Source of the DNA: Candidatus Uhrbacteria bacterium
GTDB taxonomy: Bacteria; Patescibacteriota; Patescibacteriia; GWA2-47-26
Assembly: GCA_016187515.1 (NCBI GenBank)
Contig: JACPJN010000006.1
Location: 128,856 to 192,855, forward strand
Reading direction: 5' to 3'
Length of the DNA stretch: 64,000 nucleotides
The position numbers and the translations under genes were made by a program. Numbering within the stretch: position 1 is the stretch's first letter; every line of letters begins with the position of its first letter. A model generated the notes under the pieces. That model was not told the origin of the DNA. It worked only from the letters and a program-made list of their open reading frames with translations, and searched no databases. Positions 1-64,000 of the stretch are shown here, piece by piece.

Positions 1-184
1 CCAAGATGATGAGCACGTGGGCGATCTGCGCGGTGCCGATGGAGATCACCACCTTGTCTGCGGCGTGATGCCTTGCGATGAAGGCGTTGACTGCCGCCTT
101 GTCGTTGCCCAGCGGCACACCGCGCACCTTGCGCTTGTCGTCGGTTGCGTCGCCGATGTACCCGGAGTAGGTCGGATCCAACAT
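1..184 (-). CDS. Hypothetical protein, N-terminal part (runs off window start)
   Basis: ATG at 184 preceded by AGGAGG; open frame MLDPTYSGYIGDATDDKRKVRG... to the window edge. Confidence 0.55.
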   Translation of the reverse strand, partial: MLDPTYSGYIGDATDDKRKVRGVPLGNDKAAVNAFIARHHAADKVVISIGTAQIAHVLIIL

Positions 185-331
185 CTGAAGTTCCTCCTTG
201 CTCTTTCTGTTTTACCGTGCTTTTTACACGGCCAATCAAGGAAAGAGAACTTGATTGGGATTATATTCCTTTTATCATACTTTTGCCCTTTTGTCAAGAG
301 GTGGGGTATACTAGGGAAATTGCGCACCTGC

Positions 332-428
332 TGTCATCCCGAGCGCAGCGAGGGATCTCTTCACCAAGCCATCATCATAGATCATGGTGTAGAGATTTCT
401 CCCCCGCCAAGGCGGTGTCGAAATGACA
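332..428. repeat. REP/RPE-like palindromic element (TGTCATCC...ATGACA family)
   Basis: TGTCATCCCGAGCGCAGCGAGGGATCT...AGATTTCTC...GAAATGACA with inverted ends; related copy inside trpS at 47277-47352. Confidence 0.7.
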
Positions 429-436
429 ATTACTTT

Positions 437-1615
437 ATGGAAGAAAAACTTTATTACCAAGCCCTGGCGCGATTTGATAAAATCGGGCCGGTCAGGTTGC
501 GGACGCTCCTTAAGACGTTTCCCACGGTGCAGCACATTTGGGAAGCAAGCGCGCAGGAACTTGCCCACACCGGACTTGGCGAACAAGTCGCGGCGGAGTT
601 TGCGCTTTGGCGACGCGACCAAAATCTTGAAAAACAGTGGGAGGAGTTGGGGAAAGAAGGGATACAGGTTATTACATGGGACGACCAAAAGTATCCCGCC
701 CTTCTCAAAGAAATCCACGACCCGCCACATACATTGTTTGTGAGAGTTGCACGCCCCATTGTCCCCTCCCCTAGCCCCTCCCACATGGGGAGGGGGATTT
801 CCAATTCGTCCCTCCCCCTTGATGGGGGAGGTCAGGAGGGGGTGTTGCAAAATCCCTTTACCCTCGCCGTGGTCGGCACGCGCATGGCCACCACTTATGG
901 AAGACAGATCGTGGAACAGATTGTCCGGCCGCTGGCGCGCGCGGGACTTACTATTGTTTCCGGTCTGGCGCTGGGCATTGATGCGCTGGCGCATTGGGCT
1001 ACCTTGAATGAACAAGGTACCACGATCGCGGTGCTCGGTGGCGGATGCGACAGCGCGACAATCTACCCGACTTCCAATCGCGCGCTGGCCGAGCGCATCG
1101 TTGAGTCCGGGAGCGCGCTGATCTCCGAATATCCTCCAAAAACGCTTGCCATGCCATTTCATTTTCCGCACCGCAACCGCATTATTGCCGGAATGAGCCG
1201 CGGCACTTTTGTTATTGAGGCGGCCGAGGACTCCGGCTCGCTGATTACCGCTAAACACGCCCTCGAGCAGAATCGCGAAGTGTTTACGGTCCCGGGCGAT
1301 ATTACTCGTGACACTAGCAAGGGTCCCAATAACTTGCTTAAAATGGGCGCGCATCCGGTACTTTGCGCCGAGGATATTCTGGACGCGCTTAATCTGCAGG
1401 ATCTCAAAGCCACCGTGGAAGCCAAAAAAATCTTACCGGACGATCCGGTGGAAGAGAAAATTCTGGCGCAGCTAAGTGGCGACGCCATCCACATTGATGA
1501 GCTCATCCGGGAGACCGCGTTTGACGCGGCAAAATTATCCAGTGCCTTGACGCTGATGGAGATGAAGGGTAAAGTACGGCATATCGGAGGGATGAACTAT
1601 GTGCTCGCTCGCTAA
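437..1615 (+). CDS. dprA: DNA-processing protein DprA, with an in-frame palindrome-derived insert
   Basis: Motifs LAVVGTR, IVSGLALGID, FPHRNRIIAG, SGSLITA and a C-terminal wHTH; likely start MEEK at 437, not 17. Confidence 0.95.
   Translation: MEEKLYYQALARFDKIGPVRLRTLLKTFPTVQHIWEASAQELAHTGLGEQVAAEFALWRRDQNLEKQWEELGKEGIQVITWDDQKYPALLKEIHDPPHTLFVRVARPIVPSPSPSHMGRGISNSSLPLDGGGQEGVLQNPFTLAVVGTRMATTYGRQIVEQIVRPLARAGLTIVSGLALGIDALAHWATLNEQGTTIAVLGGGCDSATIYPTSNRALAERIVESGSALISEYPPKTLAMPFHFPHRNRIIAGMSRGTFVIEAAEDSGSLITAKHALEQNREVFTVPGDITRDTSKGPNNLLKMGAHPVLCAEDILDALNLQDLKATVEAKKILPDDPVEEKILAQLSGDAIHIDELIRETAFDAAKLSSALTLMEMKGKVRHIGGMNYVLAR
763..844. repeat. GC-rich CCCCT/AGGGG hairpin element, in-frame in dprA
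   Basis: CCCCTCCC-ACATG-GGGAGGGG and CTCCCCC-TTGAT-GGGGGAG hairpins; encodes PSPSPSHMGRG...LPLDGGGQEGV. Confidence 0.8.
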
Positions 1616-1619
1616 CACT

Positions 1620-2101
1620 CTGTGTACGAATTACGAATCTTGTTCGAACATTACGAATATGTCGGAAGGAAAGGTGAGAAATGAAAAGTTGGTTTTACCT
1701 GAGTTAAGTTATTCGATCATGGGTGCGATATTTGAAGTCAGCAATGAACTGGGCACAGGATATCAGGAAAAATACTACTATCGGGCAGTCAAGTCTGCAC
1801 TTGAAAAACGGGGACTTCAGGTAAAAACTCAAGTCTATTTGCCGATTGAGTTTCGGGATGCAAAAATCGGGAACTATTTCCTTGATTTCTTGATTGAAGG
1901 AAAGATTGTGCTGGAATTAAAAATAGGAAAAAGATTCAAAAAGTCCGACTTTGATCAGATACAAGCCTATCTGAGGGCAACCAACACACCATTAGGTATA
2001 ATCGTGCGTCTTGATAAAGATGGTGAGGTGGTGTATCATCGGGTACTTCCACCTAACAAAGATTCGTAGTATTCGTAAAGCGATTCGTAATTCGTACACA
2101 G
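1620..2101 (+). mobile_element. GxxExxY gene cassette bounded by 20-bp inverted repeats built of TACGAAT units
   Basis: CTGTGTACGAATTACGAATC (1620-1639) is the exact reverse complement of 2082-2101; fills the dprA-topA gap. Confidence 0.7.
1659..2069 (+). CDS. GxxExxY protein (PD-(D/E)XK nuclease-like)
   Basis: GYQEKYY motif, plus DFLIEGKIVLELK and QIQAYL. Confidence 0.9.
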   Translation: MSEGKVRNEKLVLPELSYSIMGAIFEVSNELGTGYQEKYYYRAVKSALEKRGLQVKTQVYLPIEFRDAKIGNYFLDFLIEGKIVLELKIGKRFKKSDFDQIQAYLRATNTPLGIIVRLDKDGEVVYHRVLPPNKDS

Positions 2102-2102
2102 T

Positions 2103-4301
2103 ATGAAGCTGATTATTGTAGAGTCGCCCACAAAGGCGAAAACATTGTCTAGATTCCTCGGGCCTGACTTCACGGTCAAATCCTCCATGGGCCATATTCG
2201 GGATCTGCCCAAAAGCAACAAAGACGCCGTGGATATCGCGGCCGGCTTTGTGCCGCGCTACCAGATCTTAAAAGAAAAGCAAAGGGTTATCGGGGAGCTG
2301 CGCGAGGCCGTAAAAAAGGCGGATGAAGTTATTCTCGCGCCCGACCCGGATCGCGAAGGCGAGGCGATCGCTTGGCATTTGAAGGAAACCATTGGCCTGA
2401 AAAACCCAAAGCGCAGTGTTTTTCATGAAATAACCCAGCGCGCCGTCTCTGAAGCGCTGGCTCATCCGCGCACGATTGATGAAAAGTTAGTCAGCGCCCA
2501 AGAGGCGCGGCGCGTGCTGGATCGCCTTTTCGGGTATGATCTTTCCGGTCTGATTTGGAAAAAAGTGCGCTATGGACTTTCGGCCGGGCGGGTGCAATCT
2601 CCGGCTTTGCGCATCCTGATGGAGCGCGAGCGGGAGATCCGCGCCTTTGTACCGGAAAAATTCTGGGTCGTCAGCGCCAATCTCAAAACCACCAAAGGAG
2701 TATCCTTTACGGCTACTTGCGTGGAGGAACCAAAAACCGGTGAGGAAGCGGAGGCCATCGTGAAGGCGGCGCGCGCCGGCGCTTGGAGTGTTAAAGACGT
2801 GGAGGAGTCGCAGCAAAATCGCGCCGCGCGTCCGCCCTTTACTACTTCAACTTTACAGCAAACCGCGTCCACCCGCCTTGGATTTTCTCCGGCGCGCACC
2901 ATGCGCCTGGCGCAAAAACTCTACGAGGCCGGACAGATTACCTACATGCGCACCGACAGCGTACATCTGGCGGAGGAGGCGCAGAAAAATTTTATTGCGG
3001 TGATTAAAAAAGAATTCGGCGACAATTATGTTTCGCCGCAGCAATATATTACCAAGAGCAAGTCCGCCCAAGAAGCGCACGAAGCGATTCGTCCGACTGA
3101 TGGCGCAGTCCGCGCCTGTGGGTCAAATGCAGACGAGAAAAAATTGTACGCGCTGATCCGCGCTCGCGCGCTCGCTAGCCAAATGTCGGACGCTAGAGTG
3201 GCGCGCGCGAAAATAATCGCAAACGTTTCAAACGCGGCTATTCCGGACTTTTCAGCAAACGGTTCGCGGGTGATATTTGACGGCTGGCTTAAGGCCGACC
3301 CGGATGCCAAGGGCGTTGATGTCGAGCTTCCCAAAACCGCAAAGGGAGCAGCGCTCACGCTTATGGAGGCCAACTCCGAACCAAAAGAAACCCAGCCGCC
3401 CAACCGTTATACCGAGGCGGGACTGGTTAAAGAACTGGAAAAACGGGACATTGGACGGCCGTCAACCTATGCCTCCATCCTAAAAACGCTCGGGGACCGC
3501 GGCTATGTGGAAAAACAAAATCGCACGCTGCTGCCGACCGCGACCGGCGACGTAGTCAGTTCGTTTATTGAAGAAAATTTCGGCGACTACATCTCGGACA
3601 CCTTTACCGCGGAAATGGAAAACGAACTGGACGAAATTGCTGAAGGCAAGCGTGAATATGTAAAGACCCTAAAAGAATTTTACACTCCCTTCACCGCGGC
3701 GGTAAAGTCAAAATCCAAGATTCCAAAAATCACCAGCATGGGAGACGCGCCGAAAGAATTTCCCTGTCCGATCTGCGGCGGCCTGATGGAATACAAACTT
3801 TCGCGTACCGGACGTTTTATGAGCTGCAAACGCTTTCCGGAGTGTTTAGGCGCGCGGAAAGAAGACGGCGTAGAGATCGCGCCGCCAAAAGAGACCGGCG
3901 AGAGCTGTCCGGAGTGTAAAGCTGGCCAACTCATTGAACGCGAAGGACGTTTTGGACGCTTCATTGCTTGCGGCAATTATCCTAAATGCAAGTACATTAA
4001 AAAAGATCCGGCGGAAGAAGCCAAAACAAAAACCGGGGTGGCCTGTCCGGTGTGCAAAAAAGGCGAGCTGGTCGAGCGGCGCGGCAAATTCGGGCCGTTC
4101 TATTCCTGCTCCAATTATCCGGATTGCAAACACGCGATCAAAGCAAAACCAACCGGACGCCTCTGCACTCTGTGCGGCGCGCTTATGATGGAGGGAACCA
4201 AAACCATTCCGGAGCGATGCAGTAATAAGCAGTGTTCAATGCATAATCCCCTTAAACACAAGACGGCCCCAGTACCAAAGCCCGAAGAACATCTAGTGTA
4301 A
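2103..4301 (+). CDS. topA: DNA topoisomerase I
   Basis: IVESPTKAK, DPDREGEAI, SAGRVQS, ITYMRTDS, GRPSTYA and C-terminal zinc ribbons. Confidence 0.98.
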   Translation: MKLIIVESPTKAKTLSRFLGPDFTVKSSMGHIRDLPKSNKDAVDIAAGFVPRYQILKEKQRVIGELREAVKKADEVILAPDPDREGEAIAWHLKETIGLKNPKRSVFHEITQRAVSEALAHPRTIDEKLVSAQEARRVLDRLFGYDLSGLIWKKVRYGLSAGRVQSPALRILMEREREIRAFVPEKFWVVSANLKTTKGVSFTATCVEEPKTGEEAEAIVKAARAGAWSVKDVEESQQNRAARPPFTTSTLQQTASTRLGFSPARTMRLAQKLYEAGQITYMRTDSVHLAEEAQKNFIAVIKKEFGDNYVSPQQYITKSKSAQEAHEAIRPTDGAVRACGSNADEKKLYALIRARALASQMSDARVARAKIIANVSNAAIPDFSANGSRVIFDGWLKADPDAKGVDVELPKTAKGAALTLMEANSEPKETQPPNRYTEAGLVKELEKRDIGRPSTYASILKTLGDRGYVEKQNRTLLPTATGDVVSSFIEENFGDYISDTFTAEMENELDEIAEGKREYVKTLKEFYTPFTAAVKSKSKIPKITSMGDAPKEFPCPICGGLMEYKLSRTGRFMSCKRFPECLGARKEDGVEIAPPKETGESCPECKAGQLIEREGRFGRFIACGNYPKCKYIKKDPAEEAKTKTGVACPVCKKGELVERRGKFGPFYSCSNYPDCKHAIKAKPTGRLCTLCGALMMEGTKTIPERCSNKQCSMHNPLKHKTAPVPKPEEHLV

Positions 4302-4498
4302 TTGTTGGCCATACGCTCGGATGTCGCCTACGGCTTCAATCTTTTTTAGATAACGTTCTGCGCTCGGCTTGGTACGGGACACGTCATTTGGTTTGCTTCG
4401 CAAACCAAATGACGGCCGGACACGCTAGCCCCTAAAACCAATGGTAATAAGAAGGCGCGCGCCGACCGCCGAGACCAGTATATCCGGCCTTCCCCCAC

Positions 4499-4527
4499 TT
4501 GACAAGTTTTTAGTCAAGTTGTATGAT
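4499..4527 (+). promoter_or_regulatory. Sigma70-type promoter
   Basis: TTGACA-N17-TATGAT. Confidence 0.55.
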
Positions 4528-4559
4528 GGGTTTGGTAATAGGAAGTTCCCCAAAAACCT

Positions 4560-4601
4560 GAAACACCCCATGATGTTAGCCATCGGGGGTGTTTCGTTTT
4601 T
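4560..4601 (+). terminator. Intrinsic terminator hairpin
   Basis: GAAACACCCC...GGGGTGTTTC followed by GTTTTT. Confidence 0.55.
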
Positions 4602-4657
4602 AAAAAAAGGGGTCCTCGTGCGCCGCGCGAGTGTATCGCACAGACACTGGAGAACCC

Positions 4658-5209
4658 TTACTTCTCGGCTGAAGAGACGCAGTTCAGCACACCCCGCCAG
4701 GTGGATTCCTGAAAGACCCCATCGGAAATCCCGCCCCACCGCGCAAGCGCTTCCTCTTCAGGACGAAACAGAATCCGTACCGGAACGACGTTGCGCATGT
4801 AATAGAGCACGTCCGGTCGGTCGTCAACGAAGTGCGTGAGCCGGAGCGACTGCGCAATCTTTGCCTTCGCCTCAAACGTGCGGCAAAAGATCGCGTGATC
4901 TTGGAGCACATCGGTCGCTCTATAGAAGCCGCGATCAATGAGCCACATCCGCACCTTTTTCTCGGTCATCTGACTGCACGCCGAGACAAGGTAGATGTTT
5001 TCCGCTCCAAAGCGTTGGACAAGGCGGGCGATTGCCCGAAACGCTCCGGGTACCGCCGGAATTCCAAAGAAGCTTTCCTTACGACGCACACCCGTTACCG
5101 ACCGAAGCATATCTTCGCGGTTCCCGTCAATGATAACCCCACCAATGTCAATCCCGGATCTCCTGCGCCTGCGCTCATGCCGCCGATATCTAACCCTAGG
5201 CCGGATCAC
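4658..5209 (-). CDS. HAD-superfamily (5'-nucleotidase-like) protein
   Basis: GIDIGGVI and THFVDDR motifs. Confidence 0.7.
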   Translation of the reverse strand: MIRPRVRYRRHERRRRRSGIDIGGVIIDGNREDMLRSVTGVRRKESFFGIPAVPGAFRAIARLVQRFGAENIYLVSACSQMTEKKVRMWLIDRGFYRATDVLQDHAIFCRTFEAKAKIAQSLRLTHFVDDRPDVLYYMRNVVPVRILFRPEEEALARWGGISDGVFQESTWRGVLNCVSSAEK

Positions 5210-6105
5210 GTCCCACCTCTGGGCGAACCCTTAATCCTCTCCAGGCAGAGCTTGATGCCCGCCGGGCTTTTCGCGCACACTACGAACTGCGTACCGTCCA
5301 TCGGCAAACTCTCGCCAACCGAGGAAAGCGTGATACCGGCCAGTGCACCGCCGAGCTCTCGACTGATAAACTCCTCAATCGCGTCATCCCGGTCAATGAA
5401 AATAACCGACATTCCCGCCTGAAGCGCGGTCATCCCCATCACTAGGTTATTTTCAAGCACCACACACCGGTCCACCGCGGATTGCAACTTCTTCGCAATC
5501 GCGATCCAGAAATCCGGGTGCGATTTGGGCGGTCCCACCTGTTCGCTGATAAACACACGAACAAACAGATTCATTGGTGCGTTTTGTTCGCGCAGCAGCT
5601 GCTGCGCGAACTCCGAGGAACGCGCTGTGGTCAGGCACAACATCCACCGCCCATCCTCATCAACCAGCCATTGGACCAGTTCCCTCATCTGCGGCGTCAG
5701 GATATAGGGTGGACGAGGCGCATCTCGCCGCAACTTCCGAACCTGGCGCGCAAGCCGCCGACGGCCCCCTAGATCCAGACTGTTCACAAATGCCGGAGCC
5801 ACTTTCCGAAGTAGACGAAGATTGACTCGCTCCTGGAATTTCTTTTCCGTAACAACCTTGCCACCTTCAATTTTGGAGGTGCTAAGCTCAAGACGCATCC
5901 TCAAATCCCAGAATCCATAAGGGTCCAAAAGGGCTTCCTTGATCTGGGGTGGAAGCGCCCCGGCTTGCGCAAGAGCCGTACGAATCATCCATACCCACTG
6001 CTGCTTCCCCGCGAGCGCAATTTCACGCTCCTGCTTCCCTTCAAGTGTAAGGAACACACCGTGCACGTCCATGAAAAGGACGTCACGGCGCTGCTGCTGC
6101 GACAT
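5206..6105 (-). CDS. Divergent HAD-like hydrolase
   Basis: LFMDVHGV, PKSHPDFW, VVLENN; AGGAGG before ATG at 6105; overlaps the next gene by ATGA. Confidence 0.6.
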   Translation of the reverse strand: MSQQQRRDVLFMDVHGVFLTLEGKQEREIALAGKQQWVWMIRTALAQAGALPPQIKEALLDPYGFWDLRMRLELSTSKIEGGKVVTEKKFQERVNLRLLRKVAPAFVNSLDLGGRRRLARQVRKLRRDAPRPPYILTPQMRELVQWLVDEDGRWMLCLTTARSSEFAQQLLREQNAPMNLFVRVFISEQVGPPKSHPDFWIAIAKKLQSAVDRCVVLENNLVMGMTALQAGMSVIFIDRDDAIEEFISRELGGALAGITLSSVGESLPMDGTQFVVCAKSPAGIKLCLERIKGSPRGGT

Positions 6106-6251
6106 GGCGTCCTCCTTTCTTTCCCACAAAATATGGGATACTCTGTACGTGTAAACTCACCATATCTGATCTGGAGAGAATTGTCAAGCACTCTTGAATT
6201 TATAGAAATCCTGTGGTATTCTCCAATTATTAAGATCTTAGCGATAACTCT

Positions 6252-7763
6252 ATGTACACTGCGGCCGAGGAAATGCTCCGCGATGTCAAAAAACTGCTTA
6301 AAGAAAACCATCCCAACGCTAACCTAGAGACCGTTGAGCGTGCCTACGAATTTGCCAAGGAAGCGCACGCGGGGCAATTCCGGACCAGTGGAGGACCCCA
6401 TATTGATCACGCCATGGGAACGGGAAAACTGCTCGCCAGCTGGCGCATGCCTGACCATATCGTGGTGGCCGGAATACTCCACGATATTACGGAAGACACG
6501 CCCTACACCTTAAAAGATCTGGAGACGCGGTTTGGGAGAGATGTGGCCGATATCGTGGAAGGAGAAACAAAAATCAGCGCGCTCAAATATCGTGGGCGAG
6601 AGCGGTACGCGGAAAATTTGAGGAAGATGTTTCTAGCCATCGCCCAAGATGTACGCGTAGTAATTGTGAAGTGCGCGGATCGGATTGATAACCTCAAAAC
6701 GCTGAATTTCTTCCCGGAGAATAAGCAAAAACGCATCGCGTTTGAAACCATGGAAATCTACGCGCCGATTGCGAGCCGCTTGGGGATGGGGTTGATTCGC
6801 GGCGAACTGGAAGATCTCTCTTTTAAATATATTTATCCGGAGGAATATGAATGGGCGCTGGGACTCTTAGTGGAGCGCGTGCCGAAGAAAGAAGAGTACC
6901 TTGACCACCTCAAGGGAATCATCGCGGATGATCTCAAAAAAAACCAAGTAAACCCGATCTCTATCCATGGCCGCGTCAAGCACCTATACAGTTTATACAA
7001 AAAGCTCCTCAAACGCGATCGAGATATTGAGAAAATCTACGATTTGGTGGCTCTGCGCCTCATCGTACCAGCGGTACAGGACTGTTATACCGTGCTCGGG
7101 GTAATCCACCAACGGTGGACCCCGCTCAAAGGCCGCATCAAGGACTACATCGCGCAGCCCAAACCCAACGGCTATCAGTCGCTGCACACCACGGTCTTTT
7201 GCGAAGACGGAGAAATTGTAGAATTCCAAATCCGCACCCAAGAAATGCACGAGGAAGCCGAATTTGGTATCGCGGCCCATTGGTTCTATGCCGAGCGCGG
7301 TAAAACTTCGGAAAACGCGCAAAAAATCAATCACCACCTAAAATGGCTAAAGGAGCTGGTGGAAATACAAAAAAATATCCAAGATCACACCAACTTTCTT
7401 AAAGCCCTGGAGTCCCTCAAAATTGATTTCTTCCGCGACCGCATCTTTGTGTTTACTCCCAAAGGAGACGTTATTGATCTGCCGGAGGGCGCCACCCCGA
7501 TCGATTATGCCTACGCCATCCATACCGAGGTTGGCAACCATTGTTCCGGAGCGACGATCAATGAGCAAGCCGTTTCGCTCAAAACTACCCTGCAATCCGG
7601 CGATGTGGTTGAAATTACCACTGATAAAAACCGCAAAGGTCCTGCGGCGGACTGGTTGGAATTAGTCAAGACCGCGCATGCGCGCAGTAAAATAAAAGAG
7701 AATCTTAAAAAAACCCGGCTCGCCGGGTGGGCCAGAATTAGAGATCTGGCTAGAAAACACTAG
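6252..7763 (+). CDS. rel: RelA/SpoT family (p)ppGpp synthetase/hydrolase (HD, synthetase, TGS; no ACT domain)
   Basis: LHDITEDT, GRVKHLYS, PKPNGYQSLHT, EFQIRT, TPIDYAYAIHT. Confidence 0.95.
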   Translation: MYTAAEEMLRDVKKLLKENHPNANLETVERAYEFAKEAHAGQFRTSGGPHIDHAMGTGKLLASWRMPDHIVVAGILHDITEDTPYTLKDLETRFGRDVADIVEGETKISALKYRGRERYAENLRKMFLAIAQDVRVVIVKCADRIDNLKTLNFFPENKQKRIAFETMEIYAPIASRLGMGLIRGELEDLSFKYIYPEEYEWALGLLVERVPKKEEYLDHLKGIIADDLKKNQVNPISIHGRVKHLYSLYKKLLKRDRDIEKIYDLVALRLIVPAVQDCYTVLGVIHQRWTPLKGRIKDYIAQPKPNGYQSLHTTVFCEDGEIVEFQIRTQEMHEEAEFGIAAHWFYAERGKTSENAQKINHHLKWLKELVEIQKNIQDHTNFLKALESLKIDFFRDRIFVFTPKGDVIDLPEGATPIDYAYAIHTEVGNHCSGATINEQAVSLKTTLQSGDVVEITTDKNRKGPAADWLELVKTAHARSKIKENLKKTRLAGWARIRDLARKH

Positions 7764-7770
7764 GATTTAT

Positions 7771-8766
7771 TTAAGAATCCTCTCCGGCAAGTTTTCCAAG
7801 GATCTCCGCGTAATCCTCGTCCGAGTAAAAATTCATGGTAATGCGGCCGCGTCCTCCCCGTTTTTCGATTTGCACTTTGGTGTTGAACTTTTCGCGCAAG
7901 CGCGCCTCATCCGCGGCAACCGCCGGATCTTTGATTCCGACCCGTTTTTTTCTTACCTGCGGAGCCGCGAGCGTTTCCGCGGCTTTCACCGTCAACCCCT
8001 GCTCCAGAATGGTCCGGAATATCTCCTCCCGCACTTTGGGATTATCCAAGGTGAGCAACAGTCGAGCATGGCCGATCGAAAGGCGCCCGGAACCGATCGC
8101 TTTTTGCATCTCGCTTGAGAGTTCAAGCAAACGCAGCGTATTGGAAATTGTCTCGCGGCTTTTACCCATTTTTTTAGCGGCTTCCTCTTGAGTCAGACCA
8201 AACGCCTCAATCAATTCGCGGTACCCTTCGGCCTCTTCAATGGGATTCAAATCCTGACGCTGGAGATTTTCGATCAGCGAAAGTTCCAAGCGCTCCAGAT
8301 CATCAGCATGGCGCACGAGGACCGGAACTGCCGCAAAATTAAGATTGCGCGCCGCGCGCAGACGGCGCTCGCCGGCAATCAGCTCAAAACGCCCATCGTT
8401 TTTTTCCGTAACAATCAACGGCTCCAGAATTCCGTGTTTTTCAATGGAGGCCTGGAGCTCGGCCAGTTTTTCCGGATCGAAAAAAGTCCGCGGCTGGGCC
8501 GGATTGGAATCCACTAAATCCGGAGCGACCGTAAGCACGCGCAAAACATCTCCTTCCTTCGCATCATGGGGAGGCAATACCGGACCCCCTCTAACTCCCC
8601 TGCCCAACAATTTCCCCCCCTGCCCGCCGCCTCTGGCGAGCCTCGCCTCTGGCGGGAGGGGGGGTTCGGGGGGGTGGGAGGGAGGGGTGGGAGCGGGGGG
8701 GTGGGAGATGGGGGTGGGCACACCGCCCGGAATCAATGATCCTAAACCTTTACCAAAAGTATCCAT
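7771..8766 (-). CDS. parB: ParB/Spo0J partition protein, with a palindrome-derived insert near the N-terminus
   Basis: GKGLGSLI, QPR, LIAGERRLRA, ENLQRQDLNPIEEA; start MDTFG at 8766. Confidence 0.95.
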   Translation of the reverse strand: MDTFGKGLGSLIPGGVPTPISHPPAPTPPSHPPEPPLPPEARLARGGGQGGKLLGRGVRGGPVLPPHDAKEGDVLRVLTVAPDLVDSNPAQPRTFFDPEKLAELQASIEKHGILEPLIVTEKNDGRFELIAGERRLRAARNLNFAAVPVLVRHADDLERLELSLIENLQRQDLNPIEEAEGYRELIEAFGLTQEEAAKKMGKSRETISNTLRLLELSSEMQKAIGSGRLSIGHARLLLTLDNPKVREEIFRTILEQGLTVKAAETLAAPQVRKKRVGIKDPAVAADEARLREKFNTKVQIEKRGGRGRITMNFYSDEDYAEILGKLAGEDS

Positions 8767-8771
8767 ACGTT

Positions 8772-8906
8772 TGAAAAATTCCAAATTACAAGCACCAAAA
8801 CACAAGGAAATTCCAAGCTCCAAATTACAAATTACCAACGTTTGAAATTTTGATATTGAAATTTAGGATTTATTTGTAATTTGTGATTTGTAATTTGGTA
8901 TTTTGG
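8772..8906. repeat. Bipartite inverted array of 7-mers (AAATTCC/AAATTAC, then TTTGTAA/TTTGGTA)
   Basis: Degenerate 7-bp periodicity, left half complementary to right half; same family as the insert in rnpB. Confidence 0.75.
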
Positions 8907-8911
8907 TAACA

Positions 8912-9679
8912 TTAACGTCCACACACCGCCGCCACTTCGCTCGCTAGGTGTAAATATGCCTTTGCCCCCCGCGAGCTTGGCGCGTGTTCAAAAATAGTTT
9001 TTCCGCTCGCCGGTGCCTCGGCCAACTTCACCGTCCGCGGCACCACGGCCCGAAATATTTTGCGCGGAAAATAGCGATACAGTTCAGAAAGCACTTCGTT
9101 GGAAAGCCGCTGGGCCCCGGCATACATGGTAATGAGCGCGCCCAGTACCTGGAGATTTTGATTCAACCCCTGTTGTACCAACTGAATTACGGAAATCAAT
9201 TGTCCCATGCCCTCGAGCGCGAAATACTCGGCTTGGACCGGAATCAATACCGCGTCCGCGGCGACTAAAGCGTTGACTACTAAAATTCCCAGCGAGGGCG
9301 GACAATCAATCAGAATATAATCGTAGGAAACCCGAGCCGGCTCCAGCGCTTCCTTTAGTTTGTATTCCCGTCCGGTGACGTTCACGAGTTCCACGGTCGC
9401 GCCGGCCAGATCCATGGTCGCGGGCGCCAAAGCTAGACGCGGAATACGCGTAGGTAAGATAGTGGCCGACAAAGACGTGCGGCCCACCAGCGCGTCGTAA
9501 ACCCCGGTTTTCAAAATCGCGCGATTGGCGCCGAGGCCGGCGGTCGCGTTTCCCTGCGGATCAAAATCCACTAAAAGCACCGCGGCGCCGTTTGCGGCCA
9601 ACTGTGCCCCCAGGTTAATCGCGGTGGTGGTCTTCCCCACGCCGCCTTTTTGATTGACGACAGCAATAATCTGTGCCAT
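8912..9679 (-). CDS. parA: ParA/Soj ATPase
   Basis: NQKGGVGKTTT, DFDPQGNA, IDCPPSLG. Confidence 0.97.
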   Translation of the reverse strand: MAQIIAVVNQKGGVGKTTTAINLGAQLAANGAAVLLVDFDPQGNATAGLGANRAILKTGVYDALVGRTSLSATILPTRIPRLALAPATMDLAGATVELVNVTGREYKLKEALEPARVSYDYILIDCPPSLGILVVNALVAADAVLIPVQAEYFALEGMGQLISVIQLVQQGLNQNLQVLGALITMYAGAQRLSNEVLSELYRYFPRKIFRAVVPRTVKLAEAPASGKTIFEHAPSSRGAKAYLHLASEVAAVCGR

Positions 9680-9771
9680 AATATCCCTATGCTTTCTCCC
9701 CCTTAGGATAAGGGGGAGTCAGAAGGGGTTACGACAACAATCGTATCACAAAATAATAGAGTACACAACCT

Positions 9772-9858
9772 GCCGGGATGGTGAAACTGCCAGACACGCG
9801 GGACTCAAAATCCCGTGACCGCAAGGTCGTGAGGGTTGGACTCCCTCTCCCGGCACCA
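9772..9858 (+). tRNA. tRNA-Leu(CAA) with non-canonical C19/G56
   Basis: Acceptor GCCGGGA/TCCCGGC+ACCA; anticodon arm CGGGA-CTCAAAA-TCCCG; long variable arm; T arm GAGGG-TTGGACT-CCCTC. Confidence 0.85.
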
Positions 9859-9867
9859 AACAATTTT

Positions 9868-10656
9868 ATGTCACGCGACACACGTACGCCTACACCGGAA
9901 GATCTTGGTATCGCGCCAGAAACCCGCGAAACAGAAAGACATATTGAAATTGAAGTGAAAATCGTCCACACCAAATCCGAGCATTCCACACCCGAAGGAT
10001 TACAAAAGAAAATTGAGGCGCTTGGTGGCACACTGGAGATACCGCGGCGCTTGCTGGAGGACGTGAGTTTCCGCAGAGAAAAGAAAGCGGCGCGGGATGC
10101 ACGGACATATATACTCACGTTGAAGGATTTTAAAAACCAACAAGACCTTGAACGCGTACTCTCCCTCCTTGGACTTAAAATTCTCCCTAGAGATGGAAAT
10201 GAAATTGCTGTACGCACTTCTGGCGGCTCAATGCCAACGCGCACTGTCAGATTGCGGCGTGATGGTGAACAGTTTGTATGGGGTGTGAAAGAATCGCGAG
10301 AAAAAGGTAAGAAATTTGATGAACGCCAGGAAGAAGAAGTGAGCGTTATACGCCCTCGGGCAGTGGAGGAAATTCTTAATGCACTTGGCTATACTCGCGA
10401 TACCGAGCGTCAAAAATATCGCTCCACGTTCCGCCTTAATAAAACGCTCGTTGAGCTCAACGAAGGACCAAAAGCGCCGCCCTGGATTGAAGTTGAGGCC
10501 GACTCTGCACAAAAGGCGACTAACCAAGATGTGTTTGACACTGTAGATCGGCTCGGTTACGCAAAAGCAGATACGGCCGCAATATCTGATGCCGACTACT
10601 ACCGTATGCATGGAGTTAATGATGAGGAATTGAGAAATTTGAAATTTTCGCAATAA
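9868..10656 (+). CDS. CYTH-domain (class IV adenylate cyclase-like) protein
   Basis: IEIEVK, VRLR, QKYRSTF, WIEVE; the upstream ORF extension overlaps the tRNA. Confidence 0.75.
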   Translation: MSRDTRTPTPEDLGIAPETRETERHIEIEVKIVHTKSEHSTPEGLQKKIEALGGTLEIPRRLLEDVSFRREKKAARDARTYILTLKDFKNQQDLERVLSLLGLKILPRDGNEIAVRTSGGSMPTRTVRLRRDGEQFVWGVKESREKGKKFDERQEEEVSVIRPRAVEEILNALGYTRDTERQKYRSTFRLNKTLVELNEGPKAPPWIEVEADSAQKATNQDVFDTVDRLGYAKADTAAISDADYYRMHGVNDEELRNLKFSQ

Positions 10657-10671
10657 CTTTTAATCAAATGC

Positions 10672-10703
10672 AAAAACACTCCGATGATGATCGGAGTGTT
10701 TTT
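10672..10703. terminator. Bidirectional intrinsic terminator
   Basis: AAAAACACTCCGAT-GATG-ATCGGAGTGTTTTT between convergent genes. Confidence 0.8.
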
Positions 10704-10704
10704 A

Positions 10705-10778
10705 TTGCGGGGGCGGGATTTGAACCCGCGACCTCCGGGTTATGGGCCCGGCGAGCTTCCAGGCTGCTCCACCCCGCT
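10705..10778 (-). tRNA. Initiator tRNA-Met(CAT)
   Basis: AGCGGGGTGGAGCAGCCTGGAAGCTCG; GGG/CCC anticodon stem with CAT; unpaired 1:72; GGTTCAAATCC. Confidence 0.92.
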
Positions 10779-10790
10779 ATATGCAATTTT

Positions 10791-10853
10791 GAGTAGGAAT
10801 CCACGACCTTCCCGACTATGGTCGGGACGGCTTCCATGCTGCTCCACCCCGCT
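10791..10853 (-). pseudogene. Degenerate tRNA-fMet copy; anticodon arm replaced by a CCCGAC/GTCGGG hairpin
   Basis: First 24 nt match the adjacent tRNA at 23 positions; no intact 3' acceptor strand. Confidence 0.7.
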
Positions 10854-10909
10854 ATGCAGTGCGTGGATAACATGATACACTGCCATCTCAATACTGTCAA
10901 ACATCGCCC

Positions 10910-11989
10910 ATGAGCATTTTTTTTGACTCCATAATTTTGCTCTACCTCATCGCTTCCGCCACGTTGGGTATTGCTCTGTTTCGTGATCGCCGGCGGACTG
11001 GCACCTGGGAATCCCGCCACAAATTGCTAGCCATTAGTTGTTCAGTTGTTTTGTTGTTTAGTTTTTTGGTCGTAATCTGGGGCTCGTTCATTGAACCGCG
11101 CCTTATCACGGTAAAGACCGTACAGATTGATTTACCCAATTTTGAGCCAACCCAGCCGGTACGCGCGGCGCTGATATCCGACGTGCATGTCGGGACCTAT
11201 AAAAAAGGCGGTTGGATCCAGCGCGTGTCAAAACGCATCATTGCCGAACAGCCGGATTTGGTACTTATCGCCGGCGACCTGATTGTCAGCAAACCCGAAC
11301 ACGCGCAATACCTTTCTTCATTCTCCATTCTTAACTCTTCATTCCCAACCTACGCCGTGCTTGGCGACCATGATTATCATGTTAACCATGGCTACACGCT
11401 CGATCCAGAACTTGCCTCCGCGGTTGAAGAAGAGCTCATCCGCGCCGGAATACAAGTCATGCACAATGAAGCGCGGAAAATCGAGATTAACGATGCAACA
11501 TTTTGGCTCCTCGGTCTTGACGACTGGCTCGCCGGAAAAACCGACCTGCCGCACGCACTCTCCCAATTAACCAATCAACAAATCAACGAATCACCAATTG
11601 TTGCGCTCATCCACAACCCCGACTTTATCCTTGACCCGGAATTCACTGCCAAGGCGGGACAAGCAAAAAAAGCCGACTTAATCCTGGCCGGCAATACTCA
11701 TGGCGGACAAATTCGGCTGCCTTTTATTGGGGCAGTCAGTCGCCTACCCTCAAAACTCCCGCGCGCCTTTGATAAAGGACTATTTGATATTACTCCTCCC
11801 ACCCCTCCGCTCCCACCCCTCCTAACCTCCCCTCGGGCAGGGGAGGAAAAATTGTTTCTCCCCCTTGTCAAGGGGGAGTTAGAGGGGGTCCAAAAACGCT
11901 ACGTCTTTATCACCTCCGGCATTTCCGAATCCGGCCCCCGCGCCCGCCTCTTCAACCCGCCGGAAATCGTCATACTAGAGTTCAACTAA
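10910..11989 (+). CDS. Membrane-anchored metallophosphoesterase (YkuE-like), with several repeat-derived inserts
   Basis: SDVH, AGDL, LGDHD, HNPD, GNTHGGQI, RLFNPPEI. Confidence 0.88.
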   Translation: MSIFFDSIILLYLIASATLGIALFRDRRRTGTWESRHKLLAISCSVVLLFSFLVVIWGSFIEPRLITVKTVQIDLPNFEPTQPVRAALISDVHVGTYKKGGWIQRVSKRIIAEQPDLVLIAGDLIVSKPEHAQYLSSFSILNSSFPTYAVLGDHDYHVNHGYTLDPELASAVEEELIRAGIQVMHNEARKIEINDATFWLLGLDDWLAGKTDLPHALSQLTNQQINESPIVALIHNPDFILDPEFTAKAGQAKKADLILAGNTHGGQIRLPFIGAVSRLPSKLPRAFDKGLFDITPPTPPLPPLLTSPRAGEEKLFLPLVKGELEGVQKRYVFITSGISESGPRARLFNPPEIVILEFN

Positions 11990-12002
11990 CTTCTACTCCC
12001 TT

Positions 12003-12899
12003 TCAATCCCCCAGAGATCGTTCTCCTTGAACTACGCTGAATCCCCACTTTAACAATTTGGCCATATCTTGAAAGCGCGCATCGTTGGTTTCACTTCCCA
12101 ACACCACCGCCATGAGTTCACTGCCATAGCTGCGCGCGGCAAATACTAAATTATATTTACTCTCTTCGATATGTCCGGTTTTTCCTCCTAGAATCGGGCC
12201 GTCGGGAGGATTAAACCAGCGTAATAATTGATTAGTAGCGTGAACTTCTCGAGCGGCTTTGCCTTTTGGCGCAAATTGAAACGAGGACTTAAGAACCGCT
12301 TCGCGGATTGGCGCGTGGCTTAAACTAAAACGGGCCAAAGCGGCGACCTCCCGAGCGGTACCGACATTTTCCGCGCGAAGTCCGGTCGGATCGGCAAACT
12401 TTAAACTGCGCAAACCAAGTTTTTCGGCTTTAGCATTCATGGCCAAGACCCCCGCCGCCTCATCTCCCAAAAAACTGCGCGTGAGCAGCATCGCGGCGTC
12501 GTTGGAAGAGGCCGTAAGCATCAGGTTCCAAGCGTCAACGACCTTAAGCTGTTCTCCTGGAATGAGATAAGCAATATCGCCGTTACGGCGATCTTGTGCT
12601 TCAAAAGTTATAAGGCCATTCCAGTCCGGATTTTTATCCAGTAGCGCAAGCGCGGTCATTAGTTTAGTAATGCTCGCGATCGGCCGGACGGTATCCGCAT
12701 TCTTGGAGTGCAAAATTATTCCTTCCGTGGTATCCGCCAGAAACACGCTCTCGGCCGAGAGTGAAGGCAACTCCCCCGCTCCCCCTCTTAAGTTAAGAGG
12801 GGGTGGCCCGCCCGAGGCGGGTAGGGGGGCGTTATGCAACGTCTGCACGGCTAGAAATGCTCCCACCGCGGCAAATAAAGAAGCGAGCTGAAGAAGCAT
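12003..12899 (-). CDS. D-alanyl-D-alanine carboxypeptidase/endopeptidase (peptidase S11)
   Basis: SITK, SSN and KTG motifs; N-terminal anchor. Confidence 0.9.
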   Translation of the reverse strand: MLLQLASLFAAVGAFLAVQTLHNAPLPASGGPPPLNLRGGAGELPSLSAESVFLADTTEGIILHSKNADTVRPIASITKLMTALALLDKNPDWNGLITFEAQDRRNGDIAYLIPGEQLKVVDAWNLMLTASSNDAAMLLTRSFLGDEAAGVLAMNAKAEKLGLRSLKFADPTGLRAENVGTAREVAALARFSLSHAPIREAVLKSSFQFAPKGKAAREVHATNQLLRWFNPPDGPILGGKTGHIEESKYNLVFAARSYGSELMAVVLGSETNDARFQDMAKLLKWGFSVVQGERSLGD

Positions 12900-12909
12900 A
12901 GCAATTGAA

Positions 12910-12970
12910 GCGAGACAAGTAAATCAGGTAAAGCAAGCAAGTCAAGTAACTTGATTCACTTGATTTACTT
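12910..12970. repeat. GTAAATCAA 9-mer inverted array
   Basis: GCGAGACAAGTAAATCAGGTAAAGCAAG...CTTGATTCACTTGATTTACTT. Confidence 0.8.
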
Positions 12971-13513
12971 ATTTTGCTCAAGCAAAGTGGTCATCACCTC
13001 ATGTCCGTGCAGCGCTCCGTAGTCCGGGAGCTCTTCCACCAAGCGGACCCCCAGATAGCGGAGAAAATCCATGCTCACCCGAATCCGATTTTCCTTACGC
13101 ACGGCATCATATTCTTCGTCAATCAGCCCGCGGATTAAGAGGTTGCGCAAAATCAGCCCGCAGCTGACCCCGCGGATAATCTCCAGCTCGCCTTTTGAAA
13201 TCGGGCCCCGATACGCGATCACGGTCAGGGTCTCCAATTGCGGACGCGTCAGTTCTCCGGCAAATTCCTCTTTTACAAAGGCCGCGACCACGGCCGCGGT
13301 TTCTCCCGCGGTCCCCATTTGCCAATTTTTACCGGTTGAAAAAATCTGCAATCCGCTGGCGCGCGCTTTGTATTCCTCCTGCAGTTCTTTTAAGGCCTCC
13401 CCGACCCGCGCTTCTTTTTCTCCGACAAATTCGGCGATCTTTTTTATGGTCATCGGCCGGCCGGCCACAAACAACAGCGCCTCAAGATTTGATTTAAGCG
13501 TCATAATTCGCAC
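12965..13513 (-). CDS. scpB: SMC-Scp complex subunit ScpB
   Basis: LEALLFV, LETLTVIAYRGPI, IRGV. Confidence 0.93.
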   Translation of the reverse strand: MRIMTLKSNLEALLFVAGRPMTIKKIAEFVGEKEARVGEALKELQEEYKARASGLQIFSTGKNWQMGTAGETAAVVAAFVKEEFAGELTRPQLETLTVIAYRGPISKGELEIIRGVSCGLILRNLLIRGLIDEEYDAVRKENRIRVSMDFLRYLGVRLVEELPDYGALHGHEVMTTLLEQNK

Positions 13514-13515
13514 CT

Positions 13516-13929
13516 CTACCTCTTTTTCTTAGGCAGATATTCTTCGTATTTTTTTCTTTCCGCCAGCTGCGCGTATTCTCGTTTGTAGTTTTTCAGCACA
13601 CCTTTCAAAATCACCGCAAACCAAGAAACGGTAATCAAAAAAATCAGCAGCGTCCACCCTCGCGCGGAAAGAATCACGGCGCCGACTTGTCTGGACCAAA
13701 TCAGTATCAGCATAAACGCCGCGAAAAACCAGAATGGACGGCTAAGTTTGGAAAGCCCGCGGGCCAGCGGCGGATTATCTTTTTTCCGGCGGCTTAATAT
13801 CTTAAAGACAATTCCCCCGCCAATAAACAAGGCCACGACAATAATCGCGGCAATAAAAGAAAACCGACGCAATGGCGGAGTATATACCGCAAACCAATAA
13901 GAGAGGTGCAATAGATTGGTAAATTGCAT
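13516..13929 (-). CDS. Hypothetical membrane protein
   Basis: Three TM segments ending in YLPKKKR; the ORF-track N-terminus is repeat-derived, so start taken at MQFT. Confidence 0.75.
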   Translation of the reverse strand: MQFTNLLHLSYWFAVYTPPLRRFSFIAAIIVVALFIGGGIVFKILSRRKKDNPPLARGLSKLSRPFWFFAAFMLILIWSRQVGAVILSARGWTLLIFLITVSWFAVILKGVLKNYKREYAQLAERKKYEEYLPKKKR

Positions 13930-14014
13930 GCGAGTAGGTAAATCAAGTAAATTAAGTAAAGCAAGTAAATCAAGGGCTTGATTCACTTGTCTCGCTTGAC
14001 TTGCATGATTTACT
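13930..14014. repeat. GTAAATCAA 9-mer inverted array
   Basis: GGTAAATCAAGTAAATTAAGTAAAGCAAGTAAATCAAG, then the reverse units CTTGATTCACTTGTCTCGCTTG. Confidence 0.8.
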
Positions 14015-14567
14015 TTTTCTCAAAGACAATGCCGAAGTGATACGGGCCGGCCTCGAATTCCTCGCGATACTCAAATCCGGCTTCTTGAGCCAGTTGCCGC
14101 GCCGTCGCTGGCGCGATGCGCCGCTCCGGAGGAGGACCCAAGGGGCTCGCGGTTTGCTTCCAATCGCCAACCAGCAGCGTGCCGCCGGATTTGGTAATCC
14201 GCGCCGCCTCGCGCAGGACTGCCGCGCGGGCCGGAATTTGAGAAAGATCATTGACGAGCACCGTCAGATCCGCGGAACCATCCGTAATTTTCAGCGCGCC
14301 CGGTTTTTCCAAATCCGCCCACACGGTTTCCACATTATCCACTCCTTCGAGCTTGGCCCGGCTGCGGATCGCCTCCAGCACGGATTTCAAAATATCCACC
14401 GCGTACACCCGCCCGGTCGGGCCGGTCAGATGCGCGGCGGGAAATACAAAATGCCCGGAGGTACCGCAGGCCAGCTCCGCGACAATATCCCCCTGTTTAA
14501 TGCCGGCGCGGGTCAGGAGTTTCACCGCGTCGATTAGCTCGTTGCCGCCGTGGAATCGAATGGACAT
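14010..14567 (-). CDS. Class I SAM-dependent methyltransferase
   Basis: VAELACGTSG, VYAVD, DWK; start MSIRF. Confidence 0.85.
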   Translation of the reverse strand: MSIRFHGGNELIDAVKLLTRAGIKQGDIVAELACGTSGHFVFPAAHLTGPTGRVYAVDILKSVLEAIRSRAKLEGVDNVETVWADLEKPGALKITDGSADLTVLVNDLSQIPARAAVLREAARITKSGGTLLVGDWKQTASPLGPPPERRIAPATARQLAQEAGFEYREEFEAGPYHFGIVFEKK

Positions 14568-14608
14568 ACGATTGCAGTAAAGCAAGTAAATCAGGTAAAT
14601 CAAGTGAA

Positions 14609-15028
14609 TCAAATGCTTGATTTACTTGACTTGCTCGTCTCGCCTGATTTACTTAATTGATGAGTATTATCCTTCTGACTTTGAATCCATCGCCGTAATT
14701 TTTTACTTACCTCCCCTCCAAGCGCCTCAATACTAGTATACTGTGCTTTATCAATATAGCCAAGCTCACATGCGACCATCAGCTGATATCGTACCTCCTC
14801 TAAGGAAGCATCGGCAATATTGTAAAAGTGGAGACTATCATATACTGACTTTCTGTGAAAGCCCTCTACAATATTGGATGCTACAGATAGCGCGGCACGA
14901 CGTAGCTGTGATACAAGGCCGTACATCTCATGTGGTGGAAACTTTGCAGTAAGGCGATACACTTCTACCACAAGTTGATGTGCTTTCTGCCACACCTGTA
15001 AATCCCTAAAGGTACTGATCTGTGCCAT
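14609..15028 (-). CDS. Four-helix-bundle protein (23S rRNA intervening-sequence protein family)
   Basis: FRDLQVWQKA, FPPHEMYGLVSQLRRAALSVASNIVEG; the C-terminal KSS repeats come from the flanking repeat. Confidence 0.93.
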   Translation of the reverse strand: MAQISTFRDLQVWQKAHQLVVEVYRLTAKFPPHEMYGLVSQLRRAALSVASNIVEGFHRKSVYDSLHFYNIADASLEEVRYQLMVACELGYIDKAQYTSIEALGGEVSKKLRRWIQSQKDNTHQLSKSGETSKSSKSSI

Positions 15029-15030
15029 AC

Positions 15031-15083
15031 AACCTGATTTACTTGATTTACCCGTGATTTACCTGTCTCGCTTGATTTACTTC
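15031..15083. repeat. GTAAATCAA 9-mer array upstream of the four-helix gene
   Basis: CCTGATTTACTTGATTTACCCGTGATTTACCTGTCTCGCTTGATTTAC. Confidence 0.8.
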
Positions 15084-15322
15084 AACCCAAACAACCTCCC
15101 AAAAATCGCCAAACCAATACTTTGCAAAATTCCGCTCATGTAGAAAAACGAGAGCAAGATGATCGCCACCCCCGCTAATTTATAAAATAGCCGCGAACCG
15201 CCTTCGGTTCCCAAATGCTGCTCGGCCCAAGCGACCGGGCCAAGCGAATTATATAATTTTTCCGAATAAATTACGATAAGCGCCCCGACCGCGGCTCCGA
15301 TTAACGCGAAAATATAACGCAT
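15077..15322 (-). CDS. Small hypothetical membrane protein
   Basis: Two to three hydrophobic segments; WAEQHLGTEGGSR. Confidence 0.75.
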   Translation of the reverse strand: MRYIFALIGAAVGALIVIYSEKLYNSLGPVAWAEQHLGTEGGSRLFYKLAGVAIILLSFFYMSGILQSIGLAIFGRLFGLK

Positions 15323-15498
15323 AATTTAGTGCGAGGTCATACCTCCGTTAAATCGGAGGTCCGACCCCCATATTATTAAATCAACAAACGATCATAGTAT
15401 AACACGATTTATAAAAACAAAAAAGCGGAGAGCTTTGGTCCAAGACCCTGTTGTTCTGTTGTTCAGGGTTCCCGGCCTAAGATCCGCAGCGTACCCAC

Positions 15499-16704
15499 CT
15501 AGAAGGTGAGCGTCTCCCCCGCAAACGGGAACGGTCCGTAAGCAGGCAGGAGCGTGTTGTAACAGGAAAGATCACGTCCGGCGTTTATCGTACACCAGTG
15601 AACCGGACTGATTAACTCGGCTCGCAGGGTGTCGTCGAGCGGAGCAGAGGCACCCGTGGCGTCCACCTGAATCCGGAAGGTTGCGGTGGAATTCCCGTCA
15701 ATCTCTTCCTGCATCGGCAGAGCGAATCCTCGGGTGTACTCCGCGCCATCCACCGCCATCTCCAACGGAAATCCCCTAGAGACACTCTCGCCCTCGGCAT
15801 TGAGGATTTGCACATCGCGCGGTTGCCAACCTGATGCAGCGTGATCCGTCCACCAAAGTCGCACCTCCACCCAATGAAGCTCCACGTCCGGGACCACCGC
15901 GGCTCGCGCGCAATCCAAGGTCCCTCGGGGATCCACTCGCACGTGAAGCGCATCAATCACACCAGCGACAGCCGCTCCGGAAGGCGTCGTGGGGGCAATG
16001 CTGAAGATAAGACCCACCGGCACATGGATAATGCGATATCCATATCCAGCGGCATCAGTTACCGCGCCGCACATCTCCTCCTCGGCTCCGACTCCATCGG
16101 CACATTCTGGATCAGTGGAGTCGGCCAACCCATCGCAGTTATCGTCCACGCTATTGTGGCAGTCCTCCACCGCACCGGGGTAGGCATTGGGGTTAGTTGG
16201 CCAGCAGTCATCCGGCTCGCTCCGTCCAAGCACCAACCCGTCCGGACAACCGCATCCAAAGTACAGTAGGCACGCGGAGTTGATGCTTGTATGGCCATCG
16301 CGATCGAAATCGCTGCAACAATCCAGCCAATCCGCTTCGTCAACGAAGCCGTCGCAATCGTTGTCAATGCTGTCGCCGCAGACTTCTTCACCGGTCGGAA
16401 TGCATTCCTCACCCTCACTCTCGGACTCGGCTTCTGATTCGGCCTCGCTTTCCGACTCCGCCTCCGATTCGGCTTCGCTCTCGGCTTCCGCTTCGGACTC
16501 GGCCTCCGCCTCCGATTCGGCTTCGGATTCGCCCTCATCCGCGGGAGCCGGAACCGTCACCACGACAACGCACACGCCGTCCTGGCACTCGCCCCGCCCG
16601 CGACAATCCTCGGAAGCCTGGCACGGACCGTATTCGTGCACGATGGTCGTTTCGCCACCGCAAGCCACGACAAACAGTGTACCGATCAACATGATCGTTC
16701 GCAT
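15499..16704 (-). CDS. Secreted lipoprotein with an EAES low-complexity linker and MopE-like (DNDCDG) Cys/Asp repeats
   Basis: Lipobox VVAC; (EAES)n; EVCGDSIDNDCDGFVDE; AGGAG SD; TTGACA-N17-TATATT upstream. Confidence 0.75.
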   Translation of the reverse strand: MRTIMLIGTLFVVACGGETTIVHEYGPCQASEDCRGRGECQDGVCVVVVTVPAPADEGESEAESEAEAESEAEAESEAESEAESESEAESEAESESEGEECIPTGEEVCGDSIDNDCDGFVDEADWLDCCSDFDRDGHTSINSACLLYFGCGCPDGLVLGRSEPDDCWPTNPNAYPGAVEDCHNSVDDNCDGLADSTDPECADGVGAEEEMCGAVTDAAGYGYRIIHVPVGLIFSIAPTTPSGAAVAGVIDALHVRVDPRGTLDCARAAVVPDVELHWVEVRLWWTDHAASGWQPRDVQILNAEGESVSRGFPLEMAVDGAEYTRGFALPMQEEIDGNSTATFRIQVDATGASAPLDDTLRAELISPVHWCTINAGRDLSCYNTLLPAYGPFPFAGETLTF

Positions 16705-16867
16705 GAGTCAGTCTCCTTGCTAATCCAGGGTTTGATTTGCCAGCAATGCTTGGTGCACAAATTAATTACGACCCAAATACTGCTGGCACACTTTCTCATT
16801 TAAAAGAACACCAACCAATATAACACAAGAATGGGCTTTTGTCAAGCCCATTCTTATCATCCGCTCA

Positions 16868-16939
16868 TGCGCGCTGAGGGGATTGAACCCCCGGCCTACT
16901 CGGTGTAAACGAGTCGCTCTACCACTGAGCTAAGCGCGC
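16868..16939 (-). tRNA. tRNA-Val(TAC)
   Basis: GCGCGCTTAGCTCAGTGGTAGAGC; ACTCG-TTTACAC-CGAGT; GGTTCAATCC. Confidence 0.93.
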
Positions 16940-16965
16940 ACATTTATCTATAAGCAAGAGGTTAG

Positions 16966-17055
16966 GTGCTCTACCACTGAGTCCCGACGAGCCGACTCAT
17001 CGTCGGCTGTCGGCTCCCCGACTCCGCCGGAGGCGGACGTCGGGGCTACGCGCGC
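16966..17055 (-). pseudogene. tRNA-Val-like 5' half interrupted by nested CCCGAC/GTCGGG hairpins
   Basis: GCGCGCGTAGC[about 62-nt insert]TCAGTGGTAGAGCAC; no 3' half. Confidence 0.7.
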
Positions 17056-17059
17056 AAAA

Positions 17060-17142
17060 TGCCCGGGAGAGGATTCGAACCTCCATGCCCTTGCGGGCGT
17101 CGCCACCTCAAGGCGGTGTGTCTGCCATTCCACCACCCGGGC
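17060..17142 (-). tRNA. tRNA-Leu(GAG)
   Basis: GCCCGGGTGGTGGAATGGCAGACAC; loop TTGAGGT; long variable arm; GGTTCGAATCC. Confidence 0.92.
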
Positions 17143-17179
17143 ACATTTTGATAAATTTTTACTTACTACTTACCCTTAC

Positions 17180-17911
17180 CTACTTACTACTTACTCTCCG
17201 TGCCGTTCTCCTTCCCCCAATCATTCTAATCGCTTCCGGAATTATGTCAACTTGGATGGGGGTTTTAACCACCCCGGAGGCGCCGCAATTAACCGAGATC
17301 GGCCGGACGGCCTTAAGCCGGCAAGAAGCGATCTTAAGCACGGTGGTTTCTTCCGGTTCTCTGCTCCACCAGGTTCGCTTAAAAGGGGTCACGCGCACGG
17401 TAAGCAATCCATCATTGCCGTTTTCCCCGTCTCCCAGATTCACGATCTCGACGCGGGTAAAACCCTTGGGGAATATGCTGAAGGTCGGCGTGTGAACGTC
17501 CAATCCTTTCCCTTCACCGCACACTTTCCCAAGAAAATACTTTTCTCCGATTCTCCCCAGATCAAGTTTTATAATTCGGCGCGCGGCCAGCGCGTCTACC
17601 GCGGCCAGGCCGTCGGGAATGGCGAGCTCGGGCGCGTAGTTGCTTTTTACCGCCGGAATGTAACCCAAAATAACCGAGGTTTTCGCGAAAGCGTTCACCG
17701 CTTCTTCAAGCAGTGCGTCATCTCCCACCAGCACCAGGGTTTTTAGCCGCTTGAGTCCGAATTCTTTGACTGCCGCGGGAAATTTGAGAAATTGCGAGAG
17801 CTGGGAAATTTTTCCGGAAATTCCAAAATCGGTAACGCGTCCTTCAATCAGCGCGAGCTCGCGCGCGTACTTTTTATTCCGCAAGAATGGCGCGTAAAGA
17901 TAAAGATACAT
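17180..17911 (-). CDS. Diacylglycerol/NAD kinase-like domain protein
   Basis: LVLVGDD, LGYIP, LDLGRI. Confidence 0.7.
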   Translation of the reverse strand: MYLYLYAPFLRNKKYARELALIEGRVTDFGISGKISQLSQFLKFPAAVKEFGLKRLKTLVLVGDDALLEEAVNAFAKTSVILGYIPAVKSNYAPELAIPDGLAAVDALAARRIIKLDLGRIGEKYFLGKVCGEGKGLDVHTPTFSIFPKGFTRVEIVNLGDGENGNDGLLTVRVTPFKRTWWSREPEETTVLKIASCRLKAVRPISVNCGASGVVKTPIQVDIIPEAIRMIGGRRTARRVSSK

Positions 17912-17917
17912 AGAGAA

Positions 17918-18004
17918 TTCCTAATTCACCTAATTGACCTAATTTCTAAACTTGGGATTTGGGATTTGTTTAGATTAATTAGGAATTAGAGTACTTAGAA
18001 ATTC
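17918..18004. repeat. CTAATT-based inverted array
   Basis: CCTAATTCACCTAATTGACCTAATT...AATTAGGAATTAG; related copy at 47878-48038. Confidence 0.7.
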
Positions 18005-18006
18005 TT

Positions 18007-18450
18007 TTATTCTTCACTCTGCGCGGCTACTTTGATCACGGGTTGCCGGCTGATTTTTGCTTCCACTTTTTCAGCAATCTTCCCATTACCCTTCATCAAA
18101 CATTTTCCGTGCAGAATCGCGCCGGGAGCCACCGATAAAACTTTCACCTCCACATTTCCAAACACTCGCGCGGTCGGCGCCAGCTCCAATCGATCACGGG
18201 CTTGAATATCCCCGCGGACCTCGCCGGCCACCTGGATGTGGGCGGCCGAAACCGTGGCTTGCACTTTGGCGCCTTCCTCCACCCGCACATTGCCGCTCGT
18301 CGTGAGCGAGCCGGTCAGCGAACCCACCACCACGATATTGCCGGATGAATTAAAATTGCCTTCCAGATGAACCGAGGGACCGATAACGGACTCGGTCGTG
18401 TCTCCTCCGGTATGCGCGATTGCTCCAATATCTTGGGTCTTTTTAAACAT
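18007..18450 (-). CDS. Bactofilin (polymer-forming cytoskeletal protein)
   Basis: SVIGPSVHLEG...GEVRGDI...GAILHGKC beta-helix pattern. Confidence 0.9.
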   Translation of the reverse strand: MFKKTQDIGAIAHTGGDTTESVIGPSVHLEGNFNSSGNIVVVGSLTGSLTTSGNVRVEEGAKVQATVSAAHIQVAGEVRGDIQARDRLELAPTARVFGNVEVKVLSVAPGAILHGKCLMKGNGKIAEKVEAKISRQPVIKVAAQSEE

Positions 18451-18583
18451 AGTGATTAACTCGTTAATTAGTTGATTAGATAATTGGTTAATTTACGGAC
18501 TGAAGAACCGCAATTTCACCCTACCATAACCCCTAGTATCATACAATACCGGCGTAACTATAACCACTACCGCGGCTTCCTAA

Positions 18584-18745
18584 AGGGGCTGTTGCGCAGT
18601 GCGCTTTCGTAGCGAAAGGTAAGAATTTTGAGCGAGACAAAGCAAAAATTGCGAGGCATACACGGAGTGTCTGTTGAGCAATTTTTGCAAAGCCGCAGCC
18701 GAAATTCTTACCTTGCAGTAGAAATGGCACTGCGCAACAGCCCCT
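18584..18745. mobile_element. 162-bp MITE with 19-bp TIRs and TAA target duplication
   Basis: TAA-AGGGGCTGTTGCGCAGTGC...GCACTGCGCAACAGCCCCT-TAA; nested internal inverted repeats. Confidence 0.8.
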
Positions 18746-18843
18746 TAAACACTCTACCAGGTCTTGACGATTGCCGCAACAGCCCCATCATAGAAAAAAG
18801 GCGACCGTTACGATCGCCCTAAACACGCTGCCCTAAGCGCCGC

Positions 18844-19428
18844 TTACGGCGTCTCGCGGCAGGTTGCGATTGCAAACATCCCGCGCACAATGTTTTTGCA
18901 GGTCTCATCTTTCACCGCATCCGCATCTACCGAATACCTCTGCACTGTTGTCTGTGCCCGCGCGCACACTGCGTCCCTTCTGGCGATATCGGCAGCATCG
19001 CAAGCGCAAAGTAATTCCGCCCATCCTGCGCAGCCAACCGGAACGACCGCAAATGGATCAGCTTGAGGGACTGGTTTTGGCGCTTCTCGTACCGGCAAAG
19101 GCCCCTCCATCTGCGGCGCCGGTACAGCGCTAGGGGTCGGTGCCCGAGTTACGGTTTCTGGAGTCGCAACTGGCCGTCCTTTGATGCCTTCTGTCTTGAC
19201 CGTCAACTCAATACATTGCAAGCCCGGCACCCAGTAACTTTTCCACCCTTGAAATATCACGTCTTCTTCAATACACCGCTTTACCCAGACCTCACTGAAA
19301 ATAAGGAATGAGGTTGTGCCGGTCAGATAAACCTTGTCCTCATACCGCGCCACGCCGGTATAAGTCACACAGGATGACACCAGCAGTGCGGTTGTGGCAA
19401 AGAACAAATTCCTCCGCTTGGCATACAT
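18844..19428 (-). CDS. Hypothetical lipoprotein
   Basis: AGGAG SD before MYAKRR; lipobox VSSC; Pro-rich linker; Cys-rich C-terminus. Confidence 0.65.
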   Translation of the reverse strand: MYAKRRNLFFATTALLVSSCVTYTGVARYEDKVYLTGTTSFLIFSEVWVKRCIEEDVIFQGWKSYWVPGLQCIELTVKTEGIKGRPVATPETVTRAPTPSAVPAPQMEGPLPVREAPKPVPQADPFAVVPVGCAGWAELLCACDAADIARRDAVCARAQTTVQRYSVDADAVKDETCKNIVRGMFAIATCRETP

Positions 19429-19676
19429 GCGTTTTCTCCTTTTTGCGCGGTTTAACGTTTGCGCGGTTTCACGCCCTATATTAATAACATATCCGCCGCG
19501 CTCTGTCAAGAATGTTTTCAAAAAAGCGAGGAATTTCTCCCCCTGCCCGAGGGGGAGATAAAGAGGGGGTGGGAGCCCAAAATGCCATTAGGAGAACCGT
19601 GTTTTGCGTATGATCCAAACAAACCCGGTTTACCCCGTTAGCAGCAGATCGCGATTCGCGAGCGCGGCTTCTAACG

Positions 19677-19708
19677 GGTAAATGCAGTGCGGCCGCACTG
19701 CATTTACC
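19677..19708. repeat. Perfect 32-bp palindrome GGTAAATGCAGTGCGGCCGCACTGCATTTACC
   Basis: Self-complementary; imperfect copies at 27236-27267 and 28037-28068. Confidence 0.9.
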
Positions 19709-19879
19709 GTTTGTTATTTTCTGTAAATTTTTGTTTTCCTGAATCACGGCTTCTTAAAAAAAGACCGCACGACCCTAAGAAAGGTGTGCGGGGCCCGCGC
19801 GAGAACGCACGCGCAGGCAAGATCGTCTCCGCCACTTCGAGGCGGCTTTCGCCTCTTCGGGGCGGGTTTGCGGAAAGAG

Positions 19880-22768
19880 CTATGGCGTGTATCGCCCGCC
19901 ACTATCAATAAACAGGTTACAGTAAACATTGCAGCCGCCCCAAATGATCATTTCTGATCCTGTCCAAACCGCAGTATGACCGCGACGAGCAGCGGGGGCA
20001 CCCATACTTGACACTGGTAACCAGCTGTTGCCTGTAGGACTATAACGCCCACCGCTACCAAGCACATAGTTATCCCATGTGCCGGGACCATCGAAGTAAC
20101 CGCCCCATACCAACATTGCTGACCCGCTCCATACTGCGGTGTGATCAGAACGCCCGGATGGCGTGTCATCCGTAATTGAGGTCGGACTCCAAGTATTCGC
20201 GGGTGGATTGTATCGCCCGCCAGTGTTGAAGTAAACCCATGAGAAAGGGGGGCCTGCTCCATCCCCACCCCATACAATCATCTCTGCTCCGGTCCAGACA
20301 GCGGTAAACCCATCTCGTTGAGACGGTGCCCCGCTTATGTACATAGGAATCCATGAATTGGTCGTAGGACGATATCGTCCTTGCGCACAAAGTTCTCCCC
20401 TCCAACTACAGAGTGTGCCACCCCAGAGAATCATTTCGGAGCCGGTCCAAACCGCAGTGTATCCTTCTCCGCCACTCGTGGGTGCATTTTGATCGGTAGA
20501 AGTGGTCGAAGTTGCGGTCCAAGTATTTGTAGTAGGATTATATCTTCCACCGCTTAAAAGGTATCTTTCACCAAAGCCGCCGTCTCCGCCCCACACAATC
20601 ATTTCCGACCCAGTCCACACGCTCACATGTAAATACCGTGCAGATGGAGCATTAAATGTGCTTGTCGGTATCCATGCCTCCAGATCTGGATCATAGCGTC
20701 CTCCAGTGTTGACTGGATCGCTCAACCAATCTTCTCCGCCCCAAACGATCATTTCTGATCCTGTCCAAACCGCAGTATGACTTGCAGACCCTGCCGGAGC
20801 ATCTACTGTGGTCACAGGATTCCATGAGTCTGCTACAGGATCGTACTTCCATCCTGTATTGGTAGTGAAGAATTCATCCTGTAAAAAGCCGCCCCAGACA
20901 ATCATCTCTGCTCCGGTCCAGACCGCAGTATGGCGGATGCGACCACCTGACGACGGTGATTGTGGCTGAAGCGCCATGGACCGCCAACAGTCTGACGCTC
21001 CATTGTCATCCTCGCCGTCGCAATCGTCATCCAACCCGTTGCAGACCTCGATGCTGTCTGGCGTGTAATCCGAACAGGTGACACTGCCGTCCGGAGCGCA
21101 GATGATCAGGCCCTCCAAACAGCTGTCGCTGTCAGGACCGTCACACGCCGTGCCTAGGCCGAGACCTTCGTCTCTCGCGCCGTCGCAGTCGTTATCGAGC
21201 TCGTCGCAACGCTCGGTAGATCCCGGATGGATTGATCCATCCGCGTCATTACAGTCGGTCCCGCCAATACAGGTCGCCGCGAAAAACCCGTCGTTATCGG
21301 CATCCAGCGTCAAGGTCTGCCGACAACCGGTCGGAGCGCACCGATCGGTTGTGCAGACGGATCCATCATCACAGCGCTCGTGCACGGCCACGGTAGAGCA
21401 AGTCCGCGCCGCTTCAAAGCACAGGTCAATGGTGCAGGCCACGCCGTCGTTGCAGACCACGGGCGCACCCATTGCGCATACTCCGGCGATGCAGACCTCT
21501 TGCCCGTCGCAGAAAATGCCGTTGTCGCAGGAAACGTGCGCGTCTGCGTCATCCACTAGGCCATTGCAGTCGTTATCTTGGCCATCGCAGACCTCTTCAG
21601 CATCCGGGTTGATGTATGGATTATCGTCCGCACAGTCATTTCCGCCGGCGCAAGAAGCAGAGAAAAAGCCATCACGGTCGGCGTCCAGGGTCAGCGCATT
21701 GCGGCAGCCAGTTGGAGTGCAGCGATCTTCGGTGCAGGAATTGCTATCGTTGCACAACCCATGGGCAGCCACGGTGGAACACGCGCGCGCTGCTTCAAAG
21801 CAAAGGTCAATGGTGCAGGCCACGCCGTCGTTGCAGATAACTGGCTCGCCGAGCGCGCACACGCCACCCACGCACTGCTCTTGACCATCGCAGAAAATGC
21901 CGTTGTCGCAGGAGGTCGCGGCTTCGCCATCATCAACTGCGCCATTGCAGTCATTGTCTTGGCCGTCGCAGATCTCGGGACGCGGAAGGCCGGCTGGCGG
22001 GGCAGTGCAATCCAGGGACTCGCCATCGTCGCTGCAGACCCATTCGCCAGTGGTGCGGCAAGCGCCAATGCTTATGGCGCACTCCGCGCCAAGGCCAACC
22101 TCCAGAAACGGCTCGTCTGCCGCGCCGGAACAGTTGTCGTCAATACCGTTACACAGCTCAAGCGCGTCCGGGTGCACGTTTGGATTGTCATCATCGCAGT
22201 CGCCCTGGGCAATCGTGTAACCGTCGCGGTCGCCATCAGTATATGGCTGCGGGGGGCAAGTGGCCCAAAGTGCGTTTGGGCCGCAACCGCCGGCATAGTC
22301 CGGCGGGTCGCCGTAGGGATTAACCCGCACTCCATCAGGATCCTGCACCTCGAAATGGAGATGGGGACCGGTGGAAAAACCGGAATTGTCCGAAAGTGCG
22401 ATTTGTTGGCCAGCTTCAACTTGCTCACCTTCGCGAACTCCGATAGAGTTTCCCGTAAGGTGCGCGTAGATGGTCAAATAGCTGTTTTCATGGCGGATGC
22501 GGATATGGTTGCCCAAACCATCCTTCAGATTCGGTCGATCAGGATAGCGGCGTTCTACTCGCACCACCTCGCCATCAGCAGCAGCCAGGATTGGCGTGCC
22601 ATGGGGTGCACGGTAATCGATGGCGCCATGACACCGGCCCTGAATAGGGTAGTCACGACAGCAGAAGTCACAAGTGAGTGCGCGAGATTCCTCGAATGGT
22701 AGATAGAGAAATTGCTCTGCATGAGCAACTCGCACGACCAACAGTGCAAGGATGATATTTCGACTCAT
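19880..22768 (-). CDS. Secreted M23 peptidase + MopE-like/Cys-rich repeats + Kelch-like propeller
   Basis: HGAID, YAHL, STGPHLHFEV; DNDCNG repeats; six TAVWTG.EMI.WGG-type blades. Confidence 0.88.
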   Translation of the reverse strand: MSRNIILALLVVRVAHAEQFLYLPFEESRALTCDFCCRDYPIQGRCHGAIDYRAPHGTPILAAADGEVVRVERRYPDRPNLKDGLGNHIRIRHENSYLTIYAHLTGNSIGVREGEQVEAGQQIALSDNSGFSTGPHLHFEVQDPDGVRVNPYGDPPDYAGGCGPNALWATCPPQPYTDGDRDGYTIAQGDCDDDNPNVHPDALELCNGIDDNCSGAADEPFLEVGLGAECAISIGACRTTGEWVCSDDGESLDCTAPPAGLPRPEICDGQDNDCNGAVDDGEAATSCDNGIFCDGQEQCVGGVCALGEPVICNDGVACTIDLCFEAARACSTVAAHGLCNDSNSCTEDRCTPTGCRNALTLDADRDGFFSASCAGGNDCADDNPYINPDAEEVCDGQDNDCNGLVDDADAHVSCDNGIFCDGQEVCIAGVCAMGAPVVCNDGVACTIDLCFEAARTCSTVAVHERCDDGSVCTTDRCAPTGCRQTLTLDADNDGFFAATCIGGTDCNDADGSIHPGSTERCDELDNDCDGARDEGLGLGTACDGPDSDSCLEGLIICAPDGSVTCSDYTPDSIEVCNGLDDDCDGEDDNGASDCWRSMALQPQSPSSGGRIRHTAVWTGAEMIVWGGFLQDEFFTTNTGWKYDPVADSWNPVTTVDAPAGSASHTAVWTGSEMIVWGGEDWLSDPVNTGGRYDPDLEAWIPTSTFNAPSARYLHVSVWTGSEMIVWGGDGGFGERYLLSGGRYNPTTNTWTATSTTSTDQNAPTSGGEGYTAVWTGSEMILWGGTLCSWRGELCAQGRYRPTTNSWIPMYISGAPSQRDGFTAVWTGAEMIVWGGDGAGPPFSWVYFNTGGRYNPPANTWSPTSITDDTPSGRSDHTAVWSGSAMLVWGGYFDGPGTWDNYVLGSGGRYSPTGNSWLPVSSMGAPAARRGHTAVWTGSEMIIWGGCNVYCNLFIDSGGRYTP

Positions 22769-23466
22769 TAACGCACCTCCGTTGCAAAGGAAGCAGCAAT
22801 GGTCTCTAGCTCTACAACTTTTGGATTGCCAGAGATTGAGTACACGCTGCCATTCGCCTCTGTGATGTATGTTTCGGACACATCATCAATAAGTTCACTG
22901 ATATAGCGCACTCTGGTAAACATCGTCCCACCTATAATTACCTGCGATTGAGATTCGATACCATCGATATATTTGATTTCTTCATTAATACTTCCTGCTC
23001 GCACTACCTCAATCGTGAGTGGGTACGGCGGATCAGAATGTAGCAATGGTGTGAACGGTTCCGGGTTTAACACCACGATGTGGACATTCGCATCACCTAT
23101 CGCGTCGAAAGGAAGCTCTGCATAGTACCACCCCTCCGGATACGCCAACTGCGCAATTCCCCAGGCCGGATTGCGGTACACTTGCCATCCTTCCGGAATC
23201 ACACTGCCGGAATCCGGCGCGCCAGCGTCCGCGCGTTCCTCTTTTACATCTTCAGCTTCCCTCTCGGCTTCTGCTCCAGCATCGGCCGATTCCGCCGCCG
23301 GGGTCTGGGTCAGCACTTTTTCCTTGCAGCCCAGCCCCAAAAGCGCAAACGCGACAAACACGGTCATTAACTTGTCAATGAACCCGCCTCTCCCACCGAC
23401 GTTCATGCCTCCGTCCCGACCGTGGTCGGGACTCGGACTTTTCTCCTCGCTTTGAGTATAGTGCAT
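22768..23466 (-). CDS. Lipoprotein (PsbP-like C-domain suspected), translationally coupled to the M23 gene
   Basis: Lipobox LGLGC; WQVYRNPAWG...YPEGW; TAATG overlap; true start may be internal (MTVFV). Confidence 0.7.
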   Translation of the reverse strand: MHYTQSEEKSPSPDHGRDGGMNVGGRGGFIDKLMTVFVAFALLGLGCKEKVLTQTPAAESADAGAEAEREAEDVKEERADAGAPDSGSVIPEGWQVYRNPAWGIAQLAYPEGWYYAELPFDAIGDANVHIVVLNPEPFTPLLHSDPPYPLTIEVVRAGSINEEIKYIDGIESQSQVIIGGTMFTRVRYISELIDDVSETYITEANGSVYSISGNPKVVELETIAASFATEVR

Positions 23467-23513
23467 ATATGATAATTTGACAATTAGCTTCGCGATAATT
23501 GGTGATTCGATAA

Positions 23514-23921
23514 TTAGCCGCTTAGCGGCGATGATTTGCGATTGGTATTGATTTGTTTGCGTTGGTAATGCGCCTCAATATAGCGATTAAGTTTGGGCGC
23601 CAATCCCTGTATCATTCCGTTACACTTCTGAAAAAATGCTTCCGCTATTATACCGCGCTCTTTCATAAGCCCCAACCAATGCAGTGTTTCATAAAGAGAA
23701 CCCCGTGCATTATATAAAAATTTTATTTTGTCTAGATAGTGAAACCTCCCATGGGCTTCTGCAATATTCGCGCCTACCGAATCAATCGCGGTAATCCACT
23801 GATCCCCGATAATTTTTCTTGTATGCCATTCAAATGTTTTAAATGTGTTCCAACTTTCGCGCGATAATTCCCGTGCAATATTGTAGACCTCAATTTTATG
23901 CAAATTAATTTCCCCCTGCAT
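23514..23921 (-). CDS. Four-helix-bundle protein (IVP family)
   Basis: IGDQWITAIDSVGANIAEAHGRFHYLDKIKFLYNARGSLYET. Confidence 0.9.
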   Translation of the reverse strand: MQGEINLHKIEVYNIARELSRESWNTFKTFEWHTRKIIGDQWITAIDSVGANIAEAHGRFHYLDKIKFLYNARGSLYETLHWLGLMKERGIIAEAFFQKCNGMIQGLAPKLNRYIEAHYQRKQINTNRKSSPLSG

Positions 23922-24021
23922 ATAAATTCAATTCTCCTATCATCCAATCACCCAATCTCGTCGGCTCCGCCGACCAATTATCGTTCGCGAAGCGAACAAA
24001 TTATCCAATTATCCAATCATC

Positions 24022-25797
24022 TCAATGCCTCGGCAACTCCACTCCTTTGCCGCCTTCGCCCATCTCTTCCGCCGAGAGCGGCGGGGGGCCGGAAAGCGGG
24101 AGTATAAAAATAAATGTTGAGCCCTGGCCGCGGCCGGGCGACTCGGCCCAGATTTTTCCGCCGTGTTTGTCAATAAACATTTTTGCAACGTGCAGACCCA
24201 GCCCGCTGCCCTCAATCGGCTCGCCTTCGCGCCGGCGCATCGTTCCGCTCGCCGCGCGCCTGAATTTTTGGAACAGCACCGCGATATCTTCCGGCTCCAA
24301 ACCGAGTCCAGTATCCTTCACACTCACCTTCACCCACCCTTGCGAATTATCTAATTGTCTAATCATCGAATTATCCAATTCACACGTTACAGTAATCGAT
24401 CCCTTCATCGTATACTTTATCGCATTATCAATAAGATTGACAATCACATGCCGCATTTTTTCCTCATCAAATTTAACCAGCGGAATCCCCTCCAATTTTC
24501 CCCTCTTTTCCAAGGAGGTTTTCCTCCCCTGCCCGAGGGGAGGCGAGGAAGGGTGGGAGGGGGTGGTTCGACCACCCTCAAACGTCAATTTCAACTTTTT
24601 CTGCGCCGCGCGCGGCTGATATTCCTCCACAATATCTTTGACCAACGCGCACAAATCCTGCTCTTTGAAATTATATTTCATCTTGCCCAACTCAATACGC
24701 GAAACATTCAAATACTCACCAATAAGATTTATAAGCCGCGTCGCGCTTTCCGCCATTTTTTTCATGGCATCAATCTGCCGCTGATCTTTAACCTCACCAA
24801 ACGTACCATCAAGCATAGCCGCCAGCCCCAACCGCACCACAGTTAACGGACTGCGCAACTGATGTGAGGCCATAGACAAGAAATCTGTCTTGGCCTGATC
24901 CAACTCCTGGAGCTTCGCATACGCCACCTCCAACTCATTCTTCAACCTCTCCATCTCCTCACGACGATCTACCTCACGAATAACACTTCGTATCAAAAGA
25001 TAACCAAAATAAAGAAACAGTACGAGCACTATGCTTCGGAGGAATGCCTCGAATCTCGTCTGTGAGAAAAATAACTGGAAAAACAGTACAATAAATATGG
25101 CAAATACTAGCACCTCCGTGGCAATGACCTTAATACGCAAAAGTTGATAGCGAAATACTCCTATCGCAACAAAGGTGGCAAACAATGGTACACTGAAGTT
25201 TAAAATAGGATATACATCTATCTCAAAGACCGGAAAAAATGATGGGGTACCACCCGCAAAACCAAGCCCAGCGCCTAAAAGAACGTATAGTATTTGTGTT
25301 CGTTTAGGTTCGACACTCTTCAAAAATGCCCTTACCAACCAATAATGGGCCATCAAAACTGCAACTACAAAGTAAGCAGTAAATGCAGAGTATAAAATGG
25401 TGGGTGGCGAATCATAGTAAAATTGTCCGAATGTGTAACGCACACAACAAATAAGAGCGCCAGTTAAGTTAGTCAATCCAAAAAGGATAGCTAGGGTGTA
25501 ATTTATTAATACAAGAAATCCTCGCTTCTTCTTATCGATAAAAACAAGCACGAAGTGAAAAAGAAAAGCCGGGATCATAATGACCCCAACGTGTGTAAGT
25601 CGCCATAAGAACAACGACTGTGACGGATCTTGTTCACGCGCGATAAAAAATCCCCCGATACCCCATAAGGAAACCACAAATGTAAACAAGGCAAGGAGCC
25701 AACGATCCTTTTCTCGTTGGGCATTGATAGCAATTAAGATGGCTAACGGGATAGAAATAACCGCTATCAAAATGCCATTCACAGCAAAAGCATTCAT
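24022..25797 (-). CDS. Multi-TM sensor histidine kinase with two repeat-derived inserts
   Basis: ASHQLRSPL, NLIDNAIKY, DTGLG, GSGLGL; N-terminal TM region. Confidence 0.93.
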   Translation of the reverse strand: MNAFAVNGILIAVISIPLAILIAINAQREKDRWLLALFTFVVSLWGIGGFFIAREQDPSQSLFLWRLTHVGVIMIPAFLFHFVLVFIDKKKRGFLVLINYTLAILFGLTNLTGALICCVRYTFGQFYYDSPPTILYSAFTAYFVVAVLMAHYWLVRAFLKSVEPKRTQILYVLLGAGLGFAGGTPSFFPVFEIDVYPILNFSVPLFATFVAIGVFRYQLLRIKVIATEVLVFAIFIVLFFQLFFSQTRFEAFLRSIVLVLFLYFGYLLIRSVIREVDRREEMERLKNELEVAYAKLQELDQAKTDFLSMASHQLRSPLTVVRLGLAAMLDGTFGEVKDQRQIDAMKKMAESATRLINLIGEYLNVSRIELGKMKYNFKEQDLCALVKDIVEEYQPRAAQKKLKLTFEGGRTTPSHPSSPPLGQGRKTSLEKRGKLEGIPLVKFDEEKMRHVIVNLIDNAIKYTMKGSITVTCELDNSMIRQLDNSQGWVKVSVKDTGLGLEPEDIAVLFQKFRRAASGTMRRREGEPIEGSGLGLHVAKMFIDKHGGKIWAESPGRGQGSTFIFILPLSGPPPLSAEEMGEGGKGVELPRH

Positions 25798-25891
25798 ATT
25801 GAAATATTATACCACCTATACACAATAAAAAAAAGAAGACCCGCCCCTCTTCTGAGCGAGTCGAAATCGATCTATTGTTGATTTTTATACC

Positions 25892-27007
25892 CTAGCGTCT
25901 ATCGACCGGCTTGAAACGACACTTCAGAGCCGGCTCGAGAAGACGGCGCACTTCATCCGGACCAATTCGCGGCACCTTCTCCATGTCATAGAACCGCCCC
26001 ATCTCGTCGGTACGGAAACGACGCTGCTCTCCAACGTATCCCAAGAATGGTCGTACCGCTGCCTTAATCAGGGTTTCGGTTGGACTAAGTTCGTCCGATG
26101 CTTCAGGTGAATTCGATAGGACGATTCTGCCTCCCGTGATTCCCATCGCTTCAAAACTATGCCGAACAAGCGGCTCGTAGCGAGGGCCTTCCGGGTGCGT
26201 CGCGTGAAAAACGCCTCCCCCACTGCGAGGATCATCAGCGAGTGCGGCAATCATCTCAACAAGGTTATCAATGGGGATGAGGTTGATCTCTGCTTCCGGG
26301 TCCCCGGGAATCCTCATGCCCTCGAGATCAAGATGGCCACCGTCAGATTTCATCTGACGCTTGAGCCATGCAAAACCCTTGAAGTAGCCGTAGTAGCCAG
26401 CGAAAGTCACCGGGACACTCCCATCCCATCCAGCTCCCAACGATCCAACTACGATTGAGGGTCGAACGATGGTTACACTATCGCCGAGCAATGCGCTCAC
26501 CGCGTGTTCACCCTCTATCTTCGAGAGTTCGTACCCGTTGTGCACACCGTGGCCACTGGAGACCATCTTTTCCTCGATCCACCCCGTAGAACTGCCGCAC
26601 ACGTATGCGGTTGAGATATGGACGAACCGACCCCATCCCAGATCGCGAGCCATGTGGGCCACCCGTTGACTCCCGAGGTAGTTGATCTCCATGTTGAGGG
26701 GATCTTCGTCCTCGAACTTGATGTGTCCAGCGGAGTGGACGATGAAATCAATGGCACCCTTGAGCCGATCGTACCAGGTCTTCGTGAGGCCGATGTCGTC
26801 CATCGTCACGTCACCAGGCACCACGTGCAGAGTACCATTACGCCACCTCTCGGTAGGATCGAGACTCGCCAGAGCTCGTTCAACACGAGTGGGATCTCCG
26901 CCACGACACAATGCGAACACGGTGTGCCCTTGCTGGAGGTAGTGAACCGCCACGCCAGCACCGACGAAACCGGTTGTTCCAGTCACAAACACGTTTTTCT
27001 TTTCCAT
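25892..27007 (-). CDS. Extended SDR/NAD-binding (male-sterility/thioester reductase-like) oxidoreductase
   Basis: TGTTGFVG, HISTAYV, YELSK, RPSIVVG; GGAGG SD before MEKK. Confidence 0.88.
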   Translation of the reverse strand: MEKKNVFVTGTTGFVGAGVAVHYLQQGHTVFALCRGGDPTRVERALASLDPTERWRNGTLHVVPGDVTMDDIGLTKTWYDRLKGAIDFIVHSAGHIKFEDEDPLNMEINYLGSQRVAHMARDLGWGRFVHISTAYVCGSSTGWIEEKMVSSGHGVHNGYELSKIEGEHAVSALLGDSVTIVRPSIVVGSLGAGWDGSVPVTFAGYYGYFKGFAWLKRQMKSDGGHLDLEGMRIPGDPEAEINLIPIDNLVEMIAALADDPRSGGGVFHATHPEGPRYEPLVRHSFEAMGITGGRIVLSNSPEASDELSPTETLIKAAVRPFLGYVGEQRRFRTDEMGRFYDMEKVPRIGPDEVRRLLEPALKCRFKPVDRR

Positions 27008-27235
27008 TGTCTCCTCCCCATCGGGATTGTTAAGTTGTTGATGAACCAACTTCCTCCTAACCTCTCCTCCTACCCCATTAAAGCACAAAATGGGGCTTTT
27101 GTCAAGTTTTGCACACGATGAACGCATCGAGGGGCGATGGGACCCCACACCGCCCGCCGGGGCGCCGGATTGACCACGCCAGAAAGATTGCGAAGGAAAC
27201 CATCGCAAAAACCTCCGCCACCCTCAACCAAATAC

Positions 27236-27267
27236 GGTAAATGCAGTGCGGCCGCACTTTGTTTACC
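27236..27267. repeat. Palindrome copy upstream of the PaaX/Cas2-like gene
   Basis: GGTAAATGCAGTGCGGCCGCACTTTGTTTACC. Confidence 0.85.
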
Positions 27268-27397
27268 ACAATGGGATTTACTTGACAAAATTCCGGTGGC
27301 CAACTTTTGTGCGGTAGGGTACAATTAAATTGGTACGCTAGACCAGGACAGCGCGCGGACAGTAAGGAACCCCGATCTCAGCGCGTCCATAAATAGT

Positions 27398-27967
27398 ATG
27401 CCCAGAAAAAAGAAAAACCCATCCTCGAAGTTGCGCGAGCGGCTGACCGAGGCGCGCTGCTGCTTGCAAGAACTCGCCGGAATGCTGCACTGGGCCTGCT
27501 CCGCTAAAAATTACATCCCTTATGGACTCTATCAAGAAACCAAACGCGAGCAACTGCATAAGGAGCAGCGTGAACAACTGCAATATCTAAAGCGGAGGAA
27601 ACTCATCGAGATAGCAAAGATTGGAAAACGCCTGAACGTGCGTCTCACGGACAAGGGATGGACCGCGGCGCTTCGGGATAAAATCAAAACCACCAAAACG
27701 CGATGCAAAAGTGGACGCTGTTTTCTTCTTTTTGACATTCCGGAAAAAGAACGCGCCGTGCGCAACGTACTCCGCCAATTTCTCAAAGAGTGCGGATTCA
27801 TCCATCTGCAGCACAGCGTTTGGATGACCGATCGCGACGTAATCGAACCATTGCGTACACTGCTCCAGCGCAGAAAACTCGAGCGCTGGATTCGTATCAT
27901 TGTAGGCGATATTGTGGCCGCCTCTCCTCTTGACCGGCTCGTTATCCGTCAAAACTACCGCCGCTAA
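27398..27967 (+). CDS. PaaX-like protein (wHTH + Cas2-like domain)
   Basis: VRLTDKG, then FDIPEKER...LR.FLKECGFIHLQHSVW. Confidence 0.8.
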   Translation: MPRKKKNPSSKLRERLTEARCCLQELAGMLHWACSAKNYIPYGLYQETKREQLHKEQREQLQYLKRRKLIEIAKIGKRLNVRLTDKGWTAALRDKIKTTKTRCKSGRCFLLFDIPEKERAVRNVLRQFLKECGFIHLQHSVWMTDRDVIEPLRTLLQRRKLERWIRIIVGDIVAASPLDRLVIRQNYRR

Positions 27968-28036
27968 GGGGACTGCTCCGCTGTACTCGCCTATCACACC
28001 AGCGTAAACCCTCAAGATAAACCCTCAAACAAACAC

Positions 28037-28068
28037 GGTAAATACAGTGCGGCCGCACGTTATTTACC
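28037..28068. repeat. Palindrome copy downstream of the PaaX/Cas2-like gene
   Basis: GGTAAATACAGTGCGGCCGCACGTTATTTACC. Confidence 0.85.
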
Positions 28069-28251
28069 GTTTATTTTTGACGGCAAGTTTTTGTTTTATG
28101 GTTTTATGGAAAGTACTCCAATCCGATTCTTGGTTATCCTGAATAACTCAATAAAAAGAAAAAAGCCCACGTGTGTTCAAGACACGCAGGCCAGAGCGTA
28201 CCGCCGCGAAAAGGCGGCTTCCCGCCTCCTCGTGGCGGGTTTGCAAAAGAG

Positions 28252-29787
28252 CTACGGCGGCGTATACCGTCCGCCGGTGTTGAGCGGTCCATCTTCATCA
28301 CTCCCTCCCCAGACCACCATTGCACTGCCAGTCCAAACCGCGGTGTGCAAGTAACGCGCCGCAGGCGCGCCAACAGTGGAGACCGGACTCCAGGAGTCGG
28401 TTTCCGGATCATACCGGCTGCCAGTGTTGAGTAGGCCATCTTCACCCCATCCATCCCGTCCTCCCCAGACCACCATTGCACTACCTGTCCAAACCGCGGT
28501 GTGCAAGTAACGCGCCGCAGGCGCGCCAACAGTGGAAGTCCGACTCCAGGAGTCGGTTTCCGAATCATACCGGCTGCCAGTGTTGAGACGGCTATCTTGA
28601 CCCGCTCCTCCCCAGACCACCATTGCACTACCGGTCCAAACCGCGGTGTGATAGTCACGCGCCGCAGGCGCGCCAAAGGTGGCAATCGTACACCAAAATT
28701 CGTGGCAATCCGAATCATCTTGATCAATGAATCCATCTACGTCGTTGTCTACGCCATCACAGCAACCACATTCAATGAGTACTCCTGCAACGCAAGCAAT
28801 TGCAGCAGACCCGCATGTTATGGTGAATCCTTCATCCACTCCGCCATCACAGTCGTTGTCCAGCTCGTCGCAGACTTCAACCGGAGCCGAACCGCAGACA
28901 CCGCAGGCATTGAGGAGTCCTTCATCTGTTGCGCCGTCGCAGTCGTTGTCAACCCCATCGCAGGTCTCGGGGCTTGACGGGAAAGGGACAGACGAGCAGG
29001 CGGTGCTCATGAAATCGGCGGTGCAAACATAGACGCCGGTGTTTTGGCAAGCGCCCACTCCTACTGTGCAAGGGGTAAGCAGGCCGGGGAATCCTTCGTC
29101 GGTCTGTCCATCGCAGTCATCGTCGGTGTAGTTGCAGACCTCGTCGGCATCGGGATTAATGACCGAGGCCGGCACACCTTCTGGCGTCTCCCCAGAGTCC
29201 AGGCAATCGCCTTCAGCAACCGTGTAGCCGTCGGAGTCGTTGTCAGCGAACGCGGGGCTCCAGGGCTGGGGAGGGCACGTGGCCCAGAGGGGGTTGGCGC
29301 CGCATCCCCCTGCGTAGTCCGGCGGATCGCCGTAGGGATTTACCCGCACTCCATCCGGATCGCGGACTTCGAAATGAAGGTGGGGGCCACGAGAAAACCC
29401 TGAAGTGTCTGACAGTGCAATCTGCTGACCGGGCGTAACGTCGCTATCCTCCTCCACCCGAATCGAGTCAGGAGCAAGGTGCGCGTAGATCGTAAGGTAG
29501 CCATTGGAATGCCTGATGCGAACATGGTTCCCAAAACCGCCCCGACGTCTAAATCCTGCAGGATGAGAATTATCTACCCTCGTGACGCTTCCTGCCGCGG
29601 CAGCAAACACAGGAGTGCCGCCCGCTGCTCGGTAATCGATCGCATTATGGCAAACGTTTGGGATCGGGTAGTTGGGACAGCAGAAATCACACGTAATAAC
29701 GCGTGTTTCTGCTAATGGCAGATACAGAAACTGTTCTGCTCTTGCCACACTTGCGGTAGCAAGTATTGCCATTATGTGCCTAATCAT
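28252..29787 (-). CDS. Secreted M23 peptidase + MopE-like repeats + three Kelch-like blades (paralog of 19880-22768)
   Basis: HNAID, YAHL, GPHLHFEV; three near-identical HTAVWTGSAMVVWGG repeats. Confidence 0.88.
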   Translation of the reverse strand: MIRHIMAILATASVARAEQFLYLPLAETRVITCDFCCPNYPIPNVCHNAIDYRAAGGTPVFAAAAGSVTRVDNSHPAGFRRRGGFGNHVRIRHSNGYLTIYAHLAPDSIRVEEDSDVTPGQQIALSDTSGFSRGPHLHFEVRDPDGVRVNPYGDPPDYAGGCGANPLWATCPPQPWSPAFADNDSDGYTVAEGDCLDSGETPEGVPASVINPDADEVCNYTDDDCDGQTDEGFPGLLTPCTVGVGACQNTGVYVCTADFMSTACSSVPFPSSPETCDGVDNDCDGATDEGLLNACGVCGSAPVEVCDELDNDCDGGVDEGFTITCGSAAIACVAGVLIECGCCDGVDNDVDGFIDQDDSDCHEFWCTIATFGAPAARDYHTAVWTGSAMVVWGGAGQDSRLNTGSRYDSETDSWSRTSTVGAPAARYLHTAVWTGSAMVVWGGRDGWGEDGLLNTGSRYDPETDSWSPVSTVGAPAARYLHTAVWTGSAMVVWGGSDEDGPLNTGGRYTPP

Positions 29788-30500
29788 TATGGCACCTCCG
29801 ATTGGAATGAGGATACGACAGTTTCAAGCGAGACCAATTCAGGGTCGCCAGTTATGGCATACACCCTCCCATTCATCTCCAATAGATACGATTCGAACTC
29901 TCTATCTACGAGCTCCTCGAGATATCGAATCTTTACAAACTGCCGCTCTCTAATTTCAACCGTAGTCTGTGACTCAAGATTCTGCGTAAGCAGAATCTCC
30001 TCTTCCAGCGTTCCACCTTCTCGAACATCAAGAGTGAGAGGGTACACTGGATCCGTATTGGAAAGCAGTGCAATCGGCTCAGAACTAAACACCACCACCA
30101 GAAGATTCGCATCACGAGTTTCTTCTGTCGACAATTCTTGTGAGTGCCACCCCGCCGGATACGCCAACTGCGCAATTCCCCAGGCCGGATTGCGGTACAC
30201 TTGCCATCCTTCCGGAATCACACTGCCGGAATCCGGCGCGCTGGCGTCCGCACGTTCCTCTTTCACATCTTCAGCTTCCTTCTCGGCTTCTGCTCCGGCA
30301 TCGGTCGATTCGTGAGCCGGGGTCTGGGTCAGCACTTTTTCCTTGCAGCCCAGCCCCAAAAGCGCAAACGCGACAAACACGGTCATTAACTTGTCAATGA
30401 ACCCGCCTCTCCCACCGACGTTCATGCCTCCGTCCCGACCGTGGTCGGGACTCGGATCAAAGTTAATTGCCTCTCTACGCATTATTCCACACTTTGACAA
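29787..30500 (-). CDS. Lipoprotein paralog of 22768-23466
   Basis: About 310-bp near-identical 5' block, divergent C-domain, TAATG coupling. Confidence 0.7.
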   Translation of the reverse strand: MSKCGIMRREAINFDPSPDHGRDGGMNVGGRGGFIDKLMTVFVAFALLGLGCKEKVLTQTPAHESTDAGAEAEKEAEDVKEERADASAPDSGSVIPEGWQVYRNPAWGIAQLAYPAGWHSQELSTEETRDANLLVVVFSSEPIALLSNTDPVYPLTLDVREGGTLEEEILLTQNLESQTTVEIRERQFVKIRYLEELVDREFESYLLEMNGRVYAITGDPELVSLETVVSSFQSEVP

Positions 30501-30596
30501 AACAAAAAAGGCCTGTGTGTTTTCAAGACACGCAGGCCAGAGCGTACCGCCGCGAAAAGGCGGGAATCGCCTCTTCGTGGCGGGTTTGCAAAAGAG

Positions 30597-33500
30597 CTAC
30601 GGCGGCGTATACCGTCCGCCGGTGTCGAGGTAGTTATCCCCGTCGTATCCACCCCAGACAATCATCTCGGAGCCAGTCCAGACGGCGGTAGGCAGACGAC
30701 GGGCCGTTGGCGCACCTGTCAAGGCCATATCTGCCCACGTATCACTGCTGGGATCATAACGTGCGCCATCATCAAAGTGATTCGCGAAAGCACCTTCACC
30801 GTCAGTCCCGCCCCACACGATCATCTCGGAACCGGTCCACACCGCAGTGTGCAAGTAGCGCGCCGAAGGAGCACCTGAACTTGAAATCCCGAGCCAAAGC
30901 TCTGTGCCAGGGAAATACAGTGCACCATTGGAGAATTCGGTTGTCCCAGAGCGGCCACCCCAGATAATTATACACTGCTGACTGCCGGAAGCAGAATCGC
31001 AGTCATCTGCCACTATCATCGTGTGGTACTCTCGAGCAGAAGGGTCTCCGATAGTTGGCATCGCAGTCCATGTATTGTTCACAGGATCGTAAATGCCGCC
31101 ATCTCCCCTTGGGCCGCTGCAAGACCGGCCTCCCCACACAATCATCGTGGATCCTGTCCACACTGCCGGGTGAGCGCGTCTTAGGGAGGGTGTCCCAGTT
31201 GTCGAAGTCGCTGCCCACGAATTATCGCTTACCCTGTAACGGCCGCCTGTGTTTGTAAGCGAACAACTTCCACTGGTATCTCCGCCCCAAACTATAAGCT
31301 CAGATCCTGTCCATACTCCAGAATGGTTGAGGCGCGCTGAAGGAGCGCCTACGGTACTCGTAGCGCTCCAAGTATTTGCGGAGGGATCATATCTTCCGCC
31401 TGTATTGTACTCTGACGACAAGTGAAATCCACCCCATACGATCAGCTCGATTCCGGTCCAAACCCCAATGTGACTCTGACGGCTTGCTGGTGCACCACTC
31501 GTTGTTGTGGCAAACCAAGCATCAGCTTCAGGGAAATATCGGCCACCTGTTCCAGTTCCAGTGAGGTAAGCTATTTCACCACCCCAAATAACCATGCATT
31601 CCTGAAGTCCGGCAGTTGCTGTGTCACAATCCACACCAGATGTCCACACCGCGGCAGGATTTGTGCGCGGCGATGGAGCGCCTGTTGTTGTCACCGGCAG
31701 CCAGTACCCCACTGCGCAGCAAGCACTTCCGCATCGCTCGTACCCTAGATCGCAGGTAATCACGCATGTGCCGCTAGTGCAACGCACAGTGCCATTTACC
31801 GGTGCAACACATGCTCTTCCGCATGCACCGCAATGATCCAAATTAGAGTTGATATTCACCTCGCAGCTATCTACTGCGCTATCATCGCAATCTCGCAAAC
31901 TGCCTGAACATGCAGTGCAGATGCCAGACAAGCAGTAGGAAGTGAAGTTTGTGCACACAGCGCAGGTACTCCCGCATGCCTCGTTGTTTGCAGAAACCGA
32001 GGTTTCACAGCCATCCTCTGCCACTCTATTGCAGTTGGCATATCCAGCAAGGCAAGTAAATCCGCAGGTTGCCGCGCTGCACGTAGCGGCTGCGTTTGCC
32101 CGCGAAGGACAGGCAGTATCAATAAAGGTATAACCGCATATCCCATCGGCGCAGGTACCTGGGCTGTCGTACGAACGCACTGCCGGGCCTGAAACACATT
32201 CATCCGCAGGCGGATTGTCGCAGACAATCGGCGTACCATTGCAAACCCCGCCGCCACACTCATCTCCATCGGTGCACGCCTCTGCGTCGTCACAAGAATC
32301 AGCATTGTCCGTAAACACGCAGTCCGTTGCCGCGTCGCAAGAGTCGTCGGTGCAGATATTCGTGTCGTCGCACACAATCGGTGTTCCTGCGCATGTTCCG
32401 CCGCCGCACACATCCCCTGCGGTGCACGCATCCACGTCATCACAGGGATCAGTGTTGTCCGTAAACACACAGCCGGTCGCGGGGTTACACGAGTTGTCAG
32501 TGCAGATGTTGCCGTCGTTGCAGGTGATTGCAACTCCTGCGCATGTTCCGCCGCCGCACACATCCCCTGCGGTGCACGCATTTCCGTCATTGCAAACCAC
32601 CGTATTGGGCTCGTTCACGCACCCGGCCGCGCTGTCGCAGGAGTCGTCGGTGCAGGGACTACTGTCGTTGCACGCCGCATCAGATGGCGTAAACACACAG
32701 CCGGACGCGGAATCGCAGGTATCCACGGTGCAGACAACGGAGTCATTGCAGACCACGGCCGTAAACACGCACGCGCCGCTATCGCACGCATCACTGGTGC
32801 AAGCGTCTTCGTCGTTGCAGACCGTGTCCGTGGCCGTGTAGGAACACACGCCGCCGGAACACGTGCCAACCGCCGCAAAAGTACGGCGCGTCAGCCCATC
32901 CGCGCACTCGGCCGAAGGCGGGCTCACGCAGACCATTGGCGTGCCACTGCAGGCGCCGCCAGAACAGATATCTGACACGGTGCACGGATCCGCGTCATCG
33001 CAGGAGGCGGTGTTATTGGCAAACACACAGCCCGTTGCCGCGTCGCACGAGTCGTCGGTGCAGGGACTACTGTCGTTGCATTCCCCGTCTTCCGGCGTAA
33101 ACACGCAACCGGACGCGGGAGCACAGGAATCCGCGGTGCAGGCAACGGAGTCATTGCAGATCACGGCCGTAAACACGCACGCGCCGCTATCGCACGCATC
33201 ACTGGTGCAGGCGTTGCTGTCGTTGCAGACCGTGTCGGTGGCCGTGTAGGAGCACACGCCGCCGGAACACGTGCCGACCGCGGCATAGGTGCGCCGAGTT
33301 ACTACGTCTGCGCATTCGCTAGCCGGCGGCGCTTCACACGCAACCAGCGTCCCATTACAGGTACCATCCGCGCACACATCTGACAGCGTGCACGGATTTC
33401 CGTCGTTGCAGACGACAGTATTGGGATCGTTCACGCACCCGGTCGCGCTGTCGCACGAGTCGTCCGTGCAAGGACTACCGTCCTCGCACGCCGCATTATT

Positions 33501-34745
33501 CGGCGTAAACACACAGCCGGACGCGGAATCGCAGGTATCCACGGTGCAGGCGATCGCGTCAGCGCAGGAGACCGGCGTGTAAACGCACGCGCCGCCCCTG
33601 CACGCGTCAGCTGTACAGGCGTCCGCGTCATTGCAGGAAGTGTCCGTAGACACGTAGGAGCACACGCCACCCGCGCACGCTCCAGAGGCGGCATAGGTGC
33701 GGCGGGTAAGGCCGTCTCCCAAACACTCGGCTGAAGGCGGAGTTTCGCAAACCATTGGCTCTGCCGCACAAACCTCGCCGTCGCAATGATCAGCCACGGT
33801 ACAGGGATTTTCATCATCACAGATCGTGTCCAAGGCGCTGCAAACCTCCCAGGCGCACGCCGCGCAGTTCTGAATTCCGATTGTGCCGCACGCTGGTACG
33901 CACGGCTGAAGCGCTGCGCCTTCGCAGTCCTCGCCCGAATCGCGCACGCCGTCCCCGCAGGAAGGCAAAACGCACGCGCTACGGCAGGCGTTGGGAAGCA
34001 CGTTGGAATTGTCCGCTCCATTATCACACTGCTCGCCGGAGTCCGTAACTTCATCTCCGCAACGGAAAACGGTGCAATCGGTCCGGCAGGCGTCCGGCGC
34101 GGTGTCGGAATTTTCCGCGCCCTCGTCGCACTCCTCGCCGGAATCCGCCACCTCATCACCGCAGGAAGGTTCCCCACAGTTTGTTCTGCACGCATCCGGC
34201 GCGGTGTCAGAGTTTTCCGCGCCTTCATCGCACTGCTCGGCGCTGTCGGAAACTCCATCACCGCAGATCGCGGCACTGCAGTCAACGCGGCAGGCGTCCG
34301 CTTCGGTGTCGGAGTTATCCGCACCATTGTCGCATACCTCTGCCTCATCAACCACGCCATCGCCGCAGTACGCTGCGAGGCAGTCAGAACGGCAAGCATC
34401 AGGCGCGATATCCGAGTTAAACGAACCGTCGTCGCACTCCTCGCCGCTATCGGTAATCGCGTCGCCGCAGAAAGGCCGACGACAATCCGTCCGGCACACG
34501 TCCGGATCATCAGCGTTGGCTGCTCCGTTATCGCACTCCTCGCCCGGATCGCGCCGCCCGTTGCCGCAGGAAGGAACGTAGGCGTCGGGCGAAATGCCCG
34601 CATCCGGCGGGGCCATCCCCATATCCGGCAGGAGTTGAGGCGCGATTGCCATGTCCGGCTCCGGCGTTGCCGCCGGATTGCTTCCGCAGGACAACAAACA
34701 CATCAGACCCGTAAGCGTCAACACGTTTCGCTTGTCAAAGTGCAT
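30597..34745 (-). CDS. Giant Cys-rich surface lipoprotein (CGDG..GE.CD repeats, C.D...CT.D.C repeats, Kelch-like propeller)
   Basis: Lipobox LLSC; AGGAGG SD; repeat domains; ends TGGRYTPP. Confidence 0.85.
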   Translation of the reverse strand: MHFDKRNVLTLTGLMCLLSCGSNPAATPEPDMAIAPQLLPDMGMAPPDAGISPDAYVPSCGNGRRDPGEECDNGAANADDPDVCRTDCRRPFCGDAITDSGEECDDGSFNSDIAPDACRSDCLAAYCGDGVVDEAEVCDNGADNSDTEADACRVDCSAAICGDGVSDSAEQCDEGAENSDTAPDACRTNCGEPSCGDEVADSGEECDEGAENSDTAPDACRTDCTVFRCGDEVTDSGEQCDNGADNSNVLPNACRSACVLPSCGDGVRDSGEDCEGAALQPCVPACGTIGIQNCAACAWEVCSALDTICDDENPCTVADHCDGEVCAAEPMVCETPPSAECLGDGLTRRTYAASGACAGGVCSYVSTDTSCNDADACTADACRGGACVYTPVSCADAIACTVDTCDSASGCVFTPNNAACEDGSPCTDDSCDSATGCVNDPNTVVCNDGNPCTLSDVCADGTCNGTLVACEAPPASECADVVTRRTYAAVGTCSGGVCSYTATDTVCNDSNACTSDACDSGACVFTAVICNDSVACTADSCAPASGCVFTPEDGECNDSSPCTDDSCDAATGCVFANNTASCDDADPCTVSDICSGGACSGTPMVCVSPPSAECADGLTRRTFAAVGTCSGGVCSYTATDTVCNDEDACTSDACDSGACVFTAVVCNDSVVCTVDTCDSASGCVFTPSDAACNDSSPCTDDSCDSAAGCVNEPNTVVCNDGNACTAGDVCGGGTCAGVAITCNDGNICTDNSCNPATGCVFTDNTDPCDDVDACTAGDVCGGGTCAGTPIVCDDTNICTDDSCDAATDCVFTDNADSCDDAEACTDGDECGGGVCNGTPIVCDNPPADECVSGPAVRSYDSPGTCADGICGYTFIDTACPSRANAAATCSAATCGFTCLAGYANCNRVAEDGCETSVSANNEACGSTCAVCTNFTSYCLSGICTACSGSLRDCDDSAVDSCEVNINSNLDHCGACGRACVAPVNGTVRCTSGTCVITCDLGYERCGSACCAVGYWLPVTTTGAPSPRTNPAAVWTSGVDCDTATAGLQECMVIWGGEIAYLTGTGTGGRYFPEADAWFATTTSGAPASRQSHIGVWTGIELIVWGGFHLSSEYNTGGRYDPSANTWSATSTVGAPSARLNHSGVWTGSELIVWGGDTSGSCSLTNTGGRYRVSDNSWAATSTTGTPSLRRAHPAVWTGSTMIVWGGRSCSGPRGDGGIYDPVNNTWTAMPTIGDPSAREYHTMIVADDCDSASGSQQCIIIWGGRSGTTEFSNGALYFPGTELWLGISSSGAPSARYLHTAVWTGSEMIVWGGTDGEGAFANHFDDGARYDPSSDTWADMALTGAPTARRLPTAVWTGSEMIVWGGYDGDNYLDTGGRYTPP

Positions 34746-34760
34746 TTTGTTTCCTCCTAC

Positions 34761-35942
34761 CTAGAGCATACTCCACGCGCGAAAAGTGTCAAGCATTTTC
34801 TGCGCTGATTTTTGCCAAGAAAATTCCTGCGCGCGGACGTAGCCGGCTTCAATGTAATGCCGCCGCACCTCATTGTCTTCCAAAAGCACCCGCATCCCCG
34901 CGGCAATTTCATCCGTTTTCCACGGACTGACCAGCACCGCGCCGTTGCCGCAAATCTCGGGCACGGAGGAGGCGGAGGAGGCCACGACCGGCACGCCCGC
35001 GGCCATGGCTTCGAGCGGCGGAAAACCAAATCCTTCATAAAATGAAGGATAAACAAAAAGACGCGCTCCGGCGTACAGGTCTATTTTTTGTTCCTCGGTT
35101 GGATTCTCGATTAAACGGATGCGCTCGCGCAATTTGCTTTGGGCAATACGTTTTTTTAAGCGCTTTGTATAAGGAGTGGCCAAACCGGCGATCCACAATT
35201 GCTCCCGCGGTTTCAGTGCCTCGTATGCGGCAATCAACCCTTCAATATTTTTCCGCGGCTCCAGCGCGCCGAAATATAATATGAAGTCATCAGTCATCGG
35301 TTCACAGTTCACGGTTTTAGTTTTAATGTGAACTGTTGACTGTGAACTATTGACTCCACCTCCGGGATAGATCACGCTGATCTTCTTCGGCGGTATTCCA
35401 TACGTCTCCATCAAATCGTCCTTGGTATGCCTCGACACCGCGATAATATGATCGGCGCGTTTCAAAAGCGCGCGCGGACCGATGGCGCGATGCCAAAGCC
35501 GGCTTTTCAGCGAAAAATGTTCAGGGAAATGTATAAACGATAGGTCGTGAATAGTTAGAATGAGCTTGGTGCGCGATGGAAGCGCGATGAAATTCAGGTT
35601 GGGCATGAAAAAAATATCTAGACCCCCTCTAACTCCCCCTCGGAGAGGGGGAGAAACGATACGATTTCCTCCCCTGCCCGAGGGGAGGTTAGGAGGGGTG
35701 GGAGCACCAAACACCTTCATCCCTACATTCAACGCCTTATTCGGCCATCTTGTGTGATACACGCGCGCATTTGGATATTCGGAAAACTCCGGCACGGATA
35801 ATTTTCCTGCCGCGTTGTACCACACCACATACTCATTGACGCGATCCAACTCAAAAAGCGCGCGCAGAAGATGATAAGTATACTGCCCCACACCGCTTCT
35901 GGGCGTACTCTGCAGCGCGCGGCCGTCAATTGCTATTCTCAT
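34761..35942 (-). CDS. Glycosyltransferase family 4 with two repeat-derived inserts
   Basis: EPRKN, YEGFGFPPLEAMAAG. Confidence 0.93.
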   Translation of the reverse strand: MRIAIDGRALQSTPRSGVGQYTYHLLRALFELDRVNEYVVWYNAAGKLSVPEFSEYPNARVYHTRWPNKALNVGMKVFGAPTPPNLPSGRGGNRIVSPPLRGGVRGGLDIFFMPNLNFIALPSRTKLILTIHDLSFIHFPEHFSLKSRLWHRAIGPRALLKRADHIIAVSRHTKDDLMETYGIPPKKISVIYPGGGVNSSQSTVHIKTKTVNCEPMTDDFILYFGALEPRKNIEGLIAAYEALKPREQLWIAGLATPYTKRLKKRIAQSKLRERIRLIENPTEEQKIDLYAGARLFVYPSFYEGFGFPPLEAMAAGVPVVASSASSVPEICGNGAVLVSPWKTDEIAAGMRVLLEDNEVRRHYIEAGYVRAQEFSWQKSAQKMLDTFRAWSML

Positions 35943-35956
35943 AGCTACAGGATAAG

Positions 35957-37078
35957 TTATAAGAGCTTCGCTCTTGTATGTCCGCCTTGAAACTCCCCGT
36001 AGGCGCGCTCCACGTATCCTTGCATCCGCGTTTTAAATTCCGGCAAATCAAACTGCCGCGCCCAGGCGCGAATTTCCTCCGGCTGATATTCTTCCGGCTT
36101 AAAATTAGTAACCGCGTCAAGGAGCGTCTCCCATTTCTGTTCATAAAAAAACTTACCGGTTTTACCCTCCCGCACGGTCTCCAGCGCCCCGCCGCGCCCA
36201 TAGGCCACCACTGGCCGGCCCGACGCCATGGCTTCGAGCGGCAGCAATCCGAGGTCCTCGAGTTGCGGATGTAAAAACGCCACGCACTCGGAGAGCAGTT
36301 GGGACTTTTCTTTATCGGAAACGTGTCCTAAGAATTTGATATTTTTCTTGGCCATTTTTCTCAAGGGCTGCTCATACGGCCCGCGTCCAAAAATTAAAAG
36401 CGGCCAGCCCAGGCGATTAAATGCTTCAATCGTCAAATCAAAACGCTTATAAGCCACCAGCCGCCCGCCGGCCAGAAAATAATTTCCGACCTTGCGGCTG
36501 ACATAAAATTGCGAACAATCCACCGGCGGATAGATTACCTCGGCCTCGCGATCATAGTATTTTTTAATCCGCTTGGCCACGGTCTGCGAATTAGCCAGAA
36601 AGCGATCCACGCGCAAGGCGCTCGTGCGATCCCACATGCGCAGAGAAGTGAGTAGAAAAGGAAGGGCAAATTTAATGGCGCGGTTCGTGCGCAAGTCCTT
36701 AATATAACTATGGGTCTCGGTCCAAAGATACCGGGTGGGCGTGTGACAGTAGGAAATATGCAAGGCGTCCGGACGAGTAACGACGCCCTTGGCAAAAGCC
36801 GAAGAAGAGGAAAGTACCGCGTCAAATTCTCCCAGATCATGGTGCTCGGTAGCGGCCGGCATGAGCGGAAGCGTCCACCGATAGTAACGCAGCACCCCGG
36901 GCAGTCCTTGGAGCACCGAGGTATGCATATCCCGCTCTTTAAATTCTCTGCCCCAGCGCTTTTTATCGTAAAAAAGCACAAAGATCGGAGCGTTCGGCCA
37001 AATTTGCGAAAACGCCCGCAGTACCCGTTCGGCTCCCCCGTCTTGGATCAAATAATCGTGCACTAAAGCGAGTTTCAT
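35957..37078 (-). CDS. Glycosyltransferase family 4
   Basis: HDYLIQDGGAERV, YCHTPTRYLW, EDLGLLPLEAMASG. Confidence 0.93.
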   Translation of the reverse strand: MKLALVHDYLIQDGGAERVLRAFSQIWPNAPIFVLFYDKKRWGREFKERDMHTSVLQGLPGVLRYYRWTLPLMPAATEHHDLGEFDAVLSSSSAFAKGVVTRPDALHISYCHTPTRYLWTETHSYIKDLRTNRAIKFALPFLLTSLRMWDRTSALRVDRFLANSQTVAKRIKKYYDREAEVIYPPVDCSQFYVSRKVGNYFLAGGRLVAYKRFDLTIEAFNRLGWPLLIFGRGPYEQPLRKMAKKNIKFLGHVSDKEKSQLLSECVAFLHPQLEDLGLLPLEAMASGRPVVAYGRGGALETVREGKTGKFFYEQKWETLLDAVTNFKPEEYQPEEIRAWARQFDLPEFKTRMQGYVERAYGEFQGGHTRAKLL

Positions 37079-37090
37079 ATCACAATCAAT

Positions 37091-37203
37091 TCCCCCCTCT
37101 TAAGTTAAGAGGGGGTAGGGGGAGTTATGCCTGTCCGTCTTAGACGAAAGCATACATCATGTTTCATAACCCCTCCCCGCCTCCCCTTATCTTAAGGGGA
37201 GGA
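37091..37203. repeat. Inverted pair of CCCCT/AGGGG hairpin elements (REPIN-like)
   Basis: CCCCCTCTTAAGTTAAGAGGGGG...GTTATG and CATAAC...CCCCTTATCTTAAGGGG; related to 12769-12836, 9694-9730, 58139-58177. Confidence 0.75.
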
Positions 37204-37308
37204 GATTGTTTTACGTTACGTTACATTAACACGATCCACCCAGAAAAACAACCCACAACTCATCCCCTGGACAATAAAAACTCCATGTACTACTATACCC
37301 AATGTAGT

Positions 37309-39084
37309 ATGAAAGGCGTTATTTTGGCGGGCGGCTCCGGGAGCCGGCTCATGCCCAACACTAAAGTCACCAACAAACACCTGCTGCCGGTTTACAATAA
37401 ACCGATGATTTATTACGCGATTGAGACGCTCCTGCGCGCCGGCATTCGCGATATTCTTATTTTACCCGGAAAAGAACAAGCCGGCGGGTTTGCTCAACTG
37501 CTCGGATCCGGGTCGGATTTTAACGCCAACTTTACTTACCGCGTGCAAGACAGCGCCTCCGGGCTCGCCTACGCGGTCGGCCTGGCCGAGCCGTTTGTTG
37601 GCCAGGATTGTTTTATGGTCGTCTTTGGCGACAATATTATTCTTGACGATCTTACCCGCGACGTTGCCGAATTTAAAGCCGGCGCGAAAGTATTTCTCAC
37701 TAAGGTTCCGGACCCTTCGCGGTATGGTATCGCCGAACTGGCGGGAGAGAAAGTCGTGCGCATTATTGAAAAACCGACCAACCCGCCCTCGGACTGGGCC
37801 GTAGTGGGCGCTTATCTTTATGACGGGCGGGCTTTTGAATTTATCCGGGGACTCACGCCCTCCGCCCGCGGGGAGCTGGAAATTACCGATCTTAATAATA
37901 AGTACATCGACTCCGGGGCCATGCAAGCCGGATTTCTTAAAGAACCCTGGTTTGACGCCGGCACCCATGAATCCCTGGTTGAGGCGGCCGCCGCGATCCG
38001 CGATATGCGCCGTCCGGTTGAACGCATCAAAACCGTAAACTCGCCGGCGCCCAAAGTGGCCGCCGGAGTTATTCTGGCAAACTCGCGCGCGTATCTGCCT
38101 AAATTTTTTGAGACGCTCCGCGCGCAAGATTACCGAAATCTCGAGCTGATTGCCTTTGACAGTAATACCGAAACCGAAAATGAAGACCTCGCTTTTATTA
38201 AAGCCAATTTTCCGGAGGTAACCATACTGCGCGCCGCCGCTCCAGCAGGAACCTCTGCCGCGCATAACCAAATCATTCAGCAGGCGGCGCTGCAGAACGC
38301 GGAATTCTATCTTACTCTGCACCCCGAGATGATTCTGGAGCAAAATTTTGTTTCTGAACTGGTCAACACCGCGCTCCGTGATCCGCAGTGCGCCGCAGTA
38401 GGCGGAAAACTCAAGCAATGGCACCTATTTAGCGAGCGCGCCTACGGCGGAGCCGGGACGACCAACTTTCTGGAAAGCACGGGGGTATTGATCACGCGCG
38501 AACATCGTTTTATCAACCGCGGAGAAGGAGAAATTGATCATGGCCAATATGACCAGGATTGCGCAGTGTTCGGGGTCAGCGGAACTGCGGCGCTCTACCG
38601 CATTTCCGCGTTAAAATCCATCGCGTTTATCAATGAATCCGGCCGCGCCGAATATTTTGATGAACTCCTGATCTTTAAATACAAGGAAGACGTGGATGTG
38701 GCGTATCGGCTGCAACTGGCCGGATACCGCGCGCTGTACAACCCCCGCGCGGTGGCTTACCACGACTACACCAGCATCCATCACGGCCGCGGGATGCTCG
38801 CGACCGTCCGCCGGCGGCGGCAAAAAACGCGCCGCTACAAAGAGTGGTCCTTTATCAACCACCATATTATTCTTTCCAAGTATCTGGGCGGTCTTTCCGG
38901 GGGAGTGGTCCGATCCACTTTTCTCTACGAACTCAAAGCGCTGATCTATTCCATCCTGCTTGAACCGTATCTATTGCCGCAATTCCTGCGGCTGGCCAAA
39001 ATGAGCCGCCAAATCGCCCAGCGCAAACTCCAGCTCCAGCGCTACGCGCCGAACTTTACACACATTGAGCGGTGGATGGTGTGA
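37309..39084 (+). CDS. Glucose-1-phosphate thymidylyltransferase (RmlA-like) fused to a GT2 glycosyltransferase domain
   Basis: GVILAGGSGSRL, KHLLPVYNKPMI, SARGELEITD; C-half YKEDVDVAYRL. Confidence 0.88.
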   Translation: MKGVILAGGSGSRLMPNTKVTNKHLLPVYNKPMIYYAIETLLRAGIRDILILPGKEQAGGFAQLLGSGSDFNANFTYRVQDSASGLAYAVGLAEPFVGQDCFMVVFGDNIILDDLTRDVAEFKAGAKVFLTKVPDPSRYGIAELAGEKVVRIIEKPTNPPSDWAVVGAYLYDGRAFEFIRGLTPSARGELEITDLNNKYIDSGAMQAGFLKEPWFDAGTHESLVEAAAAIRDMRRPVERIKTVNSPAPKVAAGVILANSRAYLPKFFETLRAQDYRNLELIAFDSNTETENEDLAFIKANFPEVTILRAAAPAGTSAAHNQIIQQAALQNAEFYLTLHPEMILEQNFVSELVNTALRDPQCAAVGGKLKQWHLFSERAYGGAGTTNFLESTGVLITREHRFINRGEGEIDHGQYDQDCAVFGVSGTAALYRISALKSIAFINESGRAEYFDELLIFKYKEDVDVAYRLQLAGYRALYNPRAVAYHDYTSIHHGRGMLATVRRRRQKTRRYKEWSFINHHIILSKYLGGLSGGVVRSTFLYELKALIYSILLEPYLLPQFLRLAKMSRQIAQRKLQLQRYAPNFTHIERWMV

Positions 39085-39153
39085 GAGAAAAAAAAGAAAG
39101 CCCGGGCCGTGCGCACAGGCATTACCAAACAATTAAATTTCGTCAACTGATCA

Positions 39154-39453
39154 CTATTCCGGAATCATTTTTTCTGGATTCAAGAGTCCGCGCACCTTGT
39201 CTCGAATCCCTGCGGTGTTGGTGATGAAACCAAGCAAGGCCTGGTCAGCCCTCACCCCTTCAATCCGTCCGATGAGCTCTGCCGCAGGATAGTCACGGTG
39301 CCCCCCGGGGATGGTGTCAAACCCTTCAAGTACCTCATACAATAGATCAAAACTCGCAGCGCGCGAAACTGCTTCTTTTCTCTCTGGGGTCTGCCAGGCC
39401 TCAACCATGGCTGCCCTGGTCCCTTCTTCTGGTCGCATATTGTTAAACAGCAT
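39154..39453 (-). CDS. Hypothetical protein
   Basis: ORF with a promoter-like element upstream; start uncertain. Confidence 0.55.
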   Translation of the reverse strand: MLFNNMRPEEGTRAAMVEAWQTPERKEAVSRAASFDLLYEVLEGFDTIPGGHRDYPAAELIGRIEGVRADQALLGFITNTAGIRDKVRGLLNPEKMIPE

Positions 39454-39457
39454 TGTA

Positions 39458-39543
39458 TCAATACGTTCCTTTTTGTGTCAAGACCGCCAGCGGGGTTTTA
39501 AGTAAGATGATAAGGTCGAGCTTTAAGGACCAGTGTTCCATGT
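39458..39543 (-). pseudogene. Duplicated 3' end of the sugar transferase gene
   Basis: Encodes MEHWSLKLDLIILLKTPLAVLTQKGTY*; matches 40715-40800. Confidence 0.88.
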
Positions 39544-39554
39544 GTGTTGGAAGT

Positions 39555-39920
39555 TTATGGCACAATACAAATAAGTGTGGGAATTTTTGTAAACTTCTTA
39601 TCGCGAGTTACGAGTGGTGCATGTGCTTGCAATGCAGTGGCTGCGATCACAGCATCCGCAGTGGCTAATGCATAGGTGCGTCGAATATGGGCTGCCTCAC
39701 GTGCAAGGGATGGCGTAAGGTCAAATAAGCTGGCGGATTGGAGGAATACCTCGATTTCTTGGGTGTGCGCCTCGGTGATGGCCGGGTACCCCAGTAATTC
39801 CACCACCACGATCGTAGGAAGTGCAATATCTTCGTCTAATCCCCTCGTATCAATACAATCCATGAGGGCTTGATCGTCACCGAGATATCCTATCACCGCG
39901 TTGGTATCGAGCATGAGCAT
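39555..39920 (-). CDS. VapC-type PIN-domain toxin
   Basis: LDTNAVI, DAVIAATA, LVTRDKKF. Confidence 0.9.
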   Translation of the reverse strand: MLMLDTNAVIGYLGDDQALMDCIDTRGLDEDIALPTIVVVELLGYPAITEAHTQEIEVFLQSASLFDLTPSLAREAAHIRRTYALATADAVIAATALQAHAPLVTRDKKFTKIPTLICIVP

Positions 39921-39939
39921 AACAAAAACTTGCTACTGT

Positions 39940-40185
39940 TCAATGGGAAAGACGCGCATCACTCTCAGCTCGAATTCGCTGCTGATAAGCAAGGGGGTCT
40001 TCGGTAAGTTTGCCCTTAAGGAGTCCACGAAGTTTCCGGAGCGCTTCGTAATTACGAGGAATATGGGGCTCACGGGTTTTACTTACGCCTACCCGCTCCT
40101 TAAGACGATGCAGAAGCCGATCAATTTCATCAAGCTCAAGGCGTAGTTTGTCAGTATCAGTGGTTGTAGAAACAGAATGTTGCAT
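39940..40185 (-). CDS. Putative antitoxin
   Basis: Small ORF directly upstream of the PIN gene; LRGLLKG...DPLAYQQRIRAE. Confidence 0.7.
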   Translation of the reverse strand: MQHSVSTTTDTDKLRLELDEIDRLLHRLKERVGVSKTREPHIPRNYEALRKLRGLLKGKLTEDPLAYQQRIRAESDARLSH

Positions 40186-40294
40186 ATGTTGTTATCATAA
40201 CACGGGCAACTCTTTTTTGTCAAATTTTGAAATTTAAAAAAGCCCCGGCCGACGCGCACGCGATGTGCACACCGAACCAAGACGTAAGGACGAC

Positions 40295-40528
40295 CTATTC
40301 GCGTCGTAGCTTCTCCCATCGCGCCTCATGACGATCCGCGGCGCGCCATTCTAGGAGCGCAACCACGATCCCGCTCAGGGCACAGACGCTCATGAACTTT
40401 GCCAGCGCCCAGGCAAAGTCCGGGTCGATCTGGTGTTTCCGAAGCAGAACGACTTCCCAAGCAATTACGCCAAGCGAAAGGAAGAAAGCCACCATTCCGG
40501 CGATTGCCATGATGCGATGGTGAGACAT
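40295..40528 (-). CDS. Small two-TM hypothetical protein
   Basis: GGAGG SD before MSHHR. Confidence 0.55.
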   Translation of the reverse strand: MSHHRIMAIAGMVAFFLSLGVIAWEVVLLRKHQIDPDFAWALAKFMSVCALSGIVVALLEWRAADRHEARWEKLRRE

Positions 40529-40714
40529 GGGTACCCTCCGATCTAGTTGGCCAGCCTCTTGAGGACTGGAACGAGCAAGTTGGCGATGTAGAGGTACGTA
40601 AGGGCGACGGAAATCTTCCACGCCACATCGAACCATCCTGGCATCGCTCGTTTCTGCGCTGTTCTTGTCATCTTGTCTCCTTGATGTACATCGTAACACA
40701 CAACGAGGCACCTG

Positions 40715-42106
40715 TCAATAAGTGCCTCGTTGTCCCGCGACCGCCAGCGGGGTTTTAAGTAAGATGATGAGGTCGAGCTTTAAGGACCAGTGTTCCATGT
40801 AGTAGGTATCCAAGCGCGTCTCTTCGTCAAACGAAAGATCAGCGCGGCCGGAGATTTGGGCCAGTCCGGTCATTCCGGGATTGATTCTCATAATTTTTTT
40901 CTGATGTTTTTCATACTGCGCAACCTCTTCTGGAAAATGCGGTCGCGGACCCACGAGAGACATTTTCCCCGCCAGCACTAAAAACAACTCCGGCAATTCA
41001 TCAATTGACCACTTGCGGATCAATCGGCCTACAGCCGTGATGCGCGGATCCTCGGTATCTTTGAATTTTACCAGCGGCCCTTTGCGGATATCCAAATGCT
41101 TAAGTTCTTTGTAGCGCATTTCATGGGTATCCGGTTTCATCGAACGAAACTTCACATATTGAAACCTCTTACCGCCCTGGCCCACGCGAGGATACTGAAA
41201 TAATATTGATCCTCGCGAGTCAAGTTTAATTGCCAGCGCGGTAAGGAGCATGATCGGGAAAGTAACAATAATCAAAAGTAACGCGCCGATAATATCAAAA
41301 ATCCGCTTATAAACTCTTCCCCAACCTTCGAGCCGCGTGCGCTTAATTTCCATAAGCGGCACCCCGGCCAGCGTATCAAACTCCAGTCCGGCGCCGTGCG
41401 TTGCCAGTACGTCGGCGGAATAACGAAACGCAAGATGGTACTCGTCGGCAAGATCAAGAATTCTATGCAAATCGTCCCCGCCGTTTTGGGAAAGCGCGAT
41501 AATCTGGTCTAATCCGCCCCGCGCGGCAAGCGCGCGCAACTGAAGTTCAGCATCTTTGTTTAATGTTTCTGCGTGGAATACCACTTTGAGTCCATACTTT
41601 GGATTATGCTTGATCATTCCCAGAAGCGCTTGCGCAGAAGATCCGCGGCCAATCACTGCCACGCACTGAAGTCCTACTCCGGCACGCAAGAGTCCACTGC
41701 GAACCACGCGCAGAATTATCCGAGCCATACTGACAAATACGATCGCAAATCCCCAGGATACTAAAAGAATGAACCGTGATTCAAACAATTCGCGGGAAAA
41801 CACGATTACGGCGAGCACCGCGCCAAGCCCGGCGGTGGAAGCCACCACCACCTTTTTAAACTCCTCCAGTTTTTTGCGTCGGCCAATGGTATACAGACCG
41901 GAAAGCGCGAAAATAATAATCCAGCCAAGCGCAATAAGCGCTGCCGCTTTCAGATACAGCTCAAAGGGCAAATTGAATATCACTGGCCGCCGAGCAACCG
42001 CAAATTCCGCATGACGCAGCGCATAAGCTGCAAGCGCGGCCAAAAGCAACGCCGCATAATCCAGAGGGACGAGAATCGTCGTAAAAAAGAGATCTAATCT
42101 CCGCAT
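40715..42106 (-). CDS. Undecaprenyl-phosphate sugar phosphotransferase (WcaJ-like)
   Basis: KRIFDI, KFRSM, DPRIT, SIDELP, MSLVGPRP, PGMTGLAQ. Confidence 0.95.
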   Translation of the reverse strand: MRRLDLFFTTILVPLDYAALLLAALAAYALRHAEFAVARRPVIFNLPFELYLKAAALIALGWIIIFALSGLYTIGRRKKLEEFKKVVVASTAGLGAVLAVIVFSRELFESRFILLVSWGFAIVFVSMARIILRVVRSGLLRAGVGLQCVAVIGRGSSAQALLGMIKHNPKYGLKVVFHAETLNKDAELQLRALAARGGLDQIIALSQNGGDDLHRILDLADEYHLAFRYSADVLATHGAGLEFDTLAGVPLMEIKRTRLEGWGRVYKRIFDIIGALLLIIVTFPIMLLTALAIKLDSRGSILFQYPRVGQGGKRFQYVKFRSMKPDTHEMRYKELKHLDIRKGPLVKFKDTEDPRITAVGRLIRKWSIDELPELFLVLAGKMSLVGPRPHFPEEVAQYEKHQKKIMRINPGMTGLAQISGRADLSFDEETRLDTYYMEHWSLKLDLIILLKTPLAVAGQRGTY

Positions 42107-42141
42107 AAATGGTTGTTGTAGTGTATCATTGGTTAGACCGC

Positions 42142-42170
42142 TTGACAAGTACGGCGTAGTATGCTATACT
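42142..42170 (+). promoter_or_regulatory. rnpB promoter
   Basis: TTGACA-N17-TATACT with extended -10 TG. Confidence 0.8.
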
Positions 42171-42177
42171 TGATTTT

Positions 42178-42962
42178 GTACCCTGAAAACCGGATGATCG
42201 CCCCCACACCTATCAGACACAGTGACGCACAGCGTCAAAACAGGACCTAGGTATACAGGTGTTGATGAAAAGCATCGTTTGCCAGTTGAACAAGACAGAC
42301 TTGCTTACTAGTGTCTGAAAGGTGTGGGGGAGGAAAGTCCGAACACCCCAACCAGTGCTTCGCACTGGAAATTCCAAGCACCAAGCACCAAATACCAAAA
42401 AAATCCCAAACTAAAAATTCCAAATCACAAACTTGGAATTTGGGATTTGGAGATTGAATATTGTCTGGAATTTGGAAATTGTGATTTGGGATTTCCAGCG
42501 CGGAGCGCTGGCGGAAGTAGGTACCAGCTAACGGCTGGGCATCCTGCTCGGCATAACACATAAAGCCGGCTGACGGATTAGTGCCACAGAGACAATACTA
42601 CCCCCACACCTATCAGACACTTTGGCGCGAAGCGCCACAAGAGCCTAACCATACGGAAGTTCTTGCTGAATACAACTGCCAGTCGAATAAGACAGGATGT
42701 GCATGTACAAGGTGCCTGAAAGGTGTGGGGGGAAAGGTGAAAAGTGAGGTGGTGTTTATCGCTTAATTCCACTCTAAAGGTGGCGTAAACGAGGAAGCTA
42801 CACCTCTTGCTCCCGAGTAATCGGGATGCGTGGAAAACCCTACCTGGTGCAAGTCGTATAACCGACGCATGAGGCCCCGCGTAAGCGGGGTCCCAGAGAG
42901 ATGATCATCCAGTCCCGCGGACGCGGGACGGACAGAATTCGGCTTACAGGTTTTCTTGGTAC
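42178..42962 (+). ncRNA. rnpB: RNase P RNA with at least three large insertions
   Basis: GAGGAAAGTCC, CCAGCTAACGGCTGG, AGTGCCACAGA, GGTGAAA, AAACCC...GCAAG, ACAGAATTCGGCTTA; paired ends. Confidence 0.92.
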
Positions 42963-42964
42963 GC

Positions 42965-42995
42965 AAAAAGACCCCGCAATCGCGGGGTCTTTTTT
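42965..42995. terminator. Intrinsic terminator after rnpB
   Basis: AAAAAGACCCCGC-AATC-GCGGGGTCTTTTT. Confidence 0.85.
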
Positions 42996-43006
42996 AATCG
43001 TTAAAA

Positions 43007-43321
43007 TTATTTTTCTCGCGCGCCTGCGCGGCGTGCGGCGTATCCGGAAAGCCGGGCTTGTAAAATTTCTCTGCGATCTTTTGCCTGTCGTAATTTATCC
43101 TCAACTTCTGCCAAATGGGCGGCGGCAACTTTTGTAACATCCCCTTGTTCTCTCCCGCGAATATTCGGACTCATTGGTTGCGGTTGCATCATGCGCTCCA
43201 AATTGAGAATTTCCTGTTCAACTCGCGCCAACTCATCCGCCACGCGCGCTTCAGCTTCATCCTCACTCATGCCTCCCCCCTCTACACTCATTACTTTTAG
43301 ATCGCGAGGTGTTTCACCCAT
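43007..43321 (-). CDS. Hypothetical coiled-coil protein
   Basis: ORF only. Confidence 0.6.
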   Translation of the reverse strand: MGETPRDLKVMSVEGGGMSEDEAEARVADELARVEQEILNLERMMQPQPMSPNIRGREQGDVTKVAAAHLAEVEDKLRQAKDRREILQARLSGYAARRAGAREK

Positions 43322-43456
43322 AAATATGAAGTTTATGTCTTATGTTTGCATCTTATCAAATATCCGCTAAATTGTCAAATTAAAGCATCCCTACCGGTTT
43401 CCTTGGTACAATAAAATAACGGCCTTCATGGCCGCTATTTTCATTCTACCTATGAT

Positions 43457-44122
43457 CTATGATATGGTGGCCCGCACTACCCCACGCTGTCTGATCGTTC
43501 CGTCTTCATTCAAAACGGCGGCCTTCACTAAGTCCACGGTTTCGGCCATCAGATGGGGCGAACCACTTTCTTCCGCAAAAAATGCTGCCATGTTCGAATA
43601 CAAGGAATGTAGGGGTACGGCAAATTCTATCTTTCCTCTATCTGGTTGACGAACCGTAACCACCAGCACACCCGGATTATCCCCATGCACCCTGGTGCCC
43701 AAGAAATCCTGTCCCAAAGCTGACTTGAGATACGCATCCAACTTTTTGGGATCATTACGATTTATTCCACCTCTCTCATTGTAAAATGCTCTCCAACCCT
43801 GAAGTAATGCGACGGGAGTTAACACTTCTGCTGGGGGTCGTTCTGGGGGGCGTACTGAAGCAATTCCACTTCTCTCGGCAGGAGGACCGACGGCGAGCGG
43901 CTTGCGAAGATTGTTTAGTATTTGCTCGACACCGTCCCTCACTACCTGTTCTGGTATTTTGCTTAAATCCACCTTAAATAATCGTGCAAAATCATCCCTG
44001 ACCATTCTAACTAATCCTTTAAGCGCCTTTTCCGTCTCCGCCGGACTTGGTTCTGTTTCGCCGACCGGTAACGTATCTTGTTTTATTTCGGGCAGTGGAC
44101 CACCTGATCTTTCGGTTCGCAT
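43457..44122 (-). CDS. Hypothetical protein, paralog of 46130-46741
   Basis: Shared GWRAF.N and VPLHSLYSN motifs. Confidence 0.75.
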   Translation of the reverse strand: MRTERSGGPLPEIKQDTLPVGETEPSPAETEKALKGLVRMVRDDFARLFKVDLSKIPEQVVRDGVEQILNNLRKPLAVGPPAERSGIASVRPPERPPAEVLTPVALLQGWRAFYNERGGINRNDPKKLDAYLKSALGQDFLGTRVHGDNPGVLVVTVRQPDRGKIEFAVPLHSLYSNMAAFFAEESGSPHLMAETVDLVKAAVLNEDGTIRQRGVVRATIS

Positions 44123-44327
44123 AAAATTTAGGCAATTACTACTTATACCCTAATAGCACTCTTTCTCTAAAAAAGTCAAAGGGAAGTGAGTTCTGCTTGC
44201 GCCAACTCCGCTTGCGCTTTATTTTGGGCTGCTTTTGCTTCACGCGCGGCGGCAAGTTTTTCTTTTGGTGATGGGCGTTCTGTCATATATTGTCGCTCCT
44301 ATTCAGGTTATCGAAATATCGTGGTTA

Positions 44328-44573
44328 TTAGGTACTGGCCATGCTTAACCGCATCTCAATCTTGCCCACCCGCTCCTCAACCCGATCTACTTTTGAACGC
44401 AACGCGACCAGTTCCAAATCCAACGTCTCGTGAAGTTTTATGAATCCGTCAATATGGGTCAACATGCGATCTTCGGATGCTTGCATCTCTTCCTTAGTGG
44501 CGGTATGCTCACGCACATAGACATCCAGATCTATGAGTTTGATCAGTATCTTATTTAGTAATTCTTCAGACAT
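44328..44573 (-). CDS. Small coiled-coil hypothetical protein
   Basis: ATKEEM...DRVEERVGKIE. Confidence 0.7.
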   Translation of the reverse strand: MSEELLNKILIKLIDLDVYVREHTATKEEMQASEDRMLTHIDGFIKLHETLDLELVALRSKVDRVEERVGKIEMRLSMAST

Positions 44574-44615
44574 AGGTTTACTTATTTCACTTTTATCATA
44601 TCATCCCTCATGTTT

Positions 44616-44678
44616 TTAGACAAGCCCCATCTTCTTCTTGACCTCCTGAGGGGTTTTTTGTGCCAGTGGTCGGGCGCG
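44616..44678 (-). pseudogene. Diverged trpS 3'-end remnant
   Basis: Encodes RARPLAQKTPQEVKKKMGLV*, versus TrpS KARPIAQKTLEEVKKKMGLT*. Confidence 0.85.
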
Positions 44679-44691
44679 GCGCCGGATGTAA

Positions 44692-44970
44692 TTATATCCG
44701 ATCCATGTATCGGTAAATCCAATGGTGTGGTCCGACAGTCAAAAAATAGATAGTAGTCGTATCCTTAAAACGGAACAATACTCGATAATTTTCGTCAATA
44801 CGGAAACTCCACACCTCTTTAGCTTTAGGGTGGAGTTTTTCGGTATCCAGAGAAGTATGAAACGGATTGGCACGGAATAACGTTTCCCGCCGTTCTGCTT
44901 TCTTTTGAATGTGGAGTGGCAATTCCGAGTAGCGGCGCTCAAATTCCTCCGTATAGAAAATTGTAATCAC
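44692..44970 (-). CDS. RelE/ParE-family toxin
   Basis: NPFHTSLDTEKL, WSFRIDENYRVLF, VGPH. Confidence 0.85.
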   Translation of the reverse strand: MITIFYTEEFERRYSELPLHIQKKAERRETLFRANPFHTSLDTEKLHPKAKEVWSFRIDENYRVLFRFKDTTTIYFLTVGPHHWIYRYMDRI

Positions 44971-44980
44971 ACGGCTACGG

Positions 44981-45187
44981 CTACGCGCGAAGATCGCGGA
45001 GACTTTTTAGCTTTCTGACTCGGCCAGCGCGAATATCTGCCTCCGCACGATCAATACTGGCAATAAATTCATTGCCAAAAAACCCCAAAGAATCAGCCAA
45101 TCGCTCAAAACCATGACGATCCATTTCCACAGAAATCTTTCTGGGGGTTTTCTGAATAATCGTAAGGGGTAGGGTGGTAGTGCTCAT
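44981..45187 (-). CDS. Putative antitoxin
   Basis: SIDRAEADIRAGRV, directly upstream of the toxin. Confidence 0.75.
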   Translation of the reverse strand: MSTTTLPLTIIQKTPRKISVEMDRHGFERLADSLGFFGNEFIASIDRAEADIRAGRVRKLKSLRDLRA

Positions 45188-45254
45188 ATTCTAACTACAG
45201 CGTATCACGCCATGCTTATGATGTCAACCCCGTAGTGAAAGTGCCGAACTTCTA

Positions 45255-45287
45255 CTACAGGGTCAATCCCATTTTCTTTTTCACCTC
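45255..45287 (-). pseudogene. Second trpS 3'-end remnant
   Basis: Encodes EVKKKMGLTL*. Confidence 0.75.
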
Positions 45288-45316
45288 TGTCTTTTTTGGC
45301 GGTAGATTTTTAGCAT

Positions 45317-46087
45317 TCATCCGCCGATCTCTTTGAGCAATCGAATAACGTCATTTCTAAGTCCGACATACTCTTCGTACGCGTTTTCATATGGCTGCAA
45401 TTCTGGTGACCGTTCAAAAGATTCCGGTTTCCTAGCTCGTCTAATCGACTTTTCTTTTGCAAGCGCTTCAACTTGTGGTTCGAGTGCGCGTAAACGCTCT
45501 AGAGCGGAAGAAAGCTCGCTCTGTAAAGTTGCCAGCTTCTCCGGAGACATATCTCCACGATTTTGTATAATCTCGTCGAGTTGTTCTCCCCGTAAACTTA
45601 CCTCTCCACTAGCTCGCATTTTCTTAACATCCTCAGAAGAAAGCTCGCCTTTCAATGCTGCAAGTACTTGCTCAGTGGTCCGTATATGGTCACGTTTAAA
45701 CGAGTCACCCGCTTGCTCCCACTGGGTCTGGAGATATTCTATATCTTCTGGCTTGTCCGGCGCCTTAAAAGCATGGTATGCCCATGTTCTCGCCCTATCT
45801 CGCAATGCTTCCATGCCTACTTTCGTGTCGAGATCGCTGGACTTGTCCTCGCGCCCCACCACCGCCGCCTTCATTTGTGCTTGCAGTTGTTTGCCTTCCT
45901 CCGATACTTGCCGTAAGAATTTTATATGGTCCGATACTCCGGGAGATTTTTTAAGTTCTTCCATAGCCCATTGATCACGGCCCCTAAAATCCCTCCGCAC
46001 TTCTTCCATGGTGCGCTCTGCGCGCTGTCCAACCATCTCTTGTTCTGCACGTTTTTGCATGCGCTCTTGGTCTTCAGGTCTTGACAT
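45317..46087 (-). CDS. Hypothetical helical protein
   Basis: 256-aa ORF, charged; no family recognised. Confidence 0.7.
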   Translation of the reverse strand: MSRPEDQERMQKRAEQEMVGQRAERTMEEVRRDFRGRDQWAMEELKKSPGVSDHIKFLRQVSEEGKQLQAQMKAAVVGREDKSSDLDTKVGMEALRDRARTWAYHAFKAPDKPEDIEYLQTQWEQAGDSFKRDHIRTTEQVLAALKGELSSEDVKKMRASGEVSLRGEQLDEIIQNRGDMSPEKLATLQSELSSALERLRALEPQVEALAKEKSIRRARKPESFERSPELQPYENAYEEYVGLRNDVIRLLKEIGG

Positions 46088-46129
46088 AATTTTAGAGATT
46101 AAATTTTAACTCCCTACTTTCGCCTTTTT

Positions 46130-46741
46130 TCAGTGCACGCTGACCCTAACAAGCCCTCTCTTTTTAACTTCCCCATCCTCAAATTCCGCGGCCTCAAGTA
46201 AATCGTCAACTTCAGCTAACATTAGATTTGTTTTATCGTCTGCCTCAAAATGACTAGCAAAATTGGAATATAAGCTGTGGAGTGGCACTCCAAATATCCT
46301 CATCCTCTGACCCACGCGAACTTGTATTTGGGCAACACCAGGTTGACTATAATCCGGCCGAATACTAACCAAACGATCTCCCAATTTGCTCCGTAGTTCT
46401 TGCTCCAATTTTTTAATATCATTTTGATACCGTCCTTTTTCTGCATTAAAGAACGCTCGCCATCCTGTAAGAATCTCCGTTGGGGTACCTGCTTCTACGG
46501 ATTCGCGGACCTCAGCAGTGCTCCCACCTACATTTCCCAGCTTCGGCATTGTTTCCGTGCGCTTTCCTGAGCTAGCGCGTAACTGGGTCATCATTTCTGC
46601 TAGGCCGCGCTTAATTATCTCGTCTGGAATTGCGTCGTTCGGAATCCCCGCATTCATCGCGAGATACGAACGAATACTCTCCGTGGCTCTACCGCGGAGT
46701 TCTTCAATATAAGCGTCCTCTCCCTCCCTATGTTCTAACAT
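46130..46741 (-). CDS. Hypothetical protein, paralog of 43457-44122
   Basis: GWRAFFN, VPLHSLYSN. Confidence 0.75.
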   Translation of the reverse strand: MLEHREGEDAYIEELRGRATESIRSYLAMNAGIPNDAIPDEIIKRGLAEMMTQLRASSGKRTETMPKLGNVGGSTAEVRESVEAGTPTEILTGWRAFFNAEKGRYQNDIKKLEQELRSKLGDRLVSIRPDYSQPGVAQIQVRVGQRMRIFGVPLHSLYSNFASHFEADDKTNLMLAEVDDLLEAAEFEDGEVKKRGLVRVSVH

Positions 46742-46803
46742 ATGTGGTTATGACTCATTAATTCAGTGTGGATGATTCAGTTGAATATACCAGCTTACCT
46801 TGC

Positions 46804-47862
46804 CTATGTCAACCCCATTTTTTTCTTCACCTCCTCAAGAGTTTTTTGAGCAATGGGACGAGCTTTTTTTGAACCGGCGTCAAGTACTTCTTCCACGTAT
46901 CCTTTCTTCTTCTCCAGTTCGCGACGGCGTTTTTGGATTGGCTCTAAAAATTTCACTACCGCTTCGGCAAGTCCCGCTTTAAACTCGGCATATCCTTTAC
47001 CCGCGTATTGTTTTTCAAGTTTAGAAATTGGCAGACCGGAAACTTCCGAGTAAATCGTAAGTAAATTGGTTAGCGCGGGTTTGTCGTTTCCGGATTTGAT
47101 CTCGCGGCCGGAATCGGTAACCGCGGTTTTTATTTTCTGCCGCACCTCATCCGAACTATCGGAAAGCGCAACGCCTTCATCACCTGTTTTGGACATTTTC
47201 TTTTTCGGATCTTTGAGCGACATGATGCGCGCGCCGTGTGTGAGCTCGGCTTTGACTGGAGGGAAAAACCCAGTGCTGTCATCCTGAGGAGTGGAACGAC
47301 GAAGGATCCCGTCCCTACTTCCACGGGATTCTTCGCTGCGCTCAGAATGACGAGATGGGGAAGCGAACATCCGATTAAACCGCCTCGCGATCATGTTCGT
47401 AAGTTCAATATGCGGAAGCTGATCCTCGCCAACCGGTACCAGATCGGCTTTGTAAATCAAAATGTCGGCGGCCATCAGCGCCGGATAGGCCAAAAGCCCC
47501 AAATTCACATATTCCGGGTGTTGCACGATTTTTTCTTTGTAGGTGGGCACGCGCTCAAACCAGGAAACCGGACTGATGGATTGAAAAATCCAGCCCAACT
47601 CCACATGCTCCGGCACCTGGGATTGCACGATAAGCGTCGCGCGCTTGGGATCAAGCCCGACCGCCAAATAATCCAGCGCCACCTCGCGCACATTTTCCCG
47701 CAGCTCCTCCGGCGAAAAAGGCGTGGTAATTGCGTGATAATCCACGATTGCATATATACAATCGTGCTTTTCTTGAAGCGTAATCCAATTTTTGATCGCG
47801 CCCAAATAGTTGCCGAGGTGCAGTCGGCCTGATGGGCGGATGCCGGAGAAAACACGGGTCAT
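46804..47862 (-). CDS. trpS: Tryptophanyl-tRNA synthetase with an in-frame palindromic insert
   Basis: HLGN, YPALMAADIL, VPVGEDQ, KMSKT. Confidence 0.97.
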   Translation of the reverse strand: MTRVFSGIRPSGRLHLGNYLGAIKNWITLQEKHDCIYAIVDYHAITTPFSPEELRENVREVALDYLAVGLDPKRATLIVQSQVPEHVELGWIFQSISPVSWFERVPTYKEKIVQHPEYVNLGLLAYPALMAADILIYKADLVPVGEDQLPHIELTNMIARRFNRMFASPSRHSERSEESRGSRDGILRRSTPQDDSTGFFPPVKAELTHGARIMSLKDPKKKMSKTGDEGVALSDSSDEVRQKIKTAVTDSGREIKSGNDKPALTNLLTIYSEVSGLPISKLEKQYAGKGYAEFKAGLAEAVVKFLEPIQKRRRELEKKKGYVEEVLDAGSKKARPIAQKTLEEVKKKMGLT

Positions 47863-47877
47863 AGATTACAAATTGAT

Positions 47878-48038
47878 AATTATTCTAATTATCCTAATTG
47901 ATCTAATTATTCTAAACAATGTCCAAGCACCTCACGCCCAAGGCGGATGCGCCTGAGGCGCAAAATCCCAATTTTGGTTATTGGATGTTGGGATTTGTTT
48001 AGGTCAATTAGAGTAATTAGGTGAATTAGGTCAATTCT
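47878..48038. repeat. CTAATT-based inverted array with a 7-mer core
   Basis: CTAATTATCCTAATTGATCTAATT...AATTAGAGTAATTAGGTGAATTAGG. Confidence 0.7.
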
Positions 48039-48040
48039 CA

Positions 48041-49921
48041 TTATACCTCAATCAACACCGGAAGCACCATCGGCCTCCGGCGCGTCATGGTATACAAGAA
48101 CTGCCCGACTTCGTTGCGGATTTTGTTTTTGATGTGATCTTCAAAGGCCGGTGATTTGGGATCCGTGTCGCGCAAGATTTTCTTAATCAGCGATCGCGCG
48201 CGCTCAATAAGTTCTTTCGATTCGCGCAGATACACAAAGCCGCGCGAGATAATATCCGGACTGCCCAAAAGCGCGCCGGTGCGTTTGTCAATCGTGACAA
48301 TCACCACAAACATCCCGTCATCGGCTAACTGCTGCCGGTCGCGCAAGACCACCTCGGAGACATCGCCAACCCCGAGGCCATCAACCATGACATAGTCGGT
48401 CGGAACATACCGATCCGTCAGCCGGCCGCCCTGCTCATCAAACTCCATGACCTGGCCGTTATCCGCGACAAAGACGTTTTCCTCCTTGTATCCAATGCCG
48501 GTTGCCAGATCAGCGTGCGCTTGCAGCATAAAGCGATTCGCATGAATTGGAATCACATAGCGCGGACGAGTAAGCTGCATCATGAGTTTAAGCTCTTCTT
48601 GTTTGGCATGACCGCCGGCATGAATATCCATAAATTGATAGTGGTAAATTTTTGCGCCGTGGCGGATAAGCGCGTCCTTTAGACCTTGAATCGTGCGCTC
48701 ATTGCCCGGAATGACGGAAGAAGAGAAAATAATCGAGTCGCCCTTTTTAAGCGAGATTAAACGGTGCTCGTTGTTGGCGATGCGCATGAGCTGGGCATTC
48801 TTTTCGCCTTGCGCGCCCGTGCAAATAATGGTGACTTTGTTGTCAGGAAGACGATTAAAATCACGATCTTCGATAAATAAGCCGGTTTTGTATTTTAGGT
48901 AGCCGAGTCCATGAGCAATCTCAACGTTAGTGACCATGGAACGCCCTTGAATAAGCACTTTCCGCCCGTATTTTTCCGAAAGAGTTAAGAGATGCTGAAT
49001 ACGGGTTAGAAGCGATGCAAAGGTTCCAAAGATTAGACGACCTTGAGAATTCGCGGCAAAAATTTTCTCCAGTTCCTCAAATACTTGCTGTTCTGAAATT
49101 TGGTGTCCGGGAAAAGGCGCGTCGGTCGCATCGGAAAAAAGCGCCAGCACTCCGCGATCGCCAAACGAGCGCACGTGGTCAATATCCGCCGGCGGCTCGT
49201 TGACCGGGGTGTAATCAAATTTGAAATCGCCGGTGTGGAGCATAAGCCCATACGGGGTCTGAAGCGCCGCCCCGGTTGAGTCGGCAATATTGTGATTCAC
49301 ATGAAACGGCTCAAAGACAAAATGTCTCCCCAGCGCGATTTTCATCTTCGGCTTGATCAGCACGATATTCGGTTTTGGCGCTTTGGGAAATTCTTCTTGC
49401 CGCTTGCGGATAATCCCGGCCGAAAGCGCGGTAGTAAAGACCGGCGGATTGCCCAGTTTTCCAAGCAAATGCGGAATGCCGCCAATGTGATCATAATGGC
49501 CATGCGTTACAATAACGCCCCGGATATTGCGCTCTTTGCCGCGCAGACAAGCAATGTTGGGAATGATGTAATCAATGCCGTGCATGTCTTCTTCCGGAAA
49601 CTGGAGCCCCATGTCCACAATCACAATATCCTCTCCGCATTCATAAACCATGCAGTTGCGTCCCACCTCCTCCAGCCCGCCCAGCGCGTAGATTAGCAAT
49701 TTGGGGGGCCGGCCGCTGGCGGCCCGAGCAGGAGCGGAGGCGGCGATACTCCGGCTTTCCCCGGCCGTGCTCACGATCAGACGCGGCTCGCTTTTGCGCG
49801 GGGCAGATTTTCCATGCCTAAACGGGCCGCGCCGACGGCGCGGTCTAGGATTGCGAGTGCCGCTGCCGTGTGCTGATCCTGGAGCTGAAATAGTTTTCGC
49901 TGTGAATTCCGCTGATTCCAT
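48041..49921 (-). CDS. rnj: Ribonuclease J
   Basis: GGLEEVGRN, THGHYDHIG, HTGDFKFD, HAGGH, RRPMVLP. Confidence 0.96.
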   Translation of the reverse strand: MESAEFTAKTISAPGSAHGSGTRNPRPRRRRGPFRHGKSAPRKSEPRLIVSTAGESRSIAASAPARAASGRPPKLLIYALGGLEEVGRNCMVYECGEDIVIVDMGLQFPEEDMHGIDYIIPNIACLRGKERNIRGVIVTHGHYDHIGGIPHLLGKLGNPPVFTTALSAGIIRKRQEEFPKAPKPNIVLIKPKMKIALGRHFVFEPFHVNHNIADSTGAALQTPYGLMLHTGDFKFDYTPVNEPPADIDHVRSFGDRGVLALFSDATDAPFPGHQISEQQVFEELEKIFAANSQGRLIFGTFASLLTRIQHLLTLSEKYGRKVLIQGRSMVTNVEIAHGLGYLKYKTGLFIEDRDFNRLPDNKVTIICTGAQGEKNAQLMRIANNEHRLISLKKGDSIIFSSSVIPGNERTIQGLKDALIRHGAKIYHYQFMDIHAGGHAKQEELKLMMQLTRPRYVIPIHANRFMLQAHADLATGIGYKEENVFVADNGQVMEFDEQGGRLTDRYVPTDYVMVDGLGVGDVSEVVLRDRQQLADDGMFVVIVTIDKRTGALLGSPDIISRGFVYLRESKELIERARSLIKKILRDTDPKSPAFEDHIKNKIRNEVGQFLYTMTRRRPMVLPVLIEV

Positions 49922-49974
49922 AGAGTTGAATGTAAAATTTAAAATGTAAAATGTAAAATTGTTTATTAAGAATT

Positions 49975-50285
49975 TGGGCGAGGAGGGAGTCGAACCCTCA
50001 TGCCTTGCGGCATACGCTCCTGAAGCCCGCCTAAATTTGCCCAGAGGGGGACTCGAACCCCCATGGCCTTGCGACCGCTAGCTCCTGAAGCTAGTGCGTC
50101 TGCCAATTCCGCCACCTGGGCAAATTTAGGCGGGTGAACTAGTGCGCCTGCCCAGCACCGAGCTTCGCTCTGGTGCTGGGTCTGCCAATTCCGCCACCGC
50201 GGCATTGGTGTGGGGGTGAATCTGCCAACCTGTCCCGCCGCCCTCCGACCGTAGTCGGAGTGGTGCGGGATTCCACCACTCGCCC
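49975..50285 (-). pseudogene. Outer, multiply interrupted tRNA-Leu(CAG) enclosing an intact tRNA-Leu
   Basis: 5' GGGCGAGTGGTGGAAT (50285) pairs with 3' CTCGCCCA (49975); the 3' half has anticodon loop, variable arm and T arm. Confidence 0.75.
50038..50121 (-). tRNA. tRNA-Leu(CAG)
   Basis: GCCCAGGTGGCGGAATTGGCAGACGC; CTAGC-TTCAGGA-GCTAG; GGTTCGAGTCC. Confidence 0.93.
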
Positions 50286-50289
50286 ATTC

Positions 50290-52119
50290 CTAGCGCCACC
50301 CGAGTCGCGACCGCATATACCATTGGTGAACCCCGACAAAACGATCCGCGGGCAGCGCCACGTTTTTTACGTCAACCCCGCGCACTTTTTTTGAAATTAC
50401 ATACACATAAGGGCTGCGGTAAAGAATCACCCCGGGCGCTTCCTCATAAAACAACTTTTGAAACTCGAGGTAGCGGTCCAATCTTTCCTCCGGATCGGTC
50501 GCCAGGCGCGCTTGTTCAAGGGCAATATCAATTCCCCGCACCCGTAAGCTCGACAGATTAAGACCGGGATGATCAATTTGAGTGGAATGCCAGAAAGAAT
50601 ATGGATCGCCATCGCGCCCCTCGACAAACGAAAAGAGCAGAACTTCATAAGCGCGAGTGCGCAGCACGCCTTGTTCGAACGCTCCCTTGTGCACCGCCTC
50701 CAGCGTTACTTCCACCCCGAGCTTTTTCCAAGCGGACCGGAGCGCGTCGGCAACCGTAAGCTGAATCGGCTCATCTTGGACCGTCAGCCGCACCGCCAAG
50801 GGCTTCTGATCTTTTTTCCATACTGCTCCTTCCTTCTTCCACCCCGCCTCTTTAAGCAGGCGCGCGGCCTCCGCTAAATCATAGGCCGGGGGCAAAAGCG
50901 TGCGCGCGTATCCGATTTGACCCTCGACAAACGGAGCGGTCTCGGGCTGCGCGTCCGGAACCAGAGCGGCAATCGCGCCGCGATCCAGCGCGCGCGATAA
51001 GGCCTGGCGTACGGCTTTTTCTCGCAGCGCCGGAGCGCGCCGATCTTGAAAGAAAAGTCCGACGAATCTGGGGATATCCGCTTTGATGACCGCTACTCCG
51101 GTGGATGGAATACGGCCGCGCATCCGCTCCGGAACAAAACTTACTCCTAAAACGGTGTGTTCCCGAACCGCGTTTACCGCGCCCTCAAAATCCGGGAAAA
51201 AATATAATACCAACTCCTCAATATAGGGCGCTCCTTTATAATATCGCGTAAACCGCGCCAGTTGGTAAGACCGAATACTGCCATCACGACTTTTAAGGAA
51301 AGACGAAAACTGGAAAGGGCCGGAGCCGACGGGTTTTAAGTTCCATACCGCGAGCGGCGCTTCTTTCGGGTCCGCGTTTTCCCAAATATGTTTGGGTATG
51401 ATACCGACCGTAAAAAGATTGGCAAAACTATTGGTAAAAGTCGCGGTCTTAACTAAAATCACGTTTGGCTCCGGACTGGATATTTCAATCCCTTCGAATG
51501 AACGCCACAGCGGCGAACGCCAGGCCGGATTTTGTATGCTTTTAACGGTAAAGATTATATCGTCAACCTCGAGGCGCTCACCATCGTGAAAAAACAGATT
51601 ATCCCGCAAAATAAATTTCAGGGTTCTGCCTCCGTCTTCAGCCGTAAAGCTCTCCGCCAGATCTCCCGTAAGCTCTCCTTTACTATTATACATGAGCAGC
51701 CCGGAATAGATCAAGCGGCTCAAGTCCCGATCCACATCGCTCCCCGCCAATATCGGATTAACAAAACGCGGACTGCCAACCAGGGCCTCGCGGTATACTC
51801 CCCCGGGCTTGGGGACGCGCTCCAGATGCGGGGTAATCAGACGGCTAAGTCCAGCCGCGACGATTATGATAAAAAACGCGGCCGCCCCCTGCAAGACCCA
51901 GCGCTCTTTGGCGGAAAGCAGGGTCGGCAGGTGCCGCAGCTGGGTAAATTTAGGCAGACGCAAACGCGCTCCGGAGAGCACCAGCTTCTTATCCAGATCT
52001 TCGGATTTTGGAGGATGACGGAAGAATTTCAACACAGCATTCAACGGGATAGCCACAGGATAGAAGACAGGACAGCCACAAGATCGCGGATCCGTGATCC
52101 GTGGGCCATCCGTAAACAA
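50290..52119 (-). CDS. Peptide ABC transporter substrate-binding protein (family 5); start uncertain
   Basis: LIYSGL, FHDG, PVGSGPF, DPYSFWHS. Confidence 0.88.
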   Translation of the reverse strand: MFTDGPRITDPRSCGCPVFYPVAIPLNAVLKFFRHPPKSEDLDKKLVLSGARLRLPKFTQLRHLPTLLSAKERWVLQGAAAFFIIIVAAGLSRLITPHLERVPKPGGVYREALVGSPRFVNPILAGSDVDRDLSRLIYSGLLMYNSKGELTGDLAESFTAEDGGRTLKFILRDNLFFHDGERLEVDDIIFTVKSIQNPAWRSPLWRSFEGIEISSPEPNVILVKTATFTNSFANLFTVGIIPKHIWENADPKEAPLAVWNLKPVGSGPFQFSSFLKSRDGSIRSYQLARFTRYYKGAPYIEELVLYFFPDFEGAVNAVREHTVLGVSFVPERMRGRIPSTGVAVIKADIPRFVGLFFQDRRAPALREKAVRQALSRALDRGAIAALVPDAQPETAPFVEGQIGYARTLLPPAYDLAEAARLLKEAGWKKEGAVWKKDQKPLAVRLTVQDEPIQLTVADALRSAWKKLGVEVTLEAVHKGAFEQGVLRTRAYEVLLFSFVEGRDGDPYSFWHSTQIDHPGLNLSSLRVRGIDIALEQARLATDPEERLDRYLEFQKLFYEEAPGVILYRSPYVYVISKKVRGVDVKNVALPADRFVGVHQWYMRSRLGWR

Positions 52120-52139
52120 TCCGTGGCCATCTAGTTCTT

Positions 52140-52358
52140 TTAACGCAGAATCACCCCGGCGAGCGCGGAGGCAAAGAAAATAATCGAGAAGATAATCGTA
52201 CCGATAAAAATTCCGCGTTCCACCCCGCGTTTGGTGCGATAGAGGGCGCCTTCTCCGCCAAAGGCCGAGCCCAGGCCAACTCCGCGCTGTTGGAGAAGGA
52301 TGCCAATAATCAGAAGAATGGCGGAAATGATTTGAACGACGGTGAGCAATTTTAACAT
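52140..52358 (-). CDS. secG: Preprotein translocase subunit SecG
   Basis: ILLQQRGVGLGSAFGG...TKRGVE. Confidence 0.92.
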   Translation of the reverse strand: MLKLLTVVQIISAILLIIGILLQQRGVGLGSAFGGEGALYRTKRGVERGIFIGTIIFSIIFFASALAGVILR

Positions 52359-52402
52359 AATTCGCAACCCTATTCTATCCATGATATACTAAAGCCATTA
52401 AT

Positions 52403-53134
52403 ATGTCAATAGGCCAAACTGCTAGCACCACCGAACCCTGGTATAAAAAGGGATGGGGTATCTTGTTAATTGCCGGACTACTGATTCTCTTTGGCGGACT
52501 GACCTATATTGGCGTTAAGACCGTGGAATACTACGGTAAAATCCGGATTGGCGAAATTCCCCCGGAAGTGCGCGCGAAAATCACCTACGGCAATATCCAG
52601 CCGCCTTCCGATCCTAAAGAGAACCTGGCCTACGACGCCAAGGATGATCCCGCCTTTGGCAATCCGGCCGCGCCGCTTCAAATCGTGGAGTTTGCGGATT
52701 TTGAGTGTCCGTACTCGCGCGATGAAAGCGCGATAGTTCGGGAACTCCAAGCCCGCTTTCCGGAAAAAATTTATTTTATCTACCGCGACTTTCCGCTGGA
52801 AGATATTCATCCCCATGCCTTCCGCGCCTCCGAGGCGGCAAACTGCGCGCAGGATCAAGGCAAGTTCTGGGCCATGCATGACAAACTCTATCAGAATGCG
52901 CAGCGCCTTTCCGACCTGGATCTTAAAACCTACGCGCTGGAGATCGGACTGAATATTGTAAAATTTAACGCGTGCTTTGACAGCCGTAAATATAAAGAGG
53001 AGATTGAGGGGGACCGCGCGGATGGCATTGCCGCCGGAGTAGTTGGCACTCCCACTTTCTTCATTAACGGACAAAAAGTCGAAGGGGCCATCCCGATGCC
53101 GGTCTGGGAACAGATTATTTCGCGCGCGAAATAA
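52403..53134 (+). CDS. DsbA/thioredoxin-fold protein
   Basis: EFADFECPYS, RDFPL, GTPTFFING. Confidence 0.9.
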   Translation: MSIGQTASTTEPWYKKGWGILLIAGLLILFGGLTYIGVKTVEYYGKIRIGEIPPEVRAKITYGNIQPPSDPKENLAYDAKDDPAFGNPAAPLQIVEFADFECPYSRDESAIVRELQARFPEKIYFIYRDFPLEDIHPHAFRASEAANCAQDQGKFWAMHDKLYQNAQRLSDLDLKTYALEIGLNIVKFNACFDSRKYKEEIEGDRADGIAAGVVGTPTFFINGQKVEGAIPMPVWEQIISRAK

Positions 53135-53166
53135 TCGCGGAATTATGAATTATGAATTAAGAATTA

Positions 53167-54695
53167 TGAATATACGGAGATCGATTCTCCGTGGCCACGG
53201 AGAATCGATCTCCCGATTTTTCCTACTCCTTACTCCTTATTCCTTATTCCTAATTCTCACGCTTGCTCTACCAGCGCAAGCCCAATCCCTGCCCCAACTT
53301 AAAACCTTTTGCTTTACCCAAGACGAGTGCGTTTCCCCGCCCTACAGCGGCGAGGCCAAAGAAGCGCCGGAATGTCGTGACCAAGATCCCCGCTATGTCC
53401 AGGCCGGCTATCTTTACAACTGTTACGCCAAACAGCAGCCCATCCGCCTGGAGGTCGGGATTGGCCCGTATAAAGTCGCGGGCATTGAGGATTATATCCG
53501 CCGACTCTACATTTATCTCATTGGCATCTCCGGAATCGTGGTGGGCGTGATGTACACTTGGGCCGGCTTAAAATGGCTAACCTCGGGCGGAGCTCCGGAC
53601 AGAATCACGGACGCGAAAAAGAAAATCGGAAACGCCACGGTCGGGCTCGTGCTGCTGCTCTCCTCCTACCTGATTCTCCAAACCGTTAATCCCGCGCTCG
53701 TGCGTCTGCGTTTGCCGGCCCTGAAGATGCCCCGCCAGGTTCTCTTGGGGGACGACTTGTGTGTAAATCGCCCGGAATATCCCTGCGGCGGATTAAAATT
53801 GCGGCCATCGCTAAGCCAGGATGGGCTGGGTCAATGGCAAGTCGCTCTGCTCGATCCCCTGCTCCGGGACAGGAAATATCAATGTGATGACCCCAGTAAT
53901 GCGGACTTGGCGCGTAACCCGCCTTGCCAAGACGGAGTCGGCTCCGGCGCTTGCGTACCCCGCTTCTGTCCATTTCCGGGATGCTATACCCTGCTTGAGG
54001 ACCGGATTACTGAAGATGCTCAAGATGTTATCGAGGGCATCGACGAGTATCAAGAAGCTCGCGATGCTGGACTGAATGTTCCCACTGGAACGAGCGATGC
54101 TGAGGTTTTGGAGCTGATCACGACTTTCCGCGAACAAGCCAGCCAAAATCAACGGATGTGCGTTAAACCGGAACAGTGCGGAGGGTGCGCGGCCAATACT
54201 CCCTGGGCGGTCTGTGTCTCGTCTGCTTGTCCCTGCATACTGGATGTAAAAGAAATTGGCGGGGAAGATCAGATCGTTTGCGCCGGCCGGCGAGGTGAAG
54301 GTCAGCCCTGCGAAAGGCATGAGCAATGCCAAGGCCAAGGCCAAGGCGGCCGAGCCGGACGCTGCAACTTTGGCCGCATACCTAATGAATGCACTCCGGA
54401 AGGAGGCGAGCCACCCGGACAGCCCTGCGATGTTGATGGCGATTGCGCAAGCGGGCTATGCAATGAGAATGCCGCGACAGATGTATGCGTTGCTCCGCAA
54501 TCGCTCCGCATTGGAGAGGATTGTTCTTCCAGCGAAGAGTGTGTTACCGGGGTTTGCGGATATGAAGGCGTGATTAGCACTCTTAATCCCGCCTCTGACC
54601 CAGTTTGTATGGCGGCAGGACAATGTAACGGTCTAACCCGAGTTGGCTGTCCTTGTGAAACTTCCATCAACTGCAATACGAATACCGGGGATTAA
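53167..54695 (+). CDS. Pilin-like (TrbC/VirB2-type TM hairpin) protein with Cys-rich domains; start uncertain
   Basis: AGLKWLTSGG...AKKKIGNATVGLVLLLSSYLILQTVNP; C-terminal C-x5-C repeats. Confidence 0.75.
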
Positions 54696-54841
54696 AGGTA
54701 ACTATATAGATATCGTCCTAAAGGCAATGAAAGAGCCCTTTTACGGGCTCTTTTAGTTATCCACCCTCGACATCTTGACACCGTTATGCTACCCTTGATT
54801 CTGGTTAAGTCATCCGTCGTCAGACATCTGTTCACCGTATT

Positions 54842-55207
54842 ATGCCGTTTAGATTTGAGGATTTGCGAGTATACCAGCGTACTCTCGAACTTGTTGACCA
54901 TATCTATGATGTTGTGGATAAATTCCCTACTCACGAACTATACACCCTCTCGTCGCAGTTACGGCGTGCTGTAATCTCAATTCTTTTAAACATAGCGGAG
55001 GGTACAGGACGAACCAACAAGGAATTCGCGCATTTTGTAGACATGTCAAGAACTTCTGCATACGAATGCATCGCATGTTTGGCGATCGCGCTACGTCGAA
55101 AATACATCACGCAACAATCCTATGAAACACTCTATGCTGAAATAAACGAGATTGTGAGAATGCTTAATGCCCTCAAAAATAGTATCAACAACAATACGGT
55201 GAACTGA
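54842..55207 (+). CDS. Four-helix-bundle protein (IVP family)
   Basis: [35 protein letters not shown]. Confidence 0.93.
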
Positions 55208-55230
55208 AGACGGTGAACTGATGTCTCAAT

Positions 55231-58155
55231 ATGAAAAACACCATCCAAATTCGCGGCGCGCGCGTCAATAATTTGAAAGACATCACGGTTGAGATTCCCA
55301 AAAATAAATTAGTGGTCATCACCGGACTTTCCGGTTCGGGAAAATCATCACTGGCTTTTGACACCCTGTTTGCCGAAGGCCAGCGCCGGTATGTGGAGTC
55401 GCTGGGCAGTTTTATCCGGCAATTTTTGGAACTCCAAAACAAACCGGACGTGGATGAAATCCGCGGCTTGTCGCCCACGATCGCGATCGACCAAAAAGGA
55501 CTTTCGGAAAATCCCCGTTCCACCGTCGGCACCATTACGGAAATCGCCGACTATCTGCGGCTGCTTTTTTCACGAATCGGAAAAATGGAATGCCTGGCCT
55601 GCCAAGCGCCCCTGCGTCGGCTTGCTCCGGAAGAAATCGTACGCGAATTAACTGCCGAAATATCCAACCACTCCCTTATCCTGCTCGCCCCGTTGGTCTC
55701 AAAAAATAAAACCGAGGAAACCGCCGATGATATTATTGAACGGCTGGAGCGCGCCGGTTTTTCCGAAGTGCGCTTAAACGGAGCACGGATGCCGCTAAAC
55801 ACGCTTAAAGAATTGGGCCTGCCTCAAATTCCTTTCGCGCTCGACGTCGTCATCGGAACGCTTGGCCCAAAAGAATTAGCAGAAGATCCGGGCTACGTCC
55901 GCCTGCAAATTTTAACCGCCCTGGAACTCGGCGACGGCGCGGTGGCGGCCGAAATAATCGTCCCCGCACCCCCTCCCTTGGTGGGAGGGGCGAGGGGAGG
56001 GGGAAAGGATGAGGGGATCTTATTTTTCTCCCGCGAACTGACTTGTCCGTCTTGCGGAAAAACCTATCCGCCTTACGAGCCGCGCAATTTTTCCTTCAAC
56101 AGTCCCCACGGGGCGTGCGCGGGCTGCACCGGACTGGGCGTCAAGGCGACCGTCATCCCCGAGCTGGTCTTGCCTAATCCGCGCCTGACTTTGCGCGAAG
56201 GAGCGATTAAACCCTGGTCCCGGATCGGAGCAAATCAGTCCTCCCGCCTGGAATTGCTTAACGCGGTCGCGGCAAAACATAAATTCTCGCTGGACACTCC
56301 CGTCGGTGAACTGACCGCGCGCTCCCGCGAGATCGTGCTTTTCGGCGCCAAAGATGAGCTTTACGAACTGAAAGGCGCCGCGATGAAATTTCAGGGAGTC
56401 ATCCCGGAACTGCAGTCGCGCTACTCCGATACGGACTCCGACTACATCCGCAAAGAAATCGAGACCTATATGCGCCAGGAGCTTTGCCTGGAGTGCCAGG
56501 GCGGCCGCCTTAAACCCGAAACCCTAGCCGTTACGCTCGCCGGGAAAAATATCGCGGAGCTTGGCGCCCTGTCCATTGATGACGCCATCGAATTTTTTGA
56601 AAAAATTACTAAATCCACCGGCTCGCTCGCGCCGTCCGAACTTGCCGTCGCTACCCCGATTGTCAGAGAAATTCTGACCCGCCTTAAGCACCTGCAGCAC
56701 GCCGGGCTGGGCTACTTGAGTTTGGATCGCTCGGCGCCCAGCATTTCCGGCGGAGAAGGACAGCGCATTCGCCTCGCCGTCCAGCTGGGGACCACCCTTT
56801 CCGGGGTGATCTATGTTCTGGACGAACCCACGGTCGGACTTCATGAACGCGACACGCAAATGCTGTTGAACCTGTTGCGCGAACTTATCGCTAATGAAAA
56901 TACGGTTGTGGTGGTTGAACATGACGCTCGACTCATGCGCGAGGCGGATTTCATCATTGATATGGGACCCGGGGCCGGGCAGTGCGGCGGACAAGTGGTC
57001 ACCCGCGGAACCGCGGGAGCCATTATGAAACACGGAAAGTCGCTGACCGGCGCGTACCTGGCCGGAAGGAAGCGCATTGCCCTACCCTCACCCTCCCCTC
57101 TCCCCAAGGGAGAGGGTGGCCGCAGGCCGGGTGAGGGACGCCGCGGCAATGGCAAGGCCCTCTTCATCAAAGGCGCGAGCGCGTTCAATCTCAAAAACGT
57201 AGATGTTAAAATCCCGCTGGGAAAATTTGTCTGCGTTACCGGGGTCTCCGGGTCCGGGAAATCCACGCTCATCCTGGAAATTCTGGGCAAAGCGCTGGCG
57301 CGCAAACTTTACAACGCGCATGATCTGCCCGCGGCCCATCAAGAGATTACCGGCCTCCAGCATCTTGACAAAGTCATTACCGTGGACCAAACCCCGATTG
57401 GACGAACCCCGCGATCCAACCCGGCCACCTATACCGGAATCTTTACGCTCGTGCGCGACCTTTACACTGAAATTCCGGAAAGCAAACTCAAGGGCTTTGA
57501 CGCCGGAACCTTTAGCTTCAACGTACGGGGCGGACGCTGTGAAAGCTGTACTGGCGAGGGTTATGTAAAAGTCGCCATGCAATTTATGGCCGACACCTAT
57601 TTACTCTGTCCCGAGTGCCATGGCACGCGCTACCACGCCCACGCGCTGGAAGTCCACTATAAAAATAAAAATATCGCCGAGGTCTTAACCCTGTCGGCCG
57701 CGGAGGCCAAAATATTTTTCAAGGACGTGCCGCTCCTGGCCGAAAAACTTCAGGTTCTGGAAGACGTCGGTCTGGGCTATATCAAACTTGGCCAGGGCGC
57801 GCCGACTTTATCCGGCGGAGAAGCCCAGCGGGTTAAACTGGCCACTGAACTGTCCCGCCGGGCCACCGGCAAAACCCTGTATATCCTGGATGAACCCACT
57901 ACCGGCTTGCACTTTGATGATATTCAGCATCTTTTGCTGGTCCTGGATCGGCTGGTAGAAAAAGGCAACGCGGTTCTCGTGATTGAACATAATCTGGAGG
58001 TCATCAAATGCGCGGACTGGGTGATTGACATGGGTCCGGAGGGCGGAAAGGGCGGCGGGTATTTGGTGGCGGAAGGCACGCCGAAAGATATTTGCAAAGT
58101 AAAAAAATCGTATACGGGACAGTATTTGAAACGAGTTCTCTCCCCCTTAAGATAA
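55231..58155 (+). CDS. uvrA: Excinuclease ABC subunit A with two in-frame hairpin inserts
   Basis: [22 protein letters not shown] signatures, zinc fingers. Confidence 0.98.
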
Positions 58156-58307
58156 GGGGGAGTGGGAGGGGGTTATGAAGGGTTGGGGTGAGGGATCAAT
58201 TTAGGGGCAGTTACAAAAAAACACTCCGGAGTCCTCGACGCTTGCCGCGTCAGGAATCCGGAGTTGGAAATGGGGGAACATAGGCGCTTCGTGCGCACCT
58301 GCGGCGC

Positions 58308-59294
58308 TTACGGCGCCGCCATCGCCTGACACTCGGTGCGCCAGCCACGCGGGTCACGTGCGTCGGGTATGTACATGTATACCCGCCTCTGTTGAATGCA
58401 TGAGTTCGCAGAGACCAGGGCTTGCTGCAGCAGCCGCACGCGCTCCTCCAGAAACGCGAGCCGCTCGGCCGCCGCGTCAGCCGGCCCCGGACTCAAACCG
58501 GCGCTGGGTACGCAAGCGTTCGTCGCGGCGTTATAGAGCTCGCCTTGCTCTGCGCATCTCTTGGCGCGGCCGCCACTGTTGACCAAGGGCTGAAGGTCGA
58601 CGACATGCCTCTTGAGCGTATCACGATCGCCTTCGCACGCCTGAAGGTCTGCCAAGGCCTGCTGGACACGCGGGGCCGGGCGCTTGGGGCAGGCCGGACA
58701 TTCCTGCACCGCAGCCGCCGACACCGTTCCGCAGGTCTGACAATGCTTGGTAACCGCGTTGTATAGCGTTCCGAGATTGCCGCACTGCTCCGCCGTCTTG
58801 AGCTCGGCGCGGCACTCATTGCGCTCGCTCGTCACTTGCGCCAACTGTTCTTCGCCGGCAACCGGCGTAAGGTAGAGCACGTCCGTGCGCCAGGCGCCGA
58901 ACCGCAGGTTGGTCGCGGGCAGGGCGCGGCGGGGGTCCAGGAACTTGTCGCCTGTAAAGCTCTTCCCGTCGGCGGTCCAGAGGAGCGCGCCGCGCAGGTT
59001 CACCCGTCCGCAGGTCCCGTCGCCGAGATCCGCGATGGTCTCGCGCATGGCGTGACCCAAACTCCGGTGCGCCAGGCCCGCCGTGTGCAAAGCGCACAGG
59101 TACGGCGAACGGCTGCCGGCCGGACACGCGCGCCGGTCGGCCTTGTTCTTGCTGACCTTGACAGCCACGAGCTTGGCGAGCGGGAGCGCACCCTGGCAGA
59201 CATCGCTTCCCATCGCGGGAAGCGCGCGGGCATCCGCCTTGCTGACCGTGAGAAACACGGTGAAAATCGCGCAAAGAACGTTGAAGAATCGCAT
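58308..59294 (-). CDS. Secreted Cys-containing hypothetical protein
   Basis: Signal peptide; GGAGG SD; TTGACA-N17-TATAAC upstream. Confidence 0.7.
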   Translation of the reverse strand: MRFFNVLCAIFTVFLTVSKADARALPAMGSDVCQGALPLAKLVAVKVSKNKADRRACPAGSRSPYLCALHTAGLAHRSLGHAMRETIADLGDGTCGRVNLRGALLWTADGKSFTGDKFLDPRRALPATNLRFGAWRTDVLYLTPVAGEEQLAQVTSERNECRAELKTAEQCGNLGTLYNAVTKHCQTCGTVSAAAVQECPACPKRPAPRVQQALADLQACEGDRDTLKRHVVDLQPLVNSGGRAKRCAEQGELYNAATNACVPSAGLSPGPADAAAERLAFLEERVRLLQQALVSANSCIQQRRVYMYIPDARDPRGWRTECQAMAAP

Positions 59295-59454
59295 GTTTTC
59301 CTCCGAAAGCCGCTTTTTGGGGCTTTCTGTATGGGTTATAACATAAATACCTTAGTTTGTCAAGTCGCTGGTCGGCAACCGCCCCATAATTTTAAAAAAC
59401 CCGTTTGGATCATTACTGATCCAAACGGGGTGAAGGTACGCTCTGGTTTTCCTC

Positions 59455-61095
59455 CTACACCGGCGCTACGGCTGCGGTGCTAGCGGCCCTCCTGCCGCGC
59501 CGGCCTCGCGCGGGAGGCGTCTTGGGCTCCGGCGGCGGAGCCGGGAACACGGTGCGCAAGGCCTGGACAACCGCGCCAAACTGCGCGCGCCGCGGCGTGT
59601 CCTGCATCGTGCCGTCCACCCGCTTGCGCTGACGCGCGCAGGGGTGATCGTAAAAGTACGTCAGGCCGTCCAAGTTGGCCGCGATCCGCTCGGTAACCGC
59701 GGCAAAGCCATTGACCCGTCCGCGCAGGCCGGAAAGTTCGGCCTCGGCGCGCAAGGCATGCTGGCGCTTGTCTTCCGCCGCGGCACGCGCTTCTGCCGCT
59801 TCCTGCGTGAGGCGCGTCATCTCCCCCTGCGCCAACGCCAGCTCCTGGCTGGCATGGTCACGTTCGTTGACAACCTGACGCGCAAGCACCGCGATCTCGC
59901 TCGCCTCCGCCTCATGCGCGCCCAGCTCGCCCAAGGCCGCCTGGACCTGGACCAGGAGGTCCGCGCGCGCGACTTCGGCCTGCTCCGCGCGCCGCTGCTG
60001 CGCCTGGAGTTCGTCCATGCGCGTCTGGGCCGCCTGCGCCAGCCCCAGGTCCTCGGGGGCGCGCAGCGCGCCGCGCGTACGGCGGATCTGGACCACGAGA
60101 TCACCACCCGCTTTTTTCAAATCCGCGATCTTGTCGGCAACGACCTTAACAACATCCAATTCCGAAGGCGCTTCACGGTAATCCGCTCCCACTGCCGCGT
60201 ACAATCCGCGCCGAACGCCCTCGGCTGCGTCATCAATTCCCTCAAACTCACTGGCATTGAGGGACTGGCGAGCGCGCCCAACACGCTCAAGCAAGGGTTT
60301 GTACATCTGGAGCAATGACGAATGCGCATCCTGCGCAAGGCGCAGCGACGCGCGCGTTTCCTGCAACGCGGCATTGGCTCGGTGCCGCTGACGCCACAAA
60401 AACCACAAAACCGTACCAAACACCATCAGCACTACGCTCAAAAACACCACTTGGCCGCTTGTGATTCCGTTTGGGGCAGCGCGCAGCGCCGCAAGCTCAC
60501 GACCCTGCTGCTGGAGCGCGGCTTGGAGCGCCGCGACTTCCTCGTCGCGCCCGGGGGCGCTCTGCGCATTGGCCGTTCCACCGGCCGGAAGTGCGCGCAC
60601 CTGCCTTTCCAATCCGGCCACATACGCCTCGCACACCTGCCGGCCGCCCTGGCAAGGCGGGAGCGACTGAAACACCGTGAGGCGCGCGCCGTGGCGCCGG
60701 TTCAGTCCGAACTCCGTACGCCGGCAGTCCAGCCGTTCATCCAGCGCCCGCACCTGCGCGACCGTGCGCAGCTTGTAGTCCACCGGATCCACCCACAGCT
60801 TGGAACCATTGGAAAGCGTGCAGATCATCCAGACCGCGCCGCTTACCAGATTCGGGCACTCACCCGTCCGCGTATTGGTCATGAGCGCCACCCTTTCCGG
60901 GGTGGCCGTGAGACCGCGCTTTTCAATCCCGGCCTGGATCGTGGAACCATCCGCGCTCGGACAGTTCTCGCCGCGCAGACCGCAGTCCGCCGAAAGCAAC
61001 TCTCCATCCGGCGGCAGCCCCGGCTTGGCCTGCGCCGTGACGCTCGCGAACATCACCGCGAAAAACGCGAACAACATGTTGGTGATCCGGTCCAT
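59455..61095 (-). CDS. Single-pass membrane protein with a long cytoplasmic coiled coil
   Basis: Signal peptide, central TM, Ala/Gln/Glu-rich helices; AGGAGG SD; TTGACA-N17-TATAGA. Confidence 0.72.
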   Translation of the reverse strand: MDRITNMLFAFFAVMFASVTAQAKPGLPPDGELLSADCGLRGENCPSADGSTIQAGIEKRGLTATPERVALMTNTRTGECPNLVSGAVWMICTLSNGSKLWVDPVDYKLRTVAQVRALDERLDCRRTEFGLNRRHGARLTVFQSLPPCQGGRQVCEAYVAGLERQVRALPAGGTANAQSAPGRDEEVAALQAALQQQGRELAALRAAPNGITSGQVVFLSVVLMVFGTVLWFLWRQRHRANAALQETRASLRLAQDAHSSLLQMYKPLLERVGRARQSLNASEFEGIDDAAEGVRRGLYAAVGADYREAPSELDVVKVVADKIADLKKAGGDLVVQIRRTRGALRAPEDLGLAQAAQTRMDELQAQQRRAEQAEVARADLLVQVQAALGELGAHEAEASEIAVLARQVVNERDHASQELALAQGEMTRLTQEAAEARAAAEDKRQHALRAEAELSGLRGRVNGFAAVTERIAANLDGLTYFYDHPCARQRKRVDGTMQDTPRRAQFGAVVQALRTVFPAPPPEPKTPPARGRRGRRAASTAAVAPV

Positions 61096-61244
61096 GGTTT
61101 TCCTCCTGTTGGATTTTGGGCCATTCTGGTTAAATCAAGGTACACTCTCTCTATACCACAAGACGCACGATCTGTCAACCCCTTACGCAAAACGCAAAAG
61201 CGGCCTTGCGGCCGCTCCAATTCCTACGTACTACGTCCTACATA

Positions 61245-61565
61245 CTACGTACTCGCCACGGGCGTTTCCTTCAGCCGTTTTTTGTAATCCCGCAAAAAGT
61301 AAAGTTTGGCGCGGCTAACCTTGGCCTGACGCACTGGCTCAATCTTGACGACGGCCGGCGCGCGAAGCGGGTATATTTTTTCTACCCCCACGCCGTCAGC
61401 GCCAATCTTGCGCACGGTGATCGTGGCTTGCGGTTCATTTCTGCCATGGCGCGCGATCACGATGCCTTCAAAAATCTGCACGCGCTCTTTTTCGCCTTTT
61501 TCGGTTTGCTCTTTGATTTTTTCATGCACCTTGACGGTCATCCCGGGTTTGATTGAATCGTGCAT
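61245..61565 (-). CDS. rplS: 50S ribosomal protein L19
   Basis: [33 protein letters not shown]. Confidence 0.96.
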
Positions 61566-61641
61566 AAGACCTATGTGACCTATACGACTTATAAGACCTA
61601 CTTTAATCGTGCCACTATCCTACCACTCCCCCCTTATTACG

Positions 61642-62202
61642 TCAAGGCCTGATAATTTTAAGCACGGCCAGAACGGTTTCTTCAATCTTTCCCTCCGGCG
61701 CGGTTACGGTGTGGGTGCAGTATTTTGCTTGTTCCATTTCCTCGCGCGCTTGGACAACACGGCGTGATTCATCTTCCGGCGCCATTTTGCCGCGCCGTTT
61801 CAGCCGGCGCACGAGCGACTGCGGGGATTCGGCTTGGAGAAAGATAGAAATTGCTTGAGGGAGTTTTGCTTGAATCGCTTTTGCGCCCTGGATATCAATG
61901 ACCATGAGCACATCTTTATCGGACTGGAGCAGCGCGTCAAGATCGCGCTTGGAGTTACCGTACCATTCATTGTACACCTGCGCGTGCTCAAAAAATTCTT
62001 GCGCGGCAACTTTTTTATCAAATTCTTCTTTGCCGATAAAATGATAATCGCGTCCCTCAACTTCGCCTTTCCGCGAACCGCGGGTCGTGTAAGTTACCAG
62101 ACGCGCCAAGTTTGGTACACGCTTCAACAATCCACGCGCCACGGTAGTTTTTCCGACTCCGGAGGGGCCAGTTACAATAAAAATTCTTCCGGTTCTGGAC
62201 AT
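61642..62202 (-). CDS. gmk: Guanylate kinase
   Basis: GPSGVGKT, TTR..R.GEVEGRDYHF, IDIQGA. Confidence 0.95.
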   Translation of the reverse strand: MSRTGRIFIVTGPSGVGKTTVARGLLKRVPNLARLVTYTTRGSRKGEVEGRDYHFIGKEEFDKKVAAQEFFEHAQVYNEWYGNSKRDLDALLQSDKDVLMVIDIQGAKAIQAKLPQAISIFLQAESPQSLVRRLKRRGKMAPEDESRRVVQAREEMEQAKYCTHTVTAPEGKIEETVLAVLKIIRP

Positions 62203-63182
62203 ACGAATTCTCGGCGAGTGCCGCTTAAATCCTTAAACGCAATTTTCCGCGCATGCAACATGAGCCGGCTTGATTTACCTGTCTCGCTTGATTTACTTGA
62301 TTTACTGCGATACAGCGTATCGCCGACAATCGGATGCCCAATGGCTTTTAAGTGTACGCGAATCTGATGCGTCCGGCCAGTGCGGGTCCGGATCGCGAGA
62401 AATGTCACCCTCCCCTTCATCCCCTCCCATCGAGGGAGGGGGATCGTTTCGTACTCGGTCACGGCCTGTCTTCCCTTCCCCCCTTTTGGCCGCGCCACCA
62501 TCCGCGCGCCTTTGCGCGCCACGACAAATTCAATCACGCCCTGCGGCGGAATGACCGCGCCATTTACCGCCGCGACATATTCTTTTTCAACCTCATGCAT
62601 TTTAAATTGCTTTTTTAAATGATCAAACATATCCTGGGTACGGGCGATAACCATGACTCCGGAAACGTCGGCGTCAAGCCGATGCGCAATGCCCGGACGG
62701 ATTGGATCATCGCCGACTTTTCCAAGCTCGGGATACCGTGCCAGCAATCCATTAACCAGGGTATCCGGGGCTTTATGGCCTGCGCCTTGATGAACGACCA
62801 GGCCAGCGGGCTTGTTCACGACAATAAAATCCGGTTCTTCGTGGAGTACCCATGCCAGACCCCCTCTCACTCCCCCTCCGAGAGGGGGAGAAACAATTTT
62901 TCCTCCCCTGCCCGAGGGGAGGTAAGGAGGGGTGGGAGTACAATTAACGATTTGTACCTCCGGATTTGGCACCACCCGCAAATCCTCCGGTGGCTCGATT
63001 ACTGCCTCCACCTCATCACCCATGCGTAAAAAATGGTGCGGCGTGATGCGTTTGCTGTTTACCGTAACTTGTCCGTCTTTGACCATCCTTTGCAAATGCG
63101 CGCGCGAAAACTCCGGCAAATATTCTTTCAGAAACTTGTCGAGTCGTTGACCTTGATGTTCAATCGTAATTAAGAAATCCAT
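62172..63182 (-). CDS. RluA/RluD-family pseudouridine synthase with three in-frame repeat inserts
   Basis: S4 domain, NKPAGLVVH, HRLD, TGRTHQIRVH, LHA. Confidence 0.93.
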   Translation of the reverse strand: MDFLITIEHQGQRLDKFLKEYLPEFSRAHLQRMVKDGQVTVNSKRITPHHFLRMGDEVEAVIEPPEDLRVVPNPEVQIVNCTPTPPYLPSGRGGKIVSPPLGGGVRGGLAWVLHEEPDFIVVNKPAGLVVHQGAGHKAPDTLVNGLLARYPELGKVGDDPIRPGIAHRLDADVSGVMVIARTQDMFDHLKKQFKMHEVEKEYVAAVNGAVIPPQGVIEFVVARKGARMVARPKGGKGRQAVTEYETIPLPRWEGMKGRVTFLAIRTRTGRTHQIRVHLKAIGHPIVGDTLYRSKSSKSSETGKSSRLMLHARKIAFKDLSGTRREFVCPEPEEFLL

Positions 63183-63191
63183 GAGAAACGG

Positions 63192-63665
63192 TTAAGAACC
63201 GGCGTACCAAGCTACTTCTTTACCTTTGGTTTTCCAAAAAATTCCGTGGATCTCCTTGATTTTTTCAAGCAGTTCCTGCGCGTGCTCCAAGCTCACTTCT
63301 TGTTTGCACGCGGAAGCAAGTTTTGCCGTCTCCCAAAATTTAGTATGCAAATCCGGAAAGTCCTTAAGATGCGCCGGCTTAAAATAGTCCGTCCATAAAA
63401 TCAAGAGTTCGCGCTTGGCCAGCTCGGCCTGCTCTTCTTTAATCGCGATATAGCGCGCCAAAGTATTATGGAAATTTTTCCACGCGTCCTGATCGTGATT
63501 TTTCGGCTGCTCAAGCGCGATAATCTTTTTGGTCATCGAAAGCACGGCTTCCCCCGCGATCCGCGATGAGGCCGGATCATAAACCCCGCAAGGGCCGTCG
63601 CAATGCGCGTGTGCCACTTGCGCCGGGATCAATCTACAAAAAAAGGCGATTAATTTTATCCACAT
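63192..63665 (-). CDS. sodN: Nickel superoxide dismutase
   Basis: Ni-hook HCDGPCGVYDP after a short leader; ILWTDYFK. Confidence 0.93.
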   Translation of the reverse strand: MWIKLIAFFCRLIPAQVAHAHCDGPCGVYDPASSRIAGEAVLSMTKKIIALEQPKNHDQDAWKNFHNTLARYIAIKEEQAELAKRELLILWTDYFKPAHLKDFPDLHTKFWETAKLASACKQEVSLEHAQELLEKIKEIHGIFWKTKGKEVAWYAGS

Positions 63666-63676
63666 AGATTTTTTGA

Positions 63677-63844
63677 TTACTTATTGGTAGTGAATTTGAA
63701 TAGCGCGTACGCCGCCACGCTGCCAACCGCGACCCAGCCCATAACCTCAAAGGGGTGCGTATGGAGAACCGGCGCGCCATGGCCGGGATTGGCCAAAACG
63801 GCAAAAGGCGTAAACATAAACCCGATACTTATAATATATCGCAT
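63677..63844 (-). CDS. Small His-containing membrane protein
   Basis: Signal-like segment, NPGHG..HTH, then a TM helix; directly upstream of sodN. Confidence 0.55.
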   Translation of the reverse strand: MRYIISIGFMFTPFAVLANPGHGAPVLHTHPFEVMGWVAVGSVAAYALFKFTTNK

Positions 63845-63874
63845 ATTTAAAAAGTATAACATTTTAGCTGACGC

Positions 63875-64000
63875 TTATCCATAGTTACTTTGCACCCACG
63901 CCGCGGCCTGTTCTTTGGTGGTAACCCGCGCCGAAAGCTGTTCTTCAATAAGCGCGTCTTTGATCTCTCCCACCCCGGGCCCGGCCGGAATCTTTAGCAT
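63875..64000 (-). CDS. C-terminus of a CCA-adding enzyme/poly(A) polymerase-like protein (partial)
   Basis: LKIPAGPGVGEIKDALIEEQL...TKEQAAAWV*. Confidence 0.6.
   Translation of the reverse strand: MLKIPAGPGVGEIKDALIEEQLSARVTTKEQAAAWVQSNYG

Follow-up and report, generated by a model that had tools for sequence, protein, structure and literature searches.

Five small genes in a window of 64,000 nucleotides from a Candidatus Uhrbacteria genome (1.2 Mb, 100% complete; hereafter G000, with related genomes numbered from G001 onward) each lie between repeats of their own. This layout, together with gene-less copies of the repeats and a repeat abundance that is high mainly where the matching gene is present, suggests that each module is, on balance, likely to be a slow selfish element, in which a small gene without known transposase features sits between two family-specific repeats of 30-45 bp. 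The five repeat-bracketed genes had been described in an earlier note, and profile matches and repeat mapping place all five where it had located them, each between its own repeats (Table 1). Its claim that four of the five repeat families (9-mer, 8-mer, GTGAAC and palindrome) have gene-less copies in the window is likewise borne out. Two of its families, those of the genes at 54842 and 23514, prove to be small and degenerate, with 0 and 1 strictly matched arrays, and it overlooked a sixth abundant window family, GC-rich hairpins of the type that flanks five DUF559 genes elsewhere in G000.

Table 1. Genes, arms and gene-less repeat copies in the window (z, inverted-arm score against shuffled sequences)
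Feature	Position	Strand	Evidence or remarks
DUF559-type GC-rich hairpin pair, in frame in dprA	763..850	+	~30 extra residues absent in G002, G019, G020
Complete GxxExxY cassette, 480 bp, dprA stop to topA start	1621..2100	+	left arm 1621-1658, right arm 2061-2100; z 13.1
GxxExxY / PD-(D/E)xK nuclease-family gene, 136 aa	1659..2069	+	PF13366; TIGR04256 above cut-off; ATG start 1659
Gene-less two-armed 9-mer copy, between scpB and peptidase S11 gene	12904..12980	.	repeat mapping
Gene-less two-armed 9-mer copy behind methyltransferase gene	13923..14014	.	9-mer array behind same gene in G003
FHB1 downstream two-armed 9-mer hairpin	14571..14655	-	first arm codes for FHB1 C-terminus
IVP gene FHB1 (four-helix bundle)	14609..15028	-	profile matches; PDB 2gsc, five chains, E 1e-18
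FHB1 upstream arm, 9-bp units of GTAAATCAA type	15032..15085	-	repeat mapping; z 10.6
Gene-less copy of mini-PaaX palindrome	19672..19710	.	repeat mapping
FHB2 downstream arm, degenerate 8-mer	23470..23525	-	repeat mapping
IVP gene FHB2 (four-helix bundle)	23514..23921	-	profile matches
FHB2 upstream arm, degenerate 8-mer	23940..24026	-	z 7.3
FHB2-type 8-mer array, in frame in histidine kinase gene	24345..24380	-	repeat mapping
Mini-PaaX upstream palindrome, CGGCCG core	27234..27267	.	34-39 bp pair with downstream palindrome
Mini-PaaX gene, winged helix + Cas2-like, PF20803	27398..27967	+	Cas2-type Asp motif kept
Mini-PaaX downstream palindrome, CGGCCG core	28035..28073	.	34-39 bp pair with upstream palindrome
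GTGAAC-type two-armed array, akin to FHB3 arms, within glycosyltransferase ORF 34761-35942	35300..35355	-	repeat mapping
Two-armed 9-mer array	47877..48036	.	family flanking IVP gene G000:C6:76676, outside window
FHB3 upstream arm	54805..54841	+	inverted repeat; z 5.4
IVP gene FHB3 (four-helix bundle), directly before uvrA	54842..55207	+	profile matches
FHB3 downstream arm	55193..55229	+	inverted repeat
One-armed 9-mer array, in frame in rluD	62267..62306	-	comparison with relatives
DUF559-type hairpin pair, in frame in rluD	62855..62941	-	~31 extra residues absent in G002, G001

Chance is excluded as the source of the tandem arrays, because 203 of period 6-11 occur in the 1.2-Mb genome and none in a 400-kb Markov control. 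Their median length is 31-36 bp, and their orientation follows no replichore bias, a point against the selfish-element reading. Nor are the repeats equally common beside arbitrary genes: inverted arms flank 84 of 98 IVP genes and 15 of 20 GxxExxY genes, as against 5 of 205 control ORFs. Each family keeps a repeat grammar that is constant across genomes and phyla: IVP repeats are periodic 7-11-mers, those of GxxExxY are RCDRAW words at irregular spacing, mini-PaaX has perfect palindromes of 32-36 bp that share a C-N4-G core, and DUF559 has GC-rich hairpins. Paralogs within one genome bear different arms. All three observations argue against a host process that spreads repeats independently of any gene, with the small genes as passengers whose flanks are converted to the locally abundant repeat.

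The GxxExxY protein retains the D and ExK residues. The 480-bp cassette has the same two ends as the gene-less GxxExxY copies of 76-94 bp and so displays a classical trait of IS elements and MITEs, terminal inverted repeats common to full and deleted forms; no target-site duplication is visible by eye in the flanks of 17 paired GxxExxY rows (two of them nested pairings). At the dprA-topA junction, G000 carries the full cassette, G003 a gene-less hairpin and G002 a 6-bp empty junction. Empty-site alleles, as anticipated in the earlier note, are found in same-family genomes at this site and at two IVP sites. The TACGAAT family has no gene-less copy in the window and forms 32 clusters genome-wide, including the cassette's two own arms, compared with 0 and 1 in two Markov genomes.

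The three window four-helix genes match PF05635/TIGR02436. Arms are found in 24 of 29 FHB1 relatives, from many phyla, and all 28 two-armed 9-mer clusters have the cassette polarity, with none reversed. FHB3 is present at the uvrA site in G003 and absent in G004, G005 and G002. Close IVP homologs occupy differing sites, with 92 of 95 pairs lacking a common neighbour, a test weakened because gene order is poorly conserved between families. Orthologous cassettes are fixed in place across genera, and no empty or excised allele is seen in four runs; both results count against mobility.

Many copies lie within host genes. Long ORFs contain 116 of 196 tandem arrays, often with host codons replaced; of 56 in-frame arrays compared with relatives, in which the outgroups are distant, 15 change the length by no more than 3 residues and 23 lengthen the protein by at least 10. 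At the one-armed rluD site, a stretch of almost the same length is a 7-mer array in G003 and plain sequence in G002 and G001. Replacement rather than insertion at many sites, along with reverse transcriptases in 21 of 41 relatives, would suit a reading in which IVP has the role that Avd plays in DGRs and cooperates with a reverse transcriptase to copy repeat RNA into DNA that overwrites its targets. The link to Avd drawn in the earlier note stands for the common four-helix fold (PF22296 and NF033474 matches, below cut-off; scores of 39.4 and 37.2 bits for NF033474 against 80) and for nothing beyond it. There is no PF00078 match in G000, and so no DGR partner gene beside its IVP genes, or in G018, the most IVP-rich relative; IVP-free genomes with a reverse transcriptase, such as G039, have no arrays; and the IVP-family members that adjoin reverse transcriptases form a separate long branch without arms, which also speaks against the passenger scenario. 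We regard an Avd-like action as very improbable.

In the mini-PaaX family, 29 of 33 genes have a downstream palindrome and all 33 relatives keep the Cas2-type Asp motif. The Cas2 model TIGR01573 scores 26.8 bits (cut-off 24.5), covering model positions 4-40 only, and the Asp aligns with that of SSO1404 at E 0.27. No other cas gene occurs among the 56 window proteins scanned, and the 20 largest repeat families listed include nothing CRISPR-like. Assignment of the gene as a PaaX repressor was rejected: its product is 189 aa long and scores 19.4 bits for TIGR02277, where 264.55 is required, and the window has no paa genes.

PaaX and TrpR are repressor folds, and rRNA intervening sequences carry an S23p/IVP ORF in the loop of a potential stem. 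An alternative acting on RNA or transcription, which we consider unlikely, would accordingly have IVP and GxxExxY arms pair in operon mRNA, the gene being looped or cut out like an rRNA intervening sequence, and would make mini-PaaX and TrpR-like proteins self-regulating repressors with the palindromes as operators, so that the layout is common and the mechanism is not. It is consistent with these repressor folds, with upstream palindromes near likely promoters, with the stability of orthologous cassettes, with the first recognition of IVP genes in 23S rRNA intervening sequences (as their Pfam name records) and with the inspected IVP and GxxExxY cassettes, each of which is co-oriented with its neighbours and occupies the gap from a stop codon to a start codon. 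Neither operators nor stems, however, account for the 116 arrays within ORFs, the palindromes that fall inside ORFs in 5 of 35 cases and between convergent genes in 8, near-identical palindromes at unrelated sites or the second palindrome behind the gene, and the patchy distribution of IVP, 0-13 genes per genome, suits selfish elements. RNA-level pairing or repression may instead be the way in which inserts are tolerated.

Under the selfish-element reading, repeat abundance should be tied to the gene, and across genomes it largely is. Counts of the GTAAATCAA 9-mer in 251 genomes are 108, 30, 20 and 11 in the four richest, which span three families and host the four closest FHB1 homologs (100, 81, 64 and 67%); the own arms of G000, G003, G004, G005, G010 and G033 match by construction, because the pattern was built from them. 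Among 46 genomes with 15 or more CGAAT-word matches, 38 carry a GxxExxY gene and 8 lack it, compared with 30 carriers among the 205 remaining genomes (odds ratio 28; 12 without own arms). Array density follows IVP count in 14 sampled genomes (rho 0.88), with no array in 634 kb of four IVP-free genomes and one outlier, G008, at 8.4 arrays per 100 kb with a single IVP. CGRYCG palindromes are restricted to mini-PaaX genomes among those sampled, and their absence from 460 kb of IVP-rich genomes without mini-PaaX again counts against passenger genes.

Other observations favour that passenger scenario. All repeat families accumulate in the same genomes (G000 and G003); 122 of the 187 orphan arrays in G000 have no counterpart among resident arms; and the within-family GxxExxY contrast falls from 23:3 to 14:11, which is not significant, after subtraction of 6 matches per gene copy. 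Orphan units are closer to own-genome than to foreign arms in 5 of 7 genomes, which supports the selfish-element reading, although such matching says nothing on direction. Tree-wide co-segregation of unit and protein is not seen (rho -0.03 for IVP, -0.08 for GxxExxY and 0.07 for PaaX-like). Unit and protein clade correspond only at short range, so the association proposed in the earlier note holds at family level and close range and fails over whole trees. Taken together, the three refuting conditions set in that note leave its idea standing. Weighing both sides, we think a gene-independent process quite improbable, and a cognate gene probably drives its repeat.

Several known systems resemble these modules. 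The IVP cassettes share their protein family with rRNA intervening sequences and differ in lying between protein genes (judged from their neighbours, which for the seven IVP genes of G000 are protein-coding or, at one of them, structural-RNA-like) and in having arms that are periodic arrays recurring without the gene. Their arrays also recall the bacterial heptamer repeats named STRR, from which they differ in being tied to IVP genes. The TAACTGA heptamers of cyanobacteria, Bacteroidetes and Beggiatoaceae likewise form short arrays of 7-bp units, often just 5' of start codons and sometimes in ORFs, and are described as having no evident mechanism; a term search of the available text finds no mention of four-helix or intervening-sequence proteins (PMC4679880). 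A gene flanked by its repeats is known in the literature for RAYT/REP and Ssn/SRM, and we found no such description for the IVP, GxxExxY and mini-PaaX families. RAYT/REP/REPIN and TIRYT/TIRtron systems (PMC3733652; also PMC2817692, PMC3116915) share the repeat-bracketed gene, two-armed derivatives that lack it, an inheritance that is slow and mostly vertical, and occasional in-frame copies, as far as the available part of PMC3733652 describes them. They differ from the modules here, which have another repeat grammar and many copies that replace host sequence, in their HUH Y1 transposase, PF01797, for which a profile search of G000 gives 0 matches. The earlier proposal of a REP/RAYT-like layout with proteins other than transposases thus holds for the layout and for the lack of any recognised transposase domain in the five elements by profile search. 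Causation by the proteins is at most probable, and a mechanism common to the families at most possible.

Ssn/SRM is a published precedent that went unnamed in the earlier note. SsnA cuts single-stranded DNA at repeats flanking its gene, and in the available part of their account its authors compare the NTS-ssnA-NTS unit to a mobile element (PMC11893778). Both systems have a small single-domain non-transposase gene between its own repeats and many dispersed copies, the abundance of which follows the gene. The window folds are, however, PD-(D/E)xK, four-helix bundle and winged helix plus Cas2-like, none of them GIY-YIG; the repeats form tandem arrays or perfect palindromes, where Ssn has SRM hairpins; and the share of NTS in genes given in that account, 2% (PMC11893778), is far from the 116 of 196 arrays here. 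The two GIY-YIG genes of G000 both lie outside the window, one (98 aa) with GTCAT-type inverted arms. The published SRM pattern matches G000 10 times, against 4 and 5 in shuffles, and its consensus has no match beside any of the five genes or the GIY-YIG gene on C7.

We propose that the proteins are likely the cause of spread, each with a predicted specificity for its own repeat through which gene-less copies would be seeded. By analogy with Ssn and RAYT, we infer cognate binding or nicking followed by single-strand patch copying, the latter step being tentative. Each protein would bind its own repeat in the single-stranded state; the adjacent DNA would be nicked by nuclease folds (GxxExxY, DUF559, GIY-YIG and perhaps the Cas2-like domain), whereas the IVP and TrpR-like folds, for which we know of no catalytic site, would hold and shield the repeat. 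Host replication would then incorporate single strands of 30-100 nt that had annealed at the forks, as in SPDIR, with replaced host sequence, a set range of sizes and no duplication of the target as the outcome. The whole arm-gene-arm piece would move rarely, selection would retain copies that fall between one gene's stop codon and the next start codon or in protein segments that tolerate them, and repeats would outlive their gene. During replication, SPDIR, as far as the available text goes, exchanges genome segments at microhomologies for single strands of 3 to ~100 bp, in size and replacing character like the copies here; it is rare, sequence-nonspecific and without a dedicated gene, and its role here is conjectural (bioRxiv 10.1101/2023.11.22.568220).

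These modules may possibly, though doubtfully as a whole, represent a general selfish class, in which any small protein, whether or not it is catalytic, can make its own 30-45 nt binding motif spread by single-strand patch copying. IVP proteins would then be the long-sought source of bacterial heptamer repeats, rewriting short segments of housekeeping proteins, and GxxExxY, DUF559 and mini-PaaX/Cas2-like proteins would form three new and large families of nucleases that act site-specifically on single strands, with targets readable from their flanks. The flanks offer ready-made candidate substrates for four large protein families of unknown function, and a testable origin is provided for bacterial 7-9 bp tandem repeats, for which the available text of PMC4679880 gives no mechanism. 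The principle of RAYT and Ssn is widened to unrelated folds, some without a known active site. Repeat-derived peptides are also shown to be written into proteins, 77 of them in a 1.2-Mb genome, including tRNA-synthetase-like and repair proteins. Should the nucleases among these families cut like Ssn, they would be a source of new sequence-specific single-stranded DNA tools.

The window corresponds to C4:128856-192855 of its source genome G000 (1.215 Mb, 100% complete), whose size and gene content suggest Patescibacteria. The genome holds seven IVP genes (four-helix-bundle family PF05635), four GxxExxY genes, eight PaaX_M genes and five DUF559 genes, with repeats typical of each family in their flanks. 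The positions given in the earlier note for five window genes and their repeats agree with our recheck. The genome contains 203 tandem arrays of period 6-11, as against none in a 400-kb Markov control, and the long palindromes are dominated by the central hexamers CGGCCG (20) and CGATCG (15), followed by GGATCC (8), all others being far rarer. An unbiased scan of the 1166 called genes for inverted flanks recovered the IVP, GxxExxY, PaaX_M and DUF559 families, together with TrpR-like and GIY-YIG genes and some ordinary genes, each of the latter sitting between two orphan (gene-less) repeat copies. The observation of small genes bracketed by their own repeats is real. Further features of the window and genome are collected in the table.

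Coordinates of features in the 64-kb window and elsewhere in the genome (C4, C6 and C7 are contigs of G000)
Feature	Position	Remarks
GxxExxY cassette, arm to arm	window 1621-2100	
Short stretches drawing many foreign contigs	window 10707-10777, 16868-16939	probably tRNA genes
Long imperfect hairpin	window 18577-18722	several copies in genome (extra read depth)
Paralogous secreted-type protein cluster	window 19880-34745	M23, MopE-like, Kelch and Dicty repeats
300-bp block pair within that cluster	window 23124-23423, 30143-30442	96% identity
TrpR-like gene	C4:19418-19780	matches PF01371; own palindrome of ~30 bp on both sides
TrpR-like gene	C7:57659-58282	labelled by resemblance; own palindrome of ~30 bp on both sides
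GIY-YIG gene, 98 aa	C7:188709-189005	inverted arms, GTCAT-type, Ssn/SRM-like, inexact fit to published pattern
GIY-YIG gene, 88 aa	C6:234124-234390	inverted arms
GxxExxY domain inside 558-aa open frame	C7:68961-69287	
1146-aa gene	C4:218669-222109	seven arrays in frame, drawn from several unit families; apparently an aminoacyl-tRNA synthetase, judged by eye

Among the 112 PF05635 matches listed in G000 and 40 relatives, 98 were scored after removal of duplicates, unfetched matches and three truncated loci, and 84 of these carry inverted arms (z at least 4). Arms likewise bracket 15 of 20 GxxExxY genes (four truncated rows removed), against 5 of 205 control ORFs of at least 200 aa in G000. The closest named relatives of the window IVP gene FHB1 (14609-15028) include Patescibacteria records; 31 relatives were fetched (Acidobacteria, Planctomycetes, Chloroflexi, Bacteroidota and others), and 24 of the 29 scored have arms. 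For mini-PaaX, the winged-helix and Cas2-like family, a C-N4-G palindrome lies downstream of 29 of 33 genes, usually with a matching copy upstream. Two PF05635 matches adjoining reverse transcriptases (L029 and L030, with G034:C8 and G023:C11) lack inverted arms and form a separate long branch in the IVP tree, a quick tree in which 43 of 94 inner branches are open. They are probably true DGR Avd genes, and their lack of arms provides a natural negative control.

Mean arm similarity falls with protein identity, from 0.30 at 65% or more to 0.17 at 55-65% and 0.07 below that. No correlation between unit and protein was found over whole trees (rho -0.026 for IVP, -0.076 for GxxExxY and 0.07 for mini-PaaX). 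The proposal that repeat unit co-segregates with protein clade holds among close proteins and fails tree-wide; the turnover of units is therefore faster than that of the proteins. Around FHB1, unit period is a clade trait: most relatives at 62-81% identity have 9-mers and most distant ones 7-mers.

Empty sites in relatives were found for three of the window genes. At the dprA-topA junction, G000 has the GxxExxY cassette; in its relative G003 a hairpin of 115 bp from the same word family stands there without a gene, and in G002 the junction is just 6 bp long. The FHB1 site is occupied in G004, and FHB1 is absent there in G001, G003 and G005; the site of FHB3 (54842-55207) is occupied in G003, with FHB3 absent in G002, G004 and G005. 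A paralog pair (22768-23466 and 29787-30500) that might have shown the FHB2 site (23514-23921) in an empty state within the same genome proved uninformative, the upstream regions being unrelated. About 14 two-armed gene-less GxxExxY copies of 76-94 bp end as the cassette does, often with a start or stop codon 1-9 bases away, and no target-site duplication is visible at them. All 28 two-armed clusters of the FHB1-type 9-mer show the cassette polarity. In most pairs of close homologs the neighbouring genes differ (92 of 95 pairs for IVP, 25 of 25 for GxxExxY, 29 of 32 for mini-PaaX); the exceptions are orthologs from the same family, so movement appears slow. Four read runs (at most three samples from two studies, contigs only) gave no empty or excised allele over window positions 1-20000, and read joints that skip the genes have genome-level depth, consistent with their coming from gene-less copies at other sites of that genome. 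We further note gene-less tandem arrays of differing units at the topA upstream junction in at least seven other families (L153, L158, L161, L162, L164, L165 and L171), and an IVP gene directly behind topA in G003; the junction is an apparent hotspot.

The claim that orphan counts track the cognate gene is supported by several comparisons. Array density rises with IVP number (rho 0.88) across 14 genomes picked by gene count, of which G000 was covered whole and the others at 57-200 kb; no arrays occur in 634 kb from four IVP-free genomes, and one occurs in 57 kb of a fifth. CGRYCG palindromes occur in this sample only in G000, G003 and G008, all rich in mini-PaaX. Among 251 genomes, six of which supplied the arms from which the 9-mer pattern was derived, the pattern is present in 15, namely in 7 of the 10 that have a close FHB1 homolog and 8 of the 241 that do not, the highest counts (108, 30, 20 and 11) belonging to the four with the closest homologs. 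The GxxExxY gene is present in 38 of 46 genomes rich in CGAAT words, its repeat type, versus 30 of 205 others (odds ratio 28, or 12 without own arms), and the within-family contrast is 23:3 raw and 14:11 after own-arm subtraction; in these counts, as in those of the 9-mer, related genomes are not independent data points and a gene may be missing from a MAG. Orphan units also resemble arms of their own genome more often than random foreign arms in G000 (65/187 versus 32.8), G018 (20/31 versus 8.6) and G017 (8/14 versus 0.3), with an excess in G027 and G032 as well; none was found in G003 or G008. Against the claim, no arm resident in G000 is cognate to 122 of its 187 orphan arrays, and 130 match some foreign arm. 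Arrays lacking a resident arm fit repeats that outlast lost genes and also an independent source.

In G000, 116 of 196 arrays lie within ORFs of at least 450 bp, in 77 genes with a maximum of seven per gene, by crude gene calls and including a few ordinary codon repeats. Replacement versus insertion could be compared for 56 of the 116, given 57-200 kb per outgroup genome and array-poor outgroups: length changes by at most three residues in 15, though the array spans 9-14 codons, while 23 add at least 10 residues and the remainder are intermediate or shorter. At one short stretch of rluD, G000 carries a 9-mer array and G003 a 7-mer array, and the sequence is plain in G002 and G001. RluD and DprA are each longer by ~30 residues through DUF559-type hairpins, and the downstream arm of the 558-aa GxxExxY frame reads in frame into what, from its motif, is presumably MurB. 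Single arrays are weakly polarized relative to stop and start codons (17:9 and 11:10), and no leading or lagging strand bias was found. Median array cores are 31, 31 and 36 bp for periods 7, 8 and 9 and ~33 bp for 11-mers; in the first three of these periods the extension count is highest at five units. IVP proteins match the five-chain structure 2gsc; we do not claim five units for a five-subunit ring, since a fixed core length fits equally well.

In the GxxExxY proteins the D and ExK residues are retained (a single-sequence fold prediction of the GxxExxY protein reached a pLDDT of only 55), all 33 mini-PaaX proteins have the Cas2-type Asp motif, and no active site is known in IVP. RAYT acting in trans was rejected, there being no RAYT in G000, as was copying by reverse transcription, there being no reverse transcriptase in G000 or G018. 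The earlier note's REP/RAYT-like system with non-transposase proteins survives as a layout: the modules appear to act like RAYT/REP and Ssn/SRM yet belong to neither, nor to IS, DGR, CRISPR or PaaX systems. By analogy, each protein would recognise its cognate repeat, as PMC11893778 shows for SsnA on single-stranded DNA, and replication forks would then take up short single strands in the manner of SPDIR (bioRxiv 10.1101/2023.11.22.568220); this is the simplest account. A real rival is a role of the repeats as RNA stems or operators, above all where the gene is of the mini-PaaX or TrpR-like kind, and the mechanism may differ between families.

Searches of a literature with few subscription papers, main texts only, found no report of flanking repeats tied to IVP, GxxExxY, DUF559 or PaaX/Cas2-like genes; further repeat-flanked families may be listed in the Ssn supplementary tables. 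In their accessible parts, PMC3733652 covers tyrosine transposases only and PMC4679880 leaves the origin of heptamer repeats open. New here are several families tested side by side in one genome, repeat counts set against gene presence over 251 genomes, and one site shown in its full, gene-less and empty states.
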